NCBI GenBank assembly: GCA_002281755.1
Contig: NCHB01000010.1
Span: 6,644 to 70,643, forward strand
Direction of reading: 5' to 3'
Length of the DNA stretch: 64,000 nt
DNA from: Sulfurovum sp. 16-42-52
GTDB taxonomy: Bacteria > Campylobacterota > Campylobacteria > Campylobacterales > Sulfurovaceae
Shown: positions 1 to 64,000 of the stretch, piece by piece
How the letters are laid out: each line of letters starts with the position of its first letter
Numbering within the stretch: the first letter of the stretch is position 1
Made by a program: the position numbers and the translations under genes
Notes under the pieces: generated by a model
The model's input: the letters and a program-made list of their open reading frames with translations, nothing else
What the model was told of the DNA's origin: nothing
Database searches by the model: none

Positions 1-506
1 GCTACACGGCTTTGGTTCTCATCATCCTGCCCTACTTGGTGCGAGATGGTGCCATAAGCACTGTCTTTGCTCGTGTCAAAATAGACATCACCGTTACTGA
101 TGCGGTAGGCGAAGTCTTTGTCAAGCAGGGTTTGTATCATGGCTTCTATGGCGTGCAATGACTCCGTAGCTTTGGGTTCGATATCGGCGCGCTGTACGCC
201 CAAAGCATCCATCTCTTCAAGATAACGCGCGATATAAAAAGAGGTGATCTCTTCCATACTTTTGCCGCTTTGCTGGACTTTTTTGATGATCTTGTCGTCG
301 ATATCCGTGAAGTTTTTAGCAAGCGTGACGGTGTAGCCAAGGACTTTGAGAGTACGGGTGAGCAGGTCAAAAGCCAAAGCGCTTCGTGCATGACCCAAAT
401 GGGCATCATCGTACACCGTAGGGCCGCAAACATAGATACTTGCTTTGCCTTTATGGATAGGCTCAAAAGGAAGTTTTGTTTTTTGTACGCTGTCATAAAT
501 CTGCAT
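1..506 (-). CDS. cysS: Cysteine--tRNA ligase, 5' part (runs off the window edge)
   Basis: Not in the ORF track. Manual reverse-complement translation from ATG at 506 gives [43 protein letters not shown], with the CysRS CGPTVY and HLGH (HIGH) motifs. Confidence 0.96.
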
Positions 507-582
507 AAGAGTTAAGAAACCTTTTAGGATGTATAGAGTCTAGATTATTATAGCTAAAAGTCTATTAGAACATTGATATCTG

Positions 583-1989
583 CTAACGTATGAGTGTTAT
601 TAAAAAAGTATTGAGCCAGTAGAGCAGTGCCCAAAAAAGTACCATGCTAAGAAGAAAATAGATCGACTTTTTAGCCCATACTATTTCTACAAATCGGGCT
701 GTTCCCACTTCTTTTACGGTAAATACAAATAGCACCCATCCCCCGATACTGCCTGCCAAAGCGAGTCCTGAAGCTCCTAGAGGATGCATGAATAGCAGTG
801 ACAAAACAACAGAGGTGATGAGTGAATACAAGGCAATCTTGGCAGCTCTAAGATGTCTGTGTGAAGCATACAAAAAAAGAGAAAAGAGTTTTGCCAGTCC
901 AAAAGGAAGCAGCCCGAACAGATACATCTGCAATACACGCACCGTTTCAAGTGTTTGGGTTTGTGTGAACTTTCCTCTTTCAAAAAGTGCCCAGATGATA
1001 GGTTCAGCCAGTATGATACCGCCTATTGTTGCCGCACCCAATAAAAAGGTGAGCAGCCAAAAGGCTTGATTGAGGTTTTGGTAGGCTAGTGTTTCATTGT
1101 GGTTTTTGAGTGCTTTGGAGACAGAAGGAAAAAGCACAGTGGCTGTAGCGATGGCGATGATGGCAAGGGGAAGCTGAAAGAGTCGGTTGGCATAAAAGAG
1201 GTAGGAGACTGAACCTGTAGCCAAAAAGGTCGCCAATATAGTATCGATAAAAGCCGAGACCTGCGGTGTGGAGTTTCCAAGGATGCCGGGTAAAAAGAGG
1301 GTGGAAAACTGTTTTTTTTCTGCCTCTACATCTTTGGTTTTTCGGTATTTGTAACCACCTAAAAGTATCTTGTGTAGATGCAGTCTCTGAAGCGTCACAA
1401 GATGTGCAATGACCTGCAGAACTCCACCGATGAGTACCGCAAAACTGAGTGCATAGGCAACAGTTTTTGGCTCTTCTTTCATGTAAATGTATAGCGCTGC
1501 TATCATGGCGATGTTCAGGAGAGCAGTGGACATGGCAGTCGTCGCAAAATGGTTTTTGTACTGTAAAATAGTCCCCAAAAAAGTGACGATGAAGATGAGG
1601 TCGAGGTACCAAAAGTTGATGGCGGTCAGGGGTGAAGTCTGGGCGATGAGTTCACTGCTCCATCCCCATGCCATGAGTTTGGTGATGGGTTCAGGAAAAA
1701 GCGTGATAAGCAGTGAAAAAGCGGTCAAAAACAACAAAAAACGCAAAAAGATAGCCGTTGCAAACACCCCTTTGTGACTGCTTGCAACAAATGAAGGCAT
1801 AAACGCCTGCGTAAATGCACCCTCAGCAAAGATACGGCGAAAGAGGTTAGGCAGTTTAAACGCAACAAAAAACATATCTGACCACACCGAAGCCCCTAAT
1901 GCCGAAGCCATCAGCACATCCCGACCCAATCCCGTAACACGAGAAAACAAGATACCAAAGCTATTGGTGAAGATGGATTTGAGTTTCAT
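583..1989 (-). CDS. murJ: Lipid II flippase MurJ (MviN)
   Basis: SRVTGLGRD, AFKLPNLFRRIFAEGAF and RLFQLPLA motifs; multi-TM protein. Start moved to MKLKSIF (ATG 1989). Confidence 0.95.
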   Translation of the reverse strand: MKLKSIFTNSFGILFSRVTGLGRDVLMASALGASVWSDMFFVAFKLPNLFRRIFAEGAFTQAFMPSFVASSHKGVFATAIFLRFLLFLTAFSLLITLFPEPITKLMAWGWSSELIAQTSPLTAINFWYLDLIFIVTFLGTILQYKNHFATTAMSTALLNIAMIAALYIYMKEEPKTVAYALSFAVLIGGVLQVIAHLVTLQRLHLHKILLGGYKYRKTKDVEAEKKQFSTLFLPGILGNSTPQVSAFIDTILATFLATGSVSYLFYANRLFQLPLAIIAIATATVLFPSVSKALKNHNETLAYQNLNQAFWLLTFLLGAATIGGIILAEPIIWALFERGKFTQTQTLETVRVLQMYLFGLLPFGLAKLFSLFLYASHRHLRAAKIALYSLITSVVLSLLFMHPLGASGLALAGSIGGWVLFVFTVKEVGTARFVEIVWAKKSIYFLLSMVLFWALLYWLNTFLITLIR

Positions 1990-2155
1990 AGTTAGGGTTC
2001 TCCTTTGTCGCAAGCAAAGCGTGCGACAAATTCCTCTCACTAAAGCATTGCCTTTGGTAAGTAGGTAGTTTGGTGGTAAGTTAGAGGTATTTTAGCGTAA
2101 TGTTGATTTGAGTCATCAGAGGTGTTTGGGATGACCTCTTTACTGCGTCATAACC

Positions 2156-2983
2156 TTATGCTTTCTTGATTTTCCACAATACAGTTCCTACCAGTACTAC
2201 CGTAAATGCAATCATACTTTCAAAAGCATAGAAGGTTCCATTGTTTATGTCCTGAAATGGCAATCCTCCCGTATTCATACCGAAAAAACCGACTGCAAGA
2301 TTGAGGGGAAGAAAGATAACTGAAACAATGGTGAGGATGTATATGCTGCGGTTCATCCGATCACTGGAGCGTAGATTGTAGTAGCGATAGAGATCGTCAA
2401 GTTGATCTTTGGCGGAGATCGTGTTTCGTAGGGAGCGCTCAAGGTGTTCGTTAAGATCATTGAATTCGTTGTGCAATTCGTGATAATTTTTCTTGGCAAT
2501 AAACAATTGAAGTGTGTCAAGTGCCTTGATAATGACACGCTCACTCCGAGAAAGCTCTTTTTTGAGGGTATGCCATCGCTGCATAGGAAGTGTATTGCTG
2601 TCTTTGAAGAAAACCTCTTCCATAAAAGCAATTTTGTCTTGCGCCATGCTCAGATCGTCCATAAGATGGTCAATTTTTTCATTTAAAAAACGATACAAAT
2701 CAGTAAGATTATTGTGAAGTGCTTCAAAAGAGGTCGTTTTTCTGTTGAAATAATAGATGCCATTTTCGTTCAAAACAAAACTGTAAGAGTGATAGCGTCC
2801 TTTGTTTTCCCACGCCTCATTGGTTCGTAGCGAGAGAATATTTGATCGTCCTTCCCATAGTTCTGGAAGTCGAATGATAAGTACTTGATACGCAGTAGCC
2901 GCTTCGTACATCGAGGGATGGATGGGGTTTTTGATGTCTTTGAGGTGCAGTTCGTGAATGGGTATGTTCGGGATTGATGTCAT
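2156..2983 (-). CDS. corA: CorA-family divalent cation (Mg2+/Co2+/Zn2+) transporter
   Basis: C-terminal two TM helices with FLPLNLAVGFFGMN (GMN signature). Confidence 0.85.
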   Translation of the reverse strand: MTSIPNIPIHELHLKDIKNPIHPSMYEAATAYQVLIIRLPELWEGRSNILSLRTNEAWENKGRYHSYSFVLNENGIYYFNRKTTSFEALHNNLTDLYRFLNEKIDHLMDDLSMAQDKIAFMEEVFFKDSNTLPMQRWHTLKKELSRSERVIIKALDTLQLFIAKKNYHELHNEFNDLNEHLERSLRNTISAKDQLDDLYRYYNLRSSDRMNRSIYILTIVSVIFLPLNLAVGFFGMNTGGLPFQDINNGTFYAFESMIAFTVVLVGTVLWKIKKA

Positions 2984-3208
2984 TGTGATTATTTTCCTTG
3001 TTCATTTATCATGCAAATATAAGAAAGAAGACTCTAACACTCACTCTGTCTCTGCTTTTGGCGTTACGGGACATTTCTGTTTCATCTGTTTTTATCTAAA
3101 CAGAGTAACCAAAATCGTATTAAAAATAGCACGCTTTTTTACTGCTTGGTTGAGCTATGAGCACCTTAGGCTCTGTCGTCATCCCCTCACTTTTCTTTTA
3201 AGCTGTTT

Positions 3209-3217
3209 TGATATAAT
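3209..3217 (+). promoter_or_regulatory. Extended -10 promoter (TGaTATAAT) of the RM-like gene
   Basis: TGATATAAT about 20 nt upstream of ATG 3237; typical Campylobacterota sigma70 extended -10. Confidence 0.55.
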
Positions 3218-3236
3218 GACCCCAAAAAGACCCAAT

Positions 3237-5612
3237 ATGACCCTTTATGAGACTCTCCAAAATGCTCGAAGTGAAGAAGACGTAAAAGATGCATATATCA
3301 AAGCACTAGGGCTTAAAAGTTTTACCAAAGGTCTCATCGATATACAAACAGATGAAATTTGGTTTGAAGCTAAGGACACGGGCAAAACTTCTACTTATGC
3401 CATGTTCACCCAACTGCTTCATTATGTTCAGTTTGCTATGGACAAAGGTGAGCAAGTCCCTCCGTTTTTATGTGTCATCGACACTGAAAAAGCCGCACTC
3501 ATGAAAAGCAGTGACATACTTCCCTTTTTAGCGAAAAAAACCATCAAATGGGGAAAATCCGCCAGTAAATTTACCCCTGAAGCACTCGCCGAGGTCTCTA
3601 CACACATCGGAACGCATTTTGTCTCTTTTAAGATTTCTACGCATGAAGAGGAGTTTATCAGCACGGTAAAAACCGCTATAAAATCGGGCGACATTATCCG
3701 TACACCTATCACGCCTGACAACTTAAAACAAGTTTTTGACAAATGGGTCGAGATGATAGGACGCGAAATCAACGGCGTAAACGAAGAGGATTATGCTCTC
3801 CTCTTTTTTGCCGACATCATGCATGATGGGACAGTATCAACGCACGCCAATCTTCCTGCTGAACTGCTCCATAAAAATGATGCACCCGTTTTTAGTTTGG
3901 GCGGCAAACTTTATGAACTTGGCAACAAAGAAGGCTACCGTCAGTTTTGGGCGATTTACCACAAACCGCCCAAAGCGGAGTACCGTGACTACCTTTTAGA
4001 GCGTCGCGACTCTCTCATACCAACCGATGAACGAAGCTTCAAAGGAGCGTATTATACGCCTCTTGCGGTGGTGGACAAAGCCTATGACAAACTCACTGAA
4101 ACACTCGGTAAAAACTGGCAAAAAGAGTACATCGTGTGGGACATGTGCTGCGGTGTCGGTAACCTCGAAGTCAAGCACTCCAACCACCGCAATATCTACA
4201 TGTCCACCCTCGACCAAGCCGATGTAGATGTGATGAGGGCGACCAAAACCTGTGTCGCGGCGACACGGTTTCAGTACGATTATCTCAATGATGACATAAC
4301 CGATGAGGGCAAGATTGACTATAGCCTTACAAACAAAGTGCCGATGGCTTTGCGTAATGCGATAGCCGAGGGTAAGAAGATTTTGGTGTTGATTAATCCG
4401 CCGTATGGAGAGGCTTCAAGTTCTGATAATGCTTCAAGTGGTGGAGGCGAAAGTAAAACTGGGATAGCTACAACACAAATTGCTAAAATGATGTCTGATT
4501 ATGGCTATGCAAAACGAGAATTATTTGCTCAATTTGTAGCACGGATTGCTATTGAAATTCCTAATGCAACTTTAGCGATGTTTAGTAAACTTAAATATGT
4601 AAATGCTTCTAATTTTGAGAAATTTAGAGAACTATGGAACGCAAAATACTTAGGTGGATTTGTCGTTCATAGTAAAGCATTTGACGGATTAAAGGGTGAT
4701 TTTCCAATAGGATTTTTAATTTGGAACACTGCGAAGAAAATTGCAATCACTGAAATATCGACCGAAGTTTTAAATAAAAATGCACAAGAGGTGGGCGAAA
4801 AAACATTTCATAATTTACCCAATAAGTCTTTTTTAAGTGAATGGCTACCTAGACTCAAAACTGATAGTATAAATATTCCTCTTAAAAATGCCATTCATCC
4901 TCAAATGGCAAAAGCAAAAGTGAGTGCTTGGGTTTCTTCTTCAATCGGTTATCTTTGGAGTGCTGGAAATGATTTACAACAAAGCAGTCAACACACCTGT
5001 GCTTTTTCATCTTGTTTTAGTAATGGATGTGGCTATTACATAACCCCTGAAAACCTCTGGCAATCCGCAATTGTTTTTTCCATCCGTCGCCTTATCAAAC
5101 CTACATGGCTCAACGACCGTGACCAGTTTCTACAGCCTACTGAACCATTATCCGACGAATTTAAAAACGACTGCTTAATCTGGATGCTCTTTAATGGCAG
5201 CAACTTAACCGCAAGTGCCGACGACCTCGAATGGAACAACCAAAAATGGTCTATCGTCAACCACTTCATCCCTTTTACGGAGCAAGAAGTCAACGCTCCT
5301 GAACGCTTTGAGAGTGATTTTATGGTGGAGTATTTGAAGGACAAAAAACTTAGCCCCGAAGCCAAAGCGGTCATGAACGAAGGACGCAAACTGTGGCAAG
5401 CCTATTTTTCACAAACCGATGTACGAACCGTGCGAGATGAACTCAAACTCAACCGCAGTGATGTGGGCTGGTATCAAGTCCGTAAAGCACTCGAAGCACG
5501 CAACAAAGAGGGGACGAATATACCCGTAGATTTTAGTGTTTTCAAATCAGCGTATGATGGGCTGGGCGATAAACTTCGTCCGATGGTGTATGAGCTGGGG
5601 TTTTTGCGGTAG
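3237..5612 (+). CDS. Type IIG-like single-chain restriction endonuclease / N6-adenine methyltransferase
   Basis: N-terminal IDIQTDEIWFEAK (PD-(D/E)xK-like), GAYYTP (motif X), WDMCCGVGNL (motif I) and INPPY (motif IV) in gamma-class order. Start moved from 2958 to 3237. Confidence 0.7.
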   Translation: MTLYETLQNARSEEDVKDAYIKALGLKSFTKGLIDIQTDEIWFEAKDTGKTSTYAMFTQLLHYVQFAMDKGEQVPPFLCVIDTEKAALMKSSDILPFLAKKTIKWGKSASKFTPEALAEVSTHIGTHFVSFKISTHEEEFISTVKTAIKSGDIIRTPITPDNLKQVFDKWVEMIGREINGVNEEDYALLFFADIMHDGTVSTHANLPAELLHKNDAPVFSLGGKLYELGNKEGYRQFWAIYHKPPKAEYRDYLLERRDSLIPTDERSFKGAYYTPLAVVDKAYDKLTETLGKNWQKEYIVWDMCCGVGNLEVKHSNHRNIYMSTLDQADVDVMRATKTCVAATRFQYDYLNDDITDEGKIDYSLTNKVPMALRNAIAEGKKILVLINPPYGEASSSDNASSGGGESKTGIATTQIAKMMSDYGYAKRELFAQFVARIAIEIPNATLAMFSKLKYVNASNFEKFRELWNAKYLGGFVVHSKAFDGLKGDFPIGFLIWNTAKKIAITEISTEVLNKNAQEVGEKTFHNLPNKSFLSEWLPRLKTDSINIPLKNAIHPQMAKAKVSAWVSSSIGYLWSAGNDLQQSSQHTCAFSSCFSNGCGYYITPENLWQSAIVFSIRRLIKPTWLNDRDQFLQPTEPLSDEFKNDCLIWMLFNGSNLTASADDLEWNNQKWSIVNHFIPFTEQEVNAPERFESDFMVEYLKDKKLSPEAKAVMNEGRKLWQAYFSQTDVRTVRDELKLNRSDVGWYQVRKALEARNKEGTNIPVDFSVFKSAYDGLGDKLRPMVYELGFLR

Positions 5613-5691
5613 ATTGATTGAAGTAAAATCTTTCTTATCGGGATTTTATTTTGCTATACTCAGGCTTAAAAATATAAAAACAGGAAAAAAT

Positions 5692-6000
5692 ATGTTTGGT
5701 TTACCATTAAGAACAGGCTTTTCGATGAAGGTTGAAGGGGTTTATCTTCAGCGTCCGGACTTGCACAATATCGCAGCAGAATTGGGCATACGCGAACACG
5801 ATATACTCGCAACTAACGGCATCCTGACGGTGTACAATACCTCTGCAACCTGCCAAGAGATAGTCGATGACAATGCTTTGTGTACCTTTGTCGCGATGGT
5901 GCTGGAGATCCCTGTTGAAAACATCAGTGAACTAAAAGCTGTGGTAGAAGAGCCTGTCAAACTGGAGTTTGATTTGAGTGAATTTGAGGATGATGACTAG
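5692..6000 (+). CDS. Acidic hypothetical protein (102 aa)
   Basis: RBS-like AGGA before ATG 5692; TGcTATACT -10 upstream; stop overlaps the next gene start. Confidence 0.7.
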   Translation: MFGLPLRTGFSMKVEGVYLQRPDLHNIAAELGIREHDILATNGILTVYNTSATCQEIVDDNALCTFVAMVLEIPVENISELKAVVEEPVKLEFDLSEFEDDD

Positions 6001-6571
6001 TACAGCTAAGCATTCAAAAAATCTGTTGGCACTCAATAAACCTAAGGGGTATGTGGTCACACGATCTGACGAACTTGGACGAAAAACAGTGTATGATCTT
6101 TTGCCAAAGTGGGTTTTTGATGAGGGATGGATGCCCATAGGGCGGCTAGATCTGGAATCCAAAGGGCTTTTATTGTTTACACCCAACGGCAAGATAGGTG
6201 ATGCATTGACCAGACCGCAAGGGTGCATTAAGGTATATGAAATCTGGGTCAGAGGTCATGTTACAGATGAGCATATACATGCTGCCATGAAAGGTGTGCA
6301 AAGCAAGGGTGAACTTCTGAAAACGATTGGCGTTGAAAAAGTTGCTATGGGTGGTGCTAAAACAAAACTCATAGTCAAGATTGATGAGGGAAAGAATCGG
6401 CATATCCGCCGACTTTTCGGTGCATTGAAGGATCCAAAATTTGGGACACCCCTAAAGGTGTTAGAGTTGAAACGAATGCGTATCGGCTCTTTTAACCTTG
6501 ACCTTGAAAATGGTAAATGGCGTTATCTTTTAGATGAAGAAGAAAAAATGCTCATCACCAATCTTATATAA
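5990..6571 (+). CDS. RsuA/RluE-family rRNA pseudouridine synthase
   Basis: LNKPKGYV, IGRLD (catalytic Asp) and EGKNRHIRR motifs; no S4 domain. Confidence 0.9.
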   Translation: MMTSTAKHSKNLLALNKPKGYVVTRSDELGRKTVYDLLPKWVFDEGWMPIGRLDLESKGLLLFTPNGKIGDALTRPQGCIKVYEIWVRGHVTDEHIHAAMKGVQSKGELLKTIGVEKVAMGGAKTKLIVKIDEGKNRHIRRLFGALKDPKFGTPLKVLELKRMRIGSFNLDLENGKWRYLLDEEEKMLITNLI

Positions 6572-6583
6572 AAAGGGTACAAA

Positions 6584-7102
6584 ATGGGATTTCCAAAAGT
6601 ATATGACAATGTAGTCCTCATAGGTTTTATGGGAAGCGGTAAAAGCAGTGTGGGTAAGATGCTTGCCCGACAGCTCTATAAGGACTTTGCAGATGTGGAC
6701 AGCATCATCGAAGCCAAAGAAAATGCAACGGTGACTGAGATATTTAAGACTAAAGGTGAGGCGTATTTTCGTGCACTTGAGCAACAATGCATCGACGAAC
6801 TGACACAAAAAAAAGGTCAGATTATCGCTACAGGTGGGGGACTTCCGATACATAGTTCTATATCTAAGAAGTCTCTCATCGTGTTTATCAACGCTGATTT
6901 TGATGTCATCTTACAGCGCCTCACCAAACGAGAACGCGATAAACGCCCCTTGCTTCAAGATGAAGCCAGAGCCAGAGCCTTGTATGAACAGCGCATCGAG
7001 ACCTATAGAGAACAGGCAACTTTCATCGTCGATGCAAACCAAAGCATCCCTACATTTATCCATATGATACGCGATTTTATTTTGGATCAGAGGGTTTTGT
7101 AA
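6584..7102 (+). CDS. aroK: Shikimate kinase
   Basis: LIGFMGSGKS P-loop, GEAYFRALE, ATGGG, RPLL. Confidence 0.95.
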   Translation: MGFPKVYDNVVLIGFMGSGKSSVGKMLARQLYKDFADVDSIIEAKENATVTEIFKTKGEAYFRALEQQCIDELTQKKGQIIATGGGLPIHSSISKKSLIVFINADFDVILQRLTKRERDKRPLLQDEARARALYEQRIETYREQATFIVDANQSIPTFIHMIRDFILDQRVL

Positions 7103-7127
7103 TATTATTTAATCAAAAAGGAAGAGT

Positions 7128-7586
7128 ATGACTATCCAAAAAAATGCATTGGTTTCATTGGAGCTTGTTTTGCAAGATGAGCAAGGCAGAGTGATAGAGG
7201 AAAACAATGAAGAGATCATCTACTTACATGGCGGATATGGACATTTGTTCGCGAAACTAGAAGAGGCACTTGAAGGCAAGAGGGTGGGTGATACATTTTC
7301 TGTCTCTTTGAGTCCTTCAGAGGCATTTGGTGAGTTTAATGAAGCGTTGGTTTTTCGCGAACTTTTGAGTGATCTGCCGAGTGACATCTCGGTGGGTATG
7401 GAGCTTGACAGCGATGAAGATGACATCATCTACCATGTGCTAGAAATAGATGAAACACATGCACTCATCGACGGTAACCATACTTATGCGGGAGTGCCTT
7501 TGGTGGCAGAGGGGGTTGTTTTGGAGATAGAGTATGCCAGTGATGAGGTCATAGAAGAGATTTTGAAAGAACATCATCATCATTGA
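7128..7586 (+). CDS. slyD: FKBP-type peptidyl-prolyl isomerase, SlyD-like
   Basis: YLHGGYGHLFAKLEEALEGK, SPSEAFG and DGNHTYAG motifs; His-rich tail HHHH. Confidence 0.85.
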   Translation: MTIQKNALVSLELVLQDEQGRVIEENNEEIIYLHGGYGHLFAKLEEALEGKRVGDTFSVSLSPSEAFGEFNEALVFRELLSDLPSDISVGMELDSDEDDIIYHVLEIDETHALIDGNHTYAGVPLVAEGVVLEIEYASDEVIEEILKEHHHH

Positions 7587-7655
7587 TGCACTACCTAAAA
7601 GAATTCTACTACATACCACGAAAACATAAAAGCCGATACCTTGTCAAAATGAATG

Positions 7656-7680
7656 ATACATGCCATAAGATGGCATGTAT
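7656..7680. terminator. Hairpin between convergent slyD and tetR
   Basis: Perfect 10-bp inverted repeat ATACATGCCA-taaga-TGGCATGTAT. Confidence 0.55.
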
Positions 7681-7713
7681 ATCAGCATCTCCATCACTCT
7701 CTATAAATAGATC

Positions 7714-8313
7714 CTAAACCCGAACACCGTGAAGAAACATCTCTATGGTTTCATCGACAATCCGTTCTGCTTGACATTCACCGTATAGATAGCTTTCGAT
7801 AAACCCATCGGAAAGTTTTTTGAAAAGGATTGCCAGATGTCTATGGTTCGTATTTTCGACAAGAATAAGCATACGAAGCTGTCGAACCAGATATTGATGA
7901 ATTTCATCCACCACACTATGGTTTGATACATCTAATTTGTGGAAAAAATAGGGATCATTGGTGATCGGCTCATGACGATGATGTTCGATTTGGATGAAGT
8001 TTGCATATTTGTGCGTCAGATAAATTTTGAGGTTTTCGAGCGGATCACTGCCTTCATGTTCTTTGAGATTGGCAAGAAATGTTTCCAGCTTCAAGATAAG
8101 ATATTCGACATAAAGTTCTTCTTTTGAACCAAACAAATTGTAAATGGTTCCAACCGATGTTTCGAGTTCTTTTGCTAAATCAGATATTTTAAAATGCTTA
8201 TACCCCGTCTCGTCAAAATACCGGGCAGCCGCGCTCAGATAGAGCTCTTTTTTGACACGATTCAACTCTTCATTGATAACTTGCTTCAAATATTTTCCTG
8301 CTTTTTTTATCAA
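7714..8313 (-). CDS. TetR/AcrR-family transcriptional regulator
   Basis: N-terminal HTH ISDLAKELETSVGTIYNLFGSKEELY. Confidence 0.9.
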   Translation of the reverse strand: MIKKAGKYLKQVINEELNRVKKELYLSAAARYFDETGYKHFKISDLAKELETSVGTIYNLFGSKEELYVEYLILKLETFLANLKEHEGSDPLENLKIYLTHKYANFIQIEHHRHEPITNDPYFFHKLDVSNHSVVDEIHQYLVRQLRMLILVENTNHRHLAILFKKLSDGFIESYLYGECQAERIVDETIEMFLHGVRV

Positions 8314-8435
8314 ATCATATCGGAATTATATTCCATTTTCAATTAAAAATAACAATATTTATTATTTTGAACTTAATTCAATATTAAGAATACTTTACTA
8401 CAATTGCGAAATAATTAAAAAAATAGATGTAAAGG

Positions 8436-10118
8436 ATGGCGCTACAGATGTTACGGTCGATGAAAGACTCACTTGAACCCAAGCTGATGACTCTATGGCG
8501 AAGTAGAGGGTATTCCAAATCCGATTTTTACGCTGATCTCATCGCGGGACTTGTGGTTGCCATCGTTGCACTTCCTTTGGCTATGGCAATCGCAATCGCG
8601 TCTAACCTTCCACCAGAGAGAGGGCTTTTTACTGCTATTGTTGCCGGATTTATCATTTCAGCGCATGGAGGCAGCCGCTATCAGATCGGAGGGCCGACCG
8701 CTGCATTTATTGTTACCGTGGCAACGGTTGCTATGGAGCACGGATACGAGGGCTTGGTGTTGGCGACCATCATGGCGGGAATTATTTTGATGATTATGGC
8801 ATTGGTTCATGCCGGAGAGTTGATCAAGTTTATCCCCTATCCGGTAATCGTTGGATTTACCTCTGGCATCGCACTTCTCATCGCATTTTCTCAAGTACGA
8901 GATTTTTTTGGTCTTCAAGTGGACAGTATACCGCCTGATTTTATCCACAAACTTATGGTTTACCTTGCGCATTTGGATGAAATGAATAGCGTCGCCGTTA
9001 TCGTTTCCTTGACATCGATTGCCATCATCCTCTTGACTAAAAAATATATTCCTAAAATACCAGGTCCGATCATCGTCGTTGTTCTTGGGGCTTTAGTCGT
9101 ATCGATGTTTCATTTGCCCATAGAAACCATTGAAAGCCGTTTTGGTTCCATCCCTTCGATGCTTCCTGCCCCCACATGGCCGGATATATCGTTTGAGAAA
9201 TTGCGTCAATTACTGCCCGATGCCATTACCATTGCGACGCTTGCTGCTATCGAATCACTGCTTTCTGCGGTGGTTGCGGATGGTATGACAGGAACCCACC
9301 ATAAATCAAATGCTGAGTTGTTTGGTCAAGGTGCAGCCAATATTGCTTCAGGATTTTTTGGAGGGCTTCCTGCCACTGGAGCTATTGCCCGAACTGCTAC
9401 CAACATCAAAGCCGGAGCACGCACCCCGATGGCGGGCATCATGCATGCGCTCTGGCTTTTTGTATTTATGCTGTTTCTCTCACCGTTGATTATCAAGGTT
9501 CCTCTTGCTGCTTTAGCTGCCATACTGATCGTTGTAGCGTGGAATATGTCTGAAATTAAACATATCAAAGAGATTATGAAAGCGCCACGAAGCGATCGGA
9601 TTATTTTGATTGTTACGTTTACATTGACTGTATTGGTTGATCTGAATTTTGCCATCCAAGCGGGTATCGCATTGGCTTCAATCCTCTTTATTGATTCAAT
9701 GATGAAAACAACCCACATTCATGTAGTCGAAAATGAAGAAGAAGACCCGGACTCCATTGCCAATAAAATTCTTCCTGAAGGTGTGGAAGTCTATGAAATT
9801 GAAGGTCCGCTCTTTTTTGGTGTTGCTGAAAAGCTCATTGATGTTTTAAGTCTGTTTGAACGTCCCCCGAAAGTTTTTATCTTACGGATGCGGCATGTTC
9901 CACTCATTGATGCGGCAGGACTTCATGCCCTTGAGATTTTGCATGAACGTCTTTCAAATCAGCATACCGCGCTCATCCTCTCCGGTGTGCGTCCCGAAGT
10001 TCAGTCTCATATCGTTAAAGCGTCATTAAACAGACTGATTGGAAATGAAAACATTGTTGATCATATCAACAAGGCCATTATTCGAGCGTCTCAAATGATA
10101 CAGGAGTCTCAAGTATAG
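8436..10118 (+). CDS. SulP/SLC26-family anion permease with STAS domain
   Basis: DLIAGLVVAIVALPLAMA, QIGGPT, LAAIESLLSA, ATGAIARTA; C-terminal GPLFFG STAS domain. Confidence 0.93.
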   Translation: MALQMLRSMKDSLEPKLMTLWRSRGYSKSDFYADLIAGLVVAIVALPLAMAIAIASNLPPERGLFTAIVAGFIISAHGGSRYQIGGPTAAFIVTVATVAMEHGYEGLVLATIMAGIILMIMALVHAGELIKFIPYPVIVGFTSGIALLIAFSQVRDFFGLQVDSIPPDFIHKLMVYLAHLDEMNSVAVIVSLTSIAIILLTKKYIPKIPGPIIVVVLGALVVSMFHLPIETIESRFGSIPSMLPAPTWPDISFEKLRQLLPDAITIATLAAIESLLSAVVADGMTGTHHKSNAELFGQGAANIASGFFGGLPATGAIARTATNIKAGARTPMAGIMHALWLFVFMLFLSPLIIKVPLAALAAILIVVAWNMSEIKHIKEIMKAPRSDRIILIVTFTLTVLVDLNFAIQAGIALASILFIDSMMKTTHIHVVENEEEDPDSIANKILPEGVEVYEIEGPLFFGVAEKLIDVLSLFERPPKVFILRMRHVPLIDAAGLHALEILHERLSNQHTALILSGVRPEVQSHIVKASLNRLIGNENIVDHINKAIIRASQMIQESQV

Positions 10119-10184
10119 GGTTTGTGAGGTGTTCAATCAAGCGAGAATTAAAAGATCGAAAAAATTTACACATTAGGAGAGAGT

Positions 10185-10742
10185 ATGCTTGAAATCAGAT
10201 GGCATAGCCGCGCCGGACAAGGTGCGGTTACAGGTGCGAAAGGTTTAGCGGAGGTGGTAGCAAGTACGGGCAAAGATGTTCAGGCATTTGCTTTTTATGG
10301 TTCTGCAAAGCGGGGCGCTGCGATGACGGCCTATAACCGCTTTGATGACAAAGTCATCTTGAACCACGAAAAGTTTATGCAGCCTGATTATGTGCTTGTG
10401 ATTGACCCGGCACTGGTCTATGCAACAGACATCACGGCAAATGAAAAAGAAAATACGGTGTATATCATCACAACGCATTTGAGCACCCTAGAGCTTATTG
10501 CTTCCCAGCCAAAACTTATGGGAAAAAAAGTCTTTACGGTTGATTGCATCAAAATCTCTCAGGAGACAATCGGAAAAGCAATCCCCAATACACCGATGCT
10601 GGGTGCATTGATGAAAATATCGAGAATGTATGATATTGAATTTTTTACAGAGAATATGTTTAAGGTTCTCAAAAAACTTCCTCAAAAAATAATTGACGCC
10701 AATATGATAGCCATAGAACGCGCCTATAATGAAGTCAAATAA
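10185..10742 (+). CDS. porG: Pyruvate:ferredoxin (flavodoxin) oxidoreductase gamma subunit
   Basis: EIRWHSRAGQGAVT, YGSAKRGA, PNTPMLGA. Confidence 0.93.
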   Translation: MLEIRWHSRAGQGAVTGAKGLAEVVASTGKDVQAFAFYGSAKRGAAMTAYNRFDDKVILNHEKFMQPDYVLVIDPALVYATDITANEKENTVYIITTHLSTLELIASQPKLMGKKVFTVDCIKISQETIGKAIPNTPMLGALMKISRMYDIEFFTENMFKVLKKLPQKIIDANMIAIERAYNEVK

Positions 10743-10751
10743 GGAGAAAAA

Positions 10752-11153
10752 ATGCTACAAAATGGATGGGATACATTTGAAATCGGCACCATACTGAGAC
10801 CATTTGAAGGGTCAATATCGGATGCAAGTGCGATACTGCCCGAAGACCGACTCTATTCACAATCAAACTCGTTTAGTGTCAGTGTAGCTGATTGGCGTAT
10901 CGAGAAGCCTTTGTTCAACAAAGACCTCTGTATTGATTGTCAATTTTGTTGGATTTATTGTCCTGATATGTCGATTATCTCTAGGGATAAAAAGATGGTT
11001 GCCGTTGACTATGACCACTGTAAAGGGTGTGGTATCTGTGTTCAGGTTTGTCCTACAACGCCTAAAGCACTCTTGATGTTCCCTGAGCAAAAAGACGAAG
11101 AGGAGGCATTGTTAGAATGGCCTAAAAAAGAGAAAAAAGAAAAGGAAAACTAA
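10752..11153 (+). CDS. porD: POR delta subunit (2x[4Fe-4S])
   Basis: CIDCQFCWIYCP and CKGCGICVQVCP motifs. Confidence 0.93.
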   Translation: MLQNGWDTFEIGTILRPFEGSISDASAILPEDRLYSQSNSFSVSVADWRIEKPLFNKDLCIDCQFCWIYCPDMSIISRDKKMVAVDYDHCKGCGICVQVCPTTPKALLMFPEQKDEEEALLEWPKKEKKEKEN

Positions 11154-12373
11154 TGGCTGATATCTTCGAATTACGCGATATTGAAGTATGGGATGGAAAT
11201 ATGGCAGCAAGCCATGCATTGCGTCAGGCACAGGTGGATGTGGTTGCGGCATATCCTATCACCCCGTCTACCCCGATTGTCGAAAATTATGCAAGTTTTA
11301 TGGCAAACGGCTATATTGACGGCGAATTTGTCATGGCAGAATCTGAGCATGGTGCGATGTCCTGCTGTATCGGTGCATCAGCAGCGGGTGGACGCGTTGC
11401 TACGGCGACGAGTTCACAAGGATTTGCACTGATGCTTGAAACCTTGTATTCTGCCTCAGGGATGCGACTCCCGATTGTACTCAATGTCGTCAACCGTGCC
11501 ATCGGTGCACCGCTCAATGTCAACGGAGACCACTCCGATATGTACATGGGGCGCGATAGCGGTTGGATACAAATTGATTGTTATAACCCGCAAGATGTGT
11601 ATGATATGAACCTTGTTGCGTTCCGCGTTTGTGAAGACCATGGTATTCGTCTTCCAGCGATGGTGCACCAAGACGGGTTTATGACATCCCATACCGCACA
11701 AAGGGTAAAAACGCTCAGCGATGATGTGGCGTATGATTTCATCGGTGAGTTCAAACCGATGAATGATATGCTGGATTTGGATCATCCTGTAACACATGGG
11801 GTTCAAACAGAAGAAGATTGGCACTTTGAGCACAAAGCCCGTCAGCATCATGCCCTTATGAGTGCTGTGCTACCTAAGATACAAGAGGCATTTGATGGGC
11901 TAAAAGCATTGACGGGTCGTCAGTACAACCTCGTAGAAAGCTACACCATGGACGATGCTGAGATAGCTATCGTTTGTATGGGGACATCCGTAGAAACCGC
12001 GCAAGAGGTCTCCAACGAACTTCGTGCCCAAGGCATCAAAGCAGGTGTTGTGGGCATCCGGGTTTTTCGTCCCTTCCCACTTGAGCAGATAGCAGATGCA
12101 CTTAAAGGCTGCAAGGCGATTGCGACGCTCGATAGATCAAGTCCAAACGGTACAGTAGGTGCACTCTACAACGAGCTTGCAGGCGCGTTGTTCAATACAA
12201 GTACACACGCGGTACTCACCAACTACATTTATGGTCTTGGCGGACGTGACTTGACAAAATCCAGTATTCATACCATTTACCGTGACCTTCAGGCAAATGC
12301 ACAGGCTGGTAGTCCAACGACTCCTTTGCAGCAATTCATTGGTCTTCGCGGACCGAAACTTTCGTTTTTTTAA
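11153..12373 (+). CDS. porA: POR alpha subunit
   Basis: AAYPITPST, ESEHGAMS, TATSSQG, YGLGGRD. Confidence 0.95.
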   Translation: MADIFELRDIEVWDGNMAASHALRQAQVDVVAAYPITPSTPIVENYASFMANGYIDGEFVMAESEHGAMSCCIGASAAGGRVATATSSQGFALMLETLYSASGMRLPIVLNVVNRAIGAPLNVNGDHSDMYMGRDSGWIQIDCYNPQDVYDMNLVAFRVCEDHGIRLPAMVHQDGFMTSHTAQRVKTLSDDVAYDFIGEFKPMNDMLDLDHPVTHGVQTEEDWHFEHKARQHHALMSAVLPKIQEAFDGLKALTGRQYNLVESYTMDDAEIAIVCMGTSVETAQEVSNELRAQGIKAGVVGIRVFRPFPLEQIADALKGCKAIATLDRSSPNGTVGALYNELAGALFNTSTHAVLTNYIYGLGGRDLTKSSIHTIYRDLQANAQAGSPTTPLQQFIGLRGPKLSFF

Positions 12374-12382
12374 GGAGTAAGC

Positions 12383-13336
12383 ATGTTTCAAGCGAAAACA
12401 AAAAATCTCAAAAATTTTTCGACATCAGCAGAGCGTTTTGAAGGAGCAAATCTTCTTTGTCCCGGATGCGCCCACTCTATCATTGTCCGTGAAGTATTGA
12501 ATGCAACCAATGATCATTTGATCCTTGGCGCATCAACCGGATGCCTTGAAGTGTGTACCGCCGTTTATCCGCATACTTCATGGGATGCTTCATGGATTCA
12601 TATCGGATTTGAAAATGGTTCCTCAGCCGTAGCAGGAGCTGAAGCGATGTACAAAGTGCTTAAGAACAAAGGGCGACTGAAACAGCCTGATCGCACTCCG
12701 AAGTTTGTCGCGTTCGGTGGAGATGGTGCAACATATGACATCGGTTTTCAGTGGATCTCTGGATGTTTTGAGCGGGGGCACGACATGATGTATGTCTGTT
12801 TGGATAATGAAGTGTATGCAAATACCGGCGGACAACGTTCCTCTTCCACTCCGATCGGTGCGTCGGCATCGACCACTCCTTCAGGACGCATAAGCTATGG
12901 TGAAAAACAAAACAAAAAAGATATGATGGCAATCATGGCAGCGCACGGCGCACCGTATGTGGCACAGGTCGCTCCAAACCAATGGAGGGATATGGTCGCC
13001 AAAATCCAAAAAGGGTTTGCAACCGAGGGTCCTGTTTTTATCAATGCGATGTCTGCCTGTACCACGGAGTGGAAATTTTCCCCCGAAGATACCATTGCTA
13101 TCTCTGATTTGGCGACCGATTCGTTGGTTTTTCCCTTGTATGAGATCATTGACGGAACCAAACTCAATATTACCTACCGCCCCAAAAATGTGATTCCGGT
13201 ACGCGATTACCTCGGTGCACAAGGGCGCTTTAAACATCTTTTCACCAAACAATACGAGTATCTTATCAACGAGTGGCAGGCACGTGTTGATGCAAAATGG
13301 GAACTGCTTCAACGCCGTGAAGAGGCTTGCCTTTAG
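12383..13336 (+). CDS. porB: POR beta subunit (TPP-binding)
   Basis: CPGCAH, GGDGATYDIG, LDNEVYANTGGQ. Confidence 0.95.
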   Translation: MFQAKTKNLKNFSTSAERFEGANLLCPGCAHSIIVREVLNATNDHLILGASTGCLEVCTAVYPHTSWDASWIHIGFENGSSAVAGAEAMYKVLKNKGRLKQPDRTPKFVAFGGDGATYDIGFQWISGCFERGHDMMYVCLDNEVYANTGGQRSSSTPIGASASTTPSGRISYGEKQNKKDMMAIMAAHGAPYVAQVAPNQWRDMVAKIQKGFATEGPVFINAMSACTTEWKFSPEDTIAISDLATDSLVFPLYEIIDGTKLNITYRPKNVIPVRDYLGAQGRFKHLFTKQYEYLINEWQARVDAKWELLQRREEACL

Positions 13337-13450
13337 TCAAATCATTTGAAATGTACTTCAATCACTCTCAAATGATGTCAATTTGACATATATTTAAGAG
13401 TGAAATAAAACTCTTGATATACTTTAGCAATTTAAATAAAAGGCAAAAGT

Positions 13451-14008
13451 ATGATCGTAGGGATAGAAGGTACAGTTGATCGAAAAGAGCCCACTTTTGT
13501 GCATCTTAATGTAAGTGGCATCATCTATGAGGTGCAGGTGTCCATCAACACATCCAGTAACATTGCTGATAAAAAAGTAAAACTGTTTGTCACGCAGGTG
13601 ATTCGTGAAGATGCGCATTTGCTTTTTGGGTTTATGGAGCTGAACGAAAAAAAGATGTTTGATACCGTACTCAAAATAAATGGCGTCGGCCCAAAAGTCG
13701 GTTTAGCCATCTGCTCGACCTTTACACCTGAGACCTTTGCAAAAGTGGTGGCTTCTAAAGATGTGAGTATGCTCAAACGCGTTCCAGGCGTTGGACCTAA
13801 GGCTGCAAGTCGCATATTGGTAGAACTCGCAGACTTTATCGTCGATGGCAATATAGAGAGTGCAAGCTCAGGTGCGATGAGTGATGCGATGATGGCATTG
13901 GAGAGTTTAGGGTTCAAAAAAGATGTCATTCAAAAAGCACTTGTGGGGGCTACTGGTGATACGAGTTCGTTGGTAAAAGAAGGACTCAAACGTTTGCAAC
14001 GGCTCTAA
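13451..14008 (+). CDS. ruvA: Holliday junction branch migration protein RuvA
   Basis: [12 protein letters not shown] and HhH motifs INGVGPK and VPGVGPK. Confidence 0.96.
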
Positions 14009-14017
14009 TTTGAAGCG

Positions 14018-14698
14018 TTAAGCCTGCGTCGCAACCCTGCGTGCTGAAACGAAAAGATTGGCATATTTCCCGTGTGTGATGGGGGAGATGATTATGCCGT
14101 CTTTTTTGGAAGCAGCATGGATGAAGTTGCCATCACCCAAGTAGATACCCACATGAGTGACAGGGATGCCCCGTGTTTTGTCCGTGAGGAAAAAAAGCAG
14201 GTCGCCTTTTTGCAGGTGTGCCTTATCTACGAGTGTGCCTTTTTGTGACTGTGCCCACGCAGTTCGCGGCAGGTTGATATGGTGTTTTTTGTAGAGGTAC
14301 TGTACGTAGCCAGAGCAGTCAAAACCTTCGGGCTTGGTGCCTCCCCAAACATATTTACCACCTTTAAAGTACTTGGCATCTTCTGTTAGTTTTTGTTTGT
14401 CGATGGCAGAAATCTGATAGACTTTTCCTACTTTTGCCGCTTCTTGCTGTGCTTTGGCGATGCGGGTAGCACGCTTGCGCGCTGCTTCAGCCATGCGGGC
14501 TAGATTTTCCGCACGGTGAAGTTCATCATAAATGGCTTGCAGTGAGTATTCGGTAGATTTTTGGTTCAGGTATTCGTTTTGGGAGTGCTGCATATCTTTA
14601 CTGTGATAAACTTTTCCGTTTTTATCGCTAATCGTGAAAAGACTTGCATGTGAAAGCGTAAGTAGGAGTATCAGTACAAAAGCAGTTTTTCGCATCAC
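14018..14698 (-). CDS. Secreted NlpC/P60 (C40) peptidoglycan endopeptidase
   Basis: Signal peptide; YVWGG, FDCSGYV, HVGIYLG, FIHA. Confidence 0.93.
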   Translation of the reverse strand: MMRKTAFVLILLLTLSHASLFTISDKNGKVYHSKDMQHSQNEYLNQKSTEYSLQAIYDELHRAENLARMAEAARKRATRIAKAQQEAAKVGKVYQISAIDKQKLTEDAKYFKGGKYVWGGTKPEGFDCSGYVQYLYKKHHINLPRTAWAQSQKGTLVDKAHLQKGDLLFFLTDKTRGIPVTHVGIYLGDGNFIHAASKKDGIIISPITHGKYANLFVSARRVATQA

Positions 14699-14762
14699 TT
14701 CCCTCGTTCATTTTGATATTTGATGATATCAAAATGAACATAAAAGAAAACTTTAATGCAGG

Positions 14763-15116
14763 CTAATGATTGGTTCCGCAAAAATTTCCATCGCATCCAT
14801 TGACCGAACCCGAATACATAGAATTTTCAATGAAAAACTTTAAGATTCGTTTCTTTTTTTGTTTGAATGAAGGGCTAGCAAGGTTTGCAAGCGCTTCTGG
14901 TTTATCTTTATGGATTTTCTCTAATTCTCCCTCGGTATTGAAAAAAAACTTCCAATCACTGTCGTCTATCTGTTTTGCCTGAAAAAAGGGTGTGCCATGA
15001 CAGGATGTGCAGTGTTTTTGAACGGTTCTTAACGCCCCTGTGTCATATCTTTCAGCAGCTAGGCTAAAGGTGCTGAACATCAGTGTCAATGCCAGGGTGG
15101 TAATGTGTGGTTTCAT
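14763..15116 (-). CDS. Periplasmic monoheme c-type cytochrome
   Basis: Signal peptide followed by CTSCH heme motif; start moved to MKPHITT (15116). Confidence 0.8.
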   Translation of the reverse strand: MKPHITTLALTLMFSTFSLAAERYDTGALRTVQKHCTSCHGTPFFQAKQIDDSDWKFFFNTEGELEKIHKDKPEALANLASPSFKQKKKRILKFFIENSMYSGSVNGCDGNFCGTNH

Positions 15117-15196
15117 CAAATAACTCCTTCGTCTTTTGCTGTTATCATAAAGATGCATTGTGTAACCGGTGTGTAGCTTTAGCTATAATAGCATTT

Positions 15197-16348
15197 ATGG
15201 ATAAAAAAATAATCATCATAGGAGGCGGGGCAAGTGCACTGATGCTGGCTTCGCTTTTGCCTAAAAACACCGCCACTGTTATAGAATCCAACCCAAAACC
15301 GGGCGCTAAGATACTTATCTCCGGCGGAGGAAAATGCAACATCACCAATACTCGTATGGGCACAGGGTATTTTCAAGCTGATGCAGCGTTTGTGGAGCCT
15401 TCTTTAAAGCGATTTGATGAAAAAGCGTTGATAGCCTGGCTTGCGGCTCGCAAACTTCACCCTGTGATCTTAAAAGAGACGCAGTATTTTTGTAAAGATT
15501 CTGCCAAAGAGTTGTTGGCTGTTTTGCTTAAAGAGAGTCAAAAACAAAGCATTTTACTTTCAGAGAAAGTGTTGGAAGTCTCTAAGCGTGAAAACATTTT
15601 TTACGTAAAAACCGATAAAAAAACATATACTGCAAGGAGGGTTGTCATCGCTTCGGGTGGACTGAGTTTTCCTACGCTTGGAGCCAGCAGCATCGGGTAT
15701 GAGATAGCGCAGTCTTTTGGACACAGTGTTATAAAAACAGGGCCGGCACTGGTGGGTTTTACGGTACAGAAAGAGCAGTTTTTCTTCAAGGAACTCTCAG
15801 GGGTCTCTTGCGAAGTGAAGATACGTATTGCTGAAAAAGTCTGTGAAGGCAGCCTGCTTTTTGCCCATAAAGGCATCAGTGGCCCGGCGGTTTTGGATGC
15901 TTCACTCTACTGGGAAAAAGGTCAGATGGAGATTGATTTTCTGCCACATTTTTCATGGCAGAGTCTCTACGGCAGTAAAAAACAGATCTCCTCACTTTTG
16001 CCTTTGCCAAAGCGTCTTAGTAAGGCATTTTTGGTACAATTTGCCCTGGAAGATAAACCCTGCAATCACCTCAGTAAAGATGAGATAAACAAACTGATGT
16101 ATTTGAGTCGGTACAGCTTTGCACCGGCAGGGACATTTGGCTACACCAAAGCTGAAGTGACCAAAGGCGGCATCAATACAAGTGAAATAAACAAAGAGAC
16201 CATGATGAGTCTAAAAGAACAGGGACTCTACTTCATCGGGGAGGTACTCGATGTTACAGGAAGACTGGGAGGGTACAACTTTCAGTGGGCATTTTCGAGT
16301 GCTTACAGTTGTGCACAACATATAAAGGAAGAGACAAATGAGGATTAG
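15197..16348 (+). CDS. HI0933/YhiN (BaiN/RdsA) family flavoprotein
   Basis: IIGGGAS, KILISGGGKCNITN, ASGGLSFP, TKGG, GGYNFQWAFSS; start moved to 15197. Confidence 0.92.
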   Translation: MDKKIIIIGGGASALMLASLLPKNTATVIESNPKPGAKILISGGGKCNITNTRMGTGYFQADAAFVEPSLKRFDEKALIAWLAARKLHPVILKETQYFCKDSAKELLAVLLKESQKQSILLSEKVLEVSKRENIFYVKTDKKTYTARRVVIASGGLSFPTLGASSIGYEIAQSFGHSVIKTGPALVGFTVQKEQFFFKELSGVSCEVKIRIAEKVCEGSLLFAHKGISGPAVLDASLYWEKGQMEIDFLPHFSWQSLYGSKKQISSLLPLPKRLSKAFLVQFALEDKPCNHLSKDEINKLMYLSRYSFAPAGTFGYTKAEVTKGGINTSEINKETMMSLKEQGLYFIGEVLDVTGRLGGYNFQWAFSSAYSCAQHIKEETNED

Positions 16349-17600
16349 CGTAGTAAGTAGTTGGGTAGTAATGATAGGCATCATATTAAGCGGTTGTAGT
16401 AACACTCCTGTACAGCCGCCAAAAGCACCGGAGCCACCAAAAGTAACCTGGGATGATACACAGAAAAAAGAACTGCTCACCATACTTGCCCAAGACAAAT
16501 ATATGTCTATCTGTAACCAGCAGGCCTTATATGAAAAAGTCAAAACCTCTCAAGAGCCTCAAGATATGACAAATATGCTTTATGTGTACACGAAAAACCT
16601 TGCTAACGGGTGTATCGTCAATGCAAGACAAAAAGAAACCATCAGCGGGCAAATGACCACGACCTATGGTGTCTATGAGCAAAAAGTTGATCCCAAAGAG
16701 CTTATAGGAAAACTTCAAAATAGACAAAGTATTGAAGCAATACTCAAGCCCTATGTACCACAGTACCGGCAGTTTGACGCGCTTATTGCAAAGTACCGCG
16801 CGATGGAGCGTTCAGATAAAGCCTCTTCACGTGAGCTGAGACAAGTGCGTCTTAACATTGAAAGAGTCAAGCTTCTCAAACCGGGGCTAGGAAGCAATTA
16901 TGCTTTGGTCAATATACCTGAGTTTCATGTGCGTGTCATTGATGAGGGTAAAACCTGTGTGAAGATGAAAGTCATCACAGGAACAAAGAAAAATAAAACA
17001 CCGGTATTTTCAGAAAACCTGCAATACATTACACTTAACCCGACATGGAATGTGCCTGACAGTATCGCAAGAAATGAGATCATTCCTGCGACACTGAGAA
17101 ATCCAGGCTACCTCAAAAGCCACCGTTTGGAGATGCGCAATGACTATAATCTTGACTCACCAAAGCTTAAATTTAATGCTGCAGAAGCCAAAGCCTATAA
17201 AGGCGGCAAAGGGCATGTACCGTTCAAGTTCATTGAAGTGCCTTCAGATAAAAATGCATTGGGACGCGTGAAGTTTATCTTTCCTAACCAGCATTCAGTC
17301 TATATGCATGATACACCGACAAAAAATCTCTTCAACAAAAAAGTACGTGCCTTTAGTCATGGGTGTATCAGACTGGGAGACCCTAAACTCATGTTGAAGT
17401 ATCTGACAGAAAACTACACAGCCCACTCTTATGATGATGTTAAAAAGAAGTATAACAGTTACAAAACCCATTATCTAAACGTGACAAAACATCTGCCTGT
17501 GCATACAGCGTACTTTACGACCTATGTGGCTCAAGATGGTAAATTGCTAACTTTCCCCGATATCTACGGCTACGATCAAGCACAACAGCTTAACTTTTAA
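16338..17600 (+). CDS. L,D-transpeptidase lipoprotein, YcbB/LdtD-like
   Basis: Lipobox LSGC; VNIPEF, NPTWNVP, YMHDTP, SHGCIR catalytic motif. Confidence 0.9.
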   Translation: MRISVVSSWVVMIGIILSGCSNTPVQPPKAPEPPKVTWDDTQKKELLTILAQDKYMSICNQQALYEKVKTSQEPQDMTNMLYVYTKNLANGCIVNARQKETISGQMTTTYGVYEQKVDPKELIGKLQNRQSIEAILKPYVPQYRQFDALIAKYRAMERSDKASSRELRQVRLNIERVKLLKPGLGSNYALVNIPEFHVRVIDEGKTCVKMKVITGTKKNKTPVFSENLQYITLNPTWNVPDSIARNEIIPATLRNPGYLKSHRLEMRNDYNLDSPKLKFNAAEAKAYKGGKGHVPFKFIEVPSDKNALGRVKFIFPNQHSVYMHDTPTKNLFNKKVRAFSHGCIRLGDPKLMLKYLTENYTAHSYDDVKKKYNSYKTHYLNVTKHLPVHTAYFTTYVAQDGKLLTFPDIYGYDQAQQLNF

Positions 17601-17609
17601 GAAGCGCGC

Positions 17610-18482
17610 ATGATGACAAGGGCTTGGCTGATACTGGCCGATATCCTTGTGATGCTCCTTCTTGGTGGTTCATTGATACTGTTATATCTTTTTCCTGTAC
17701 AAAAAAATACGCCTTCCGAGCCCTCTTCTTTGCCAAGCAGTATTGAACAGAAGATTTGGTTTCTGCCACCTGCAACATTTACTGCAATACTGACTCTGGA
17801 AGATATCATACGTATGGGACAGGAAATGCAGACACAGGAGTGGGGCATCAAAAATATATTTTTAACCAGAACACTGGAAGAGGGTTTGGAGTTACATACA
17901 CTTCAAGTAGGCGACCCTGTGTTGCTGCGTATCTTCAAACAAGAGGCGATTTTGGAAGTATGGATGCGCTCAGATGAAGCGTACAAACATGTAAAAGACT
18001 ACGCCATCTGTGCCTATTCAGGTGGTCTTGGTCCTAAGCTGGCTGAAGGTGACGGGCAGTCTCCAGAAGGCTTTTATGCTATACGTAAAAAACAACTCAA
18101 TCCAAACAGCAAGTTTCACCTTGCTTTTAATCTAGGCTACCCAAACAAGTACGACAGAGCGCATGAACGTACAGGCTCTTCTTTGATGGTACACGGCAAC
18201 TGTATCTCCATAGGCTGTTATGCCATGACCGATGAAAAGATAGAAGAGATTTATGACTTGGTGGAAAGCGCGTTGCATCAGGGTCAAAAAAAGGTTTGGG
18301 TGCATATTTTTCCGTTTAGGATGACAGAGTCAAATATGGCGCAGTATGCTGACAATGAATGGTATGATTTTTGGGAAAATCTCAAAGAAGGCTATGATTA
18401 TTTTGAAGCTGAAGCACTGCCTCCGGATATAAAAGTAAAGAATAAACGGTATATCATAGGTGAATCCAAGGAAATGTTTTAA
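17610..18482 (+). CDS. YkuD-family protein, YafK/DpaA-like
   Basis: GPKLAEGDGQSPEGFY, LNPNSKFHLAFNLGYPN, HGNCISIGCYAMTD. Confidence 0.85.
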   Translation: MMTRAWLILADILVMLLLGGSLILLYLFPVQKNTPSEPSSLPSSIEQKIWFLPPATFTAILTLEDIIRMGQEMQTQEWGIKNIFLTRTLEEGLELHTLQVGDPVLLRIFKQEAILEVWMRSDEAYKHVKDYAICAYSGGLGPKLAEGDGQSPEGFYAIRKKQLNPNSKFHLAFNLGYPNKYDRAHERTGSSLMVHGNCISIGCYAMTDEKIEEIYDLVESALHQGQKKVWVHIFPFRMTESNMAQYADNEWYDFWENLKEGYDYFEAEALPPDIKVKNKRYIIGESKEMF

Positions 18483-18523
18483 TCCTATCTGATAAAACGT
18501 GCTTTTTAGAGCCTGTTATGAGC

Positions 18524-19402
18524 TTAAAATCTGATCGATAGATAAAAACTGATCGCAAATTCCTGTTCTTTGTTGAGGTAGTGGTTTTTGTGATAGATTG
18601 CATAAGGCGGTTTTGTTGTGGTGCGGTATTCGCTTTTGGGTAGCCACTCATGATAGACCCAGTGGATCAACTTCAAGAGGTCTCCCCGTTTTCCTTCAAA
18701 ATCGAACTTGGCATAAACACCCCCTGAGATATTAAATCGTGGCAAACGCTGATCTTTTATCTCTTTTTGTGAATGGGGCACAACACATGCAACATAATGA
18801 CACTCATCCAAAGGTGTAATGGTCGGGTTGTCGTGAAAAAGTGACATCTCCGTATAGTCTTTTAACTCATTTTGATAAATCCATGTTTGAATTTTTTGCC
18901 ATGTCTGTTTGGATTTGTCATAGCCATAGCCTCTGTGACGGATATAGTAGGCAGTCTGTTGCGGCATCTTGACGATTTCGGGCTGGATTTGCTCAAAACT
19001 GGCCGTAGAAGCCTGAGCCATGGGTGATTGGAGAAGAATGTTATGGGAGTATAATTTATAGCCTCCTTTTCTCCAACTGTTAGGTGTCATCGAAAAACGC
19101 TCTTTAAAGGCACGAATGAAAGAAGTTTGTGAACTGTAGCCGCATTCATTGGCTATTTTAGAAATCGTAGAGTATTGATTGGTCAATAGAAGATTGGAGG
19201 CTTTTTGAAGACGAATCGATTTGATGCTTTCATAGATGTTGCGTCCAAACACCTCTTTAAAGATCTGATGCATATAAAATTTGTTGATCTTAAAATGAAC
19301 TGCCAGCTCGTCAAGGTTGATATCTGTATCGATATGCCTGTAAAAGTAGAACATCAAATCATTTGATATTTTGATTTTTTTATCTAAGGTTTCCTGTTTC
19401 AT
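18524..19402 (-). CDS. AraC-family regulator with C-terminal GyrI-like domain
   Basis: N-terminal AraC HTH pair (CGYSSQTSFIRAFK), then GyrI-like effector domain (HDNPTITP, GGVYAKF). Confidence 0.9.
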   Translation of the reverse strand: MKQETLDKKIKISNDLMFYFYRHIDTDINLDELAVHFKINKFYMHQIFKEVFGRNIYESIKSIRLQKASNLLLTNQYSTISKIANECGYSSQTSFIRAFKERFSMTPNSWRKGGYKLYSHNILLQSPMAQASTASFEQIQPEIVKMPQQTAYYIRHRGYGYDKSKQTWQKIQTWIYQNELKDYTEMSLFHDNPTITPLDECHYVACVVPHSQKEIKDQRLPRFNISGGVYAKFDFEGKRGDLLKLIHWVYHEWLPKSEYRTTTKPPYAIYHKNHYLNKEQEFAISFYLSIRF

Positions 19403-19646
19403 GACATAATCATACAAATTTTAAATAAAAATAATATTAAAAATGGATAACAAATAAAATAAAAAATGATTACAAAAGAATAAACTATGGTGAAGAACTC
19501 AATCCCGCAAAAGAATTATAATGCTTGAAGTTTTTCTGGGTAGGAAAAATTGGTTCAGGACAATCTATACCATTAGATTGAGGTGGAAGATACAAAAGAT
19601 GTAGCTTCTAAAATCGTTAATAGAATTGAACAGGTAAGGAATAAAA

Positions 19647-21107
19647 ATGGCAAAGACAACAATTACAGTAGCACGCGGTGACGGTATCGGTCCGGAGATT
19701 ATGGATGCAAGTATCAGAGTACTTGATGCTGCGGGTGCGGATGTGGAATGGGAACATATTGAAGTCGGTGAGCAGGTGTATCTTGCTGGTAACAGTTCCG
19801 GTATTGCTCCAGAAGCTTGGGATACTATTAAAAAGAACAAAGTACTTTTTAAAGCACCTATTACAACGCCTCAAGGTGGTGGATACAAAAGTCTCAATGT
19901 TACAATTCGTAAAACTTTGGGTCTGTATGCAAATGTGCGTCCTGCTATCTCTTATAACCCGTTTATACCTTCGAGATACCCAGGTATGAATGTTCTTACT
20001 ATTCGTGAGAATGAAGAAGATTTGTACGCAGGAATCGAGCACCAACAAACTCCAGAAGTAACTCAGTGTCTAAAAATTATTACAAGACCAGGTTGTGAAA
20101 AGATTTGTCAGTATGCATTTGAGTATGCAAAAGCATACGGCAGAAAAAGAATCACGTGTATGATCAAAGATAATATCATGAAAATCACGGATGGACTTTT
20201 TGTCAAAGTTTTCTATGAAACGGCTAAAAATTATCCTGAAATTCAAGCAGATGACTGGATCATCGATATTGGTATGGCAAAACTCGTCGATGCGCCTGAA
20301 GAGTTTGACATGGTTTTGATGCCTAACCTTTATGGTGATGTGGCTACGGACGTTCTTGGACTGATGACCGGTTCAGTGGGTATCGCACCGGGTGCAAACG
20401 TTGGTGATGACTTTGCAATGTATGAAGCGATCCACGGTTCAGCACCACGTCATGCTGGTCAAAACAAAGCAAACCCATCAGGACTTTTACTTTCAGGTGT
20501 AATGATGATGGTTCAAGCGGGTCAACCAGAAGTAGCAGAAAAAGTGCACAATGCTTGGTTAAAAACTATCGAAGACGGTATCGTAACCTATGATCTTGCT
20601 CGTAAACTCAAAGCTGAAGGTAAAGCACATAAAGAAGTTGGAACTAAAGAGTTCGCTGATGCTGTTATCGAAAGACTTGGTCAAAAACCATCTACGCTTG
20701 CAGCTATCAAATATGACAAAGCAATCAAGATCAAAAAACCTGTTCTTTCAAACGTAAGAGCACAAGTAATGAATCTTATTGGATGTGACATCTTCACAAG
20801 AGATGATTGTGATGCAAATACGATTGGTGACAAACTGGTTGCACTCACAGAAGGTACAAACATCGCACTCAAGATGATCTCTAACCGTGGACAAAAAGTC
20901 TATCCAAACGGTCACCCGGAGACGTTCTTGACCGATCACTGGAGATGCCGTTTCTATAATAAAAACCAAGGTGAGTTGATAACCAACGGTGACATCACCA
21001 ACATGATGAACAAAATTGATGCTTCAGGGATAGAAGTGATCAAAACGGAAAACCTCTACGCATTTGAAAACGGTGAGCGTGCCTACTCACTCGGACAAGG
21101 CGAATAA
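19647..21107 (+). CDS. icd: NADP-dependent isocitrate dehydrogenase (long dimeric type)
   Basis: GDGIGPEI, KAPITTPQGGGYKSLNV, RENEEDLY, PNLYGD, EAIHGSAP; C-terminal extension ending YSLGQGE. Confidence 0.93.
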   Translation: MAKTTITVARGDGIGPEIMDASIRVLDAAGADVEWEHIEVGEQVYLAGNSSGIAPEAWDTIKKNKVLFKAPITTPQGGGYKSLNVTIRKTLGLYANVRPAISYNPFIPSRYPGMNVLTIRENEEDLYAGIEHQQTPEVTQCLKIITRPGCEKICQYAFEYAKAYGRKRITCMIKDNIMKITDGLFVKVFYETAKNYPEIQADDWIIDIGMAKLVDAPEEFDMVLMPNLYGDVATDVLGLMTGSVGIAPGANVGDDFAMYEAIHGSAPRHAGQNKANPSGLLLSGVMMMVQAGQPEVAEKVHNAWLKTIEDGIVTYDLARKLKAEGKAHKEVGTKEFADAVIERLGQKPSTLAAIKYDKAIKIKKPVLSNVRAQVMNLIGCDIFTRDDCDANTIGDKLVALTEGTNIALKMISNRGQKVYPNGHPETFLTDHWRCRFYNKNQGELITNGDITNMMNKIDASGIEVIKTENLYAFENGERAYSLGQGE

Positions 21108-21111
21108 CACC

Positions 21112-21155
21112 CATACTCTTCCTTTGAGGGAGAGTATGTATATGCTCTCTTTTTT
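21112..21155 (+). terminator. Putative intrinsic terminator or processing hairpin between icd and sbtA
   Basis: CATACTCT..AGAGTATG stem, followed shortly by a T-run. Confidence 0.45.
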
Positions 21156-21208
21156 AAAGCAAACAAAGTAAAGTGTATAAATAAACATGTATATAAAGGA
21201 GTTGCACT

Positions 21209-22189
21209 ATGAATATTGACATCATCTTACAAAACATGCTCAATCCGCCTGTTTTATTTTTTTTCTTGGGGATGCTTGCTGTATTTTTAAAATCAGACCT
21301 AAGCATACCACAACCGCTGCCAAAGCTTTTTTCTCTTTATTTACTCATCGCGATTGGTCTTCATGGAGGGTATGAACTCTCAAAGAGCGGACTGGATCTG
21401 TATATATTTGAAGCGTTAATGATTGCTGTTGTGATGTCAATGCTTGTCCCTATTTACAGTTTTTTTATTTTAAGAACCAAGATGGATATTTACAACTCCA
21501 TAGCCATCGCGGCTACTTACGGTTCTATCAGTGCGGTGACTTTTATTACAGGTATCACCTATCTAAATACTTTAGGTGTAGAATATGGCGGTTTTATGGT
21601 TGCATCCATGGCACTGATGGAGTCACCGGCTATCGTGATCGGTTTGGTTTTTGCAGCCCTTTTTGTCAAAGGCGATGCTTCAGAGGCGAAGGAGAAAACA
21701 GATTGGAGTGAGATTTTAAGAGAAGCTTTTTTAAATCCTTCGGTCTTTTTGCTTGTGGGCGCACTGATCATTGGTATACTTACAGGGGAAAAAGGCTGGC
21801 ATTCAATGGAACCGTTGTTTGGAACACTCTTTAAAGGGATGCTCGCATTTTTCCTTTTAGATATGGGGCTTGTAGCAGCAAGAAAAATCCACGAGCTGAA
21901 AAAAGTCGGTTTGTTTCTCATTGCGTTCGCACTGATCATGCCTATGGTAAATGCACTTGTGGCAACGGGGCTTGCCTTCACTTTTGAGATGCACAAAGGC
22001 GATGCATTTCTTCTGGCACTTTTGAGCGCGAGTGCCTCATACATTGCAGTTCCTGCAGCAATGAGACTCTCGGTACCCGAGGCAAATCCAGGCATATACC
22101 TGCCACTGAGTTTAGCGGTTACATTTCCATTTAACATCTCTTTGGGAATTCCGCTTTATTATTTTATAGTCAATTCATTTTGGGGGTGA
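21209..22189 (+). CDS. sbtA: Sodium-dependent bicarbonate transporter family permease (SbtA-like)
   Basis: AIGLHGG, YGSISAVTF, MESPAI, ASASYIAVPAA, VTFPFNI motifs. Confidence 0.9.
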   Translation: MNIDIILQNMLNPPVLFFFLGMLAVFLKSDLSIPQPLPKLFSLYLLIAIGLHGGYELSKSGLDLYIFEALMIAVVMSMLVPIYSFFILRTKMDIYNSIAIAATYGSISAVTFITGITYLNTLGVEYGGFMVASMALMESPAIVIGLVFAALFVKGDASEAKEKTDWSEILREAFLNPSVFLLVGALIIGILTGEKGWHSMEPLFGTLFKGMLAFFLLDMGLVAARKIHELKKVGLFLIAFALIMPMVNALVATGLAFTFEMHKGDAFLLALLSASASYIAVPAAMRLSVPEANPGIYLPLSLAVTFPFNISLGIPLYYFIVNSFWG

Positions 22190-22193
22190 GAAG

Positions 22194-22499
22194 ATGCAAC
22201 AGATGAAAAAAGTTGAACTGATATTTGAATCGGTGTATGAAAACAGATTGTTAGAACTTTTTAAAAAACATGAAATCAATGGGTATACCATCATCAGAGA
22301 CATTGAAGGGTATGGAGGGCATGGGTTAAAAACCGCCGATGACGTGAGTGATATATTTAGCAATATCTATATTTTTGCTGTGTGCGAATCACATAAGTAT
22401 GACGATATGGACAAAGATATCAGAATATTTTTAGCCAGACACGGTGGGAAATGTATTTTGAGTGATGTGATGTTACTCTTGGGTACTCCCAAAAAGTAA
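22194..22499 (+). CDS. sbtB: PII-like SbtB-type regulator
   Basis: MKKVELI, GYTII..GYGGHG PII-like pattern; immediately downstream of sbtA. Confidence 0.82.
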   Translation: MQQMKKVELIFESVYENRLLELFKKHEINGYTIIRDIEGYGGHGLKTADDVSDIFSNIYIFAVCESHKYDDMDKDIRIFLARHGGKCILSDVMLLLGTPKK

Positions 22500-22515
22500 G
22501 AGAAGGGGTAGGTAA

Positions 22516-22540
22516 GTAAAGCCCGTCTTGAGGGCTTTAC
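22516..22540. terminator. Bidirectional terminator hairpin
   Basis: Perfect 9-bp stem GTAAAGCCC-gtcttga-GGGCTTTAC between convergent genes. Confidence 0.65.
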
Positions 22541-22855
22541 CTAGTCTTCGTAAGTCGGTGAGGTGTAGTTGTAGCCAAACTTGGTGTGTTGGCTGACCTC
22601 TTCTTCGACTGCATCGATGATCTCATCGGTTTTATCTTCTACAGATTGGATGAACCTATCTTTGTCGCGTTGGGTTTTAAAACTGTGAATCTGGTAGGGT
22701 TTTTCGGGGCTGTAGGCTTCAAAAAGTGCTTCCAGACTCTCTTCCCATACAAGGGTGAGCTCTCTGCTTATTTGCTCTGGTTCTTCCTGTTCGGGGAGTG
22801 TATAGTTGAAAACGACTGTATCTTCATACGTGATGACTTCAAAAGGGGTGGACAT
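22541..22855 (-). CDS. Acidic hypothetical protein (104 aa)
   Basis: ORF with AGG upstream; ends at the terminator hairpin; no motif recognised. Confidence 0.65.
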   Translation of the reverse strand: MSTPFEVITYEDTVVFNYTLPEQEEPEQISRELTLVWEESLEALFEAYSPEKPYQIHSFKTQRDKDRFIQSVEDKTDEIIDAVEEEVSQHTKFGYNYTSPTYED

Positions 22856-23066
22856 GTGTAACCTTTATGCAGGCAAAAGAGCCTTTGTTGTATCGCTTTG
22901 ATAGTGTACTGTATACACTAAAAGCACTGTGTAGCAAAATATTTTTCGAAATTTGACCTAGAGCAAGGCTTTGTGTAACCTATCTTCACAGAATCTAAAG
23001 TGGCATGAAGCCTAGCGATAGTAGCTTTATGTTAAAATAAATGCAATCTAAACACAATGGTGAAAC

Positions 23067-23795
23067 ATGGCTTTAAAAGAGATCCACTACAAAGAACAGT
23101 CCTTTAACCTCTCTTATGAGATACTTAACCCCACGCAAGAAGCAGTGTTGCTTGTGCTGCACGGATGGGGAAGCAATAAAGAGATTATGAAGCAGGCATT
23201 TGGCAAAACACTCGCTGGCTACAGACATCTCTATCTTGATTTACCCGGATTTGGGTACTCAAGCAATGAAATGGTCTTAAGCACGCAAGACTACGCGGCT
23301 ATCGTGAAGCTTTTTTTACAAACATTGGGTGTAGCGCCAACCATCGCCATGGGGCACTCCTTTGGCGGTAAAGTCTCTACACTGCTGGCACCACCGTGTT
23401 TGGTGTTGTTGTCCTCTTCGGGGATACTGGTCGAGAAACCTTTGTCGGTGAGACTCAAGATAGCGTTGGTCAAACTTCTCAAGCCTTTAGGGCTGGCAAA
23501 GTTACGCGCACTGTTTGTAGCCCCTGATGCCCAAGGGATGAGCCACGCGATGTACGAGACTTTTAAAAATGTAGTCAATGAACACTTTGAAGACAACTTT
23601 AGCGCATCTAAGAGCAAAGCACTCTGTTTTTGGGGTAAAGAAGATACGGCGACACCGCTTTTTACGGGTGAAAAGATAGCAAGTCTCATACAAGATAGTC
23701 ACTTTTATGCGCTTGAGGGGGATCACTTTTTTTTCTTGCAACACACGGCATTTATAGAACACACCATCTTAGAACACTGTAAAGGAACTCACTAA
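23067..23795 (+). CDS. Alpha/beta hydrolase
   Basis: LHGWG, DLPGFG, GHSFGG nucleophile elbow; coupled to murF. Confidence 0.9.
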   Translation: MALKEIHYKEQSFNLSYEILNPTQEAVLLVLHGWGSNKEIMKQAFGKTLAGYRHLYLDLPGFGYSSNEMVLSTQDYAAIVKLFLQTLGVAPTIAMGHSFGGKVSTLLAPPCLVLLSSSGILVEKPLSVRLKIALVKLLKPLGLAKLRALFVAPDAQGMSHAMYETFKNVVNEHFEDNFSASKSKALCFWGKEDTATPLFTGEKIASLIQDSHFYALEGDHFFFLQHTAFIEHTILEHCKGTH

Positions 23796-25252
23796 TGTTT
23801 TTTGCACTCAATACACTTTTTTATGCGCTTTTTGTCTTAGCCATGGGCTACTACTTCATCACCAACTTGCAATGGTACTCCTATAAACTAAACCGCGTAC
23901 TCTTTCATCACACCAAAACATGGTGGCACGCAGTTTACTTTTTACTGCCCTATGGCGCGTATGCAGTGGCGCAGAAGACGGGTGAGTTCAGTTTTATGGT
24001 AGTCATGGTCTATCTTGTGATGCTGTACTTTTGGTACAAAGGGCTCGATAAACCATTGGTATTTACAGGTAGGGTGAAACGCTTTTTTGCGGCCCTAGTG
24101 CTCTTTGCGCTTTTTGTCTTTGTCGTGTTTCACCATGCCATGCTCATCGTACCGTTGTTTTTGGCGTATGTGGTCTCGATGCTCATCGAAAAGATGCTTT
24201 TTCACGGATTTAAACGCAAAGCACAGCAGAAGATAGAAGGGGTGCAGAGTCTTGTGGTAGTCGGCATCACGGCTAGCTACGGTAAAACAAGCATCAAAAA
24301 CTACATCGAACACCTGCTAAGCGCAAAGTACAAAACCTACGCGACTCCACGCTCGGTCAACACGCTAGGTGGCATCATGAAAGACATCAATGAGGATCTG
24401 CCTTCAGATACGCAGGTGTATGTGGTGGAGATGGGAGCAAGAGGTGAGGGGGACATCGCCGAAATCAGCACCTTTGTCAATCCGCACTTCGTAGTAGTCG
24501 GCAAGATAGGCCCTGCGCACATCGAGTACTTTAAGACCATCGAAAACATCCGAAATACCAAGATGGAGATACTCAAAACCAACAGACTTCAAAAAGCATG
24601 GGTGCATGAAAGTGCCAGAGTCAAGCCTGAAGCAAACGTCCATACCTTTGGAAGCACAGAGAACCTAGACATACGCACCAAAGACACACCACCGCAGTTT
24701 GTCATCGAAAATGTAGAAGCAACGCTTGAAGCGACTTGTTTTACACTGGATGGTGTGCGCTATTGTGCGAGTATTTTGGGTGCATTTAACGCGATGAACC
24801 TCGCGGCAGCCGTACTGGTAGCCAAAGAACTGGGACTAAGCGAAGAAGAGATACAGCAAGGTCTCTCAACCCTACAACCCGTCAACCACAGACTCCAACG
24901 CATCGATGCAGGCGGCAAGGTGATACTCGATGACAGTTTTAACGGCAATATTGACGGTATGATGGCTTCTTTTGACTTGGCAAGCACCTACCAAGGACGC
25001 AAGGTCATCATCACACCGGGGCTTGTTGAGGTGGATGACGCACTCAATGTACAAGTAGCCAAAAGAGCCAATGAAGTCTTTGATGTGGTGGTGGTCACAG
25101 GAGAGTTAAACTACGCTATTTTTAAAGCACATATCGATGCCAATAAGCTGGTCAAACTTGCCACCAAAGCACAGATGCAAGAGATGCTCATAGAACAAAC
25201 CCGCGCAGGTGACCTCATACTCTTCGCCAATGATGCTCCGAGTTTTGTGTAG
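23795..25252 (+). CDS. murF: Mur ligase, MurF-like, with N-terminal TM region
   Basis: GITASYGKTS, VVEMGAR, HRLQ, ILDDSFNGN. Confidence 0.85.
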   Translation: MFFALNTLFYALFVLAMGYYFITNLQWYSYKLNRVLFHHTKTWWHAVYFLLPYGAYAVAQKTGEFSFMVVMVYLVMLYFWYKGLDKPLVFTGRVKRFFAALVLFALFVFVVFHHAMLIVPLFLAYVVSMLIEKMLFHGFKRKAQQKIEGVQSLVVVGITASYGKTSIKNYIEHLLSAKYKTYATPRSVNTLGGIMKDINEDLPSDTQVYVVEMGARGEGDIAEISTFVNPHFVVVGKIGPAHIEYFKTIENIRNTKMEILKTNRLQKAWVHESARVKPEANVHTFGSTENLDIRTKDTPPQFVIENVEATLEATCFTLDGVRYCASILGAFNAMNLAAAVLVAKELGLSEEEIQQGLSTLQPVNHRLQRIDAGGKVILDDSFNGNIDGMMASFDLASTYQGRKVIITPGLVEVDDALNVQVAKRANEVFDVVVVTGELNYAIFKAHIDANKLVKLATKAQMQEMLIEQTRAGDLILFANDAPSFV

Positions 25253-25283
25253 GTTGGGTGAGAGGGATTTTTTCTCTTTACCG

Positions 25284-25541
25284 CTAATAATCGTACACAT
25301 CTTTACGATGTGAAACTCTGATGACTTCAACCGTCACAGTTTCATCGATTATCTCATACACAATGCGATAATTACCAACACGGATTCGATAAAAATCAGA
25401 AAGATTCCCGACAAGTTTTTTCCCGTCGTAGGGTGTTTTGGTTAAAAACTCATCTATCTTGAGCATAATCTTTTTTTGCCAAAAAACATCTATATTTTTT
25501 AGATCTTTCAAGACTTTTTTGTCAATGACAATGCTATACAC
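25284..25541 (-). CDS. relE: RelE/ParE-family type II toxin
   Basis: YRIRVGNYRIVY and HRKDVY motifs. GTG start at 25541 overlaps the antitoxin stop, with AAGGA RBS. Confidence 0.9.
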   Translation of the reverse strand: MYSIVIDKKVLKDLKNIDVFWQKKIMLKIDEFLTKTPYDGKKLVGNLSDFYRIRVGNYRIVYEIIDETVTVEVIRVSHRKDVYDY

Positions 25542-25743
25542 CCAAAGCTTCCTTGAGCTCATTAAATGATATTAACTCTCTGTTATTACTATTTTTTCTT
25601 TTTGATGCCTCATAGTAGTCTTCAAGGTCATCAAGATAGTTTGCCAACGCCTCTTTCACAAAAAAACTTTTAGATCTTTTTGTAGATGCGGCGAGCTTAT
25701 CTATGCGTTTTTGGGTTTCAGCATCCAATCTTATTGATAACAT
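25534..25743 (-). CDS. RHH (CopG/RelB-type) antitoxin
   Basis: MLSIRLD...SKSFFVKEALANY...ISFNELK; upstream of relE. Confidence 0.88.
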   Translation of the reverse strand: MLSIRLDAETQKRIDKLAASTKRSKSFFVKEALANYLDDLEDYYEASKRKNSNNRELISFNELKEALGV

Positions 25744-25781
25744 TTTGTATCCTTTTGTATTACTTGTATGACATTATATAG
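25744..25781 (-). promoter_or_regulatory. relBE promoter/operator
   Basis: Minus strand reads TATAATgtcatacaagtaatacaaaaggatacaaaATG: a -10 box abutting repeated GTnATACAA boxes. Confidence 0.55.
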
Positions 25782-25908
25782 TATTTTGGTTATGGCTACA
25801 AGGATTTCACCAAAAATATCTAGCACTAACAACAACATTTTCAATATCCCACTTCAAATCACCTATAACTAAACCAATCTAGACCAATTGGAGTTTTTTT
25901 AGGTTCGC

Positions 25909-26463
25909 TTAGAGGGATTCTTTGCTTTGATTGCTCTCAGTGTCATTGTCCTCTGAACCAAAATCAAATGCGCCGAAGTCAAAATCAGTATCCAAATCAA
26001 CATCAAACTCAAACCACGCTTTGGGCTTTTCTTCACCACCCATTTTTTTGAAAAAGAGTTGATGGTGTTGACTCTTGAGCAAGATGCCATCCACGCCGTT
26101 ACTGCTGGCATGCACTACGCTAAAACCTTCTGCCAGTGTTTCATGCAGTGCTTTGCTTGCTAGAACCTGTTTTTGGGTTCTGCAAACCATTTTGGTCGCG
26201 ATGAGTGTTGAGGACATATTGTTTTCAGAGCTTGCATTGAGCGTACCGGAGATTTTGTTGCATGCATCAAATCCACTGATGTGCATTTTAGCAGAGTCAA
26301 ACTCTAAAATGGCACGGGCTTGTCTGACACTTTTACCGTCTGCACTGCGTAGATGCCAGTTTCCGTCAAGTTCTTCGAGTTTTATACTGTTTTCCTCCGC
26401 CAAAAGTGCGCTACTGCTTAAGAGAGATAGGAGACAAAGAACAGCCATTTTTTGATAAAACAT
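25909..26463 (-). CDS. META/HslJ-domain exported protein
   Basis: Signal peptide; GNWHL, SGFDACN, STLIATKMVC META pattern; acidic tail. Confidence 0.8.
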   Translation of the reverse strand: MFYQKMAVLCLLSLLSSSALLAEENSIKLEELDGNWHLRSADGKSVRQARAILEFDSAKMHISGFDACNKISGTLNASSENNMSSTLIATKMVCRTQKQVLASKALHETLAEGFSVVHASSNGVDGILLKSQHHQLFFKKMGGEEKPKAWFEFDVDLDTDFDFGAFDFGSEDNDTESNQSKESL

Positions 26464-26523
26464 GAAAAATCTTCCTTATAAAACTTTTTGCTATTATAGT
26501 AAAACTTGTATTATGGAGTCTCT

Positions 26524-27318
26524 ATGCGTTTGGTTTTTTTCTTTATTTTTACTTTTTCAGTGCTTTTTGCTACACCACTGACTTTGAGTGACAAGCAGGC
26601 GGCTTTTATAGCGCAAAAGGTATGGCAAAATGAAGGTGCAGGTCTGGACAAGTATCTGGTGCACTGGAATGAAGGTGAAGATTTTGCTTCAGTGGGCATC
26701 GGGCATTTTATCTGGTTTCCCGTGGGGCATACAGAGCGTTTTAGGGAGGTGTTCCCGATGGTCTTGACATTCATGCAAAACAAGGGGGTAAATATGCCCT
26801 CTTGGCTTAACGCCAAAACACCGCTTCCCTGGAATAACAAAGCGGCGTTTTTTGCTGCAAAAAATGCAAAAAGCAGCCAATATATAGAACTGTTTACTTT
26901 TCTGAAACATACGATGCCGCTTCAGGCCGCTTTTATGGCACAGCGTCTGAGTGAAGCTTTGCCTCAGATGCTGGAGACCATAGAAGAACCCAAAAAACAA
27001 GCCCTTATCCAAAAACGCTTTGATGAAGTGATGTACAACCTAGACGGCTCAATCAATGAACGGGGGCTTTATGTGTTGCTTGACTACACCAACTTTAAGG
27101 GTGAGGGTACACTCGAGAGCGAACGTTACAAGGGGCAGGGCTGGGGACTGCTTCAAGTGCTTGAACACATGAACCCCAACGAGCCCAACAAACAAAAAGC
27201 CTTTGCGCTTTCAGCCAAAGCGATGCTGGACAGACGCATCAAAAACTCTCCGCCTGCTAGAGGTGAAGAACGTTGGCGCGCAGGGTGGAACAAACGTCTT
27301 GAAACCTATTGGAAGTAG
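26524..27318 (+). CDS. Secreted hypothetical protein, possibly lysozyme-like
   Basis: Signal peptide from ATG 26524; NEG...SVGIGHF segment. Confidence 0.6.
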   Translation: MRLVFFFIFTFSVLFATPLTLSDKQAAFIAQKVWQNEGAGLDKYLVHWNEGEDFASVGIGHFIWFPVGHTERFREVFPMVLTFMQNKGVNMPSWLNAKTPLPWNNKAAFFAAKNAKSSQYIELFTFLKHTMPLQAAFMAQRLSEALPQMLETIEEPKKQALIQKRFDEVMYNLDGSINERGLYVLLDYTNFKGEGTLESERYKGQGWGLLQVLEHMNPNEPNKQKAFALSAKAMLDRRIKNSPPARGEERWRAGWNKRLETYWK

Positions 27319-27324
27319 TTCTGT

Positions 27325-28245
27325 TTAAAGAGTAAAATCTTCTTTTTTGAAGTGATGCAGTTTTTTCATGATGGTCTCGAGTGTCTCTTTTTGATACTCA
27401 TAGAGTTTGTATAGCAGCACATCATCAAGATAGGGTTGCAGGAGTTGTTCTTGGGTGATGCTGTCATTGTAATCACCCAGTAGGGCTTGGAGCATTTTGC
27501 CATTTTTGATGACAGTTTCAACCTCTTTTTTACCGAGTATCACTTGGAACTCTTCAAGAAGATAGCGAAATCTTTTAAGGGCGATACGAATCGTGTGCAG
27601 CTTCTCGATACTAAAGTTTTTTTCCAGCCGCGTGATTTTTTTGATGATTTTCTGATGGAGTTTTGTGACAACTTTTTTGATGAGCGCCTTGGTATGCATT
27701 GTGTTACAATTGGCATCTAGCAGCGTGTTGTGTATGAGTGCAGCGCGATAGTCAGTAAAAAACGCTTCAACTCTTTGACTTGTTAATAGATTTTGGATGT
27801 GGATGTGTTCTTCTTTTTGCTCTTGCATGATACGTGCAGATATGGTGTCATATTGACCATCTACTAAAGAGGCGAGCTGTGTTTGCATCACATCTAAGTC
27901 GCGCTTGTGATTGGTTTGTTTCGCCAATGCTCCAAGGGTGTCACTGATGGAGCCCAGTTGAAGGTCGTACTGTAAAAAGTCAAACTCTTTCAAAAAGGCT
28001 CTGGATTTGCGGATATTGACCCTAAACTGGTGCAAATCTTCTGCGTTGTCAAACAACACGATACGTTCTTTATAAAAATCAACCAATAGAAAAAATTTGT
28101 ACAGGATAACACGCAATACATCCGTCACTGCAAGATTAGGACTAAAGTAGTCATCTAGTTCTTCCCCATCTTTAGCACTAAGTTGCCGAAATAGGGCTTG
28201 GATATCATAGTCTTTGTTTTGTTCTTTTGTGTGTGTTTTTTGCAT
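27325..28245 (-). CDS. CHAD-domain protein
   Basis: EDLHQFRVNIRKSR, LHTIRIALKRFRYLLE, LQALLGDYND. Confidence 0.88.
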   Translation of the reverse strand: MQKTHTKEQNKDYDIQALFRQLSAKDGEELDDYFSPNLAVTDVLRVILYKFFLLVDFYKERIVLFDNAEDLHQFRVNIRKSRAFLKEFDFLQYDLQLGSISDTLGALAKQTNHKRDLDVMQTQLASLVDGQYDTISARIMQEQKEEHIHIQNLLTSQRVEAFFTDYRAALIHNTLLDANCNTMHTKALIKKVVTKLHQKIIKKITRLEKNFSIEKLHTIRIALKRFRYLLEEFQVILGKKEVETVIKNGKMLQALLGDYNDSITQEQLLQPYLDDVLLYKLYEYQKETLETIMKKLHHFKKEDFTL

Positions 28246-28359
28246 GATTAACCCTTTATTTTCGCTACAAAGCACTTGAGAAAATTATATCATTTTTAAT
28301 CATCAATGCTTTATGGTTAGTCTAAAATTAATGATTGTTCTGCTATGATTCTGCTCGAT

Positions 28360-28437
28360 CGGGGTGTAGCGCAGTCTGGCTAGCGCGCTATCTTGGGGTG
28401 ATAGAGGTCGCCTGTTCAAGTCAGGTCACTCCGACCA
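28360..28437 (+). tRNA. tRNA-Pro(GGG)
   Basis: Acceptor stem CGGGGTG/CACTCCG plus ACCA; anticodon arm CTATC-TTGGGGT-GATAG; T-loop TTCAAGT; TGcTATGAT promoter upstream. Confidence 0.96.
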
Positions 28438-28570
28438 GTTTTTAAGTCCTACAATGTATCTTCATAATCACTTTTTAATCATCGCAAAATTTTTTAAAAT
28501 GAAACACAATTGTTTAATTTCTGAACAATATCTTCTTATAAAGTCGTTCATTTCTGATTATAATTACCGC

Positions 28571-30187
28571 ATGGAAACGTTATTATTGGCAATTTTTGCT
28601 ACTATTTTTATTGCAACACTACTGAACATTATGCTTAAAAAGATAAATATTTCGCATATTGTCGGGTATATTTTTACGGGTACTATTATTAGCTATCTTT
28701 TTGATTTTAATACTTTGAAAATCGATTCGCTAGATTTGGTGGCAGAGTTTGGAATCGTTTTTTTGATGTTTAGCATCGGGTTAGAGCTGAGTTTCGAGAA
28801 GATTAAAAAGATGAAAGAGACTTTGCTGGTAAACGGGGCATTGCAGATGCTTTTGAGCATCCTGTTCTTTTTTCTTCTGGCTCGTTTTGCGTTTGAAGTT
28901 GATAGTATTGGTGCTATCGTGATTGCATTGGCATTTTCACTGTCTTCTACGGCAATCGTCTTGCCGTTTTTGAAAGAATCTAAAGATATCTACACTCCGT
29001 ATGGAAAAAAATCGGTTGGCATTTTGATATTTCAAGATTTGGCAGTGATACCGATTTTGCTGCTTATCACCTTTTTGTCTTACACTGAAACAGGTACGGA
29101 TGTCTCTATGAGTACCGTGATAGGCAAAACGGTGTTGGCACTTCTTTTTATTGTGTTGTTTATCCGTTTTATCGGCGATAAACTGGTCGATACCTTGTTA
29201 AAATTTGCAGCGAATACCCGGCTTGATGAGATATTTTTGGGGGCTATTTTTGCGATTGTTCTGGGTATGGCGGTTTTGATGCATGCGATTGGTTTTACCT
29301 ACTCTTTGGGGGCGTTTATCGCAGGGGTTTTGATTGCCGAGACCAAATACGCCATGAAAGTAGAGTCGGAGATATTGAGCTATAAAGATTTGCTTTTGAG
29401 CGTCTTTTTCTTCAGTGTGGGAACAAAGATCGATATGCTTTTTTTACTCTCCAATCTTCATACGGTTTTTTTAATCTTTGTAGTGGTTGCAGTAGTCAAA
29501 ATCACAGTGGTTTATGGCATCATCAAACAAAAGTCTGACACCAATACTTCCATGAAAACGGCTTTTGCTTTGGCACAAATAGGCGGTATTTCTTTTGTCG
29601 TCTTTGAATTGGCGACAACGAATCATCTCATTACTTCAGAGATGTCTAAGTATCTCTATTTGATTACTTTTTTCTCACTCATCGTTACGCCTTTTGTGTT
29701 AAATAATATCTATACCCTCTCTTCTTTTTTTGAAAAAGAGTTCTATGAATCTGATGTGATTACCCCGATCGATAAGAAAAATCACGTCATTATTGTGGGA
29801 TTTGGTACGCTAGGAAGAGCTGTTGCCAAAGAACTTCATGCAAAAAGGATTGATTTTATTATCATCTCGGACAATCTACAGCATGTTCTTTTGGCTCGAA
29901 GGATTAATTTTCTTGCCTATTTCGGACACCTCAACAAACGCCCCGTTATGGAATCGCTTAAAGCCGAAGAGAGTTCAAGTATCGTGATAACCGTACAAAG
30001 CGAAGAGACCAAAGTGCGCATCTCTGAAGCGCTTACGGCATACAGCAAGGAGGTGCATATTATTGTTAAAGTTGATACGGATGAAGAACGGGAGTATTTT
30101 GAGAAAGAAGAGGGCATTGAGTTTATTGATTCTAATGATGAATTGTCATCACGCCTGGTCGAGCTTTCGCTCAAGCATCTGAGATAA
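28571..30187 (+). CDS. CPA2 cation:proton antiporter (KefB/KefC-like) with TrkA-N domain
   Basis: AEFGIVFLMFSIGLE, GILIFQDLA, LGAFIAG, IIVGFGTLG; start moved to 28571. Confidence 0.9.
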   Translation: METLLLAIFATIFIATLLNIMLKKINISHIVGYIFTGTIISYLFDFNTLKIDSLDLVAEFGIVFLMFSIGLELSFEKIKKMKETLLVNGALQMLLSILFFFLLARFAFEVDSIGAIVIALAFSLSSTAIVLPFLKESKDIYTPYGKKSVGILIFQDLAVIPILLLITFLSYTETGTDVSMSTVIGKTVLALLFIVLFIRFIGDKLVDTLLKFAANTRLDEIFLGAIFAIVLGMAVLMHAIGFTYSLGAFIAGVLIAETKYAMKVESEILSYKDLLLSVFFFSVGTKIDMLFLLSNLHTVFLIFVVVAVVKITVVYGIIKQKSDTNTSMKTAFALAQIGGISFVVFELATTNHLITSEMSKYLYLITFFSLIVTPFVLNNIYTLSSFFEKEFYESDVITPIDKKNHVIIVGFGTLGRAVAKELHAKRIDFIIISDNLQHVLLARRINFLAYFGHLNKRPVMESLKAEESSSIVITVQSEETKVRISEALTAYSKEVHIIVKVDTDEEREYFEKEEGIEFIDSNDELSSRLVELSLKHLR

Positions 30188-30374
30188 TGAGGTTTAACAG
30201 ACAGACATAATTCCCCAAGTGATTAAATATCAATCACTCTCTTGAAACTATTTTGTAACCATTAGGATATTATTTTGTAATATAATTAACAATAAGATGG
30301 TGTATCATTGAAAATGTAGCTGTTTTGGGTAGTGGAAGTAAGTGTTAATGAAATTAAAATCCATAGGAGGATAA

Positions 30375-32882
30375 ATGAAAGCTGTTGTTATGGCAGGTGG
30401 TTTTGGAACTAGAATCCAACCCCTTACTAACTCAAGACCAAAACCAATGTTGCCCGTTGTCAATAAACCGATGATGGAGCATACGATGATGATGCTTAAA
30501 GCGGTGGGGATAAGTGAATTTATTGTGTTGCTTTACTTCAAGCCTGAAATTATCAAAGCTTATTTTGGTGACGGCAGTGATTTGGGTATCAAGATCACCT
30601 ATGTGGTTCCCGATGATGATTATGGTACAGCTGGTGCCGTGAAATTGGCGCAGGAGTATATCGGTGATGAAAATTTTATCATCATCAGCGGAGACCTTGT
30701 GACAGATTTTGATTTTCAGAAAATATTTGACTTTCATGCCCAAAAAGAGTCTAAACTCACGATAACGCTCACTTCGGTCGATAATCCTTTGGAGTTTGGT
30801 GTGGTCATAGCCAACGAAGAAGGAAAGATAGAAAAATTTTTGGAAAAGCCAAGCTGGGGGGAAGTGTTCAGTGACACCATCAACACGGGTATCTATATCC
30901 TCGAACCTGAGATTTTGGAGTATATCCCTAAAAATGAGAACTATGACTTCGGCAAAGACCTTTTCCCAAAACTGATGTCTGAAGGTGTAGGGCTGATGGC
31001 GGGATATGCGCAAGGGTATTGGCGTGATGTGGGCAATCCTGAGAGTTACCGTGATGTGTATGATGATATCCTAACGGGTAAAGTGAAGTTCAACTATGAG
31101 GGTGAAGCGACGCACTATCCTGATGGAGTGGTTTATGCTGAGGAGTCTTATGATTTTGATAAAAGTGTGGAGTTTGTCGGTACGGTAGTATTGGGTAAAA
31201 ATGTCACGCTAAAGAAGGGCGTAAAACTCAACAATGTCGTCATCGGCGATAATGTCACTATCGGAAAAGAGAGCAAGATCCGTAATACCGTGATATGGAA
31301 TGATGTAGAGATACACGCAAAAGCCAAGCTGGATAATTGTGTCATCTGCAATGATAACATCATCGGAAAGAATGTCACTGCAAAAGCAGGGATGATACTG
31401 GCTGAAGGGTGTGAGATCGGTCAGCTGGTTACCATTGAGCAGGATGTGACAATCTGGCCTGACAAAGTGATTGAAGTGGCTTCTATCGTGAGCCATAGTT
31501 TGATTTTAGGCAGCAAATACAAAAATTCGATCTTTGAAAACGGGATGGTGGTCGGTCAGTCCAATGTAGAGCTCTCCTGTGAGATGGCAACCAAACTGGC
31601 TGAAGCTTTTGGTGCCCAGCTTCCTATCGGTTCAATCGTGTTGGTCTCAAGGGACACCCACAAGAGTTCACGGATGCTCAAGCGTGCTTTTCTAGGCGGA
31701 TTGCTCTCTGCAGGGGTCAATGTGATTGACTATCGTGACATTCCCTCATCTGTATTGCGTTGCAGTCTCTCAGCAAACGATCAGTACATCGCAGGGATAC
31801 ATTTTCGCCAAAAAATTGATGATCCTACCAGTACGGTCATCACTTTTTACAATGAGGAAGCACTGCGCATCAACAATGAGGTGGCAAAAAAGGTAGAAAA
31901 GGCATTTTTTAAAGAGACATTCAGACGGGTGGACTATTCCAACATCGGTCAGATTGAAGAATCTGACCACGTCAAAGAGTATCACGGATACAAAGAAGGG
32001 ATGAAGTCTTTACTGAAATCCCACTCTTTTGCCACACTTGAACACCGTGTAGCGGTAGATATGATGCACGGTATGGCATCAGAAGTGTTCCCTGATATCC
32101 TCAATGATATGGGGGTAGAAAACATCATGTTCAATGCCCACCCTGATGAACACCGCCTTGCCAATATCAATGCCCTAGTTAAGCAGTCCAGACAGGATAT
32201 GAGCGCGGTGATTAAAGCACTGAAGCTTGACGGAGGTTTTATGCTCTACCCTTACGGTCAGCGTTTGGATATCGTCTGTGATCAGGGAACGGTGCTGGGT
32301 AAACAGTCTTCTTTGTATGTGGTGTTGTCACTTCTCAATATGGAAGCCAAGCAGCAAGGGGTGAAAAAAAGTGTCTTTTTGCCCACTTGGGCAGCCGATA
32401 TTGTCTATTTTGAAAACCTTGAGATAGAACGGGGTAAATATGTGAACTTTAAAGCGCAGAAGATGAAAGAGTATGATCTTGTGGCTACGGGTGAAGGTAA
32501 TTTTGCCTTTACGGAGTTTGCAACGCACCGTGATTCGATGTATGCGACTTTGAAAATCCTTGAGATGCTCTCAAACCACAAAATGACGCTTTCTCAAATT
32601 ATTACTTCTTTTCCGAAGTTTTACTACAAGACGACAAAAGTAGTCTGTACGCAGGCACTCAAAGGCAAAATGATGCGCAAGTTCCTTGAAGATGCCAAAG
32701 GCAAAGAGTCATCTACACTCGATGGTGTCAAGATATGGTTAGATACCCATGACTGGATTTTGATGATCCCCAATCAGTACAGCGATCATCTCAATCTCTA
32801 CATCCAGGCAGAAAATGAGGGTAAAGGCGAAGCCATCTTGGCGCAATACAGTGCCAAAATCGAAGAATGGTCTAAAGAATAA
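30375..32882 (+). CDS. Sugar-1-phosphate nucleotidyltransferase + hexapeptide repeats + degenerate PGM/PMM fusion (usually annotated mannose-1-P guanylyltransferase)
   Basis: MAGGFGTRIQPLT, KPMLP, FLEKP, YWRDVG; LbH repeats; C-terminal phosphohexomutase fold. Confidence 0.85.
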   Translation: MKAVVMAGGFGTRIQPLTNSRPKPMLPVVNKPMMEHTMMMLKAVGISEFIVLLYFKPEIIKAYFGDGSDLGIKITYVVPDDDYGTAGAVKLAQEYIGDENFIIISGDLVTDFDFQKIFDFHAQKESKLTITLTSVDNPLEFGVVIANEEGKIEKFLEKPSWGEVFSDTINTGIYILEPEILEYIPKNENYDFGKDLFPKLMSEGVGLMAGYAQGYWRDVGNPESYRDVYDDILTGKVKFNYEGEATHYPDGVVYAEESYDFDKSVEFVGTVVLGKNVTLKKGVKLNNVVIGDNVTIGKESKIRNTVIWNDVEIHAKAKLDNCVICNDNIIGKNVTAKAGMILAEGCEIGQLVTIEQDVTIWPDKVIEVASIVSHSLILGSKYKNSIFENGMVVGQSNVELSCEMATKLAEAFGAQLPIGSIVLVSRDTHKSSRMLKRAFLGGLLSAGVNVIDYRDIPSSVLRCSLSANDQYIAGIHFRQKIDDPTSTVITFYNEEALRINNEVAKKVEKAFFKETFRRVDYSNIGQIEESDHVKEYHGYKEGMKSLLKSHSFATLEHRVAVDMMHGMASEVFPDILNDMGVENIMFNAHPDEHRLANINALVKQSRQDMSAVIKALKLDGGFMLYPYGQRLDIVCDQGTVLGKQSSLYVVLSLLNMEAKQQGVKKSVFLPTWAADIVYFENLEIERGKYVNFKAQKMKEYDLVATGEGNFAFTEFATHRDSMYATLKILEMLSNHKMTLSQIITSFPKFYYKTTKVVCTQALKGKMMRKFLEDAKGKESSTLDGVKIWLDTHDWILMIPNQYSDHLNLYIQAENEGKGEAILAQYSAKIEEWSKE

Positions 32883-32884
32883 GT

Positions 32885-34873
32885 ATGAAGCCTTCACTCA
32901 ATCTCTGTTTTTTCTGGCATATGCATCAGCCTGATTATCGTAACAGAGAGGGGGTGATGAGTATGCCGTGGGTATTTTTGCATGCGATTAAAGATTATTA
33001 TGAAATGCCTTGGCTGTTGAGCCGTCACAAAGGACTCAAAGCGACATTCAACATTACCGCTCCTTTGATAGAACAACTCAACCTCTATAGAGATCCTCTC
33101 AAAAATGACTATTTTCTTTCATTGTGGGCAAAAGAACCCTCTTTATTGTCGCAAGAAGAGCGGATATGGCTGATTAAAACCTGTAAATCAACCCAGTATC
33201 ATCAAGAAATTCTTAGCGATGCAGAACTGATAGACTTTGAAGTGCTTTTTATGCTGGCGTGGTGCGGTAACTATCTGCGTCAAAACCATACACTGGTAAA
33301 AACCCTGTTTCAAAAAGAAAAAGGGTTTACTTGGAGCGATAAAGCACAGCTGCTTCAAGCTTTATGTGATTTTATAGAGACCATCTTGCCTTTTTATGCC
33401 CGTTTGCAAGAAGAAGGGGTGGTTTCTGTCTCCACTACACCTTACAACCACCCCATCTTACCCCTGTTACTGGACAGTTTTAATGCAAAACGCGCCAACG
33501 AACACACAACACTGCCCGATAATCCGCTCTCTTTAAGAGAAGATGCCATTGAACAGGTCGAACGCTCAATAACACTCTACAAAAAGACTTTCGGGAAAGC
33601 TCCAACGGGGTTCTGGCCAGCTGAGGGTGCGGTGGATGAAGAGAGTGTAGAAATCTATAAAGAACGAGGCATAGGCTGGATAGCCACGGATGAGGCGATA
33701 CTGTTTCGTTCACTGGATGATGATACACGAGCCAATCTGTACAAACCCTATGTCTTTAACGGTATGACAATTAGTTTTAGGGATCACGGGCTTTCTGATT
33801 TGATAGGGTTTAATTATCGTTTTAAAACAGGACAGGATGCCAGTGCACATTTTATGCAAGTGGTGGAGCCTATAGCACATTCGCAAGAGAATGCCACCCT
33901 TTTTGTCATACTCGATGGTGAAAATGCTTGGGAGTTTTTTGAAAACAATGCCTATGATTTTTTTACTGCATTGTATGAACTTATCTCGGTCACTGATTGG
34001 TGCACAACAGTCACGATGGATGAAGTCTCACGCATGAAACATAAAGGCTATTTGGAACAACTCAGTGCCGGAAGCTGGATACATGGAAACTTTGATACAT
34101 GGTCGGGACATAGCGAAAAAAACCGTGCGTGGGAACTGATCTATCAGACCAAGCGTGATGTGGAAAATTATGACGGGCTTGTATCACAGGAAGTAGCTGA
34201 AGAAATCAGGTTTCATTTTCTAGCCTCTGAGTGCAGCGACTGGTTTTGGTGGTATGGCGATGATCATGTCACAGAGTTTGGGCTAGAGTTTGACACGCTG
34301 TTTAGAGAGCATCTTATCGCTATTTATCATCTGCTTCATATGCAGCCGCCATCAGACCTTTTTATCCCGATTATGGCGCATAAGAGTGCTGTATCCTTTT
34401 TGCTGAAACCTCAAGCACCTATATCACCATTGATAGATGGCAAAAACAGTTCTTTTTTTGAATGGCTGGGAGCAGGAAGCGTGGATGAAAGTAAACTCTA
34501 CTCGACCATGGACAGGGTACGCGGTCCTGTGGAGAAGATCTATTACGGGCATAACGACGTGACACTTTTTTTGGCTTTTGAAGGGCAGATAGCCGCACTT
34601 GAGAAGCAAGGGCAGTATCTTGAGATCATCATAGAACAGACAGGGGAACATCTTCGTTTTTCCATGGACAAGCCTTATGAAGACAAGGATACGACATTCA
34701 TCATAGGCGAGCGTATGGAATTGGCACTCTCAAGAAGACATTTCAAAGAACACAGCTCAGTGCATTTGCGTTTTGAGATAGTACGGGGTAATGAGATCGT
34801 CCAAACCATGCCAGGGTATGGCGCACTCCATGTGGATATGGACGAAAGTTATGCCAACAATTGGTTTGTTTAA
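32885..34873 (+). CDS. GH57 glycoside hydrolase (amylopullulanase-like)
   Basis: WHMHQP, HPILPLL, GFWPAEGAV, ILDGENAWE, ECSDWFWW. Confidence 0.9.
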   Translation: MKPSLNLCFFWHMHQPDYRNREGVMSMPWVFLHAIKDYYEMPWLLSRHKGLKATFNITAPLIEQLNLYRDPLKNDYFLSLWAKEPSLLSQEERIWLIKTCKSTQYHQEILSDAELIDFEVLFMLAWCGNYLRQNHTLVKTLFQKEKGFTWSDKAQLLQALCDFIETILPFYARLQEEGVVSVSTTPYNHPILPLLLDSFNAKRANEHTTLPDNPLSLREDAIEQVERSITLYKKTFGKAPTGFWPAEGAVDEESVEIYKERGIGWIATDEAILFRSLDDDTRANLYKPYVFNGMTISFRDHGLSDLIGFNYRFKTGQDASAHFMQVVEPIAHSQENATLFVILDGENAWEFFENNAYDFFTALYELISVTDWCTTVTMDEVSRMKHKGYLEQLSAGSWIHGNFDTWSGHSEKNRAWELIYQTKRDVENYDGLVSQEVAEEIRFHFLASECSDWFWWYGDDHVTEFGLEFDTLFREHLIAIYHLLHMQPPSDLFIPIMAHKSAVSFLLKPQAPISPLIDGKNSSFFEWLGAGSVDESKLYSTMDRVRGPVEKIYYGHNDVTLFLAFEGQIAALEKQGQYLEIIIEQTGEHLRFSMDKPYEDKDTTFIIGERMELALSRRHFKEHSSVHLRFEIVRGNEIVQTMPGYGALHVDMDESYANNWFV

Positions 34874-34906
34874 ACACGTACACACAAGAGAAAGGATAAC
34901 ACGCAG

Positions 34907-36955
34907 ATGAAGGCTACAACAAAATTACTCTTTGGGATACATATGCACCAGCCTGTAGATAACTTTGACTGGGTGATACAACAGGGCGTTGAGGTATGTT
35001 ACGGACCATTTTTTGAAGTGATGAGCCGGTATCCGGAGTTTCGATTTTCGGTGCACTGCAGCGGTTGGCTGATGGAGCAGATACAAAAACACCATCATAA
35101 ACTCTATAAACAGATACACACTTTGGCAAAACAAGGCAGTATAGAGTTTTTCTCTGCAGGCTATTATGAGCCGATACTGAGTGTCATCCCTTCACAAGAC
35201 CGAGTTGAGCAGATAGAGTTGCTAAACGAGAGCATCGCTTCAGATTTTCATCAAAAACCCAAAGGCTTGTGGCTAACCGAGCGCGTTTGGGAGTCCTCGC
35301 TGATACCTGATCTTCATAAGGCAGGCATCAAGTACACGGTTATGGATGATTATCATTTTCAGTGTGCAGGATTTGATGAGGCGATTTTGGACGGGTATTT
35401 TATGACTGAGGAGGGCGGCAAAACGCTTGGGCTTTTTCCTATCAGTAAAAAACTGCGTTATGCCATCCCTTTTTTAAAGGTAGAGGCAGCGATTAAGGCG
35501 ATCAAATCCTTTGATGCAAAAGAGAGTTCTGCAGCGATTATCTTTGATGACGCTGAGAAGTTCGGGATGTGGCCAGGAACGTATGAATGGGTTTATGCAA
35601 AAGGCTGGCTTGAGCGTTTTGTACAGGCCGTCCTTGCTGATGAATCCATAGAAACGATGCATTACGGAGCGTATTTTGAGCAGGAGCGTACCCGTGGCAT
35701 CGCCTACCTTCCTAATGTCTCTTATGCCGAGATGGGTGAATGGAGTCTGAGAGCAGACGACACACTAAAACTTGAAGCACTCAAAAAAGAGATGGGGCAC
35801 GAACGCTATGAGCGTGAGGGTGTCAAATTTTTAAAAGGTGGCATCTGGAAAAACTTTTTGGTCAAATACGAAGAGAGTAACCGTATCCATAAGCGCACTC
35901 TGGAGCTTTCAAAAGTGCGAGAACATGTCGATAAACCTAAGTTTGATACAGCCCTCTACAAAGCACAAACCAATGACGCACTCTGGCATGGGGTTTTTGG
36001 GGGACTCTACCTGCCCAACTTGCGTGACAATGCTTACACCTACATCATCGAAGCAGAAAACATCCGTTACGGCCGCAAAAACCGCATCGAGTCTGACCAC
36101 AATGAGCTTGATGGGTATGAGAAGATTAAGATGGTGATTCCAAAATATATTTTCCGTTTTGATGGCGCACAGGGTGGACAACTGGTGGAGTTTGATAACC
36201 GAAAAGCCTTGTTTAACTGGCAAAATACCTTAACAAGACGCAAAGAAGCGTATCATCAGCGACTCCTTGAAGAGACACCCCAGAGTGATGAAGAGAATCT
36301 ACCAAAAGAAGAGGGCATCGATACGATTCACCATGCGATGGTTGAAGTGGATGAAAAGTTGCGCAATGCGATTATCTATGACTGGTATCTTAAAAACTCT
36401 TTTGTAGACCACATCAGTGATGCGCGTTTTAATGCGGACAATTTTTATCACTGCAATTTTGCGGAATATGGTGATTTTGCCAATCAGCCTTTTGAAGTGA
36501 CTCAGGGTAAACAACAGGTGACCTTCGTGCGTAAGGGCGGGTTGTATGTGCCGCATAAGATACCTGCGCGACTGGAAAAAACCTACAGACCACAGTCAAA
36601 TGGATTTGATTTTGACATCACGCTTTCTACGCAATCAGAGGGGGATTTTAGCTATATTTTAGAGCACAATTTTCATTTTGCCGACTATGATACCGTCACA
36701 CTCAATGGTGAAACGCTAAGTGAAAAAGGCATCTTTGAAGGTGCATCCATGCTTGAAATCAGCGATGGACACCTTGGGCAGAAGATTTGTATCACTCTTG
36801 ATAAAGCCTGCGATATTTACTATTTTCAGCTCAAAACGCTCTCACAGAGCGAACACGGTTTTGATCTGAGTGTGCAGGGGATCAGCTTGGCTATGGTGCT
36901 GCCTTTTAGTGGTGCATTGAGCCTTAAAGGCTTTTTGGAGGTGGTGCATGTCTAG
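34907..36955 (+). CDS. GH57 4-alpha-glucanotransferase / alpha-amylase
   Basis: HMHQP, YYEPIL, WLTERVWE, FDDAEKFG, QTNDALWHGVFGGLY. Confidence 0.9.
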   Translation: MKATTKLLFGIHMHQPVDNFDWVIQQGVEVCYGPFFEVMSRYPEFRFSVHCSGWLMEQIQKHHHKLYKQIHTLAKQGSIEFFSAGYYEPILSVIPSQDRVEQIELLNESIASDFHQKPKGLWLTERVWESSLIPDLHKAGIKYTVMDDYHFQCAGFDEAILDGYFMTEEGGKTLGLFPISKKLRYAIPFLKVEAAIKAIKSFDAKESSAAIIFDDAEKFGMWPGTYEWVYAKGWLERFVQAVLADESIETMHYGAYFEQERTRGIAYLPNVSYAEMGEWSLRADDTLKLEALKKEMGHERYEREGVKFLKGGIWKNFLVKYEESNRIHKRTLELSKVREHVDKPKFDTALYKAQTNDALWHGVFGGLYLPNLRDNAYTYIIEAENIRYGRKNRIESDHNELDGYEKIKMVIPKYIFRFDGAQGGQLVEFDNRKALFNWQNTLTRRKEAYHQRLLEETPQSDEENLPKEEGIDTIHHAMVEVDEKLRNAIIYDWYLKNSFVDHISDARFNADNFYHCNFAEYGDFANQPFEVTQGKQQVTFVRKGGLYVPHKIPARLEKTYRPQSNGFDFDITLSTQSEGDFSYILEHNFHFADYDTVTLNGETLSEKGIFEGASMLEISDGHLGQKICITLDKACDIYYFQLKTLSQSEHGFDLSVQGISLAMVLPFSGALSLKGFLEVVHV

Positions 36956-37976
36956 CATTCGGTATGACCGTATCCATGACACCCATGTGATTATCGCGCC
37001 TGAACGATTGTATCGTCCTGATTGCAGTTTTGGTGCGGATGAGCTTCAAAATGTTGAACCAACTTGTGCTTTTTGTGAAGGCAACGAATCGATGACACCG
37101 CCTGAAATTTTTGCCACGAGGAATCCCCAAACCCTTGCCAACACAGCAGGATGGCAGACCCGTGTCGTCCCCAATCTATATAAAGCGGTACAGATAGAAG
37201 CCCCTTATGCGCATCACTATGGTTTGTTTGAATACCACGAAGGGTTTGGCGCGCATGAAGTCATCATCGACACACCAGAACACTTGACTTCCATGACACA
37301 ATGGAACGCGCAGACAGCCGTACAGTGGCTCAAAACACTGCGTGCCAGAGTGCATGATCTGCGCCGTGATCAGCGTATGGCGTATATCTCTGTGTTTAAA
37401 AATGAAGGTATACTTGCAGGGGCAACACAGACACATTCGCATACACAGATGATCGGATTGCCGTTTGTGCCCAATGTTGCCAGAGAAAACTATAGAAGAA
37501 GTTACGAACACTATAAACAGCATGGCATATCCCTCTTGCAGTCCTGCGTTCAACATGAAGAAGAGCAACAGGAGCGCGTGATTGCCAAACATGGGGATTT
37601 TACTGCTTTTTGTCCCTTTGCCAGTGCGTATGCCTTTGAAGTGATGATCACCTCCCAAAAAGCACTGGGGCAGATCGATACCCTAAGTGATGAAAGTATC
37701 AACACACTGGCACCTCTGCTTCTTGCTACGCTTCGTGTTCTCAAAGCTCAACTGGTCTGTTTTGCTTTCAATCTTGTCATCACAACCCCACCTCTGCAAG
37801 AAGGCAGTGCGGATTATGGTATGCTTTCTTGTGTGGATGAAGCCTGTCGTTTTGCGGTGCGCATCATGCCACGCATCTACAAGCACGGGGGTTTTGAAGT
37901 AGGTACGGGTGTGTATATCAATCCTGTTTTGCCTGAAGTAGCCGCCAAATTATTGAGAGAGGGCATCGATGTCTAA
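36948..37976 (+). CDS. GalT/HIT-family nucleotidyltransferase (possible ADP-glucose phosphorylase)
   Basis: CAFCEGNE, VVPNLY, HEVIID, GATQTHSHTQ (HxHxQ), FEVGTG..INPV.PE. Confidence 0.85.
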   Translation: MSSIRYDRIHDTHVIIAPERLYRPDCSFGADELQNVEPTCAFCEGNESMTPPEIFATRNPQTLANTAGWQTRVVPNLYKAVQIEAPYAHHYGLFEYHEGFGAHEVIIDTPEHLTSMTQWNAQTAVQWLKTLRARVHDLRRDQRMAYISVFKNEGILAGATQTHSHTQMIGLPFVPNVARENYRRSYEHYKQHGISLLQSCVQHEEEQQERVIAKHGDFTAFCPFASAYAFEVMITSQKALGQIDTLSDESINTLAPLLLATLRVLKAQLVCFAFNLVITTPPLQEGSADYGMLSCVDEACRFAVRIMPRIYKHGGFEVGTGVYINPVLPEVAAKLLREGIDV

Positions 37977-39408
37977 ACCACGCTTGTTATTTTGTGCCAG
38001 TGAAGTCTATCCTTTTGCCAAAAGCGGAGGCTTGGCGGATGTTGCACACAGTTTACCTAGAGCACTGTGCAGTACGTATGCCGTTGAGGTGGTACTGCCT
38101 TTATATCAGTGTATTGATCGTGAAGCATTTGGCATCAAACCCTTGGGTGAGGAGTATGCCGTACAGATGGGTGGCATCTCTTACCCTGTGATGCTGTATG
38201 GTTGTACCTATGAGGGTGTGGCGTACCGTTTTATCTACTCACCTTTACTGTGTGACAGAACATTTCTCTACGGCCCACCAGATAGTGGGTATGAAGACAA
38301 TGCCTTGAGGTACGGACTTTTTAGCTATGCTGTTGTAACCCTCCTCAAAAAAGAAGCCTATAGCATTGTGCACCTCAATGACTGGCAGAGTGCTTTGGTT
38401 GCTTTGTTGATAAAAGAAGAGACCATTATCAAAACCAAGTCGGTATTTACGATTCACAATCTTGCTTATCAGGGTGTATTTGCACATCAAGCACTGCTTG
38501 AGTTGGGTTTGGATGGGCGATATTTTTCGATGGAAAGCATGGAGTTTTACGGACAGATCAATTTTATGAAAGCGGGTATCGCGTATGCAGACCGCATCAC
38601 AACCGTCAGTCCGACCTACGCCAAAGAGATCTTGACTCCTGAGTTTGGGTGTGGATTGGAAGGTTTCTTACACTTTCATCGCCATAAACTTTCGGGCATT
38701 GTCAACGGCATCGATACCAAACATTTTTCACCCTCGCAAGATAAAACGCTTGTTTTTCCGTATGTAGATCTAAGAGGAAAAGCGGTCAACAAAAGAGCCT
38801 ATCTCAAACAAACAGCACTCAAAGAGGCAAAAAAACCGCTCTTTATCTTTGTCGGACGTTTTGCCTCGCAAAAAGGCTTGGATTTATTGATAGAGATTTT
38901 ACCCGACTTGGTAAAAAGAGAGTGCACTATTGCATTTTTGGGAGAAGGGGAAAGCAAGTATCATCAGGCATTAGAAGCGCTTGCTAAGACGTATGATACT
39001 GTACATGTAACATGCGGGTATGATGAGGCTTTGTCACACCAAATGTACGCAGCGGCCGATTTTTTCTTGATGCCCTCGCTGTTTGAGCCGTGTGGATTAG
39101 CTCAGATGATAGCCATGCGCTACGGCGTGCTACCCATCGTGCATCATGTCGGTGGCTTGGCAGATACGGTACAGGATTATACCTCTTTTACTGCCCAATC
39201 TGCCAAAGGCTATGGTGTCGTATTTTCACAACCCAAAGCAGAGACTTTTTTAGCTGCTTTGGATGACGCTTTGGCATTGTATACCAACAAAAGACGCTAC
39301 AACAAGGTAGCAAAACACAATATGCGCTGTGATTTTTCCTGGCAAGAGAGTGCGAAGTCTTACCTTGAAATCTATGAAACACTTAGAGCGCAGAGCAGTC
39401 ATGCATAA
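37969..39408 (+). CDS. glgA: Glycogen synthase (GT5), copy 1
   Basis: FAKSGGLADV, HLNDWQ, TIHNLAYQG, PSLFEPCGL. Confidence 0.93.
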   Translation: MSKPRLLFCASEVYPFAKSGGLADVAHSLPRALCSTYAVEVVLPLYQCIDREAFGIKPLGEEYAVQMGGISYPVMLYGCTYEGVAYRFIYSPLLCDRTFLYGPPDSGYEDNALRYGLFSYAVVTLLKKEAYSIVHLNDWQSALVALLIKEETIIKTKSVFTIHNLAYQGVFAHQALLELGLDGRYFSMESMEFYGQINFMKAGIAYADRITTVSPTYAKEILTPEFGCGLEGFLHFHRHKLSGIVNGIDTKHFSPSQDKTLVFPYVDLRGKAVNKRAYLKQTALKEAKKPLFIFVGRFASQKGLDLLIEILPDLVKRECTIAFLGEGESKYHQALEALAKTYDTVHVTCGYDEALSHQMYAAADFFLMPSLFEPCGLAQMIAMRYGVLPIVHHVGGLADTVQDYTSFTAQSAKGYGVVFSQPKAETFLAALDDALALYTNKRRYNKVAKHNMRCDFSWQESAKSYLEIYETLRAQSSHA

Positions 39409-40897
39409 CTTAAGTATACTCATCGCAGCATCAGAAGTGGTTCCTTTTGCCAAGAGTGGCGGATTGGCTGATGTTGCAGGTGCATTGCCCAAAGCATTGG
39501 CTGCGTTGGGGCATGATGTACGTGTGGTGATGCCCTGCTATGCGAGTATTGACAAAGCACTCTATGGGCTGAAGCCTTTGGAAGGTGCATTAGGTGTGCC
39601 TATGGGTGTGATGGGCGAAGCGTGGGCGGGGGTTTATGAGAGCGTACTTCCGCAGAGTACTGTGAAGATTTACTTTATAGAACATCAGGGATTTTTCGGG
39701 CGAAAAGGACTCTATGATGAAGAGGGGCAAGGGTATGCAGACAATGACAATCGATTTATTTTTTTCTCCAGAGCCGTGATGCAACTGGCAAAGAAGCTGC
39801 GTTTTAGACCCGATGTCATACATGTCAATGACTGGCATACTGCGCTCATTCCCGTGTTGCTCAACACCGTGTACGCGAATGATGCCGATTTTAAAGGGAC
39901 AGGCACACTGCTGAGTCTGCATAACCTTCAGCATCAGGGCAAGTTCTACAAAGGTGCGATGGATGTGCTGGGTGTGGGGTGGGAACATTTTAATGCTTCT
40001 GAACTCGAAGAGTATGACGGTGTGAACTTTCTCAAAGGTGGTATCGTGCATGCAGATGCCTTTAATGCAGTGAGTCAAAAATACGCACAGGAGATCTGCA
40101 CCCCTGAGTTTGGCTGGGGGCTTGACGGTCTGATACGAGACAAGTCTTATAAACTCTACGGCATTGTAAACGGAGTTGATTATGAGGAGTGGAGTCCTGC
40201 TGTGGACACATTCATACCTGCTCGGTTTGACAGTGATGATTTAAGCGGTAAAGCAGTGTGTAAAGAAGCCTTGCAGCATCGCTTTGGTCTTGCGGTAAAG
40301 AGTGATGTGCCACTGATAGGTTTTGTGGGACGGCTGGCAGAACAAAAAGGCATCGCACTTATCGCAACCATCATAGAAAAACTGTTGCAGCTTGAGTTGC
40401 AGATTGTTTTGCTTGGTGCAGGTGAGAAATGGGCAGAACATTTTTTTTCCCAGCTGGCGTCACGGTACCCCTCCAAATTTGCCTGTTACATAGGCTATGA
40501 CAATGAACTTGCCCATACTATTGAGGCAGGAAGTGATCTCTTTTTGATGCCCTCACTGTTCGAGCCTTGTGGACTCAATCAGATTTACAGTCTGCGTTAC
40601 GGTACAGTTCCCATCGTGCGTGCCACGGGAGGGCTGGATGATACGATTGAGAATTATAACAGTGCAAACCGTAGCGGAACAGGGTTTAAGTTTTACGATG
40701 CGACCCCTGAAGCATTACAGGCTACAGTAGAGTGGGCGGTTGATACCTGGTACCATGACAAAGAGGGATTTAAGAAGTTACGCGACAACGGTATGTTGCA
40801 GCGTTTTAGTTGGCATGAGGCAGCCATAGCCTATGAAAACCTTTACCGTCACATCGTAGCCGGTCGTCATGGTAGCAAAGAGCAGGAAAGCAGATGA
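39401..40897 (+). CDS. glgA: Glycogen synthase (GT5), copy 2
   Basis: FAKSGGLADV, HVNDWH, LHNLQHQG, PSLFEPCGLNQ; start moved to 39401. Confidence 0.93.
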   Translation: MHNLSILIAASEVVPFAKSGGLADVAGALPKALAALGHDVRVVMPCYASIDKALYGLKPLEGALGVPMGVMGEAWAGVYESVLPQSTVKIYFIEHQGFFGRKGLYDEEGQGYADNDNRFIFFSRAVMQLAKKLRFRPDVIHVNDWHTALIPVLLNTVYANDADFKGTGTLLSLHNLQHQGKFYKGAMDVLGVGWEHFNASELEEYDGVNFLKGGIVHADAFNAVSQKYAQEICTPEFGWGLDGLIRDKSYKLYGIVNGVDYEEWSPAVDTFIPARFDSDDLSGKAVCKEALQHRFGLAVKSDVPLIGFVGRLAEQKGIALIATIIEKLLQLELQIVLLGAGEKWAEHFFSQLASRYPSKFACYIGYDNELAHTIEAGSDLFLMPSLFEPCGLNQIYSLRYGTVPIVRATGGLDDTIENYNSANRSGTGFKFYDATPEALQATVEWAVDTWYHDKEGFKKLRDNGMLQRFSWHEAAIAYENLYRHIVAGRHGSKEQESR

Positions 40898-42819
40898 GTC
40901 ATAGCATGTTGTATGAAGTCTCTACACTGAGTGAAATGGACATCTACCTTTTTAAACAAGGCAGCCATGCCAAGCTGTATGAAAAACTCGGTGCCCATAA
41001 GATGGTGTTGCAAATGAAACAGGGAGTCCACTTTGCGGTGTGGGCGCCCAATGCACAGACAGTGAGTGTGCGGGGGGATTTTAACGCGTATGATGCACTC
41101 ACACATCCACTCAAACAAAGAGAAGACGATTCGGGTATCTGGGAAGGTTTTATCGAAGGTGTGCAAGTGGGGCTGACTTACAAGTATCATATTGTTTCCA
41201 ACTATCATGGCATCGTGCATGACAAAAGTGATCCTTTTGCTTTTTACAGCGAAGCAGCACCTAAGTCTGCGTCGCGTGTATGGAGTCTTGAGAGCTATGG
41301 GTGGCAAGATGCAGCATGGATGAAAAAACGGCATCAACACAATGCCCATGATGCGCCAGTGAGCGTCTATGAGATGCATCTTGGCTCGTGGAAGAGAAAA
41401 GTTGAAGAGAACAACCGCTCCCTAAGCTACTCTGAACTGGCGGTTGAACTGCTTGCTTATCTCAAAATGATGAACTATACCCATGTTGAGTTTATGCCTT
41501 TGACTGAGTACCCTTTTGATGGTTCGTGGGGTTATCAGGTTGTGGGGTATTTTTCAGCTACGGCTCGTTTTGGAGAGCCTGAAGCGCTGATGTATCTGAT
41601 TGATATCTTGCATCAAAATAACATCGGTGTCATTATGGACTGGGTACCGTCACATTTTGCAGTAGATATGCATGGTCTTGTGAACTTTGACGGCACAGCA
41701 CTCTATGAGCATGCAGACCCCCAAAGAGGGTTTCATCCCGAGTGGGGGAGTTTTATATTTAATTACGGGCGTAATGAAGTCCGCTCTTTTCTCATCTCCT
41801 CAGCGATGTTTTGGCTTGAGAAATACCATGTTGACGGTATCCGTGTTGATGCCGTTGCATCGATGTTGTACCTAAACTATGCGCGTAAAGACGGGGAGTG
41901 GACACCCAACATCTATGGGGGTGATGAAAATCTTGAAGCGGTCGCTTTTTTGCGTAAGCTCAACGAGAGTGTGTATGCTGCATTCCCTGACATCATGATG
42001 ATAGCTGAAGAGTCTACGGCGTGGCCTATGGTGACACGCCCTACAAGCGTTGGAGGGCTCGGGTTTGGGTTTAAGTGGAACATGGGCTGGATGCATGACA
42101 CACTCAAATACATGAGTTATGACCCCATCGACAGACAACATCATCAGCAACAGCTCACCTTCAGTCTCTGGTATGCCTTTGATGAGCAGTTTATGCTGCC
42201 ACTCAGTCATGATGAGGTGGTACACATGAAAGGCTCACTTATCAATAAAATGCCCGGAGACACCAAACAAAAGTTTGCCAATCTACGCGCAATGTATGCG
42301 TATATGATGGCACATCCGGGTAAAAAACTGCTTTTTATGGGTGGTGAGATCGCCCAGTATGCCGAATGGAACTTTGAAAAAAGTCTTGACTGGCATCTGT
42401 TAGACGACCCCTTGCATGCAAACCTACAAACGATGTTAAGTGACCTTAACGCACTCTACCGAACTGAGCGTGCCTTGTACCTGTACGATGATAAACACGC
42501 AGGGTATGAGTGGATAGACAACACAGACGCTGCACATAACATCATCAGTTTTATGCGCAAAAGTGATGATGCCGATGAAACGGTTTATGTGGTGTGCAAC
42601 TTTGCCGACAAGACAAGAGCGTCTTACCTCTTGGGCGTACCATATGAAGGCAACTATGTTGAGATATTTAACTCCCAATCAACACGCTATGAAGGCTGGA
42701 ACATCAGCAATTCCACACCCCTAAAAGCCCAAAAAGTGGTTACGCACGGACGAGACTATTCTTTAGAATTGACTTTACCACCGTTGGGGGTGATTTATCT
42801 GAAGAGGGTGGTTGGGTAG
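40894..42819 (+). CDS. glgB: 1,4-alpha-glucan branching enzyme (GH13)
   Basis: FAVWAPNA, SWGYQ, DGIRVDAVASM, AEEST, PLSHDEVVH. Confidence 0.96.
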   Translation: MSHSMLYEVSTLSEMDIYLFKQGSHAKLYEKLGAHKMVLQMKQGVHFAVWAPNAQTVSVRGDFNAYDALTHPLKQREDDSGIWEGFIEGVQVGLTYKYHIVSNYHGIVHDKSDPFAFYSEAAPKSASRVWSLESYGWQDAAWMKKRHQHNAHDAPVSVYEMHLGSWKRKVEENNRSLSYSELAVELLAYLKMMNYTHVEFMPLTEYPFDGSWGYQVVGYFSATARFGEPEALMYLIDILHQNNIGVIMDWVPSHFAVDMHGLVNFDGTALYEHADPQRGFHPEWGSFIFNYGRNEVRSFLISSAMFWLEKYHVDGIRVDAVASMLYLNYARKDGEWTPNIYGGDENLEAVAFLRKLNESVYAAFPDIMMIAEESTAWPMVTRPTSVGGLGFGFKWNMGWMHDTLKYMSYDPIDRQHHQQQLTFSLWYAFDEQFMLPLSHDEVVHMKGSLINKMPGDTKQKFANLRAMYAYMMAHPGKKLLFMGGEIAQYAEWNFEKSLDWHLLDDPLHANLQTMLSDLNALYRTERALYLYDDKHAGYEWIDNTDAAHNIISFMRKSDDADETVYVVCNFADKTRASYLLGVPYEGNYVEIFNSQSTRYEGWNISNSTPLKAQKVVTHGRDYSLELTLPPLGVIYLKRVVG

Positions 42820-42851
42820 TTTGTTGCTTTTTTAGGATAGGACTTTAAAAT

Positions 42852-42914
42852 CTAATCCAGAGTGCAAGACCTATGAATAAAAAAGAGAGGATAGCTTATG
42901 AAAACCATTCCTAA
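42852..42914 (+). pseudogene. brnT: 3' remnant of a BrnT-family toxin gene
   Basis: Frame reads LIQSARPMNKKERIAYENHS*, matching the BrnT C-terminus pattern (ISARxMNKKER..YE) and overlapping the brnA start. In-frame TAA at 42846; no upstream coding room. Confidence 0.7.
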
Positions 42915-43149
42915 ATTTACGACACCAGAAGAAGAACAAACATTTTGGCAGAACCATGACAGTACTGAGTTTCTGGATTGGGAAAAAGCAAAAAAAGTCA
43001 AACTTCCAAACCTAAAGAAGAGTACAAAAACCATCTCGTTAAGGCTACCTGCGGATATGCTTGAAACGCTAAAGATAAGAGCCAACGCGATGGATATTCC
43101 TTATCAATCGCTCATCAAGATGTTTTTGCAAAAAGAGCTAGGGTCTTAA
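42898..43149 (+). CDS. BrnA/CopG-type antitoxin
   Basis: IPKF..EEE..FW..HDSTEFLDW, KTISLRLP, IPYQSLIK. Confidence 0.88.
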   Translation: MKTIPKFTTPEEEQTFWQNHDSTEFLDWEKAKKVKLPNLKKSTKTISLRLPADMLETLKIRANAMDIPYQSLIKMFLQKELGS

Positions 43150-43169
43150 CCAAGATAGGTGACTTTTAA

Positions 43170-44804
43170 TTAAAAAAGTGTAGACACTATCTCTTGTGCC
43201 TCATCCTGTATCTGCTTCAGATGCACTTCGTCGATGAAGCTTTCAGCGTAGATCTTGTAGATGGGTTCTGTGCCTGAGGGGCGTAGGGCGAACCAGCCGT
43301 TTTTGGCTACGACTTTAAGCCCACCGATGGCTGCACCATTTCCGGGTGCATGGGTTAAGACAGCCTCTATGGCTTCACCTGCAAGCATGGTTGCTTTGAT
43401 GTCAAGGGCGTTAAGGTTTTTAAGTTTTTTAGCCTGTTCAAGTGTGGCAGGTGCATCGATGCGGGCATAGATGGGTGCACCGAACTTTTGGGTAAGTTCT
43501 AGGTAGTGCTCACCCGGGTCACGGCTTGTAGTTGCTAGTATCTCAGCAGCCAGAAGAGTCATGATGATACCGTCTTTATCGGTACTCCACACGCTTCCGT
43601 CTTTACGCAAGAAACTAGCCCCCGCACTCTCTTCACCCCCGAAAAAGACAGTACCGTTGGTTAGCCCCTCAACAAACCACTTGAACCCAACAGGCACTTC
43701 TATGACTTTTTTTTCTAGTGATGCAGCCACACGGTCTATCATCGAGCTGCTTACAAGGGTTTTTCCTATCCCAAGATCAGATTTCCATAGTGGGCGGTTT
43801 TGGGCTAGGTAGTTGATGGCAACACTGAGGTAATGGTTGGGGTTCATGAGTCCCACACTTTTGGTCACGATGCCGTGACGGTCAAAGTCGGTGTCATTTC
43901 CAAAAGCGATGTCATACTTCTCTTTCATCGCCACCAGTCCCGCCATGGCATACGAAGAAGAGCAGTCCATGCGTATCTTGCCGTCTTTGTCGCAGTGCAT
44001 GAACGAAAAGGTTGAGTCAAGTGTATCGTTGAAAACCTCCATGTTGAGACCATAACGCTCTTTGATGGCAGTGTAATACGCCATACCCGAACCGCCCATC
44101 GCGTCTGCTCCGATAAAGATACCTGACTTAGCAATGGCTTCCATGTCGATGACATTTTCCAAATCATCGACATAAGGGGTTACATAGTCATACTCTACAA
44201 GATACTCTGAACTCAATGCCTCATTCAGCGTGATTTTTTTGACTTCTTGGAGTCCATTTTCCATTAGTGCATTGGCACGCTTTTCTATCCAGTCTGTGAC
44301 ATCGGTATCGGCGGGCCCACCATGGGGTGGGTTGTACTTGAAACCTCCATCTGCAGGCGGGTTATGGGATGGGGTGATAACGATACCGTCACACAGAACA
44401 GCAGTATCTTTATTGTGTGTCAAAATGGCATGGGAGATAACCGGGGTAGGGGTGTAAGCTAAATCTTTGGCGATGTGCACAGTCACCCCATTGGCGCAGA
44501 GTACTTGCAAAGCAGAGAGCTGTGCAGGATAAGAAAGTGCATGGGTATCCATCCCCATAAATAAAATCCCTGTGATGCCAGCTTCTTTTCGGTAATCACA
44601 GACCGCTTGTGTGACTGCTAGTATGTGGTTCTCGTTAAAACTGCCTAGAAGCGAAGAGCCACGGTGACCTGAAGTACCAAACGCGATGCGCTGTGTAGGG
44701 TTTTTGGTATCGGGTGTTTTGGTGTAGTATTCGCTGATGAGCCTAGGAATATTAACAAGAATTGATTTGGGTGCCAGCTTGCCAGCGTGAGGATGAAGCG
44801 CCAT
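43170..44804 (-). CDS. pgm: Phosphoglucomutase
   Basis: [16 protein letters not shown] (catalytic Ser), [22 protein letters not shown]. Confidence 0.96.
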
Positions 44805-45000
44805 GGTGTGCCTTTTGTAAAGTTGAAATGTGAATGATAGTGTATCGTCTCTCTTCTATAATTTGGCATAGGCTATTGGTTAAAATTGAAACAATGGTGT
44901 TATTTTTTTTCTGTGGATTTTTGACTATAATTAACACAGGTACTCCTCAAGCTAACTAAGAGATAGATGAGTGATAGTGCCATGTTAAACAAAGGGTAAA

Positions 45001-47955
45001 ATGATGAATCAAGAGCTACTGCAGGTGAGACTTGATAGACATTTTGAGGTGATTGAAAAGATCATCCTAAGAAGACAAGATGCTGTGACGGGATTGCTGC
45101 CTGCGAGTACAGCTGTCAATGCACACGGGGACTACACCGATGCATGGGTCAGAGACAATGTCTATAGCATCCTTTCGGTGTGGGGTTTGGCACTGGCGTA
45201 CAAAAAGTACAATCCTCTACATCATCGCACTTTTGTTTTGTCGGGATCTGTGGTCAAGCTGATGCGAGGTCTGCTTTTGGCGATGATGCGCCAGAGTGAT
45301 CGTGTGGAAGCATTTAAAAACACTCACAATCCCTGTGATGCCCTGCATGCAAAGTACGGTACACACACGGGGTTGGCGGTAGTGGGAGATGATGAGTGGG
45401 GGCATTTGCAACTTGATGCCACCTCTTTGTATCTGCTGATGCTGGCACAGATGACAGCTTCAGGCTTACGTCTGATTTACACGATGGATGAAGTACATTT
45501 TGTTCAAAATTTGGTGCATTACATCTCTCATGCCTACTGCACAGCCGATTATGGTATTTGGGAACGGGGGAACAAGATAAACCATGGAACGACAGAGATA
45601 AACGGCAGTTCTGTGGGGATGGCAAAAGCGGCACTTGAAGCACTGGATGGGTTTAATCTCTTTGGTAATACACAAAGCAAGGAAGCAGTCATCCATGTGG
45701 TGCTGAGTGATGTGGCGCGTTCACGGGCTACCTTGCAAGGGCTTTTACCTAGAGAGTCCAACTCCAAAGAGACCGATGCGGCGCTGTTGAGCATTATCGG
45801 GTATCCGGCGTATGCGGTGGAGGATGAAAAACTGCTCAAACGCACACGGGATAAGATCCTCAAAAAATTGGCAGGAAACTACGGCTGTAAACGCTTTTTG
45901 CTCGATGGACATCAAAGCAGTATTGAAGATGCAAGCCGTTTGCACTATGAGCCTTCAGAGTTGCGTGAATTTGAACATATCGAATCAGAATGGCCGCTGT
46001 TTTTTACCTATTTGTTACTCGATGCCCTGATGCGTGATGATAAGGATGCAGTACAGCATTGGCACGATAAATTGCAGCCCCTTTTTGTGGTGCAAGATGG
46101 CGTGGCACTTTTGCCTGAACTCTATATCGTACCCAAAGCCTCCATTGTAGCCGAGAAACAAAACCCCGGAAGCCAAGAGCGTTATGCCAATGAAAACATC
46201 CCTTTGGTCTGGGCACAAAGCCTCTATATGCTTTCAGATATGATGCTTGATGGTCTGCTTTTGCCTGAAGATATTGATCCTTTAAATCGGCGTGCCTGTA
46301 TTGGGAAACAGACTACTGTGAAACCTTTAGTACCCGTGTTGGCTGAAAATGAAGCAGTCAAAGAACAGTTGCTTCAACTTGGTTTTTTGAGTCAAACAGT
46401 AGCAGAGGTCAAACCCCTGAAAATCATGTATGCTTCTGTGCTCTCCGCGGTACATACATTGGTGGGTAAAAATACAAAACTGGGATTAACGGGTCGTCCT
46501 TTTGCCGTAACTCGTACCATTGCTACCTCACGTGTGCATGAACTTATGGGAGCAAAAGTCATCTTCCTTCCTTACTACTTTAATCCCCAAGGATTTTATT
46601 TTTCCTATGACAATACCTTACTTGCAGAACACTTTCGTGCTTCTTTGAAGTTTCTCTGCTCACAGTGGAATAAAAGTAAACAGCCTTTTATGCCTTTTCT
46701 TGTTAGAGAAGCCATGTTTGGCAATGAAGACAAGCGTGCTCTGCTTGACTTGTTGTCTGACATACACAGTGGTGTATTTGATGGTATACCCATTCAAACG
46801 GGCTCAATTGAAGCGATGTTAAGTAGTTCAGATGTGGAATGCATTGATGGGTTAGATGGGTTTAACTTAGAAGAGCATGAGCTAGTCTTTTATACCGAAT
46901 CTGCAGTATTGTGGCATGACTGGTCGGCCATACGCGATTTGGCAGAATCAAACGGGCGATATGATGACCGTTTGGAAGATGTCCTGCTCGATATCATCAT
47001 ACGCCAAAAAAGATTGGCAGTTGGGCGAGCCTACAGTGAAAAAGCGACCTTTTCGCAACCCTCTGAAAGTAGGGCTATCGTGCAAACCATCAAAGAATTT
47101 TGCGGTAACAATAGAGCTGAAAGCACCCTGACACAGGAAATCATTTTACATTTGGGCTACCTTATCCGTAGTGAACCCGAACTGTTTGAGCATATATTGA
47201 CCCTTCGTACTTGGTATTTTATCCAGTTGTTAGTCGGCAAGATAAGTAGAGAACAGCATCTGCCTATGGGGGAAGCGTATGAGCGATTGCTTGGTTTGGC
47301 TCCGCATCTTATCTATAACTGTGTGCGAGACATCTTAAAGTCTTTTTCACAAGAGGTCAAGAGTCTATTGACGATGGAAAATCTGCATTCACAGGGTACT
47401 GCCTTTATTACATCTGTGCAAACTACTCCGATGTTAGATGAAGCCGATGGGGTAAAAGAATGGGCAAGGTGGAGAGAAGAAAGAGGTATGGTGGGGGCAT
47501 TTTCACAGACTTTTTACAAAGATATATGGTATGTACTGCGTCAATGTAGCGCTTTGGTCATCGGTGAAAAGTTTAACAAGCAAAACCGTATGGGCGCAGA
47601 GTTTACGCTAGATGCAACGGCAGGCGAACGCAGTTTTGCCTTGAAGATCGATGCATTACTTCAAAGTATCGCCGCACCCGATTATCGTCAGCTCAACATC
47701 GAAGCTTTAGAGAGTCTGGTGAGACTCTTTAGGCAAAATCCACAGCTTTATCTGCAAGATGATCTTATACTCGATGTATTGATCGGGCATGCGGTACGGG
47801 TTGCATGGCAGAAGCATCATCACGGCAACTATGACGAACACAGAGCTTGGGCATGGGAAGCGTTTTACAAGCTCTCACCCAGCCAAACCGATGAAGCATT
47901 TATTGAAGCCTTTATGTATTTGCTTTTACCACAGGAAGAAAGTATTACCATTTAA
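45001..47955 (+). CDS. GH15-family protein resembling phosphorylase kinase alpha/beta subunits
   Basis: TGLLPAS, AWVRDNVYS, HLQLDATSLY, DYGIWERG, ESNSKETDA, GCKRFLLDG, SEWPLFF, LPELY, PLVWAQSLY. Confidence 0.85.
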   Translation: MMNQELLQVRLDRHFEVIEKIILRRQDAVTGLLPASTAVNAHGDYTDAWVRDNVYSILSVWGLALAYKKYNPLHHRTFVLSGSVVKLMRGLLLAMMRQSDRVEAFKNTHNPCDALHAKYGTHTGLAVVGDDEWGHLQLDATSLYLLMLAQMTASGLRLIYTMDEVHFVQNLVHYISHAYCTADYGIWERGNKINHGTTEINGSSVGMAKAALEALDGFNLFGNTQSKEAVIHVVLSDVARSRATLQGLLPRESNSKETDAALLSIIGYPAYAVEDEKLLKRTRDKILKKLAGNYGCKRFLLDGHQSSIEDASRLHYEPSELREFEHIESEWPLFFTYLLLDALMRDDKDAVQHWHDKLQPLFVVQDGVALLPELYIVPKASIVAEKQNPGSQERYANENIPLVWAQSLYMLSDMMLDGLLLPEDIDPLNRRACIGKQTTVKPLVPVLAENEAVKEQLLQLGFLSQTVAEVKPLKIMYASVLSAVHTLVGKNTKLGLTGRPFAVTRTIATSRVHELMGAKVIFLPYYFNPQGFYFSYDNTLLAEHFRASLKFLCSQWNKSKQPFMPFLVREAMFGNEDKRALLDLLSDIHSGVFDGIPIQTGSIEAMLSSSDVECIDGLDGFNLEEHELVFYTESAVLWHDWSAIRDLAESNGRYDDRLEDVLLDIIIRQKRLAVGRAYSEKATFSQPSESRAIVQTIKEFCGNNRAESTLTQEIILHLGYLIRSEPELFEHILTLRTWYFIQLLVGKISREQHLPMGEAYERLLGLAPHLIYNCVRDILKSFSQEVKSLLTMENLHSQGTAFITSVQTTPMLDEADGVKEWARWREERGMVGAFSQTFYKDIWYVLRQCSALVIGEKFNKQNRMGAEFTLDATAGERSFALKIDALLQSIAAPDYRQLNIEALESLVRLFRQNPQLYLQDDLILDVLIGHAVRVAWQKHHHGNYDEHRAWAWEAFYKLSPSQTDEAFIEAFMYLLLPQEESITI

Positions 47956-47970
47956 AACAAGGATAGCAGT

Positions 47971-48954
47971 ATGATACTAGCAGGTGATATAGGCGGAACC
48001 AAAACCAACCTTGCACTTTTTGAAGCCCAAGATGGCAAACTTCAGGTTGTCGTGCAAAAACAGTTTGCCAGTCAAAAGTATGCCACTTTTTCAGATGTGA
48101 TAGAGGCTTTTAAAAAAGAGTGTGTGCTGCCTACGATTGATGCGGTTTGTTTTGGCATTGCAGGGCCTATCATCGGGGGAGACTGTGAGACGACAAATCT
48201 GCCTTGGAAAATCAGTACACAGGCACTCCAAGACTACTTAGGGATCAAAAAGGTACGTTTGTTAAATGATCTTGAAGCCACAGCCTATGGGATGTTGTAT
48301 GTACCCCAAGAGGAGTTTGTAGATTTGAATCCAAGTGCTCAGACGCTGAAGGGCAATCGTGCCGTTATCGCTGCGGGAACGGGACTGGGTGAAGGCATCT
48401 TGTATGATGATGGCGCACGCTACCATCCCATAGGCTCTGAAGGAGGTCACAGCGATTTTGCACCTCTAACGCCTCAGCAAGATGCGCTTCTTTTGTGGTT
48501 GCGTATGCGTTATCCTGAACATGTCAGTTATGAACGCATCCTCTCAGGCTCAGGGATATCTACCCTTTATGCGTTTTTGCTTGAGAGCGGTTTTGCGCCA
48601 CAACCCCAAAGCATGTTGCATCTTAATGAAGATGAAGACCGCAGTGCAATCATCAGCCAATGCGCACTAAATGATGGTGATCCTTTATGTGTGGAAACCT
48701 TGCGGCTCTTTGCCCAAATCTATGGTGCTGAAGCAGGCAATCTTGCGTTAAAAAGTATGTCTCTTGGAGGCGTATACATCGGCGGAGGCATTGCTCCCAA
48801 GATTTTACCGATGTTAAGAGAGAGTCATTTTATGGATGCTTTTGTCAGCAAAGGACGTTTTGAAAAAATGCTGAGTAAGATGCCGGTTCGGGTCTGTCTC
48901 AATCCCGAGACTGCCTTGCTGGGTGCTGCCTATTTCGCACACGATATGCTGTAA
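47971..48954 (+). CDS. glk: Glucokinase
   Basis: AGDIGGTKT, LLNDLEA, GTGLGEG, SEGGH, GGVYIGGGIAPK. Confidence 0.95.
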   Translation: MILAGDIGGTKTNLALFEAQDGKLQVVVQKQFASQKYATFSDVIEAFKKECVLPTIDAVCFGIAGPIIGGDCETTNLPWKISTQALQDYLGIKKVRLLNDLEATAYGMLYVPQEEFVDLNPSAQTLKGNRAVIAAGTGLGEGILYDDGARYHPIGSEGGHSDFAPLTPQQDALLLWLRMRYPEHVSYERILSGSGISTLYAFLLESGFAPQPQSMLHLNEDEDRSAIISQCALNDGDPLCVETLRLFAQIYGAEAGNLALKSMSLGGVYIGGGIAPKILPMLRESHFMDAFVSKGRFEKMLSKMPVRVCLNPETALLGAAYFAHDML

Positions 48955-49082
48955 AACAGTGTATTCTCTTTTTATACATTCTATTGACTAAAATATAATC
49001 AAGACACGTATTTTTTTGTTATCGTATTGCGTTATACTCATTCTATAGCATTTATCTAACGGGACAGTTGAGGATAGAGAGA

Positions 49083-50546
49083 ATGAATGAGATCAAAAGC
49101 GACTGTGACATTATAGTCTTTGGCGGACACGGTGATTTGGCTTTTAGAAAACTGATGCCTGCACTGTATCATTTGAGTAATAACGGCTATATCGATGAGA
49201 CAAGCCGTATTATCACCGCAACACGGGATGCGATGAGTCTGGAAGAGCATTGCAGACTCACACGCTCCAAACTACAGGAGTTTTTACCCGAAGCAGACTT
49301 TGATGAAGCAAAATGGCTTCGTTTTGAAAAACAGCTTCAGGTTGTGATTATCGATTTCGGTGAAAATGAAAGTTACAGCGGACTCAAAGCGTTACTGGAT
49401 GCCTATCCTCAGAGAGATAGAGTGAACTATCTTTCTACGGCTCCCGATTTTTTTGGTGCGATTTGTAAGTCGCTGAGTCAGTGGGAACTCATCAGCCCCC
49501 AAAGTAGAGTGGTACTGGAAAAACCAATCGGGCGTGATCTTCACTCTTCAAGAGTTATTAACGTTGAGGTTTTAAAGTATTTTGACGAATCACAGATTTA
49601 CCGTATCGATCACTATCTAGGCAAAGACACGGTGCAGAACATCATGGCACTTCGATTTTCAAATCGCTTTTTTATGCCGCTTTGGGATGCAAGTAACATT
49701 GACCATATCCAGATTACTGTGGCTGAAAGTGTTGGCGTTGAGGGACGCTGGGGGTATTATGATGAGTACGGTGCGATGCGTGACATGATACAGAACCATC
49801 TCATGCAGCTGCTTTGTCTTGTGGCGATGGAGCCACCTTGCTCTGTAGATGCAGACAATGTGCGTGATGAAAAGGTAAAAGTCTTACGATCTTTGCGCCT
49901 TATGACACCATCGGATATCGAGCAAAAAACAGTTCGTGCCCAATACACTCAAGGAGCAAGTAGCGGCGAGCCTGTACCAGGATATCGCGAGGGAGAGGGA
50001 GTGAGCGAAAGCAATACAGAGACTTTTGCCGCTATTCGTGTCGATATAGACAATTGGCGCTGGAACGGCGTACCGTTTTATCTTAGAAGCGGAAAACGTA
50101 TGCGTCAGAGAAATTCGGAAATCGTGATCTACTTTAAAGCCGTTCCGCACTCTATCTTTGTCAATCAGGGCAAATGTATCTCGGAAAATAAACTGGTGAT
50201 ATCCCTGCAACCCAAAGAGAGCATCCATCTTCAGCTGATGAACAAGATCCCGGGGCTGAGCGAACATATGCGTTTGCAAAAAGTTGAACTTGAACTCAAT
50301 ACACCTCTTAACACAACCCATAAACCAGATGCCTACGAGCGTCTGCTTCTGGATGTGATTCGCGCCAACCCGACACTCTTTATGCGACTGGATGAAGTGG
50401 AAGCCGCATGGAAATGGGCAGATGTGATCTTAAAAGGATGGCAGGAAGATGTTGTCCCCATGAAAAGCTACAGTGCAGGTACAGACGGACCAAGCGCAGC
50501 CGTACAGCTCATCGCGCGAGACGGACGGAGCTGGCACGATGAGTAG
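49083..50546 (+). CDS. zwf: Glucose-6-phosphate dehydrogenase
   Basis: GGHGDLAFRKL, RIDHYLGK, GAMRDMIQNH, WNGVPFYLRSGK; ATG 49083. Confidence 0.97.
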   Translation: MNEIKSDCDIIVFGGHGDLAFRKLMPALYHLSNNGYIDETSRIITATRDAMSLEEHCRLTRSKLQEFLPEADFDEAKWLRFEKQLQVVIIDFGENESYSGLKALLDAYPQRDRVNYLSTAPDFFGAICKSLSQWELISPQSRVVLEKPIGRDLHSSRVINVEVLKYFDESQIYRIDHYLGKDTVQNIMALRFSNRFFMPLWDASNIDHIQITVAESVGVEGRWGYYDEYGAMRDMIQNHLMQLLCLVAMEPPCSVDADNVRDEKVKVLRSLRLMTPSDIEQKTVRAQYTQGASSGEPVPGYREGEGVSESNTETFAAIRVDIDNWRWNGVPFYLRSGKRMRQRNSEIVIYFKAVPHSIFVNQGKCISENKLVISLQPKESIHLQLMNKIPGLSEHMRLQKVELELNTPLNTTHKPDAYERLLLDVIRANPTLFMRLDEVEAAWKWADVILKGWQEDVVPMKSYSAGTDGPSAAVQLIARDGRSWHDE

Positions 50547-51234
50547 GGTATTGCACAGTTTTCAGACTCAGGAAACCCTGATAGATGCTTTGAGCCAAAG
50601 TATACTGAAAAATCTTCAAGAAGCCATAGAGGAAAGAGGAAAAGCATCTTTGATCGTCTCAGGAGGCAGCACGCCAAAGCCCTTGTTCCAAAAACTGAGC
50701 ACGCTGTCTTTTGCGTGGGAAAAGGTGAGTGTAGGTTTGTGTGATGAGCGATGGATACCCGCTTGGGATGAAGAGAGCAACGAACATCTGGTTAAAACCT
50801 ATCTGCTTCAAGACAAAGCAAGTGCAGCTACTTTTGTGGGGATGTATGAAGAGGGATGTGAGGCAGGAGAAGCTGAAATACTATGTTCCCAAAAGATCAA
50901 AGAGAGTCTGTTTCCTTTTGATGTGCTGGTGTTAGGAATGGGAGTTGATGCCCATACCGCTTCTTTGTTTCCGTACAATGTCAAACTGGGACAGGCTTTT
51001 GATCTGGAGTCTGAAGCGCTTTGTATCGCCATCGAGCCTACAACGGCACCCTATATGCGGTTGAGTTTGACACGCAAGGCGCTATTGAGTGCGCAGCATA
51101 TCTATCTGCATTTTGAAGGCAAAGAAAAACAGGCTGTTTATGCGGAGGTGATTGCGGGGGATGATTGTTATGCCATGCCTGTGCGAACCGTTTTAAATCA
51201 AAATGACAAACAAATAGAGGTGTATTACCGATGA
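50539..51234 (+). CDS. pgl: 6-phosphogluconolactonase
   Basis: VSGGSTP, DERW, LGMGVDAHTASLFP; start moved to 50539. Confidence 0.95.
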   Translation: MSRVLHSFQTQETLIDALSQSILKNLQEAIEERGKASLIVSGGSTPKPLFQKLSTLSFAWEKVSVGLCDERWIPAWDEESNEHLVKTYLLQDKASAATFVGMYEEGCEAGEAEILCSQKIKESLFPFDVLVLGMGVDAHTASLFPYNVKLGQAFDLESEALCIAIEPTTAPYMRLSLTRKALLSAQHIYLHFEGKEKQAVYAEVIAGDDCYAMPVRTVLNQNDKQIEVYYR

Positions 51235-53060
51235 ATGAAACGATCTTAAGTGTCACAGATGCCATCATAAAACGTTCGGCAAAGAGCAGAGCCGTCTATC
51301 TGGAGCGCATCGCACAAGCAAAAGTGCAGGGCGTGAACCGAAACAAACTGGGGTGCAGTAATCTCGCCCATGCCATGGCTCCGATGGATGAGAATGAAAA
51401 GAATGCACTTGCAGGCATGCAAAGTCCCAACATTGCTATCGTTACAGCCTATAACGATATGCTCTCAGCGCATGAGCCCTACAAACTCTATCCGGCACTG
51501 ATTAAACGCACATTTAAAGATTTGGGCGCTACGGCTCAGGTTGCTGGTGGTGTACCTGCCATGTGTGACGGCATCACGCAGTCACAGCCGGGTATGGAGC
51601 TGAGTCTGTTCAGTCGGGACAATATCGCCATGGGAACAGCGATTGGGCTTTCTCACAATGTCTATGACGGTGCATTGTATCTGGGTGTATGTGACAAGAT
51701 CGTACCCGGGCTGGTTATCGGTGCATTGGCGTTTGGTCATCTGCCGGGGATGTTTGTACCCGCAGGTCCGATGCCCTCAGGTATCAGTAATGCACAAAAA
51801 GCCAAGGTACGTCAAGAGTTTGCCCAAGGCAAAGTAAGCGAAGACTCTTTGCTTAAAGTGGAAGCAGCTTCTTACCACAGTAGCGGCACCTGTACCTTTT
51901 ACGGTACCGCCAATTCAAATCAGATGCTGCTTGAAATGATGGGGTTGCAGCTTCCAAACAGCTCTTTTGTCAACACCAATACACCCCTCAGAGAAGCACT
52001 CACAGCAGAGGCAGCCAAAACCATCGTGGGGATGACGAATCTATCGGGAAACTATAAACCCATAGCAGAAATCATTGATGAAAAAAGTTTTGTCAATGCC
52101 ATCGTCGGCTTGATGGCAACGGGAGGTTCAACCAACCATACCATCCATATCATCGCCATGGCAAGAGCTGCGGGGATTGTCCTCAACTGGGATGATTTTG
52201 ATGCCATTTCCAAAGTCACACCTTTACTGTGCAAGATGTACCCCAACGGGCAGGCTGATGTCAACCATTTTAGAGATGCCGGCGGTATGAGTGTGGTCAT
52301 TTCGCAGCTGCTTGATGCTGGACTGGTACACAATGATGTCCAAACCGTTGTAGGAAAAGGCTTGGATGCTTATATCGCTGAACCTACTCTCAACCAAGGG
52401 AGTGTCATTTTTCAAGAGGGAGCCAAAACGTCAAGAGATACATCGGTCATTGCAAGCATTCAAGCACCATTTAGTACTGAGGGCGGACTCAAACTGCTCA
52501 ATGGCAATCTGGGTCGCAGTGTCATCAAAACCTCTGCACTCAAACCCGAACAGTTCGTCATCGAAGCGGAGGCCATCGTCTTTGAATCGCAGGAATCTTT
52601 ACAGACTGCATTTAAAAAGGGTGAGTTGGAAAAAGACTTTATCGCTGTTGTACGCTATCAGGGGCCAAAGTCCAACGGTATGCCTGAACTGCATGGACTT
52701 ATGCCACCTTTGGGTGTACTGCAAGATAAAGGCTTTAAGGTGGCTATTGTCACCGATGGGCGTATGTCAGGGGCTTCAGGAAAAGTGCCTTCAGCCATTC
52801 ACCTCTCTCCTGAAGCACTTGATGGAGGGATGCTAGCAAAAGTTAAAACAGGCGATATGATCCGTTTTGATGCCCAAAAAGGTGAGATTTTACTTTTGGT
52901 AGAAGAGGAAGAACTACAAACACGAAGCATAGAACTACCCGATATGCAGAGCAATCGACACGGTTTTGGCAGAGAGCTTTTTGTCTGGGTACGCCAAAGC
53001 ATAGGCTCAGCTGAAGAGGGTGCTTGCGTGTTTGATATCAGCGGAAAGGAGCGTGCATGA
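51231..53060 (+). CDS. edd: Phosphogluconate dehydratase
   Basis: [40 protein letters not shown]. Confidence 0.96.
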
Positions 53061-53698
53061 CAGCCAAAGAAGTGATGCAAATCTCACCCATCGTCCCCGT
53101 CATCGCTTTAGAAAAAGTGGAGGATGCTTTGGCGCTTGCTGAAGCGTTGCTTGAAGGTGGTATAAGCGTGATGGAAGTCACACTTCGCACCGATGCAGGA
53201 CTCAAAGCCATAGAAGCCATAGCGAAGTCCATGCCGCAGATGCATGTGGGTGCAGGAACAGTACTCAATGCAAATGACATGAAAGCCGCACTGTTGCATG
53301 GGTCGCAGTTTGTCTTTAGTCCGGGTATCTCTGAAGAACTGATGCGGGCTTCTAGGGAGATGGACATCACACTCATTCCCGGTGTAGCGACGGCGTCTGA
53401 AGTGATGCTGGCTAAAAATCATGGATTTGAGCACTGTAAACTCTTTCCCGCTACGCTGGCTGGCGGGGTTGAAGCCCTCAAAGCGTTTGGCGGGCCTTTT
53501 GCTTCTATGCGATTTTGTCCCACAGGAGGGGTAGGTCTCGCCAATCTCAATGACTTTTTGGCACTTCCCAATGTGCTGTGCGTAGGCGGAAGCTGGATAG
53601 TACCCAAAACATCCATAGACAACAAAGATTTTAAGCACATCACAAGACTCTGCAAAGAGGCACTGCAGACAATTCAATCAACAAAGGTGACAGTATGA
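53057..53698 (+). CDS. eda: KDPG/KHG aldolase
   Basis: EVTLRT, VGAGTV, FSPG, KLFPA, FCPTGG. Confidence 0.96.
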   Translation: MTAKEVMQISPIVPVIALEKVEDALALAEALLEGGISVMEVTLRTDAGLKAIEAIAKSMPQMHVGAGTVLNANDMKAALLHGSQFVFSPGISEELMRASREMDITLIPGVATASEVMLAKNHGFEHCKLFPATLAGGVEALKAFGGPFASMRFCPTGGVGLANLNDFLALPNVLCVGGSWIVPKTSIDNKDFKHITRLCKEALQTIQSTKVTV

Positions 53699-54906
53699 AA
53701 AACAAACTCTATTTCAATGCCAACAATACAAAGGAGGAGCAAAGAGCGTTTGAAGCCATCGTGAAAGAACAGGAAACAGTCGGGTATTATGCCTTGCCAA
53801 ATCAGGATGTGAGCCCTATACTGGAGTATTGCAACACCATTTCGCAGGATGTAACCACCATCGCAGTCATCGGCATCGGTGGGAGTTCTTTGGGTGCCAA
53901 AGCGGTGTATGAGTTTATGAAACCGGTTAAAGAACTAAGCAGAAAACTCTATTTTTTTGAAAGTACCGATCCTATCAACATCACTGATTTGCTCTCTAAG
54001 TTTGATGTTAAAACCACCCATTTTTTGGTCATCTCCAAGTCAGGTAGCACGGTGGAGACTTTTTCTATTTATAAATATATCTATTCCTTGCAAAGTGACC
54101 CCTCTGCCTATACCTTCATCACCGACCCAGGGTCTCCGCTTGAAAAGTATGCGCAGTCCATCAAAGCTTCAGTGCTGCATCTGCCCGATAATGTAGGCGG
54201 TAGATTTTCAGTACTCTCAAGCGTAGGACTTGTACCACTCGCACTATGCGGCATCGATATCATCTCTTTACTAGCAGGTGCAAAAAAGATAAAAAGCAGT
54301 TTTTTTGACAATGGTTATACACAGGACATGCTTCTAAATAAAGCCGTCTACTACGCCAAAAACCACGCACAGTACAACATCAACTGTATCTTTGCTTATT
54401 CTGAAACACTCAAGTATTTTTGTCAGTGGTATGTACAGCTGTGGGGGGAGAGTCTGGGTAAACACCAGCGTCACAGTGCTTTTCATGTAGGTCTTACTCC
54501 TATCGGTCTCATCGGACCCAAAGACCAGCACTCCTTTTTACAGCTCATCATGGAAGGCACAAGAGACAAGTCTGTGACGTTTATCAAGATTGAAGATTTT
54601 CATGAAGATATCGTCATCCCTGACATCACCCTGCCACATCTTGAGATGCTCGACACACTCAATAACCTGCCATTCTCAAAACTCATCAATATGCAGTGTG
54701 ACTCAGTCGTAGAAGCCTTGCTGGATCAAGAGAGTATCCCACTCGATACCATCACCCTGCAAAGTGTCACAGAGGACAACATCGGATCGTTGATATTTTA
54801 CTACGAACTGCTGACTTCTTTGGTAGGAGAACTTATCGATGTGAACACCTATGACCAGCCAGGGGTGGAAGCGGGCAAGATTATTTTGAAGAAAAAACTG
54901 GGGTAA
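53695..54906 (+). CDS. pgi: Glucose-6-phosphate isomerase
   Basis: GIGGSSLG, SKSGSTVET, VGGRFSVLS, QLWGESLGK, YDQPGVEAGK. Confidence 0.95.
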   Translation: MKNKLYFNANNTKEEQRAFEAIVKEQETVGYYALPNQDVSPILEYCNTISQDVTTIAVIGIGGSSLGAKAVYEFMKPVKELSRKLYFFESTDPINITDLLSKFDVKTTHFLVISKSGSTVETFSIYKYIYSLQSDPSAYTFITDPGSPLEKYAQSIKASVLHLPDNVGGRFSVLSSVGLVPLALCGIDIISLLAGAKKIKSSFFDNGYTQDMLLNKAVYYAKNHAQYNINCIFAYSETLKYFCQWYVQLWGESLGKHQRHSAFHVGLTPIGLIGPKDQHSFLQLIMEGTRDKSVTFIKIEDFHEDIVIPDITLPHLEMLDTLNNLPFSKLINMQCDSVVEALLDQESIPLDTITLQSVTEDNIGSLIFYYELLTSLVGELIDVNTYDQPGVEAGKIILKKKLG

Positions 54907-54955
54907 GGCAGGTCATCAGAAATTACCAAACGCTTACTTCTCACATCACCCCTTT

Positions 54956-54984
54956 CCACTAGCCCTTTGTCTAGTGGGTTTTTC
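54956..54984 (+). terminator. Rho-independent terminator ending the ED operon
   Basis: CCACTAG-ccctttgt-CTAGTGG followed by GTTTTT. Confidence 0.7.
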
Positions 54985-55124
54985 TATGCTTTTTTCGCTA
55001 AAATACCCGATTGTTAAGAGCGTAGAGGATTGTTGTGGTATTGATAACTGTACCCACCGTAACGACTCACAAATCAAAGCCATTCAAATAAAATATTAAA
55101 AAATATATAAACCAAAGGTTTCGT

Positions 55125-57002
55125 ATGAGTGTTAAGATTGAGACTGTGATAGATTCGATGAGTAAATACGCAGGTGCAATGGCGGCGTTTTTGGTGGTGC
55201 TTCTTTCCCTGCTCGTATTTTATGATGCCGCAGCGCGTTATCTGTTTGGTTCGGGGTCTATAGCGCTGCAGGAGATAGAGTGGCATCTGTTTGATGCGGT
55301 TTTTTTGCTGGGGTTTAGTTATGCACTCAAACATGACAAACATGTCAGGGTAGATATCTTTTTTGAGCACTATAGCAAAGAGACAAAAGCTGTTGTGCAG
55401 ATACTTTCGATGCTGTTGTTGGTTATCCCTTTTTCAGCGGTGTTTTTGTCAGATGCTTGGGGTATGTTTTGGCAGAGTTATGTGCAACAGGAGATCTCAA
55501 GTGACCCGGGCGGACTCTCACACCGCTACATCATCAAGGGTGTTTTGGTGTTGGCGTTTGTGTTGCTCGTGTTGCAGGCACTGAGCGAAGTGCTCAAAGC
55601 GTATCATAAACTGGAGAGTAAAAAGCGTTTGGCTAAAGCTTTAAGTGCTTCTGTGTTACTGGTGGGCACTGTTTTTGCAGCTCATTATGCGGATGTGGCA
55701 TTTTGGATAGAACCGGTGTGGTTGATGTTTATCCTCTCTTTGGTGCTACTCTTGGCAGGCTTTCAGGTGGCGTTTGTGTTTGGTGCATCGGGACTGCTTT
55801 TTGCATTTATCTCTGATGAAGTCGGGCTGCACACTTTGGAGATGCTTCCTTTTAGAACCTACGGCATCATGGAAAATGCCACTTTGATGGCAGTACCGCT
55901 TTTTGTCTTCATGGGGCTTGTGTTGGAGCGTTCAAAGATGGCAGAAGATTTGCTGCTTTCCATGGGGAAACTCTTTGGTTCGGTACGAGGCGGTTTGGCT
56001 ATCTCTGTGGTGATAGTGGGTGCGATACTAGCCGCCAGTACGGGCATCGTGGGTGCATCAGTGGTGATGATGAGTCTCATCGCGCTGCCTTTGATGCTCA
56101 AACACAACTACAGTCCTGCTTTGGCTTCGGGAGCGATCACTGCAAGCGGTACGCTGGGGCAGATCATACCGCCATCGGTGATACTCATCATCTTGGGTGA
56201 TCAGATGCATCTCTCTGTGGGAGACTTGTTTCGTGCGGCGGTAGTACCAGGGTTGCTCCTGGTTGTGCTGTATATCGTCTATATCTTGTTTGCCTCACTC
56301 CTGAACAAAGAGCTTGCCCCTGCTATCGTGTTGGATGAACCCTATGCACAGATACTCAAAACTGCGCTGAGGGAGATCATCCCCGTGTCGCTGCTTATCG
56401 CTGTGGTACTGGGCAGCATCTTTGCAGGCATCGCTTCGCCTTCTGAGTCTGCTGCCATCGGTGTGTTGGGTGCAGTGGCGCTTGCTGCAAGCAAAGGCAG
56501 TTTTTCGTACGAGCTGCTTCGCTATGCAGCCATAGAGACGGTGAAACTAAGTGCCATGGTGTTTATGATACTCATCGGTGCAACAGCTTTTTCACTGGTG
56601 TTTAATGAACTGGGAGGACAAGAGATGGCGGTGCAGTTTTTTGCCCAAGACATGAATGATAAATGGATGTTCATATTTATTGCTATGATTGTCATTTTTA
56701 CCTTAGGGTTTTTTATTGACTTCATAGAGATAGCCTTTGTGGTAGTGCCTATCTTGGTACCCATCGTGGCATTGCTAGGCATTGATCCTGTGTGGTTTGC
56801 CATACTCATCGCTGTGAACCTGCAAGCCTCATTTCTGACACCACCCTTTGGGTTTGCACTCTTTTATCTCAAAGGTGCAGCAGGGGACAAGGTGAGTACC
56901 GCTGCTATCTACAAAGGGGTCGTGCCGTTTATTGTGTTGCAGATTATAGCCTTGTTACTTATCATCCTTTTTCCTGATTTGATTTATCTTTTTGGCAGAT
57001 AG
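55125..57002 (+). CDS. TRAP transporter fused small + large permease (DctQ-DctM)
   Basis: N-terminal DctQ (EIEWHLF, HVRVDIF); C-terminal DctM (AVPLFVFMG, GTLGQIIPPS, LTPPFG). Confidence 0.9.
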   Translation: MSVKIETVIDSMSKYAGAMAAFLVVLLSLLVFYDAAARYLFGSGSIALQEIEWHLFDAVFLLGFSYALKHDKHVRVDIFFEHYSKETKAVVQILSMLLLVIPFSAVFLSDAWGMFWQSYVQQEISSDPGGLSHRYIIKGVLVLAFVLLVLQALSEVLKAYHKLESKKRLAKALSASVLLVGTVFAAHYADVAFWIEPVWLMFILSLVLLLAGFQVAFVFGASGLLFAFISDEVGLHTLEMLPFRTYGIMENATLMAVPLFVFMGLVLERSKMAEDLLLSMGKLFGSVRGGLAISVVIVGAILAASTGIVGASVVMMSLIALPLMLKHNYSPALASGAITASGTLGQIIPPSVILIILGDQMHLSVGDLFRAAVVPGLLLVVLYIVYILFASLLNKELAPAIVLDEPYAQILKTALREIIPVSLLIAVVLGSIFAGIASPSESAAIGVLGAVALAASKGSFSYELLRYAAIETVKLSAMVFMILIGATAFSLVFNELGGQEMAVQFFAQDMNDKWMFIFIAMIVIFTLGFFIDFIEIAFVVVPILVPIVALLGIDPVWFAILIAVNLQASFLTPPFGFALFYLKGAAGDKVSTAAIYKGVVPFIVLQIIALLLIILFPDLIYLFGR

Positions 57003-57023
57003 AGGTTTTTGTTTTGAAGGACA

Positions 57024-59396
57024 TTGGGTTATACTTCACGAACAAATGGTAAAGGTGCACACGCGGTGATACAAAAATATCCAAATCTACGTTTAGTTGT
57101 GATTGCAGGGATGATTGCTCTGGTATGGATTTGCATCTCTTGTATGACTATTAGCACACGGGTTCATACTTTGACGTCACAAAAATATGATGAAGCCTCC
57201 ACTGAAATGAAAAATTTCCTTGAAGTGTTCATAGATGAAAAACAGGAAACCGTCTCACTGATTTCTTTGATCCTCTCCCATGATTTGCAGATTCAAAAAG
57301 CACTGTTGACCCAAAATGGCGAGGGGTTAGAACTGCAACGCTATGTTGAGCAGTTTAAAGGTAATGCTTTTTTGCAAAATGTCTGGATACAGGTTATCAC
57401 CCCTGAGGGGAAAAGTCTTTATCGCAGTTGGACAGATAAAAAAGGTGATGATCTTGCTGCAGTGAGACTTGATGTGGCGCAGATGCTTAAAGAGCCAAAG
57501 CCTTTTAACGCCATTAGTATCGGAAAATTTGATCTGACATCTAAGAGTATGATACCTTTGTACCATGAAGGCAAATTTATAGGGATAGTCGAGACCATTT
57601 CTAAGTTTACTTCCATTGCTTTAAAAACGAAGGAGAAAGGGTTTGATACCCTTGTACTTGTAGATAAAGCATACAAAAAGCAACTCGAGTTTACTTATAG
57701 TGGCCATTTTGTCGGTGATTTTTATATGGCAAATACTACGGTTAAAAAAGAATTGGTGGATTTTGTAAAACAAAAAGGCGTCGAGTATTTTATCAATACT
57801 AAGGGCTACGCTCTGGCTGAAGAGATCAATCAGCTCATCACGGTCTTTAAACTAAACGACATTGCAGGCAAACCGATGAGTTATTTTTTGCTTTTTTATG
57901 ATTTGGAAGCCATTGATTTAAGCAGCGTAGAGCGATTACGGGATAAATTGATATTGATAGATATCATGATACTGTTGTTGCTGGTGGGCAGTTTTTACTA
58001 CCTGTATGTCAAACGCTACAGAAACTTCATAGACAAACTCAATACACAACTCGAATACGAAGTGACGCTCAAAACCATCGAGCTGGCAGAGCAGAATAAA
58101 AAACTGAACCATCTAGCCCATCATGATGTGCTCACCGCTCTGCCCAATAGACTGCTTTTTTTAGATCGTTTGGAGCAGAGTATCAAGCTGGCTAAAAGAC
58201 AGGGCACACAGGTGAGTATCTTGTTTTTGGATCTGGATCGTTTTAAAGAGATCAACGATACCTACGGTCATGAGGTAGGAGACAAACTGCTCATCGAGAT
58301 TACCCATAGACTTGAAGCGTGTGTAAGACAGTATGACACCATCGCAAGACTGGGAGGAGATGAATTTACCATTATCATAGAAGATTCTGAAAATGACAGA
58401 ATCGTGGAAATATTGGAAGAAGTTATAGAGCAGATGAAAGAGCCTTTTATGATTAACGGTACGATGCTCTATTCGACATTCAGCATTGGCGTAAGCCGTT
58501 ATCCTGAAGATGGAGAGAGTACTGAGATACTGCTGCGCAATGCAGACACTGCCATGTATAAAGCCAAAGAGCATGGACGCAATACCTTTGCCTTTTACGA
58601 TGAAGCGATGTCTGCACAAGCCTTTAAACGCGTGGGCATGGAGACCGATTTAAGGGGTGCACTTCGCAATGGCGGATTTGAAGCGTATTATCAACCCAAA
58701 ATCAATGCACACAGCGGCAAAGTAGTAGGCATGGAAGCGCTCATTCGCTGGCATCATGAGAAACTGGGGCTTATCTCACCTGCTGAGTTTATCTCTTTGG
58801 CTGAAGAGATAGGACTCATCGAAAAAATCGATAAGTGGATGATGCAAGAAACGATGCAGACAGCTCTAGCATGGCAAAAAGAGGGGCTTAACATCGGTAA
58901 ACTTTCAGTCAATATCTCAGTTAATGAGATGGATGATCAGCATTTTGTAGCTTCAGTCAAAGAGATGCTTGAAAAGACGGGATTTGATCCCAAAGGGTTT
59001 GAACTGGAGATCACCGAAAGTCAGATCATGAAAAATCCGCACGCTGTCATTGGGATGCTTCATGAGCTTAGAGCATTGGGTGTGAGTATCGCGATTGATG
59101 ACTTTGGAACGGGTCACTCTTCGCTCTCTTTGCTGAAAAATATGCCGATAGATCAGCTCAAAATAGATAAAATTTTTATACAGGATGTCCCTCAAAATGA
59201 AGAGGATGTAGCCATCATCAAAGCCATCATCGTATTGGCGCAAAGTCTAAAACTCGAGCTCATCGCTGAAGGGGTAGAGACCAAAGAGCAGAAAGATTTT
59301 CTACTTGTAGCGGGATGTGAGACCATACAAGGGTATTATTATGCCAAACCGATGAGCGCTGAAGATTTCAGGGCATTTCTTCTTGAGCATTCTTAA
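57024..59396 (+). CDS. Membrane-bound diguanylate cyclase/phosphodiesterase (periplasmic sensor, GGDEF, EAL)
   Basis: Two TM segments; RQYD I-site with GGDEF; MEALIRW; DDFGTG. TTG start with GAAGGA RBS. Confidence 0.93.
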   Translation: MGYTSRTNGKGAHAVIQKYPNLRLVVIAGMIALVWICISCMTISTRVHTLTSQKYDEASTEMKNFLEVFIDEKQETVSLISLILSHDLQIQKALLTQNGEGLELQRYVEQFKGNAFLQNVWIQVITPEGKSLYRSWTDKKGDDLAAVRLDVAQMLKEPKPFNAISIGKFDLTSKSMIPLYHEGKFIGIVETISKFTSIALKTKEKGFDTLVLVDKAYKKQLEFTYSGHFVGDFYMANTTVKKELVDFVKQKGVEYFINTKGYALAEEINQLITVFKLNDIAGKPMSYFLLFYDLEAIDLSSVERLRDKLILIDIMILLLLVGSFYYLYVKRYRNFIDKLNTQLEYEVTLKTIELAEQNKKLNHLAHHDVLTALPNRLLFLDRLEQSIKLAKRQGTQVSILFLDLDRFKEINDTYGHEVGDKLLIEITHRLEACVRQYDTIARLGGDEFTIIIEDSENDRIVEILEEVIEQMKEPFMINGTMLYSTFSIGVSRYPEDGESTEILLRNADTAMYKAKEHGRNTFAFYDEAMSAQAFKRVGMETDLRGALRNGGFEAYYQPKINAHSGKVVGMEALIRWHHEKLGLISPAEFISLAEEIGLIEKIDKWMMQETMQTALAWQKEGLNIGKLSVNISVNEMDDQHFVASVKEMLEKTGFDPKGFELEITESQIMKNPHAVIGMLHELRALGVSIAIDDFGTGHSSLSLLKNMPIDQLKIDKIFIQDVPQNEEDVAIIKAIIVLAQSLKLELIAEGVETKEQKDFLLVAGCETIQGYYYAKPMSAEDFRAFLLEHS

Positions 59397-59408
59397 GAGG
59401 AAAGCGGG

Positions 59409-60101
59409 ATGAAAAAGAGTCTTAAACGCATCGATGCACACCTTTCTTCTCTTGGCTACTGTTCAAGAAGTGAAGCCAAACAGTTTCTTAAACGCTTTAA
59501 AGTCTGTGTGGATGGGGTGAGGGTTTTTGATGTGAGCAAAAAAGTACCGCATGATGTGGTGCGTATCGAAGGTGAACCTTTGGACCCTGAAGCGTTGCTT
59601 ATCCTGATGCATAAGCCCTCAGGGGTTATCTGTTCGCATGATGATGCAGGTGTGCTCATCTACAGCCTCTTGCCTGAACGTTTTGGGCGCAGAAACCCTA
59701 AACTCTCTACGGTTGGAAGACTTGATGCCGATACCACCGGAGCGATACTCCTCACCGATAACGGTACACTCAACCACCAGCTCAGCAGTCCCAAAAGTGA
59801 TGTCACCAAGGTTTATGAGGTTACGCTCGCACAAGCCCTCAGAGGGGATGAAGCAGCACTTTTTGCTTCAGGTACCTTGATGCTTAATGGGGAGAGTAAA
59901 CCCTTACAGCCGGCACACATGGAAGTAATGAGTAGCACACAGGTGAGACTGGAGATATCTGAAGGCAGATACCATCAAGTCAAGCGTATGTTTGGTGCTG
60001 TAGGTAACAAAGTTGTGGCGTTGCACCGCGTACGTTTTGGTGTCTATGATGTTGAAGATTTGGGGTTAGGGGAGTACAGGGTTTTGGATTTTGGGGTATA
60101 A
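59409..60101 (+). CDS. rsuA: 16S rRNA pseudouridine synthase RsuA-like
   Basis: S4-like N-terminus, VGRLDADTTG, EGRYHQVKRMF. Confidence 0.88.
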   Translation: MKKSLKRIDAHLSSLGYCSRSEAKQFLKRFKVCVDGVRVFDVSKKVPHDVVRIEGEPLDPEALLILMHKPSGVICSHDDAGVLIYSLLPERFGRRNPKLSTVGRLDADTTGAILLTDNGTLNHQLSSPKSDVTKVYEVTLAQALRGDEAALFASGTLMLNGESKPLQPAHMEVMSSTQVRLEISEGRYHQVKRMFGAVGNKVVALHRVRFGVYDVEDLGLGEYRVLDFGV

Positions 60102-60125
60102 TAATTAAAAGAGCCAAGGTGAGAA

Positions 60126-61124
60126 ATGAAAGCTAAAGAAGCGATAGTATGGTTACAGCAGCGTATGAATGAAGCTACCATAGGGCAGCAGCACATCGTA
60201 GACAGACTCATCATCGGGTTACTCGCTGATGGCAATGTACTGCTTGAAGGACTTCCGGGGCTTGCAAAGACACGTGTGGTACGTTCTATGGCTGAAGTGA
60301 TAGAGTCTAAGTTCTCACGCATACAGTTTACCCCTGATTTGAGTGCAGCAGATGTGATGGGGGAAGAGCGTTTGTTTCACGAAGACAATCAGCCTGTATA
60401 TCGCTTTCATGAAGGAGCTATATTTGGAAATATCATTTTGGCAGACGAGATCAACCGTGCCCCTGCCAAAGTACAGTCAGCGATGCTTGAAGCCATGGAG
60501 GAAAAGCAGGTTACCGTAGCAGGAGTGACCTATAAGCTCCCTAAACTGTTTATGGTTATGGCGACCCAAAACCCCATTGAACAAGAGGGTACTTTCCCGC
60601 TCTCTGAGGCACAAAAAGATCGTTTTTTGATGCATGTGCATGTGGGGTATGTGGACATGGAGTCAGAGTTTCAGATGGTAAAGATGGTGCAAGAAGAAAA
60701 ACGCCAAGAAAAACAACCCCATCCCAAGCTACCCCAGACACTCATCTTTGCTGCTCAAGATGAAGTGGCAAAGATGCCCGTCAGTGATGCATTGGGACAT
60801 TATATGATAGAGCTTGTTTTTTGTACCCGTTATCCTTTGCGCTACAGTAGACAGCTTGAAGTGATGATAGAGCTTGGGGTGAGTCCCAGAGCCTCTTTGG
60901 CTTTAAGCAAGTGTGCTAAAGCACATGCATGGCTCAAGGGTAAAACAGAGGTAGATATCGACGATGTGCACAGCGTCATCCACGATGTGTTTCGTCACCG
61001 TTTAACCCTGACCAAACATGCACTCATGAATGAAAGAACCAAAGACGGTATTGTAGATATTATATTGGCGCAAGTTCCTTTACCCAAAGGTACCCAAGAG
61101 ACTGAGGGTGAGAGTGTCAAATAA
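60126..61124 (+). CDS. MoxR-family AAA+ ATPase
   Basis: LEGLPGLAKT, RIQFTPDL, DEINRA, ATQNPIEQEGT, DRF. Confidence 0.94.
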   Translation: MKAKEAIVWLQQRMNEATIGQQHIVDRLIIGLLADGNVLLEGLPGLAKTRVVRSMAEVIESKFSRIQFTPDLSAADVMGEERLFHEDNQPVYRFHEGAIFGNIILADEINRAPAKVQSAMLEAMEEKQVTVAGVTYKLPKLFMVMATQNPIEQEGTFPLSEAQKDRFLMHVHVGYVDMESEFQMVKMVQEEKRQEKQPHPKLPQTLIFAAQDEVAKMPVSDALGHYMIELVFCTRYPLRYSRQLEVMIELGVSPRASLALSKCAKAHAWLKGKTEVDIDDVHSVIHDVFRHRLTLTKHALMNERTKDGIVDIILAQVPLPKGTQETEGESVK

Positions 61125-61128
61125 AGCC

Positions 61129-61353
61129 ATGGAAGAACAGATCAGGATCACCTTCACCCAAAGCACCATTGAGAGCCTTCAGGCATACTCCGAGCTACTG
61201 AACAAAGATATCAATACCATCCTGCACGAGGCATTGGAGCAGTATTTTGAAACCCAGCAGCAAAAGTTGATGCAGAAGAACCGTCAAGATGACAGTGCCA
61301 TGACCAATCTGGACTTTGATGAGTTCTGGGGTGATGTGGATTTGGACTCCTAA
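61129..61353 (+). CDS. Small RHH-like hypothetical protein
   Basis: IRITF strand then two helices (INTILHEALEQYF); acidic tail. Confidence 0.6.
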   Translation: MEEQIRITFTQSTIESLQAYSELLNKDINTILHEALEQYFETQQQKLMQKNRQDDSAMTNLDFDEFWGDVDLDS

Positions 61354-61354
61354 A

Positions 61355-61846
61355 ATGCAAAAATGGAATCTGAAATCACTCACCAAAGAGATTGTTTTAG
61401 GCTTGGTTTTAGTCTTTATAGTCACAAATATCATAAGCTATATCCGTAAACCAACTTTAGACTCTACACAGCTTCCACCCCTAGAAGTACAGCTCATTGA
61501 CGGCAGTCACTTCAGCGTACAAAAATCCAAACCGTTGCTCATACACTTTTGGGCAACATGGTGTCCCACCTGCAAGCTTGAAGCCGCCAATATAGAACGG
61601 GTATCCAAAAGTTATGAGGTGCTTACCATAGCGGTAAATTCAGGCTCAGAAGATGATATTGAAAAATATATGAAAGAAAATGCACTCAGTTTCAAGGTGC
61701 TGAGTGACCCAAACGGCATCTGGGCAAAAAAGTTTAAAGTGCAAGCCTACCCGACAACTTTTATCTATGATGAAAATGCAAAACTGAAGTTCACGGAAGT
61801 AGGCTACACGAGTACAGCAGGACTTCTGGCGCGTTTGGCGTTATAA
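61355..61846 (+). CDS. TlpA/ResA-like thiol-disulfide oxidoreductase
   Basis: N-terminal TM; HFWATWCPTC; YPTT; start moved to 61355. Confidence 0.9.
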   Translation: MQKWNLKSLTKEIVLGLVLVFIVTNIISYIRKPTLDSTQLPPLEVQLIDGSHFSVQKSKPLLIHFWATWCPTCKLEAANIERVSKSYEVLTIAVNSGSEDDIEKYMKENALSFKVLSDPNGIWAKKFKVQAYPTTFIYDENAKLKFTEVGYTSTAGLLARLAL

Positions 61847-61915
61847 GGGTGATGCAAAGAGCCAAACAGCTTCTGTGGTATAATCCCGTCAAGTTTTGTG
61901 CATAAAGGGGTGGTG

Positions 61916-62653
61916 ATGGATTTGTTATTGGTCGGTGTCGGGGTTGTAGTCGGGTTGTTTTCGGGGTTTTTCGGCATAGGTGGGGGTACGGTGTCTGTGC
62001 CTATCTTGCTGTATCTGGGGTTTGACATCAAACAAGCCATCGGTATCTCGGTGTTTCAGATGCTGGTGAGCTCGTATGTGGGCTATCTGATCCACCGTAA
62101 GCAGCAAACCTACGCCACAAGTGATATGAAATACTTCGGCTACGGTGGCATCGCAGGTGCGGTTTTGGGTGCGTATCTGGTCAAGATACTGGATGCCACA
62201 CTGTTGGAGTGGCTCTTTTTATCTCTCGTACTTTTTACGCTCATCAAACTATTTTTGTCCAATCCGACACCCAACAAAAATGAAATCGTTCATCATCCTA
62301 CCTATACATTCATCGGAGGGGGCATCGGGGTGTTTTCTGGGATGCTCGGGGTGGGAGGGTCTATCTTGATGACACCTATTTTGGTCAGTTTTTTAGGCTT
62401 TCCACTCAAAAAAGCTTCAGCGGTAGGGCTGTATTTTGTGATGTTTAGCTCCATCGCTTCTTTTGTGACACTTGCCTATCTGGGCATGATAGACTTCAAA
62501 TCCGGAGCACTGATGGCTGTAGGTTCAGTTGCAGGTATTTTTATAGGTATTGCGCTGATGAACAAGATGCATATTACTTACTATAAACAGATGCTGGTGG
62601 TGTTTTATGTCATTATCTTTGCTGCAACGGCAAAGAAGTTGATTTGGGGGTAG
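61916..62653 (+). CDS. TauE/SafE-family (TSUP) exporter
   Basis: GFFGIGGG and GMLGVGG repeats; TGgTATAAT promoter upstream. Confidence 0.88.
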   Translation: MDLLLVGVGVVVGLFSGFFGIGGGTVSVPILLYLGFDIKQAIGISVFQMLVSSYVGYLIHRKQQTYATSDMKYFGYGGIAGAVLGAYLVKILDATLLEWLFLSLVLFTLIKLFLSNPTPNKNEIVHHPTYTFIGGGIGVFSGMLGVGGSILMTPILVSFLGFPLKKASAVGLYFVMFSSIASFVTLAYLGMIDFKSGALMAVGSVAGIFIGIALMNKMHITYYKQMLVVFYVIIFAATAKKLIWG

Positions 62654-62654
62654 T

Positions 62655-63065
62655 TTATCGCAGTAAATTATTTAGATTTTGTTTTTTAAGTGTTCTGTAG
62701 ATATCAAAGTCACTATCGATACTGATGATATTTTTTATCTTTTCTTTGTTGGCGATATACATGAGTGTACCATCTGCTAAATCCATAGGGATGTCACTGT
62801 ATTTTTGCATCATTTCTCGAATTTCAGATAACTCTTCCTGTGTTATCTCATAAAGCGTTAAACCACCGCGTTCACACCATGTTAAAAAGTCGATTTGAAC
62901 CTGCAGATTAAAATCAAGCATATGCGATACTTCGGTAATTACAGACCATGAACAGAGTAGTTGACCTTTGAAAGTTTTCATAAATGCCAAAACCTTTTCA
63001 TGATATTTGTCACTTCTATCAAAAAGTGCGATGAGTGGACCACTATCAATGAGCGTTTTTTGCAT
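62655..63065 (-). CDS. vapC: PIN-domain (VapC) toxin
   Basis: LIDSG, VITE, MDLAD, SIDSDF acidic PIN residues. Confidence 0.9.
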   Translation of the reverse strand: MQKTLIDSGPLIALFDRSDKYHEKVLAFMKTFKGQLLCSWSVITEVSHMLDFNLQVQIDFLTWCERGGLTLYEITQEELSEIREMMQKYSDIPMDLADGTLMYIANKEKIKNIISIDSDFDIYRTLKKQNLNNLLR

Positions 63066-63303
63066 TTATTTTTTCTTTTAGTTTTTGTTTGTAGGTAGAA
63101 GATAAATTATCTGTCCCACTTTCATATTTACCAAAAAGGTCGCTACCCAATTCATAACACGACTTTTGTTGTGAATCTTCTTTAAGTGCATTAAAATAAT
63201 ACACCAAGGCATCTTTAATGATTTTACTTTTTGGGATCTGTTTATTTTGTGCTAAACGTTTAATCTGATTTTCCATGCTTGTATCGAGTCTTACCGATAG
63301 CAT
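63046..63303 (-). CDS. RHH (CopG-type) antitoxin
   Basis: MLSVRLD...PKSKIIKDAL; overlaps the toxin start. Confidence 0.85.
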   Translation of the reverse strand: MLSVRLDTSMENQIKRLAQNKQIPKSKIIKDALVYYFNALKEDSQQKSCYELGSDLFGKYESGTDNLSSTYKQKLKEKINAKNAH

Positions 63304-63319
63304 AATGTTACTCCTTTAA

Positions 63320-63345
63320 AATTGTATGACATATTGTATCACAAT
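63320..63345 (-). promoter_or_regulatory. vapBC promoter/operator
   Basis: Minus strand reads tgTGaTACAATatgtcatacaat: extended -10 overlapping two GTnATACAA boxes. Confidence 0.55.
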
Positions 63346-63402
63346 TGCCGATAAATTAAGCATCCTTGTAACCAATTTATGTTCATTTTGCGCTATACTC
63401 GC

Positions 63403-63894
63403 ATGATGATAAAAGTACTCATTTTAACCGTATATTTGGCAGGGACACTGCTTTTTGCTTCTGAAATCAAAACAGCCGCACCCTTGTCGTATGATGCATC
63501 GGTGTCACTCTTAAAAAGCATTGACAATGAAGCCATCCTGCTTGGAAGCGGGAAAAAGCAGTTGTACGTGTTTCTTGATCCGCTATGTCTGCATTCACGC
63601 AAGTTTATCTCCATGGTCTCCAAAAACCCTAAGATGCTTTCAAAATACCGATACCATCTTTTTCTCTACAGCATTGCTCGACTCAAATCTGAGGAAGTCG
63701 TTGCTGCGATTTACGCCTCAAAAAACCCTTTGCCCAGACTTTTAGAGATCATGACAACAGACAAAATCTACCGCGAGAAAGCCAACAGTATGACGCAGTC
63801 AAAAGTAGATGCCATTGCTTTGGTCGGACAGAAGATGGAGGTACGTAAACGACCGTATATATTTGTAGTAAGAACTGAGGAAAAAGGAGAGTAG
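63403..63894 (+). CDS. Exported thioredoxin-fold protein, DsbC/DsbG-like with CxxS
   Basis: Signal peptide; LYVFLDPLCLHSRKF; C-terminal RPYIF. Confidence 0.7.
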   Translation: MMIKVLILTVYLAGTLLFASEIKTAAPLSYDASVSLLKSIDNEAILLGSGKKQLYVFLDPLCLHSRKFISMVSKNPKMLSKYRYHLFLYSIARLKSEEVVAAIYASKNPLPRLLEIMTTDKIYREKANSMTQSKVDAIALVGQKMEVRKRPYIFVVRTEEKGE

Positions 63895-64000
63895 ATGATG
63901 TATTATCATACACCACAGATGAAGAATTATTTGGATGGTGTTCTCAAGTATCGTTTGAGTATTATCGTGTTTTATTTTTTGATAGTTCTTTTGATGGCTG
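63895..64000 (+). CDS. Membrane protein, 5' part only (truncated by window)
   Basis: AGGAG RBS; MMYYHTPQMKNYLDGVLKYRLSIIVFYFLIVLLMA hydrophobic start. Confidence 0.6.
   Translation, partial: MMYYHTPQMKNYLDGVLKYRLSIIVFYFLIVLLMA

Follow-up and report, generated by a model that had tools for sequence, protein, structure and literature searches.

A predicted storage-glucan gene cluster with archaeal-type GH57 enzymes and Entner-Doudoroff genes in a Sulfurovum-like member of Campylobacterota

The analyzed window is a 64-kb stretch of DNA, and a Sulfurovum-like member of Campylobacterota is supported as its host. All 15 genes named in a preliminary description of this DNA, from the NTase fusion to pgi, are present at 30375-54906, on the forward strand except for pgm. 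Gene identities were assigned by Pfam, NCBIfam and PDB comparisons; glgA1, glgA2, glgB, pgm, pgi, glk, zwf, pgl, edd and eda exceed the curated NCBIfam cut-offs. These identities and cut-offs support the earlier view of one unit for making and degrading glycogen, linked to a full Entner-Doudoroff (ED) pathway.

Judging from spacing and synteny, seven genes form a conserved core operon (30375-42819), accompanied by three satellite units, namely pgm alone, GH15-glk, and zwf-pgl-edd-eda-pgi. The overlaps reported earlier are real, and their sequences can be read: GH57b and the GalT-like gene share ATGTCTAG at 36948-36955, glgA1 and glgA2 share ATGCATAA at 39401-39408, and pgl and edd share ATGA at 51231-51234. 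In addition, the GalT-like gene and glgA1 overlap by ATGTCTAA at 37969-37976. Thus, overlaps of 4-8 bp are observed at four junctions, and the remaining spacings are 2-3 bp, which may be counted in favor of translational coupling of the cluster genes. A terminator-like hairpin lies at 54955-54978, 3' of pgi. Because promoter and terminator scans showed no enrichment over shuffles, the operon boundaries are drawn from spacing and synteny alone.

The synteny expected across Campylobacterota was borne out. The order NTase-GH57a-GH57b-GalT-like-glgA1-glgA2-glgB is collinear in essentially every sufficiently long locus among 80 related Campylobacterota loci, with identities of 46-90% for the seven-gene core, and this collinearity means that the arrangement is not due to chance. 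Parts of the block also occur in five other phyla.

The first gene of the core operon (30375..32882) encodes an 835-aa fusion of a predicted NDP-sugar pyrophosphorylase, made up of an NTase domain (Pfam NTP_transferase, E 8e-58) and a left-handed beta-helix (LbH), and a PGM/PMM-like region (PGM_PMM_I-III). The NTase motifs are intact. In the PGM-like half, the mutase loops TASHNP, DGDxDR, and RxSGTEP are all replaced, and this degeneracy is conserved. This half is a conserved pseudo-mutase that has lost the catalytic serine and the metal and phosphate loops; a bifunctional mutase/NTase reading of the fusion was rejected on the same grounds. Therefore, a separate pgm must supply glucose-1-phosphate. 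The stand-alone gene (43170..44804, reverse strand) matches alpha-phosphoglucomutase (TIGR01132, 864 bits vs. 778) and is predicted to be bona fide and the real source of this metabolite. Most likely, the PGM-like domain would act as a sugar-phosphate-sensing or oligomerizing regulatory domain, replacing the allosteric control of canonical GlgC.

The specificity of the NTase half is less sharply defined by its matches: the fusion reaches 140 bits with the glgC equivalog model (cut-off 425) and 254 bits with ManC (cut-off 440), and GDP-mannose and UDP-glucose enzymes are both among its closest solved relatives, with nearly equal E-values. The sugar nucleotides formed by archaeal relatives are GDP-, UDP-, or ADP-glucose. 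For the Sulfurovum protein, ADP-glucose is the probable product, in view of the GT5 synthases and the neighboring ADP-glucose-phosphorylase-like gene. Mannose-1-phosphate guanylyltransferases are the best NCBIfam and PDB matches, as would be the case if the fusion supplied envelope glycans with GDP-mannose or a different NDP-sugar and were a mere neighbor of the glycogen genes. We consider this highly improbable, since the ManC score is below the cut-off, the gene ends 2 bp from GH57a and is collinear with the glycogen genes where the upstream block is present, the same fusion directly follows a GalT-like gene in Gemmatimonadota, and the operon holds no other NDP-glucose source.

The next two genes belong to family GH57. 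GH57a (32885..34873) is amylopullulanase-like (PDB 9JLQ/8ZYI, E 1e-87), with an extra C-terminal region of ~180 aa. Its catalytic residues, Glu in WPAEGA and Asp in DGENAW, match Glu256 and Asp352 of the Aquifex enzyme AaApu, as given in PMC12106739. The Aquifex amylopullulanase, an endo alpha-1,4/alpha-1,6 hydrolase, has been shown to hydrolyze glycogen and pullulan; GH57a is a probable debranching and depolymerizing enzyme. GH57b (34907..36955; Pfam PF03065, PF09094, and PF09095, including the middle and C-terminal domains of 4-alpha-glucanotransferases) matches the Thermococcus litoralis 4-alpha-glucanotransferase over its full length (PDB 1K1W, E 2e-144) and keeps WLTERVW and DDxEKFG; it is predicted to be an enzyme of this type and a functional analog of GH77 MalQ. 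Thus, canonical glgX and GH77 genes are indeed missing from the window, as described earlier, but both functions appear to be covered by GH57a and GH57b.

Two GT5 glycogen synthase paralogs follow, glgA1 (37969..39408; TIGR02095, 510 bits vs. 328) and glgA2 (39401..40897; 550 bits), which are 39% identical to each other; glgA1 reads NDWQS at the site of NDWHT in glgA2. Across the loci, identity is 46-81% for glgA1, which is missing from three loci, and 61-90% for glgA2; the latter is the more conserved paralog, with glgA1 evolving faster. The TIGR02095 match begins at residue 28-29 of the long glgA2 ORF, and the ATG at 39401 is preferred as the start over the GTG at 39329. The last gene of the core operon is the GH13 branching enzyme glgB (40894..42819; NF003811, 935 bits vs. 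741).

Between GH57b and glgA1 lies the gene of a GalT-like HIT-family nucleotidyltransferase (36948..37976). The protein matches PDB 1Z84 over its full length with E 2e-40, as against E 1e-13 for E. coli GalT, falls below the galT equivalog cut-off, and keeps the HSHTQ motif and Cys40, Cys43, His103, and His163. By these matches it is classed as an ADP-glucose phosphorylase homolog, closest to Arabidopsis At5g18200 (1Z84), for which this function is confirmed in the literature. Fusions found elsewhere, GlgA with a GalT-like domain (19 members) and GH57 with a GalT-like domain (7 members), provide Rosetta-stone links, and the gene stands directly beside GlgA, GH57, or NTase in five of eight sampled non-Campylobacterota phyla. 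Because it adjoins a GlgC-like NTase in two of the other phyla, Auribacterota and Omnitrophica, the GalT-like protein is a partner of such an enzyme and not its replacement.

Most likely, the GalT-like protein would interconvert ADP-glucose plus phosphate and ADP plus glucose-1-phosphate. The sum of this reaction and that of GlgA is exactly the glycogen phosphorylase reaction. Therefore, the enzyme should run towards phosphorolysis in cells and, with phosphate at its usual level, cannot bring about net synthesis, so that this ADP-glucose phosphorylase homolog is thermodynamically ill suited as the net source for the non-canonical ADP-glucose supply envisaged in the preliminary description. The protein might serve as a drain or a buffer for ADP-glucose; alternatively, together with reversed GlgA, it might carry out ADP-catalyzed phosphorolysis of glycogen. 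The latter could compensate for the phosphorylase apparently missing from the organism.

In an anabolic role, the same protein would form ADP-glucose and phosphate from ADP and glucose-1-phosphate, an ATP-free supply whose saving would benefit energy-limited lithotrophs. The homologous enzyme catalyzes a reversible reaction, fusion to GlgA would permit channeling of ADP-glucose, and the ratio of phosphate to glucose-1-phosphate falls under phosphate limitation; glycogen builds up under nutrient limitation, phosphate limitation included. However, coupled to GlgA, this would amount to a reversal of glycogen phosphorylase. The textbook value for phosphate over glucose-1-phosphate at equilibrium is ~3.6 at pH 6.8, and cellular phosphate is normally ~100-fold above glucose-1-phosphate; net synthesis is unfavorable, and channeling is no remedy. 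An NTP-consuming NTase moreover co-occurs with the GalT-like protein in the Campylobacterota loci and three other phyla. On balance, anabolic use of the GalT-like protein seems unlikely, and phosphorolysis is the preferred direction.

The second satellite unit begins with a phosphorylase-kinase-like GH15 protein (45001..47955; Pfam GH15, E 5e-76, and KPBB_C, E 1e-75). It is a full-length homolog of phosphorylase kinase (PhK) alpha/beta subunits (PDB 8JFK, PhK alpha, E 1.5e-197), sharing the GH15-like D1 domain and the C-terminal KPBB_C with the metazoan proteins, and keeps both catalytic glutamates of PhK alpha D1, Glu185 and Glu371, in GIWERG and LLPELY. PhK alpha, its closest characterized relative, has no detectable glucoamylase/hydrolase activity despite an intact-looking site. 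In contrast to PhK, the Sulfurovum gene has no gene for a kinase (gamma) or calmodulin partner nearby, and the protein is ~100-240 aa shorter than the alpha/beta subunits. Its placement in a glycogen locus, with the glucokinase gene next downstream, suggests an active hydrolase and not a scaffold, and it is a putative exo-glucosidase releasing glucose. Feeding of the ED pathway by GH57, GH15, and Glk, as proposed earlier, is plausible as a route, but with no activity detected for PhK alpha its GH15 step stays conjectural.

Glucokinase glk (47971..48954; TIGR00749, 278 bits vs. 225) starts 16 bp downstream of the GH15 gene. The third unit consists of zwf (glucose-6-phosphate dehydrogenase, start codon uncertain, 49068..50546; TIGR00871, 575 bits vs. 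401), pgl (6-phosphogluconolactonase, 50473..51234; TIGR01198, 187 bits vs. 124), edd (phosphogluconate dehydratase, 51231..53060; TIGR01196, 986 bits vs. 708), eda (KDPG aldolase, 53057..53698; TIGR01182, 258 bits vs. 156), and pgi (glucose-6-phosphate isomerase, 53695..54906; NF003016, 572 bits vs. 487). The true start of pgl is probably later than 50473, as the TIGR01198 match begins at residue 30. An ilvD identity for edd was rejected (330 bits, cut-off 618). In relatives, the same locus holds glycolytic genes together with kinases of the ROK or Glk type. The cluster contains no sugar transporter; therefore, the glucose is of intracellular origin. In Campylobacterota, glk, zwf, pgl, edd, eda, and pgi are likewise clustered in the ED (glc) loci of Campylobacter and Helicobacter. 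Unlike these, the Sulfurovum locus lacks a glucose transporter and adjoins glycogen genes, and thus it probably draws on glycogen of the same cell. ED pathways have been noted in chemolithoautotrophic Campylobacteria.

We interpret the region, with a probability of about 0.6, as serving glucan storage in a Sulfurovum-like chemolithoautotroph. Judged by family membership, synthesis would start with Pgi converting gluconeogenic fructose-6-phosphate to glucose-6-phosphate, from which the stand-alone Pgm would form glucose-1-phosphate; the NTase domain would use NTP to make NDP-glucose, probably ADP-glucose, and GlgA2 with GlgA1 would extend alpha-1,4 chains to be branched by GlgB. In degradation, GH57a would cut alpha-1,6 and alpha-1,4 bonds, GH57b would disproportionate the resulting maltodextrins and free glucose, and the PhK-like GH15 would probably release more. 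Glk would phosphorylate this glucose, and the ED pathway would yield pyruvate, glyceraldehyde-3-phosphate, and NADPH. Thus, a sulfur oxidizer would make and degrade glycogen with archaeal-type enzymes instead of the textbook ones, and the glycogen roles of three little-understood proteins in the cluster become open to testing.

The reported absence of canonical genes holds for this cluster: no GlgC, GlgP, GlgX, or GH77 MalQ was found among ORFs of at least 400 aa in the whole 64-kb window. However, in 38 of the 80 related loci an alpha-glucan phosphorylase of the TIGR02094 type is encoded within 10 kb of the operon, 76-84% identical across genera, with two Sulfurovum loci (L013 and L014) among the carriers. 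Therefore, the missing GlgP, real for this cluster, is at most a trait of the organism and not of the cluster type. These loci, the GlgC-like NTase beside the GalT-like gene in Auribacterota and Omnitrophica, and the restriction of the search to the window leave room for a GlgC-type NTase or a TIGR02093 or TIGR02094 phosphorylase elsewhere to carry the flux, the cluster being an ordinary glycogen locus with accessories. This is doubtful but the most serious of the alternatives. In the loci that include the upstream block, the NTase fusion is the first gene of the operon, except in one rearranged locus (L077), and in L001 and L020, the nearest relatives of identical layout, reverse-strand pgm and GH15 likewise occupy that slot. 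Furthermore, metagenome contigs at the depths of the window organism (11.6 and 77.8 in two runs) skip the phosphorylase gene, which is matched only by pieces of ~3.5x depth or less, whereas the positive controls glgA1, glgA2, and glgB were detected. For orthologs that have patches of 80% or higher nucleotide identity, which is the reach of this test, and with run X7 ambiguous, this suggests that the organism itself has no close phosphorylase copy.

With the classical GlgC-GlgA system of E. coli (glgBXCAP), the storage-glucan cluster shares a GT5 ADP-glucose-type synthase, a GH13 branching enzyme, the mixing of anabolic and catabolic genes in one operon, and the handling of maltodextrin end-products by Glk and a 4-alpha-glucanotransferase. 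It differs in lacking GlgC, GlgP (TIGR02093), GlgX (GH13_11), and GH77 MalQ, in having two GlgA paralogs and a ManC/archaeal-type NTase with a pseudo-mutase domain, in using GH57 enzymes for GlgX and MalQ, and in the added GalT-like and PhK-like GH15 proteins. The GalT-like protein and At5g18200 (1Z84/2H39) have in common, besides full-length homology, HxHxQ with the nucleophilic His and the Cys/Cys/His/His ligands of a structural zinc; the likeness is one of sequence, and the bacterial gene lies among glycogen genes or is fused to them. To our knowledge, even the plant enzyme lacks an established physiological role.

Archaeal and Aquificae glycogen and maltodextrin systems (Thermococcus 4-alpha-glucanotransferase with maltodextrin phosphorylase and GH57 amylopullulanase; Sulfolobus glgC-gaa-glgX/amyA-glgA) have in common with the cluster both GH57 types, a degradative GH15 glucoamylase, and a non-GlgC NDP-sugar pyrophosphorylase. 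The short phosphorylase type of Thermococcales is also carried by relatives of the Sulfurovum cluster. In contrast to these systems, the Sulfurovum host is a mesophilic bacterium with a bacterial GH13 GlgB and not a GH57 branching enzyme, its GH15 is the long PhK-like form, and the ED link and the GalT-like gene are present.

The ORF listing and profile searches located every gene that the preliminary description had assigned to the cluster at window positions 30375-54906. The plus strand begins with an 835-aa fusion of NTP_transferase/LbH and PGM_PMM domains (the NTase fusion, 30375-32882), followed by a GH57 protein (GH57a, 32885-34873), a second GH57 protein with 4-alpha-glucanotransferase middle and C-terminal domains (GH57b, 34907-36955), a GalT-like protein (36948-37976), the GT5 glycogen synthases GlgA1 (37969-39408; TIGR02095, 510 bits against a cut-off of 328) and GlgA2 (39401-40897; 550 bits, same cut-off), and the GH13 branching enzyme GlgB (40894-42819; 935 against 741). 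Next come pgm on the minus strand (43170-44804; 864 against 778), a plus-strand gene for a 984-aa GH15 protein with a KPBB_C region (45001-47955) and, 3' of the latter on the same strand, glk, zwf, pgl, edd, eda, and pgi, in this order and ending at 54906. All of these six, as well as glgA1, glgA2, glgB, and pgm, score above the curated NCBIfam cut-offs. The equivalogs of the Entner-Doudoroff (ED) pathway are complete (score/cut-off: zwf 575/401, pgl 187/124, edd 986/708, and eda 258/156 bits), and the edd score rules out IlvD as the identity of that product. The previously quoted junctions are also real, namely ATGTCTAG (36948-36955) between GH57b and the GalT-like gene, ATGCATAA between glgA1 and glgA2, and ATGA between pgl and edd; a fourth overlap, ATGTCTAA (37969-37976), couples the GalT-like gene with glgA1. 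The junctions on either side of the GalT-like gene, ATGTCTAG and ATGTCTAA, are near-identical 8-bp overlaps. Promoter and terminator scans gave no enrichment over shuffles, and operon boundaries were drawn from spacing and synteny only.

A scan of the genome collection with the GalT-like alignment yielded 353 relatives. The best 80 of these, taken as loci, all belong to Campylobacterota (Sulfurovum, Sulfurimonas, Sulfuricurvum, and Arcobacter). In tblastn searches of these 80 loci with the window proteins, the order NTase-GH57a-GH57b-GalT-like-glgA1-glgA2-glgB was observed in essentially all loci that are long enough, with identities of 46-90% for the core proteins; six loci lack GH57b and three lack glgA1. 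In contrast to this collinear core, the presence of pgm, GH15, glk, the ED genes, and pgi nearby varies, with ED genes within 10 kb in about seven loci. Thus, the conserved unit is the seven-gene core. The 24.5-kb cluster described initially is one local arrangement, common to the closest relatives (loci L001 and L020), while its first seven genes are conserved across Campylobacterota. Other loci have a phosphofructokinase, pyruvate kinase, phosphoglycerate kinase, or GAPDH gene beside the operon in place of the ED genes (L079 1939-2919, L007 12864-14318, L027 352-1635, and L026 12116-13147), which suggests that the glycolytic route linked to the glycogen operon differs between lineages. In 19 related loci (e.g., L023 12377-13285 and L078 12461-13291), a ROK-family sugar kinase is encoded between glgA1 and glgA2, linking another kind of glucose kinase to the operon. 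In three Sulfuricurvum loci, a second GH13/CBM48 protein is encoded downstream of the operon on the opposite strand (L034 18390-20177, minus strand); it is GlgB- or TreZ-like and falls under all cut-offs. In our literature searches, no paper found described the block itself, and earlier work made only passing mention of such clusters or of glycogen metabolism in sulfur-oxidizing Campylobacterota.

The best solved relative of the GalT-like protein is At5g18200 from Arabidopsis (PDB 1Z84/2H39; E 2e-40 over the full length), ahead of PaGalT (2e-21) and EcGalT (1e-13). In the literature, At5g18200 is described as an ADP-glucose phosphorylase, not a GalT. The HxHxQ motif is present (H163-S-H165-T-Q167), and the zinc ligands C40, C43, and H103 are kept. 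A Leloir class I galactose-1-phosphate uridylyltransferase was rejected, because the protein falls under the galT equivalog cut-offs (TIGR00209, 90.5 against 102.1; PRK11720, 110 against 448), neither galK nor galE was found in the window, and the gene neighbors glycogen genes in the 80 loci. The protein is a homolog of ADP-glucose phosphorylase, with the predicted reaction ADP-glucose + phosphate -> ADP + glucose-1-phosphate.

Three independent lines tie the GalT-like protein to glycogen. First, in Campylobacterota its gene is invariably flanked by GH57b and glgA1 and overlaps each of them by 8 bp. Second, it occurs in fusions: 19 proteins of 814 aa from several sources, including a Coprothermobacterota MAG, combine GlgA with a GalT-like domain (family P0233), and seven proteins of 872 aa from Arcobacteraceae MAGs combine it with GH57 (P0157). 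An additional 871-aa family, P0165, is a tandem double GalT-like protein. Third, in five of the eight sampled phyla other than Campylobacterota the gene directly adjoins glycogen genes. Its neighbor is GlgA in the Acidobacteria and Elusimicrobia sampled and the same NTase fusion in Gemmatimonadota, while in Auribacterota and Omnitrophica it is part of NTase/GlgA/GH57 blocks; no such adjacency was seen in the sampled Nitrospirae, Anaerolineae, and Verrucomicrobiota.

The preliminary description proposed a non-canonical supply of ADP-glucose. Replacement of GlgC by the GalT-like protein is unlikely for two reasons. In Auribacterota and Omnitrophica the adjoining NTase is GlgC-like, and thus the GalT-like protein accompanies NTP-dependent supply and does not replace it. 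The second reason is thermodynamic, and it is built on the sum of reactions, not on the Keq of ADP-glucose phosphorylase. An anabolic enzyme would convert ADP and glucose-1-phosphate to ADP-glucose and phosphate; with the GlgA step added, the overall reaction is that of glycogen phosphorylase in the opposite direction. By textbook values, glycogen phosphorylase is at equilibrium when phosphate exceeds glucose-1-phosphate about 3.6-fold, and cellular ratios differ widely from this value. Such a route is thus unfavorable for net synthesis, and we regard an anabolic reaction as quite improbable. More probably, the GalT-like protein runs towards phosphorolysis. It would then either control the ADP-glucose pool or, together with a reversed GlgA, release glucose-1-phosphate from glycogen in a cycle in which ADP is a catalyst.

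Both glycogen synthases have the KSGGLADV and EPCGL motifs. GlgA1 (37969-39408) reads (N/H)DWQ(T/S) at the place where GlgA2 reads NDWHT; the variable His/Gln presumably corresponds to His161 of E. coli GlgA. In a comparison including loci L078, L023, L009, L007, L082, L086, and L084, the (N/H)DWQ(T/S) form was also observed in GlgAs adjoining GalT-like genes in Acidobacteria, Elusimicrobia, and Auribacterota. The change from DWH to DWQ is not a universal signature of GalT-partnered GlgAs, as the P0233 fusion keeps His.

The N-terminal domain of the NTase fusion has the full set of the usual sugar-1-phosphate nucleotidyltransferase motifs and falls under every equivalog cut-off (ManC-like 254/440, glgC 140/425). 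Its closest solved relatives have mixed specificities at nearly equal E-values, and archaeal relatives are known to make ADP-, UDP-, or GDP-glucose; thus, no single nucleotide can be assigned. Production of GDP-mannose for some other purpose would agree with the ManC-like score, but is very improbable for a gene that heads the conserved glycogen block; supply of the nucleotide sugar for GlgA is the preferred function.

The C-terminal half of the fusion keeps the four-domain fold of mutases (Pfam PGM_PMM_I-III; PDB 9DU5, E 1e-31 over 432 residues), but alignment to the active archaeal mutases 9DU5 and 1WQA demonstrates that the catalytic loops are replaced: the phosphoserine loop TASHNP by RQKIDD, the metal loop DGDADR by YPYGQR, and the phosphate loop RASGTEP by IPNQYSD. 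This loop-by-loop comparison rules out a bifunctional PGM/NTase. Among three relatives compared, the Sulfurovum and "Arcobacter" homologs keep the same degenerate loops, and the Gemmatimonadota fusion, 29% identical, has a variant form. Judged by these residues, the C-terminal half is a conserved pseudo-mutase domain, which would account for the retention of a bona fide pgm (864 against 778 bits) beside the operon. We infer a regulatory, sugar-phosphate-binding role for this domain; conserved but dead as a mutase, it may take the place of the allosteric regulation known from canonical GlgC.

The reported absence of GlgC, GlgP, GlgX, and GH77 MalQ holds within the window. The NTase domain reaches 139.6 bits with the GlgC model TIGR02091 (cut-off 424.9), with no second candidate in the window, and no GT35 phosphorylase, GH13 debranching enzyme, or GH77 protein was found among all window ORFs of at least 400 aa. 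Two of the four functions are nevertheless covered by GH57 enzymes of families known from archaea and Aquificae. GH57b has the domains PF03065, PF09094, and PF09095, aligns over its full length with the Thermococcus litoralis 4-alpha-glucanotransferase (PDB 1K1W; E 2e-144), and keeps the nucleophile and acid/base motifs WLTERVW and DDAEKFG. It is assigned by this similarity to the T. litoralis type of GH57 4-alpha-glucanotransferases, a known functional analog of MalQ. For GH57a, the best match is the Aquifex aeolicus amylopullulanase AaApu (E 1e-87), which hydrolyzes alpha-1,4 and alpha-1,6 bonds of glycogen and pullulan. Among the GH57a motifs HMHQP, WPAEGA, DGENAW, and ECSDW, the second and third align with the AaApu dyad Glu256/Asp352. 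A role of GH57a as an analog of GlgX, with predicted alpha-1,6 activity, is plausible. Beyond the part aligned to the 477-aa Aquifex enzyme, GH57a has a C-terminal extension of approximately 180 aa (residues about 485-662) with no Pfam match.

The absence of GlgP is not a property of this cluster type. Clustering of the unassigned ORFs of the 80 loci revealed a family of approximately 550 aa in 38 loci, identified as a short GT35 alpha-glucan phosphorylase (TIGR02094, 418-437 bits against 192) related to the maltodextrin phosphorylase of Thermococcales. The gene is absent from the window. In L013 and L014, both Sulfurovum loci, it comes after glgB. L023 has it after the minus-strand pgm, in the slot filled by GH15 in the window, and in L015 this slot holds a 546-aa ORF. 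GH15 and the phosphorylase are not mutually exclusive, as L030 has both. We aligned the contigs of four metagenomes containing the window to L013. Contigs of the window organism (depths 11.6, 77.8, 30.9, and 10.5) match glgA1, glgA2, and glgB of L013 in patches, as a positive control, and skip its phosphorylase gene in three of the four runs (X1, X4, and X7, the last being ambiguous); in X1 and X4 this gene is matched only by pieces of about 3.5x depth or less. In run X5, two related populations cover L013 11000-18900: the window organism (depth 30.9), without a phosphorylase between glgB and glk, and another one, whose 19.5-kb contig of depth 54.4 has the phosphorylase gene after glgB. These data suggest, as moderate evidence and not proof, that the window organism has no close copy of the TIGR02094 phosphorylase. 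That canonical genes reside elsewhere in the genome is an unlikely but serious alternative, given the frequency of the phosphorylase in relatives.

The GH15 protein (45001-47955) is a full-length bacterial homolog of the alpha/beta subunits of metazoan phosphorylase kinase (PhK). It matches human PhK alpha (PDB 8JFK_M) with E 1.5e-197 in three stretches over D1 and the C-terminal region, and has the GH15-like D1 and KPBB_C architecture of this family (Pfam GH15 5e-76, KPBB_C 1e-75). An exact look-up of the protein returned no record. The catalytic glutamates Glu185 and Glu371 of PhK alpha D1 are kept, as GIWERG and LLPELY, respectively. The release of glucose by this protein, proposed initially, fits the context, since scanning of the window ORFs gave no protein-kinase domain and hence no sign of a gamma kinase/calmodulin complex with this protein as regulatory subunit, the gene neighbors pgm and glk, and glk starts 16 bp downstream. 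However, hydrolysis of maltose, isomaltose, or glycogen by PhK alpha itself could not be detected, so that the bacterial protein is at most a probable hydrolase. The glucoamylase-like domain of animal PhK has no known activity, and a bacterial ortholog in the context of glycogen degradation makes this question directly testable. Similarity between a bacterium and animals at this level points to gene transfer or to bacterial ancestry of the regulatory subunits of PhK.

Taken together, the original observation is confirmed and its interpretation is supported in part. In the best-supported model, glycogen would be made by Pgi, Pgm, the NTase, GlgA2/GlgA1, and GlgB and broken down by GH57a, GH57b, GH15, and Glk to feed the ED pathway, while the GalT-like protein would use ADP-glucose for phosphorolysis. 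The pathway logic (glycogen synthesis, debranching, disproportionation, glucokinase, and ED) and most of the enzyme families are already known. New or unexplored are the occurrence of this gene combination as an operon throughout a bacterial lineage, the conserved fusion of an NTase with a pseudo-mutase, the ADP-glucose phosphorylase homolog repeatedly adjoining or fused to glycogen genes in six phyla, and the full-length bacterial PhK alpha/beta homolog in the context of glycogen degradation. In the most specific reading, the GalT-like protein is a dedicated bacterial ADP-glucose phosphorylase performing two-step, ADP-catalyzed glycogen phosphorolysis with a reversed GlgA paralog, the pseudo-mutase domain is a new allosteric sensor replacing GlgC-type regulation, and the PhK-like GH15 protein is an active exo-hydrolase of glycogen or maltodextrins. 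We estimate the probability that all three hold jointly at roughly one in five. If true, two-step phosphorolysis would be a previously unrecognized route widespread across bacterial phyla, and an active PhK-like GH15 would show what the enigmatic GH15 domains of phosphorylase kinase originally did.

The flanking genes (a four-subunit pyruvate:ferredoxin oxidoreductase, isocitrate dehydrogenase, and SbtA) and the nearest relatives, which are Sulfurovum MAGs, fit an rTCA chemolithoautotroph; near-identical sequence was found in mine-drainage, tailings, and aquatic metagenomes, with no RNA runs among those listed. Sulfur-oxidizing Campylobacterota are major primary producers at vents, redoxclines, and in mine waters. 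The locus represents their lineage-wide glycogen solution from non-orthologous parts and singles out three uncharacterized players, the GalT-like homolog, the NTase with a dead mutase domain, and the bacterial PhK alpha/beta homolog. The linkage to the ED pathway suggests a way in which rTCA autotrophs could consume their internal reserve in energy starvation.

Two other genes of the window deserve mention. An 884-aa ORF (2958-5612) was considered as a hidden GlgP and rejected, showing no similarity to phosphorylase; it has no Pfam match and matches weakly (E 1e-5) a model of Alw26I/Eco31I-type adenine methyltransferases. Approximately 2 kb upstream of the glycogen operon, the minus strand encodes a CHAD-domain protein (27325-28275). 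CHAD domains are typical of polyphosphate-granule proteins, and two storage-polymer functions may be neighbors here.

Follow-up and report, generated by a model that had tools for sequence, protein, structure and literature searches.

A putative NDP-glucose pyrophosphorylase fused to a degenerate phosphohexomutase module heads a glycogen gene cluster in Sulfurovum

We describe a gene of Sulfurovum sp. 16-42-52 whose product, in the moderately likely reading that we prefer, is an NDP-glucose pyrophosphorylase for glycogen synthesis, of the GMPP/CugP-like class that joins a nucleotidyltransferase (NTase) to a left-handed beta-helix (LbH), fused to a dead module of phosphohexomutase fold. The gene was found in a stretch of 64,000 nucleotides (the window), where it opens a run of seven glycogen genes that lie close together on one strand (Table 1). 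The parts of this reading carry different weight: judged by active-site residues, the sugar is likely Glc-1-P; the fusion protein probably, though a little less surely, serves glycogen synthesis; and ATP is only a tentative choice of nucleotide. In the scheme that we propose, a separate phosphoglucomutase (Pgm) would make Glc-1-P, the N-terminal domain would turn Glc-1-P and an NTP (most likely ATP) into NDP-glucose and PPi, and two GT5 glycogen synthases (GlgA) with GlgB/GH57 enzymes would then build glycogen from the NDP-glucose. Given this scheme, the job of GlgC within the cluster would therefore be done by the fusion protein, and the dead mutase module may have a part in structure, oligomerisation or regulation.

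Table 1. Features of the fusion gene and its surroundings, in positions of the window.
Feature	Position	Strand	Basis
AT-rich 187-bp gap 5' of the fusion gene, with an inverted repeat	30188..30374	+	sequence read
Whole CDS, NTase + LbH + pseudo-phosphohexomutase, 835 aa	30375..32882	+	ORF list, Pfam/NCBIfam profiles
NTP_transferase PF00483 (aa 2-233, E 8e-58); domain aa 1-233	30375..31073	+	Pfam
G-rich NTP-binding loop GGFGTRIQPLT, aa 8-18	30396..30428	+	invariant in 76 orthologues
Base-recognition loop P79-D-D-D-Y-G-T-A-G-A-V89	30609..30641	+	alignment; diagnostic of clade type A
D191-F192-G-K194-D motif	30945..30959	+	aligns with D239-F240-G-K-D of E. coli GlgC
Y215-W-R-D-V-G220	31017..31034	+	identical to E. 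coli GlgC YWRDVG; W-R/K-D co-varies with type A base loop
LbH domain, aa 252-354	31128..31436	+	PF25084, PF00132
Pseudo-phosphohexomutase module, aa 392-835	31548..32879	+	Pfam domains I-III, alignment with 9du5, 1wqa
RQKIDD (R478-Q-K480-I-D-D483) replacing phosphoserine loop TASHNP, with K480 in the place of Ser	31806..31823	+	alignment
YPYGQR replacing metal loop DGDxDR	32247..32264	+	alignment with 9du5, 1wqa, 2f7l; Y625, P626, Q629 clade-conserved
TGEGNF replacing sugar loop GGEENGG (TGE--GN, two-residue deletion; one Glu/Asp kept)	32487..32504	+	alignment
Domain-4 motif C758-x4-K-G-x2-M-R768 (family consensus CPWxxKGxxMR)	32646..32678	+	family-specific; absent from active mutases
IPNQYSD replacing phosphate loop RxSGTEP (RASGTEP); clade consensus I-P-D-Q-Y	32766..32786	+	alignment
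GH57 protein a, start 2 bp past the fusion-gene stop codon	32885..34873	+	ORF list, Pfam
GH57 amylase/4-alpha-glucanotransferase-type protein b	34907..36955	+	Pfam
GalT-family HIT enzyme (HSHTQ, CxxC), closest to At5g18200	36948..37976	+	1z84 match
Glycogen synthase GlgA copy 1 (GT5)	37969..39408	+	TIGR02095, 510 bits
Glycogen synthase GlgA copy 2 (GT5)	39401..40897	+	TIGR02095, 550 bits
GH13 branching enzyme GlgB	40894..42819	+	NF003811, 935 bits
Stand-alone intact phosphoglucomutase Pgm: TPSHNP, DTDFDR, GEESAG, RPSGTEP	43170..44804	-	Pfam domains I-IV

The earlier note on this DNA had read one open reading frame with NTase, LbH and phosphomutase parts; the frame is exact on the plus strand, and Pfam recovered the domains. 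Full-length relatives with 63–86% identity occur in about 265 species genomes and the same architecture recurs in 150 representative clusters, down to about 28% identity, so that the frame is far beyond chance. An AGGAGG ribosome-binding site lies upstream at 30364–30369; relatives keep only this site of the upstream gap, and one of them (L001) shares the inverted repeat TGATTAAATATCAATCA. An Rfam search of the gap gave zero family matches, the promoter/terminator scan gave promoter-like matches but nothing above the shuffled-sequence expectation, and the matches from a search for RNA-seq evidence at the locus were metagenome DNA contigs only. Structure prediction for the full protein, run with an alignment of close homologues only, was too poor for a fold search (mean pLDDT 58.6, pTM 0.37).

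The proposal that this gene heads a glycogen operon held up in so far as the gene heads a conserved glycogen cluster, both in the window and beyond it. The order fusion, GH57, GH57, GalT-like, GlgA, GlgA, GlgB is found in 32 of the 34 Campylobacterota loci with enough flank, and the module also occurs in Geobacteraceae/Desulfuromonadales, Dongiaceae, WOR-3, Coprothermobacterota and Eisenbacteria, with the HIT gene travelling alongside the fusion. No GlgC-like gene was found within 10 kb of 231 loci, nor was there one in the 64-kb window besides the fusion gene itself, and the glycogen cluster contains no mannose-related genes. The separate intact pgm that had been reported is indeed present, with all four signature motifs. 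Both GlgA proteins pass the ADP-glucose-type model TIGR02095; the second likely starts at the ATG at 39401, its profile match beginning at residue 28–29 of the listed ORF. The HIT enzyme retains the HxHxQ nucleophile motif and CxxC, and it matches 1z84 far better than E. coli GalT (E 2.4e-40 vs. 1e-13); the identity of 1Z84/2H39 as the Arabidopsis ADP-glucose phosphorylase At5g18200 was confirmed.

Turning to the fusion protein itself, its N-terminal sugar-1-phosphate nucleotidylyltransferase domain is intact in its motifs and predicted to be active, with GGFGTRIQPLT, PKPMLP, SGD, EKP and YWRDVG invariant across 76 orthologues. The Glc-1-P site of E. coli GlgC, which we take from the mutagenesis literature to consist of E194, K195, S212, Y216, D239, F240, W274 and D276 (numbering checked on 5l6s), is kept at 7 of its 8 positions: E157/K158, Y174, D191/F192 and W216/D218 align with E194/K195, Y216, D239/F240 and W274/D276, and S212 is replaced by Asn170. 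Across the family representatives the D of the D-F motif is present in 134/137 and the F in 130/137. The sugar-1-P region EKPSWGEVFSDTINTGIYILEPEILEYIPKNENYDFGKDLFPKL is a close match to 8x7s, a cyanobacterial UDP-glucose pyrophosphorylase of CugP type, whereas GDP-mannose enzymes have SIEKE here and a 2-residue deletion after EKP, in place of which the window protein has Y-D-F-G-K-D and two extra residues. That the protein mirrors the architecture of GlgC, as the earlier note had it, is right for the generic NTase plus LbH layout, but its profile scores lie nearer the GMPP/CugP class. The best NCBIfam match is man1P_GTase_Rv (ManB Rv3264c type, NF052502; 254.1 bits vs. a cut-off of 440), against 139.6 bits for TIGR02091 (GlgC; cut-off 424.9), both under cut-off; other GlgC models score far too low for their cut-offs as well, and the best PDB matches for aa 1–349 are GDP-mannose pyrophosphorylases (E about 1e-48).

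Which nucleotide the domain would use is a separate matter. Pro79, invariant within the clade of the window protein, stands at the position of the guanine-binding acid of GDP-mannose enzymes; in the VTC1 structure this acid, which precedes the Gly of GTAG by five residues, hydrogen-bonds guanine N1 (PMC9168903). The ATP-site loop of GlgC, W-Y114-x-G-T-A-D-A-V, is absent as well: the fusion protein has D-D-Y-G-T-A-G-A-V, without the Trp and with the Tyr one position out of register. We counted the missing Y114 and WYRGTADAV loop, together with an NTase profile nearer ManB/GMPP, against our main reading. The replacement of the guanine acid by Pro79, the YWRDVG motif, the GlgAs that pass TIGR02095 and the ADP-glucose-phosphorylase-like HIT partner tentatively suggest ATP.

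The nucleotide cannot be read from gene context, because the donors of GT5 synthases vary (in some organisms they take UDP- or GDP-glucose, and archaeal ones use UDP-, ADP- or GDP-glucose) and because a ‘GlgC-like’ archaeal (Haloarcula) enzyme proved to be a GDP-glucose pyrophosphorylase. We also weighed the possibility, which we consider rather unlikely, that the fusion protein is a UDP-glucose (CugP-like) or GDP-glucose pyrophosphorylase that feeds promiscuous GT5 synthases or other glucans. Besides this latitude in donors and the Haloarcula precedent, it can draw on a similarity to 8x7s that equals the similarity to GMPPs (167 vs. 170 bits), on a sugar site near-identical to that of 8x7s and on stand-alone paralogues outside glycogen clusters. 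It has to contend with the loss of the guanine-binding acid in the type A clade, with a HIT partner closest to ADP-glucose phosphorylase and not to GalT, and with GlgAs that score as the ADP-glucose type; moreover, RmlA/GlmU-type enzymes recognise uracil or thymine through a Gln, and the alignment places no Gln at that position of the fusion protein.

The C-terminal half aligns end to end with the archaeal-type mutases 9du5, 1wqa and 2f7l (E 1e-31 to 1e-21) and keeps the four-domain mutase fold: PGM_PMM domains I (394–517), II (539–637) and III (694–747) score above the Pfam cut-off, and the alignment with 9du5 reaches residue 443 of 456, with domain IV undetected by Pfam. To judge from the loss of all four signature loops, this module is catalytically dead, a conclusion that the earlier note had reached from two of them. 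Of these two, YPYGQR, read as the replacement of the metal loop from position 32247, indeed aligns with the DGDxDR of 9du5, 1wqa and 2f7l; AGIHFR, taken for the phosphoserine-loop equivalent, does lie at 31791–31808 but pairs with the strand GGAVIT just before that loop, and the true equivalent is RQKIDD. Among the 76 orthologues, position 480 varies between K, D, S and N, and none of them has the His-Asn pair. The sugar and phosphate loops, which had not been listed before, are gone too, the latter having lost its Arg, Ser and Thr and gained an Asp. This degenerate state extends to 76/76 orthologues and to essentially all 150 fusion-family representatives, and by this comparison it is an ancient, family-wide trait, a point overlooked in the earlier note. 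An active mutase in distant family members was ruled out, with single isolated loops left in just 3/150 representatives.

The replacement loops are conserved in their new forms across orthologues (Y-P-x-G-Q-R, I-P-D-Q-Y and T-x-[DE]-G-N-F), the module carries family-specific basic motifs (SRMLKR, FRR and CPWxxKGxxMR), and purifying selection acts on the dead half as strongly as it does on the catalytic one (dN/dS about 0.04; 0.034–0.048 for the mutase half and 0.020–0.035 for the NTase half). Such conservation, with basic motifs that may still permit ligand binding and with regulatory pseudo-subunits such as GMPPA and GlgD as precedents, is what the earlier proposal of an allosteric sensor, binding a sugar phosphate and tuning the NTase, could call on. 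We rate this role as improbable, since the phosphate-binding loop is now hydrophobic/acidic and the metal site is gone, while a structural or oligomerisation role accounts for the conservation equally well.

The HIT gene cuts both ways: it speaks for ADP-glucose as the metabolite, but its product could also be the one that makes it. If the At5g18200-like enzyme ran in reverse (ADP + Glc-1-P -> ADP-glucose + Pi), the fusion protein could serve chiefly for regulation or as a scaffold, or could make a different nucleotide sugar; the intact HxHxQ and CxxC motifs, the close relationship to ADP-glucose phosphorylase and the joint travel of HIT and fusion genes across phyla would fit. This arrangement is nevertheless quite unlikely: the NTase motifs of the fusion protein do not vary and are selected more strongly than any other part of it, which argues for catalysis by its NTase, many fusion-family members are without a HIT neighbour, and at the phosphate levels of the cell the equilibrium of the phosphorylase lies on the side of ADP + Glc-1-P.

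The name mannose-1-phosphate guanylyltransferase/phosphomannomutase is given by JGI (close relatives) and some NCBI records, and the fusion protein has the architecture of KEGG K16881 (NTase + LbH + mutase, about 830 aa) while it lacks the residues on which mutase catalysis and the recognition of GTP and mannose depend. As the earlier note had cautioned, this annotation as a bifunctional GDP-mannose pyrophosphorylase/phosphomannomutase is likely misleading, because the sugar-1-P region resembles that of Glc-1-P enzymes (8x7s, GlgC) and the guanine-binding acid is missing. That the protein makes GDP-mannose as annotated is very improbable indeed, for in spite of the shared name and of best NCBIfam and PDB matches to man1P_GTase_Rv and GDP-mannose pyrophosphorylases, it lacks all four mutase loops, the guanine-binding acid and the SIEKE motif, scores 254 against a cut-off of 440, and is encoded in a glycogen cluster without mannose-related genes.

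Returning to the preferred reading of an NDP-glucose pyrophosphorylase, we asked how far it might reach. The fusion family is large and old, and it is spread over hundreds to thousands of bacterial species. It divides into two clades, types A and B, with co-varying active-site loops; type A, to which the window protein belongs, is a clade in trees from either protein half, and W-R/K-D occurs in 122/125 type A loci and in 0/95 type B loci. Where the loops of type A read P-D-D-D-Y and W-R-D, those of type B read E-E-x-P-L and W-C-D. By alignment, the Glu with which GDP-mannose enzymes bind guanine is gone from the window protein's clade, which has the GlgC-type D-F and YWRDVG. Glycogen linkage as a property of the whole family was ruled out, being found at 2/55 type B loci and 6/28 type A loci outside Campylobacterota. 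We counted against the main reading that the other 22 of these 28 type A members are not beside glycogen genes, and also that some Campylobacterota have second, stand-alone copies. Type B genes of Firmicutes lie downstream of a GT4 glycosyltransferase gene, and in Fictibacillus the GT4 and a GH57 branching enzyme form one fused protein; these neighbours suggest a wider link of the family to alpha-glucan, which we counted for the NDP-glucose reading. A literature search returned no biochemical data or enzyme assay for any family member and no description of the fusion, and a 2024 review of alpha-glucan enzymes leaves it unmentioned.

A broader proposal, which we put forward as a speculative and somewhat unlikely one, is that the whole family filed as bifunctional GDP-mannose enzymes consists of NDP-glucose pyrophosphorylases with an ancient pseudo-mutase regulatory module, type A being the missing first committed glycogen enzyme in Campylobacterota, Geobacteraceae and other lineages that lack GlgC, and the HIT enzyme setting or buffering the ADP-glucose pool. 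If true, this would fill the ‘no GlgC’ gap in the glycogen metabolism of abundant sulfur-oxidising Campylobacterota and of Geobacteraceae, and would put right a common annotation by which these genomes are wrongly taken to make GDP-mannose and to have a second mutase. The fusion would also clearly illustrate how a mutase can be joined to the enzyme that follows it in the pathway, cease to be a catalyst at an early date and still be held under strong selection. The two loops whose co-variation sets type A apart from type B are a candidate for the code by which enzymes of this class choose their nucleotide.

Among known systems, E. coli GlgC (5l6s) shares with the fusion protein the NTase plus LbH layout, the place of first committed enzyme of a GlgA/GlgB cluster and the EKP, D-F-G-K-D and YWRDVG motifs; it differs in overall sequence (27% identity), in having the WYRGTADAV loop and insertions that the fusion protein lacks, and in lacking the extra 445-aa pseudo-mutase module. 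The GDP-mannose pyrophosphorylases (VTC1 8yre/7x8j, human GMPPB 7d72, and 7whr) are the best overall matches and belong to the same NTase plus LbH class; unlike them, the fusion protein is without the guanine-binding acid, SIEKE and the 2-residue deletion after EKP, and it has W-R-D where they have W-M-D. The enzyme 8x7s, of a type usually annotated as a Man-1-P guanylyltransferase, is near-identical in the sugar-1-P region (INTGIYI.EPE...YIP.N..YD.G..LFPKL), but an insertion precedes its base loop, it reads D-I-G-S-Q in place of D-F-G-K-D and E-W-I-D in place of Y-W-R-D, and it has no mutase module. The archaeal-type phosphohexomutases 9du5, 1wqa and 2f7l align over their full length in the same domain order, whereas all four of their catalytic/ligand loops are replaced in the fusion protein. 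Finally, inactive partners are familiar in this enzyme class (GMPPA with GMPPB, GlgD with GlgC, and eIF2B gamma/epsilon), and PGM5/aciculin is a non-catalytic PGM; GMPPA and eIF2B are among the PDB matches of the fusion protein. In these systems, as in the one proposed here, a degenerate enzyme relative is kept for regulation or structure beside an active sugar-nucleotide enzyme, but the dead module of the fusion protein derives from the preceding enzyme of the pathway, the mutase, and not from an NTase, and it is covalently fused to its partner.

Against solved structures, we found that residues 1-349 of the fusion protein matched GDP-mannose pyrophosphorylases and one UDP-glucose pyrophosphorylase (8yre, 7x8j, 8x7s, 7whr, 7d72; E 1e-48 to 1e-40), and that residues 391-822 matched archaeal-type phosphohexomutases (9du5, 1wqa, 2f7l) over their full length; no single solved chain in this comparison spanned both halves. 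Residue-by-residue alignment with three active mutases showed that all four signature loops of the mutase half are replaced, and this half is predicted to be catalytically dead (see table). An earlier note had assigned YPYGQR to the metal loop, and the alignment bears this out in both position and role; it had also put AGIHFR in place of the phosphoserine loop, where the coordinates were right but the motif is the strand preceding that loop, with Lys480 at the catalytic Ser position. The separate intact pgm that it mentioned is indeed present, as a stand-alone Pgm (43170-44804) carrying TPSHNP, DTDFDR, GEESAG and RPSGTEP.

Features of the fusion gene and its product (loops given as active mutases -> window protein)
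Feature	Window position	Strand	Residues	Basis
Fusion ORF, 835 codons	30375-32882	+		ORF listing
NTP_transferase domain			2-233	Pfam, E 8e-58
Left-handed beta-helix			252-354	Pfam
Phosphoglucomutase/phosphomannomutase domain I			394-517	Pfam
Phosphoglucomutase/phosphomannomutase domain II			539-637	Pfam
Phosphoglucomutase/phosphomannomutase domain III			694-747	Pfam
Phosphoserine loop, T-A-S-H-N-P -> R478-Q-K480-I-D-D483	31806-31823			alignment
Metal loop, D-G-D-A-D-R -> Y-P-Y-G-Q-R	32247-32264			alignment
Sugar loop, G-G-E-E-N-G-G -> T-G-E-(gap)-G-N	32487-32504			alignment
Phosphate loop, R-A-S-G-T-E-P -> I-P-N-Q-Y-S-D	32766-32786			alignment

Full-length relatives at 63-86% identity occur in ~265 species genomes, almost all of them Campylobacterota (Sulfurovum, Sulfurimonas, Sulfuricurvum, Arcobacter, Sulfurospirillum). 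Across 76 orthologues the nucleotidyltransferase (NTase) motifs GGFGTRIQPLT, PKPMLP, SGD, EKP and YWRDVG are unchanged, and none has canonical mutase loops, the replacements being themselves conserved (Y-P-x-G-Q-R, I-P-D-Q-Y, T-x-[DE]-G-N-F). For orthologue pairs with unsaturated synonymous sites, dN/dS was 0.020-0.035 in the NTase half and 0.034-0.048 in the mutase half, and the dead module therefore has a selected function. Upstream of the gene lies an AT-rich gap of 187 bp with an AGGAGG site, of which only the RBS and, in the closest relative (L001), an inverted repeat are conserved; this repeat, TGATTAAATATCAATCA at 30211-30230, is a possible operator site.

Among 1.84 billion representative proteins, 150 clusters of ~830 aa share the fusion architecture at identities down to ~28%, in Bacteroidota/Ignavibacteriota, Desulfobacterota-like lineages, Eremiobacterota, Firmicutes, Cyanobacteria, Chloroflexota, Actinomycetota and others. 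None of the 150 retains SHNP or RxSGTE, and three have one canonical mutase loop each. Two active-site loops divide the family: type A, which includes the window protein, has [P/A/S]-x-x-D-[Y/F/L/M]-GTAG with Y-W-[R/K]-D, whereas type B has E-[E/D]-x-P-L-GTAG with Y-W-[C/S/T/E/Q]-D, and the two loops co-vary almost perfectly (W-R/K-D in 122/125 type A vs. 0/95 type B loci). Type A was monophyletic in neighbour-joining trees of the NTase and left-handed beta-helix half, built without the diagnostic loops, and of the mutase half alone; the fusion is therefore older than the A/B split, and its halves co-evolved.

As to substrate, the EKP-to-LFPKL stretch is almost the same as in the UDP-glucose enzyme 8x7s, and lacks both the two-residue deletion and the S-I-E-K-E found in all four GDP-mannose enzymes compared. 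In alignment with E. coli GlgC (sequence identical to 5l6s), window residues E157/K158, Y174, D191/F192 and W216/D218 fall on E194/K195, Y216, D239/F240 and W274/D276, which we take from GlgC mutagenesis work to be the Glc-1-P site; 130 or more of the 137 family representatives retain D-F, and YWRDVG is identical in GlgC and the window protein. Both tandem glycogen synthases downstream, GlgA1 and GlgA2, pass the ADP-glucose-type model. In Arabidopsis VTC1, guanine N1 is bound by an acidic residue that precedes the Gly of GTAG by five positions (PMC9168903); this position is Glu in type B and Pro in the window clade. Together with the match of the conserved HIT partner to an ADP-glucose phosphorylase (see below), the sugar and nucleotide evidence points to Glc-1-P plus ATP; because GT5 synthases can be promiscuous for the sugar nucleotide, and an archaeal enzyme expected to yield ADP- or UDP-glucose yields GDP-glucose, we only infer ATP.

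The genes that follow the fusion gene share its strand and either overlap or are spaced by 2-33 bp: two GH57 genes, a GalT-family HIT gene, two GT5 glycogen synthases and a GH13 branching enzyme. Of the 34 Campylobacterota loci that have 6 kb or more of flank on each side, 32 have the same glycogen genes after the fusion. The core of fusion, GH57, GalT-like gene and GlgA recurs in Geobacteraceae/Desulfuromonadales, a Dongiaceae MAG, WOR-3, Coprothermobacterota and an Eisenbacteria MAG. No E. coli-GlgC-like gene lay within 10 kb of the fusion at any of 231 loci, and the only GlgC-like sequence in the window was the fusion itself (27% identity, E 7e-17). Glycogen linkage (2/55 type B loci; 6/28 type A loci outside Campylobacterota) is mainly a type A trait of Campylobacterota/Geobacteraceae. 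In Firmicutes, a type B fusion commonly comes after a GT4 gene (e.g. L119 7203-10001, Fictibacillus; L084 8807-9979) whose best specific match, below cut-off, is a Corynebacterium-type glycogen synthase model; Fictibacillus encodes this GT4 as a fusion with a GH57 branching enzyme (GH57 + BE_C). A stand-alone mutase-like gene lies directly 3' of the fusion in several distant lineages (L172 12649-14133; L099, L160, L185, L202, L226), that of L172, the only one of the six checked in detail, being a fully intact phosphohexomutase.

Relative to the window, contigs from the public runs X7 and X9 have 42 extra in-frame bases at 33196-33199, inside the GH57 gene at 32885-34873, and orthologues of this GH57 protein are likewise ~13 aa longer; the window copy therefore has an in-frame deletion or reflects an assembly variant. 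The GT5 paralogues (37969-39408 and 39401-40897) are paired in most relatives, and the second probably starts at ATG 39401, which fits the family profile, rather than at the mechanically listed GTG 39329. Many relatives have a ROK-family sugar kinase gene, absent from the window, between GlgA1 and GlgA2 (L009 18961-19869 and ~15 other Campylobacterota loci). Some Campylobacterota carry fusion copies outside the glycogen cluster: a Sulfurimonas crateris MAG has a second copy (L035) besides the one in its glycogen cluster (L062), a Helicobacteraceae MAG has only a lone one (L033), and one Sulfurovaceae MAG has two (L044, L059), each followed by a 520-aa kinase-like, a GalT-like and a small ROK-like kinase gene (kinase labels assigned by eye).

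In the pathway that we propose, Pgm would supply Glc-1-P, the N-terminal domain would convert it to NDP-glucose (probably ADP-glucose) and PPi, and GlgA1, GlgA2 and the branching enzymes would build the polymer. The C-terminal module, missing the canonical phosphate loop and predicted to be unable to transfer phosphate, is most simply read as structural or regulatory; the family has conserved basic motifs of its own (SRMLKR, FRR, CPWxxKGxxMR). The HIT protein (36948-37976), whose gene accompanies fusion and GlgA in several phyla, matches Arabidopsis At5g18200, an ADP-glucose phosphorylase with a crystal structure containing ADP-glucose, over its full length (E 2.4e-40, vs. 1e-13 for E. coli GalT); it may trim or buffer ADP-glucose, and is less likely to make it. 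Beyond the glycogen run lie the intact Pgm (opposite strand) and a 984-aa protein (45001-47955) with a GH15 glucoamylase-type and a 'phosphorylase b kinase C-terminal' domain, then glucokinase, G6P dehydrogenase, a 6-phosphogluconate/dihydroxy-acid dehydratase-family (Entner-Doudoroff-type) gene and pgi. Because no glycogen phosphorylase is among the annotated window genes, this suggests hydrolytic breakdown feeding an Entner-Doudoroff-type route; other relatives (L041) have a phosphorylase-like gene nearby.

We found no paper on the fusion, and a survey of alpha-glucan enzymes published in Chem Rev in 2024 neither includes its architecture nor discusses Campylobacterota glycogen. It is a real and widespread enzyme, probably mis-annotated, that carries a pseudo-enzyme module; it is moderately surprising to a specialist and directly testable. 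The sequence contradicts both activities in the name that databases give it, K16881 (bifunctional GDP-mannose pyrophosphorylase/phosphomannomutase). The window protein falls below the curated cut-offs of both GlgC and ManB and is without the base-binding determinants of either; it most likely functions like GlgC or CugP while belonging to neither.

Follow-up and report, generated by a model that had tools for sequence, protein, structure and literature searches.

A gene in the 64-kb window analysed here (the whole stretch of 64,000 nucleotides) encodes a bacterial protein related to the large regulatory subunits of phosphorylase kinase (PhK), and raises the question whether such a protein can itself release glucose from glycogen. 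PhK alpha and beta contain GH15-like domains, which were reportedly recognised in 2003 and are said to have been puzzling since. Cryo-EM work in 2024 described an apparently intact active site in PhK alpha, yet no activity, and neither the human holoenzyme nor its alpha-gamma-delta subcomplex gave glucose from maltose, isomaltose or glycogen despite the Glu pair (PMC10978961). A stand-alone bacterial orthologue could answer this puzzle and represents a simple test system, with a complete catalytic set that includes a Tyr missing from PhK alpha, no kinase partners and a glucokinase (glk)/Entner-Doudoroff (ED) context. On the basis of sequence homology, conserved residues, the fold and the linkage of genes we infer catalysis, substrate, co-transcription and a role of domains D2-D5, and we lean towards a cytoplasmic, glucose-releasing GH15 hydrolase acting in a phosphorylase-independent glycogen route.

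A bacterial protein with PhK alpha/beta architecture

The PhK alpha/beta-like GH15 protein is encoded on the plus strand at 45001..47955 by a single uninterrupted ORF of 984 aa, which gene callers, on identical contigs, begin at Met 2 (45004, 983 aa), probably the annotated start. Pfam searches identified PF00723 Glyco_hydro_15 (E=4.7e-76, 256.8 bits, cut-off 22), a model whose sequence set presumably includes PhK-type proteins itself, and PF19292 KPBB_C (aa 750-980, 47248..47940, plus strand; E=9.8e-76, 254.5 bits), the PhK alpha/beta C-terminal domain equivalent to D4-D5. In phmmer searches of the PDB, human PhK alpha (8jfk_M) was matched at E=1.5e-197 and human PhK beta (8jfk_B) at E=7.8e-158, with collinear PhK matches covering aa 8-611, 640-781 and 795-908. 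Judged by these sequence comparisons, the PhK homology is far above chance level, and the gene is intact and codes for a genuine bacterial relative of the animal PhK large regulatory subunits. The two Pfam domains and the collinear matches bear out the full-length PhK alpha/beta homologue proposed in a first-pass annotation, while the C-terminal region to which that annotation gave no known role corresponds by homology to PhK domains D2-D5 (KPBB_C); this part, of about 550 aa, is strongly conserved. JGI names relatives 'phosphorylase kinase alpha/beta subunit', and the combination of PF00723 with PF19292 is the architecture of KEGG K07190, the PhK alpha/beta regulatory subunit family.

Human PhK alpha (PHKA1; PDB 8JFK, 8Z5M) is collinear with the window protein over its full length, with KPBB_C common to both and a D1 that is 53-55% identical. 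It also has the same W/R/D/W/Q/D/R/D/W pocket residues and the Glu pair. By contrast, the bacterial protein is without a gamma kinase or calmodulin partner, without the regulatory insert of about 200 aa (alpha 613-821) and without a CaaX farnesylation site, its C-terminus being ...QEESITI; it is also missing 79 aa that follow residue 633 in most bacterial homologues. Human PhK beta (PHKB), in which catalysis is not expected, has the same domain order, but six of its GH15 pocket residues are lost, among them the base Glu, where it has Lys. Its D1 is 44% identical to that of the window protein and 47% to that of alpha, so that the alpha-beta identity is lower than the identity of alpha to the bacterial proteins. 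A secreted amylase was considered and rejected, as direct inspection of the N-terminal sequence gave no signal peptide.

Active-site residues and predicted fold of domain D1

The motifs GIWERG (aa 185-190, 45553..45570) and LPELY (aa 371-375, 46111..46125) are exactly where the first-pass annotation had placed them, with the proposal that their glutamates form the GH15 catalytic pair. E188 (45562-45564) and E373 (46117-46119), the predicted general acid and general base, align without gaps with Glu185 and Glu371 of PhK alpha, which were assigned as the GH15 catalytic Glu pair from the cryo-EM structure (PMC10978961); the sequence alignment thus supports that proposal. All five conserved regions of Aspergillus niger glucoamylase (GH15, EC 3.2.1.3; sequence validated against PDB 3EQA) have a plus-strand counterpart with identical spacing within the motifs. 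Region S1 (D44-Y45-T-D-A-W49-V-R51-D52, 45130..45156) corresponds to A. niger D47-Y48-F-Y-T-W52-T-R54-D55, pairing Y45/W49/R51/D52 with Y48/W52/R54/D55. Region S2 (W133-G-H-L-Q137-L-D139, 45397..45417) corresponds to W120-G-R-P-Q124-R-D126, pairing W133/Q137/D139 with W120/Q124/D126. GIWERG constitutes S3 (W187/E188 for W178/E179), K-R298-F-L-L-D302-G-H (45889..45912) constitutes S4 (R298/D302 for R305/D309), and LPELY constitutes S5 (E373 for E400), with W404 matching W417. The S1, S2 and S4 patterns D-Y-x3-W-x-R-D, W-G-x2-Q-x-D and R-x3-D keep the A. niger spacing and are invariant in the bacterial homologues. Thirteen active-site or signature positions (Y45, W49, R51, D52, W133, Q137, D139, W187, E188, R298, D302, E373 and W404) did not vary among 77 homologues drawn from Campylobacterota, Gammaproteobacteria, cyanobacteria and Myxococcota, E188 and E373 both being kept in 77/77.

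Unlike the window protein, the A. niger enzyme is a secreted protein with a starch-binding domain, and the identity between the two is about 14%. Its general acid is followed by Glu (WEE), whereas the bacterial residue is Arg (WER), followed by a 10-residue insertion past which E199 sits as a possible equivalent of the second Glu. The profile-sequence alignment is significant only locally; hhalign pairs W187-E188 with W178-E179 in a weak alignment restricted to S2-S3 (E=0.027, probability 1.8%), to which the placement of E199 also belongs, and E373 is equated with E400 from the order of the motifs and from the PhK structure, not from a direct significant alignment with canonical GH15 enzymes. 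When the full protein, D1, and profiles built from 30 close or from 23 diverse homologues were used as queries, phmmer and hmmsearch matched PhK alpha and beta only in the PDB, and no canonical GH15 structure. Because sequence searches reached only PhK, residues were mapped by means of the published PhK alpha structure, the spacing within motifs and a fold search.

Y45, equivalent to A. niger Tyr48 by motif spacing, is the position at which the bacterial proteins and PhK alpha part. It is invariant in bacteria, where the loop 'TAVNAHGDY' is kept; in human PhK alpha this loop is lost through a 6-residue deletion, and Gln stands in place of the Tyr. A. niger Tyr48 reportedly hydrogen-bonds the catalytic base (Frandsen et al. 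1994). Since the bacterial proteins keep the Tyr that human PhK alpha has lost, the inactivity of PhK alpha need not apply to them. In the mechanism we propose, the protein, which has the five-domain chassis of PhK alpha/beta, would act in the cytoplasm as an inverting exo-alpha-glucosidase of the GH15 type; E188 would protonate the glycosidic oxygen, Y45 would hold E373, and E373 would activate the attacking water, while D2-D5 may serve oligomerisation or glycogen binding.

That PhK alpha keeps the Glu pair and binds acarbose while its hydrolase activity is undetectable (PMC10978961) raises the possibility that the bacterial protein, as PhK alpha/beta seem to do, serves without catalysis as a glycogen-binding scaffold or regulator: its GH15 pocket would only bind glucan ends, and it would organise or regulate Glk or the glycogen enzymes. 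The five-domain architecture shared with PhK alpha/beta and the conserved 550-aa C-terminal part, whose PhK counterpart makes protein contacts, are consistent with such a role. We nevertheless consider it quite improbable: neither the two Glu nor the Tyr nor any subsite -1 residue varies across four phyla, which exceeds usual binding needs, PhK beta shows how quickly pocket residues drift once unneeded, and the Tyr45 lost in PhK alpha has been kept by the bacterial proteins.

Although conserved, GH15 catalytic residues fix neither mechanism nor substrate, and some members of GH15 whose sequences keep both of these Glu are retaining transglucosidases (PMC12446779). A dextran-dextrinase-like (DDase-like) enzyme that remodels alpha-glucans instead of hydrolysing them would, however, be expected to carry the markers of the DDase cluster, a Gly-Glu dyad in S5 and a Phe-Tyr dyad in S4 (PMC12446779). 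Both diagnostic dyads are missing here (S5 reads L-P-E373 and S4 K-R-F-L-L-D), and the linkage to glk described below favours free glucose as the product; this very unlikely candidate was rejected.

The fold was predicted with AlphaFold2 (AF2) and compared by Foldseek; D1, the (alpha/alpha)6 catalytic domain of GH15 type, takes up roughly the first 440 aa (45001..46320, plus strand). A full-length model based on 30 close homologues had a mean pLDDT of 63, with active-site regions below 50, and was used solely to identify the best fold matches of this low-confidence model, PhK alpha and beta (8JFK A and B, E=4.5e-45). The D1-only model, from a more diverse alignment, reached pLDDT 80 and pTM 0.87 and was helical throughout, its least confident parts being the active-site loops. 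It superposed on D1 of the PhK alpha cryo-EM structure with a TM of 0.88, and also matched Kribbella flavida isomaltose glucohydrolase (KfIG; E=3.6e-9, TM 0.72 on target, probability 1.00) and A. niger glucoamylase (E=8.5e-5, probability 1.00). D1, as modelled, carries the GH15 fold.

KfIG (GH15, EC 3.2.1.205; PDB 5Z3A-F, 7C24/25) is the closest characterised GH15 fold. Like D1, it consists of one (alpha/alpha)6 domain in which the N-terminal beta-sandwich is absent, and the mutants deposited for it (E178A, E335A and Y48F) suggest that it shares the acid/base/Tyr triad; unlike the window protein, it has 371 aa, no D2-D5, specificity for isomaltose and no link to PhK. As this closest characterised fold belongs to an enzyme that cleaves the alpha-1,6 linkage of isomaltose, the window protein may act on something other than alpha-1,4 glycogen ends. 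An active GH15 hydrolase of other specificity, acting on alpha-1,6 linkages, trehalose or another alpha-glucoside and still passing glucose to Glk, is thus a reading to which we assign a minor share of likelihood. Alpha-1,6 candidates would be isomaltose-type products or the single-glucose branch stubs left by 4-alpha-glucanotransferase, the cleavage of which would resemble the glucosidase step of the debranching enzyme of eukaryotes. Such a specificity is compatible with the single-domain form of KfIG and with the sole NCBIfam match of the protein, a weak one to archaeal trehalase TreH1 (E=7e-7), and limit dextrins were not included in the assays of human PhK (PMC10978961). On the other hand, identity to KfIG is just 18%, so that its specificity is not transferable to the window protein, and isomaltose was not cleaved by human PhK (PMC10978961).

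Gene neighbourhood and the proposed route of glucose

Glycogen-related genes lie upstream on the plus strand. A GH57 protein similar to the Aquifex aeolicus GH57 amylopullulanase (32885..34873, E=1e-87) is followed by a GH57 4-alpha-glucanotransferase of the Thermococcus litoralis type (PDB 1K1W; 34907..36955, E=1.8e-144) and by two glycogen synthases and a branching enzyme (glgA, glgA, glgB; 37969..42819). The phosphoglucomutase gene pgm (43170..44804, minus strand) is divergent from the PhK-like gene, and the intergenic region between them contains the best sigma-70-like promoter match (44834..44862, plus strand; consensus match only). Unlike that of PhK alpha, the bacterial gene heads an operon-like, all-plus-strand run: glk (glucokinase, 47971..48954, 15 nt downstream; NCBIfam TIGR00749), zwf (glucose-6-phosphate dehydrogenase, 49083..50546), pgl (6-phosphogluconolactonase, 50539..51234), edd (phosphogluconate dehydratase, 51231..53060), eda (KDPG aldolase, 53057..53698) and pgi (glucose-6-phosphate isomerase, 53695..54906). 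NCBIfam models were above cut-off for zwf, edd and pgi, as were TIGR00749 for glk and an equivalog-domain model for pgl, and eda matched NCBIfam subfamily models only. A terminator-like hairpin with a T-run (54955..54978, plus strand; consensus match only) lies 3' of pgi. The first-pass placement of the gene at the head of a glk/ED run was confirmed in order and strand from glk to the end of pgi at 54906.

Glycogen phosphorylase domains were absent from every ORF of at least 400 aa in the 64 kb, and neither the PROSITE phosphorylase signature nor the Hanks-kinase motif HRDxKxxN occurred in the six reading frames of the window, which within these limits agrees with the earlier claim that no phosphorylase or protein kinase is nearby. 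Flanks totalling 1.29 Mb around 80 homologues held one Hanks kinase motif and one phosphorylase motif (neighbourhoods only), and at none of the 80 loci did a kinase motif or phosphorylase adjoin the PhK-like gene. These counts speak against a scaffold, which would be without a partner kinase, and more directly against the idea that the protein is a genuine subunit regulating some bacterial PhK-like protein kinase. For this idea there is only the sequence homology to PhK alpha/beta and the JGI name of relatives, and it is already contradicted, the missing counterpart of alpha 613-821 and the C-terminus without CaaX adding to the missing kinase; we rejected it as hardly credible.

We propose that the substrate is the organism's own storage alpha-glucan, either glycogen or maltodextrins derived from it by the two neighbouring GH57 enzymes, the amylopullulanase-like enzyme and the 4-alpha-glucanotransferase. 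The free glucose would be phosphorylated by glucokinase, whose gene is presumably co-transcribed, and glucose-6-phosphate would be processed by Zwf, Pgl, Edd and Eda (with Pgi), so that glycogen would be converted to pyruvate by hydrolysis with phosphorylase not needed. Against this, the GH57 4-alpha-glucanotransferase alone could supply glucose for glk, and glgP may lie elsewhere in the genome, outside the searched window. The neighbourhood bears on the alternative of another specificity in both directions. The cluster has a 4-alpha-glucanotransferase and the window is without GlgX, and linkage to glk suits any hydrolase that frees glucose; but the amylopullulanase-like enzyme is a possible debrancher already in the cluster, trehalose-synthesis genes are absent from the window, and a stub glucosidase needs a phosphorylase for bulk chains, which the window does not encode.

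The GH15 glucoamylase of Sulfolobus acidocaldarius, an archaeal enzyme not known to belong to the PhK-like clade, may be a physiological analogue of the glucose-releasing hydrolase proposed here. Its mutants behave as glycogen-catabolic, suggesting hydrolytic breakdown of the organism's own glycogen, and GH57 enzymes are likewise present in this archaeon (PMC11046441).

The pairing of the PhK-like gene with glk is conserved across distant lineages: glk directly follows on the same strand at 24/27 Campylobacterota-type loci and at 10 of the 19 other proteobacterial loci, and ED genes adjoin in several differing arrangements (for example L037 and L039). Glk or glycogen-gene neighbours were found at none of 21 cyanobacterial loci nor beside the gene in Alteromonadaceae, and in these two groups and Polyangiaceae no conserved neighbours were found, the flanking genes being unrelated.

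Implications for the origin of PhK

These comparisons suggest, tentatively and with somewhat less than even confidence, that the bacterial proteins represent an active, ancestral-type PhK chassis in a widespread phosphorylase-independent pathway, and that PhK alpha is a descendant inactivated by loop deletion. In Campylobacterota, methanotrophs and other bacteria, the pathway would rely on a cytoplasmic GH15 glucosidase working alongside GH57 enzymes and glucokinase. Little divergence would then separate animal PhK alpha from the bacterial proteins, its D1 being 55-64% identical to theirs and nearer to them than to its paralogue beta, and the loop deletion would have removed the Tyr that supports the catalytic base. 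The neighbour-joining (NJ) tree was midpoint-rooted with human alpha and beta as the only PhK sequences, and is compatible with transfer between bacteria and eukaryotes in either direction.

If the bacterial protein is active, it would define a hydrolytic route of glycogen mobilisation in chemolithoautotrophs and methanotrophs that is not listed in current reviews of prokaryotic alpha-glucan metabolism and is unmentioned in PMC11046441, would explain the retention of glucokinase by obligate autotrophs, and would provide a concrete hypothesis for the loss of PhK alpha activity. An inactive protein would instead suggest an ancient role in glucan sensing, non-catalytic and older than the kinase. 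No publication describing or characterising bacterial homologues of PhK alpha/beta came up in our literature search. The family is present in at least 591 species and already named in databases, and the window sequence was found in DNA metagenomes only (no RNA runs), from mine drainage, mine tailings and aquatic samples.

Domain architecture and family of the PhK-like protein

The open reading frame at 45001-47955 on the forward strand is uninterrupted and real, with 984 amino acids as first proposed, and gene callers on identical public contigs start it at the second Met to give a protein of 983 residues. When all PDB sequences were searched, human phosphorylase kinase (PhK) alpha (E=1.5e-197) and beta (E=7.8e-158) were its sole matches, in agreement with its designation in the first-pass annotation as a PhK alpha/beta homologue. 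Pfam assigns Glyco_hydro_15 (E=4.7e-76) and, at aa 750-980, the PhK C-terminal domain KPBB_C (E=9.8e-76), and the match to alpha runs through three collinear segments (aa 8-611, 640-781 and 795-908). Given this KPBB_C assignment and the collinear segments, the C-terminal region, initially described as being of unknown role, is instead the counterpart of PhK domains D2-D5. The protein represents a short form without 79 residues after position 633 (nt ~46899) that most homologues (~1060-1090 aa) possess, the short subgroup comprising about 10 of 77 sequences; the gap falls at the site of PhK alpha's large regulatory insert. Long-form orthologues occur, for example, in Sulfurovum, Methylomonas and Nostoc. 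A function as a true kinase-regulatory subunit is contradicted because the kinase, the regulatory insert and the CaaX are missing.

Since this family is already recorded by NCBI ('glycoside hydrolase family 15 protein'), by JGI ('phosphorylase kinase alpha/beta subunit') and, for its architecture, in Pfam, the gene is a further member of a known, uncharacterised family. The observation of the gene itself is sound. A full-text literature search found no description or test of bacterial PhK alpha/beta homologues, and phosphorylase kinase is nowhere mentioned in a review of the alpha-glucan enzymes of prokaryotes from 2024 (PMC11046441). Scanning species-representative genomes with the peptide patterns AHGDYTDA and WVRDNVYS revealed relatives in at least 591 stretches; clustered at 50%, the family comprises 313 clusters with E <1e-30. 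Carriers include Sulfurovum, Sulfurimonas, Sulfuricurvum, Arcobacter, Halarcobacter, Hydrogenimonas and Sulfurospirillum in the Campylobacterota, Methylococcales, Guyparkeria, Thiohalobacterales, Saccharospirillum, Paraglaciecola and Aliiglaciecola in the Gammaproteobacteria, as well as many filamentous cyanobacteria and one Polyangiaceae genome. Orthologues also occur in the complete genomes of Sulfurovum sp. XGS-02, Sulfurimonas aquatica and Halarcobacter (CP182352.1). The exact sequence is present in mine-drainage, mine-tailings and aquatic metagenomes, and the metagenome-assembled genomes GCA_035429405.1, GCA_054642055.1 and GCA_027309165.1 contain the identical gene.

GH15 fold and predicted catalytic residues

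The reading we somewhat favour, and the best supported, is a cytoplasmic inverting GH15 exo-glucosidase that would release glucose from glycogen or GH57-made maltodextrins; no signal peptide was found at the N-terminus. For this reading, the analysis shows homology, conserved residues, the fold and the gene linkage, whereas enzymatic activity, substrate, co-transcription and what D2-D5 do are inferred. The candidate glutamates noted earlier lie exactly as placed in GIWERG (nt 45553-45570, aa 185-190) and LPELY (nt 46111-46125, aa 371-375), and in an alignment that is gap-free around both motifs E188, the predicted general acid, falls on alpha Glu185 and E373, the predicted general base, on alpha Glu371. 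Human PhK alpha D1 itself superposes on the GH15 glycosidase PDB 5Z3F (2.9 A over 330 residues; PMC10978961). HMMER searches starting from the PhK-like clade did not reach canonical GH15 structures, and hhalign against A. niger glucoamylase (sequence validated against PDB 3EQA, 994.6 bits) gave a weak local alignment alone (E=0.027) in the expected register, with W133-G-x-x-Q-x-D on W120-G-x-x-Q-x-D and W187-E188 on W178-E179. All five GH15 regions are readable against the A. niger enzyme with identical within-motif spacing, D44-Y45-x3-W49-x-R51-D52 corresponding to D47-Y48-x3-W52-x-R54-D55, R298-x3-D302 to R305-x3-D309, E373 to E400 and W404 to W417, and both glutamates align with the GH15 catalytic pair. 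Across 77 full-length homologues from bacteria, all 19 positions examined show complete or near-complete invariance. In an alternative hhalign alignment of weak statistics around window 45577-45600 (aa 193-200), a 10-residue insertion RGNKINHGTT follows the predicted general acid, past which the invariant E199-I-N-G-S-S meets A. niger E180-V-N-G-S-S; the second Glu of 'WEE' may on this basis be displaced rather than lost.

An AlphaFold model of D1 only (pLDDT 80, pTM 0.87; uncertain in the catalytic loops 37-46, 184-199 and 293-314) matched D1 of the PhK alpha cryo-EM structure with a TM of 0.88, followed by the Kribbella flavida GH15 isomaltose glucohydrolase (E=3.6e-9, TM 0.72) and A. niger glucoamylase (E=8.5e-5). 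Among characterised enzymes, the nearest in fold thus acts on the alpha-1,6 linkage of isomaltose, and the only NCBIfam hit is a weak match to a trehalase. Both facts favour the main rival reading, in which the protein would act on a different glucoside linkage or substrate, and to which we assign a distinct minority chance. The window protein lacks the dyads that PMC12446779 gives as diagnostic, which makes a dextran dextrinase (DDase)-like transglucosidase unlikely.

Tyr45 and the human PhK subunits

The bacterial proteins share an almost invariant segment, P-A-S-T-A-V-N-A-H-G-D-Y-T-D-A-W, in which Tyr45 is by spacing the equivalent of A. niger Tyr48. In work attributed to Frandsen et al. 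(Biochemistry 1994), Tyr48 is said to hydrogen-bond the catalytic base, and its mutation reportedly cuts kcat ~100-fold. By contrast, human alpha reads P-A-S-Y------D-Q-K-D-A-W, with a six-residue deletion and Gln at the Tyr45 position. A deposited Y48F mutant shows that a Tyr of the same number, which may correspond to A. niger Tyr48, was probed in the K. flavida enzyme. Human alpha keeps all pocket residues except the Tyr45 equivalent, while beta has lost six (the Y, W49 to K, R51 to Q, W133 to Y, D139 to N and E373 to K). As judged by these residues, the predicted catalytic set is more complete in the bacterial proteins than in alpha, so that the negative assays of human PhK on maltose, isomaltose and glycogen (PMC10978961) would weigh less, though still count, against bacterial activity. 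A non-catalytic glucan-binding or scaffold role, like that suspected for PhK alpha, is given a somewhat smaller chance for the bacterial protein than a different glucoside specificity.

D1 of human alpha is 55% identical to that of the window protein and 62-64% identical to those of cyanobacterial homologues, as against 47% to beta. Alpha thus resembles the bacterial proteins more closely than it does its paralogue beta, suggesting that it keeps an ancestral, enzyme-like constraint. Alpha and beta fell outside all sampled bacterial groups, which formed a single cluster, in an NJ tree that was midpoint-rooted with these two sequences as the eukaryotes and from which the direction of transfer is not readable. 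The PhK-like protein provides an experimentally simple entry to the long-standing PhK alpha question.

Gene neighbourhood and glk linkage

As the first-pass annotation described, the PhK-like gene heads the run glk-zwf-pgl-edd-eda-pgi. The gap to glk is 15 nt; the run could be co-transcribed and is followed by a terminator-like hairpin (consensus match only). The PhK-like gene diverges from pgm (43170-44804), and the 196-nt intergenic region holds the region's best promoter-like match (consensus match only). The glycogen cluster, upstream on the forward strand, comprises a nucleotidyltransferase-phosphohexomutase fusion (30375-32882), a GH57 gene like the Aquifex aeolicus amylopullulanase (32885-34873, E=1e-87), a GH57 4-alpha-glucanotransferase of Thermococcus litoralis type (34907-36955, E=1.8e-144), a GalT-like gene (36948-37976), two tandem glgA (glycogen synthase) paralogues (37969-39408 and 39401-40897) and, downstream of these, glgB; between glgB and pgm, gene finders on identical public contigs place a CopG-antitoxin-like ORF of 83 aa (~42898-43149, forward). 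No glycogen phosphorylase, GlgX or MalQ was found among ORFs of at least 400 aa in the 64-kb window, and its six frames contain neither the phosphorylase PLP signature nor a Hanks-kinase motif, which upholds within the window the initial remark that the cluster has no phosphorylase or kinase.

Among loci with enough flank, glk is the next gene downstream, in the same orientation, at 24 of 27 Campylobacterota-type, 10 of 19 other proteobacterial and none of 21 cyanobacterial loci. A phosphorylase signature within 10 kb occurred at one locus only, as did a kinase motif. Sulfuricurvum-type loci have zwf-pgl-edd-eda upstream of the PhK-like gene, Saccharospirillum has zwf-pgl-edd-glk-eda before it, and at one further locus (L039) edd-eda adjoins it on the opposite strand, while the neighbours of cyanobacterial and Alteromonadaceae copies are unrelated. 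Because the glucokinase pairing recurs among PhK-like proteins just 40-55% identical, it is the strongest functional clue, pointing to free glucose as the protein's product or working partner. The glucosidase interpretation is plausible, and both the pairing with glk and the contrast to human alpha at Tyr45 strengthen it. The PhK-like enzyme would free glucose from the glycogen or maltodextrins, and Glk and the Entner-Doudoroff pathway would then take it onward. In parallel with such a GH15 plus GH57 route, GH15 glucoamylase mutants of Sulfolobus, which also possesses GH57 enzymes, behave as glycogen-catabolic (PMC11046441). Free glucose from glycogen is a real, Glk-handled flux in obligate methanotrophs (PMC8062543, which also describes glk mutants); this fits the proposed model.

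Several other genes were observed. An 884-aa ORF at 2958-5612 (forward) matches neither Pfam nor NCBIfam models at the thresholds applied, and in Guyparkeria hydrothermalis an 881-aa ORF without a Pfam match (L048:7312-9957, reverse) borders the 5' end of the PhK-like gene in opposite orientation. Genes for 2-oxoacid:ferredoxin oxidoreductase subunits, isocitrate dehydrogenase and an SbtA-like bicarbonate transporter (11153-13336, 19647-21107 and 21209-22189) fit a CO2-fixing Campylobacterota host. The 835-aa fusion heading the glycogen cluster joins a sugar-1-phosphate nucleotidyltransferase (with LbH) to a phosphogluco/phosphomannomutase and also adjoins the PhK-like gene at four homologous loci (L007, L011, L026 and L027); no canonical GlgC was found in the window, glgC models scoring well under cut-off. 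The GalT-like gene, of the hexose-1-phosphate nucleotidyltransferase family but under equivalog cut-offs, overlaps the end of the GH57 glucanotransferase gene and the first glgA, and may encode an NDP-glucose phosphorylase or transferase with a part in glycogen metabolism. A relative of it follows glk at another homologous locus (L024).
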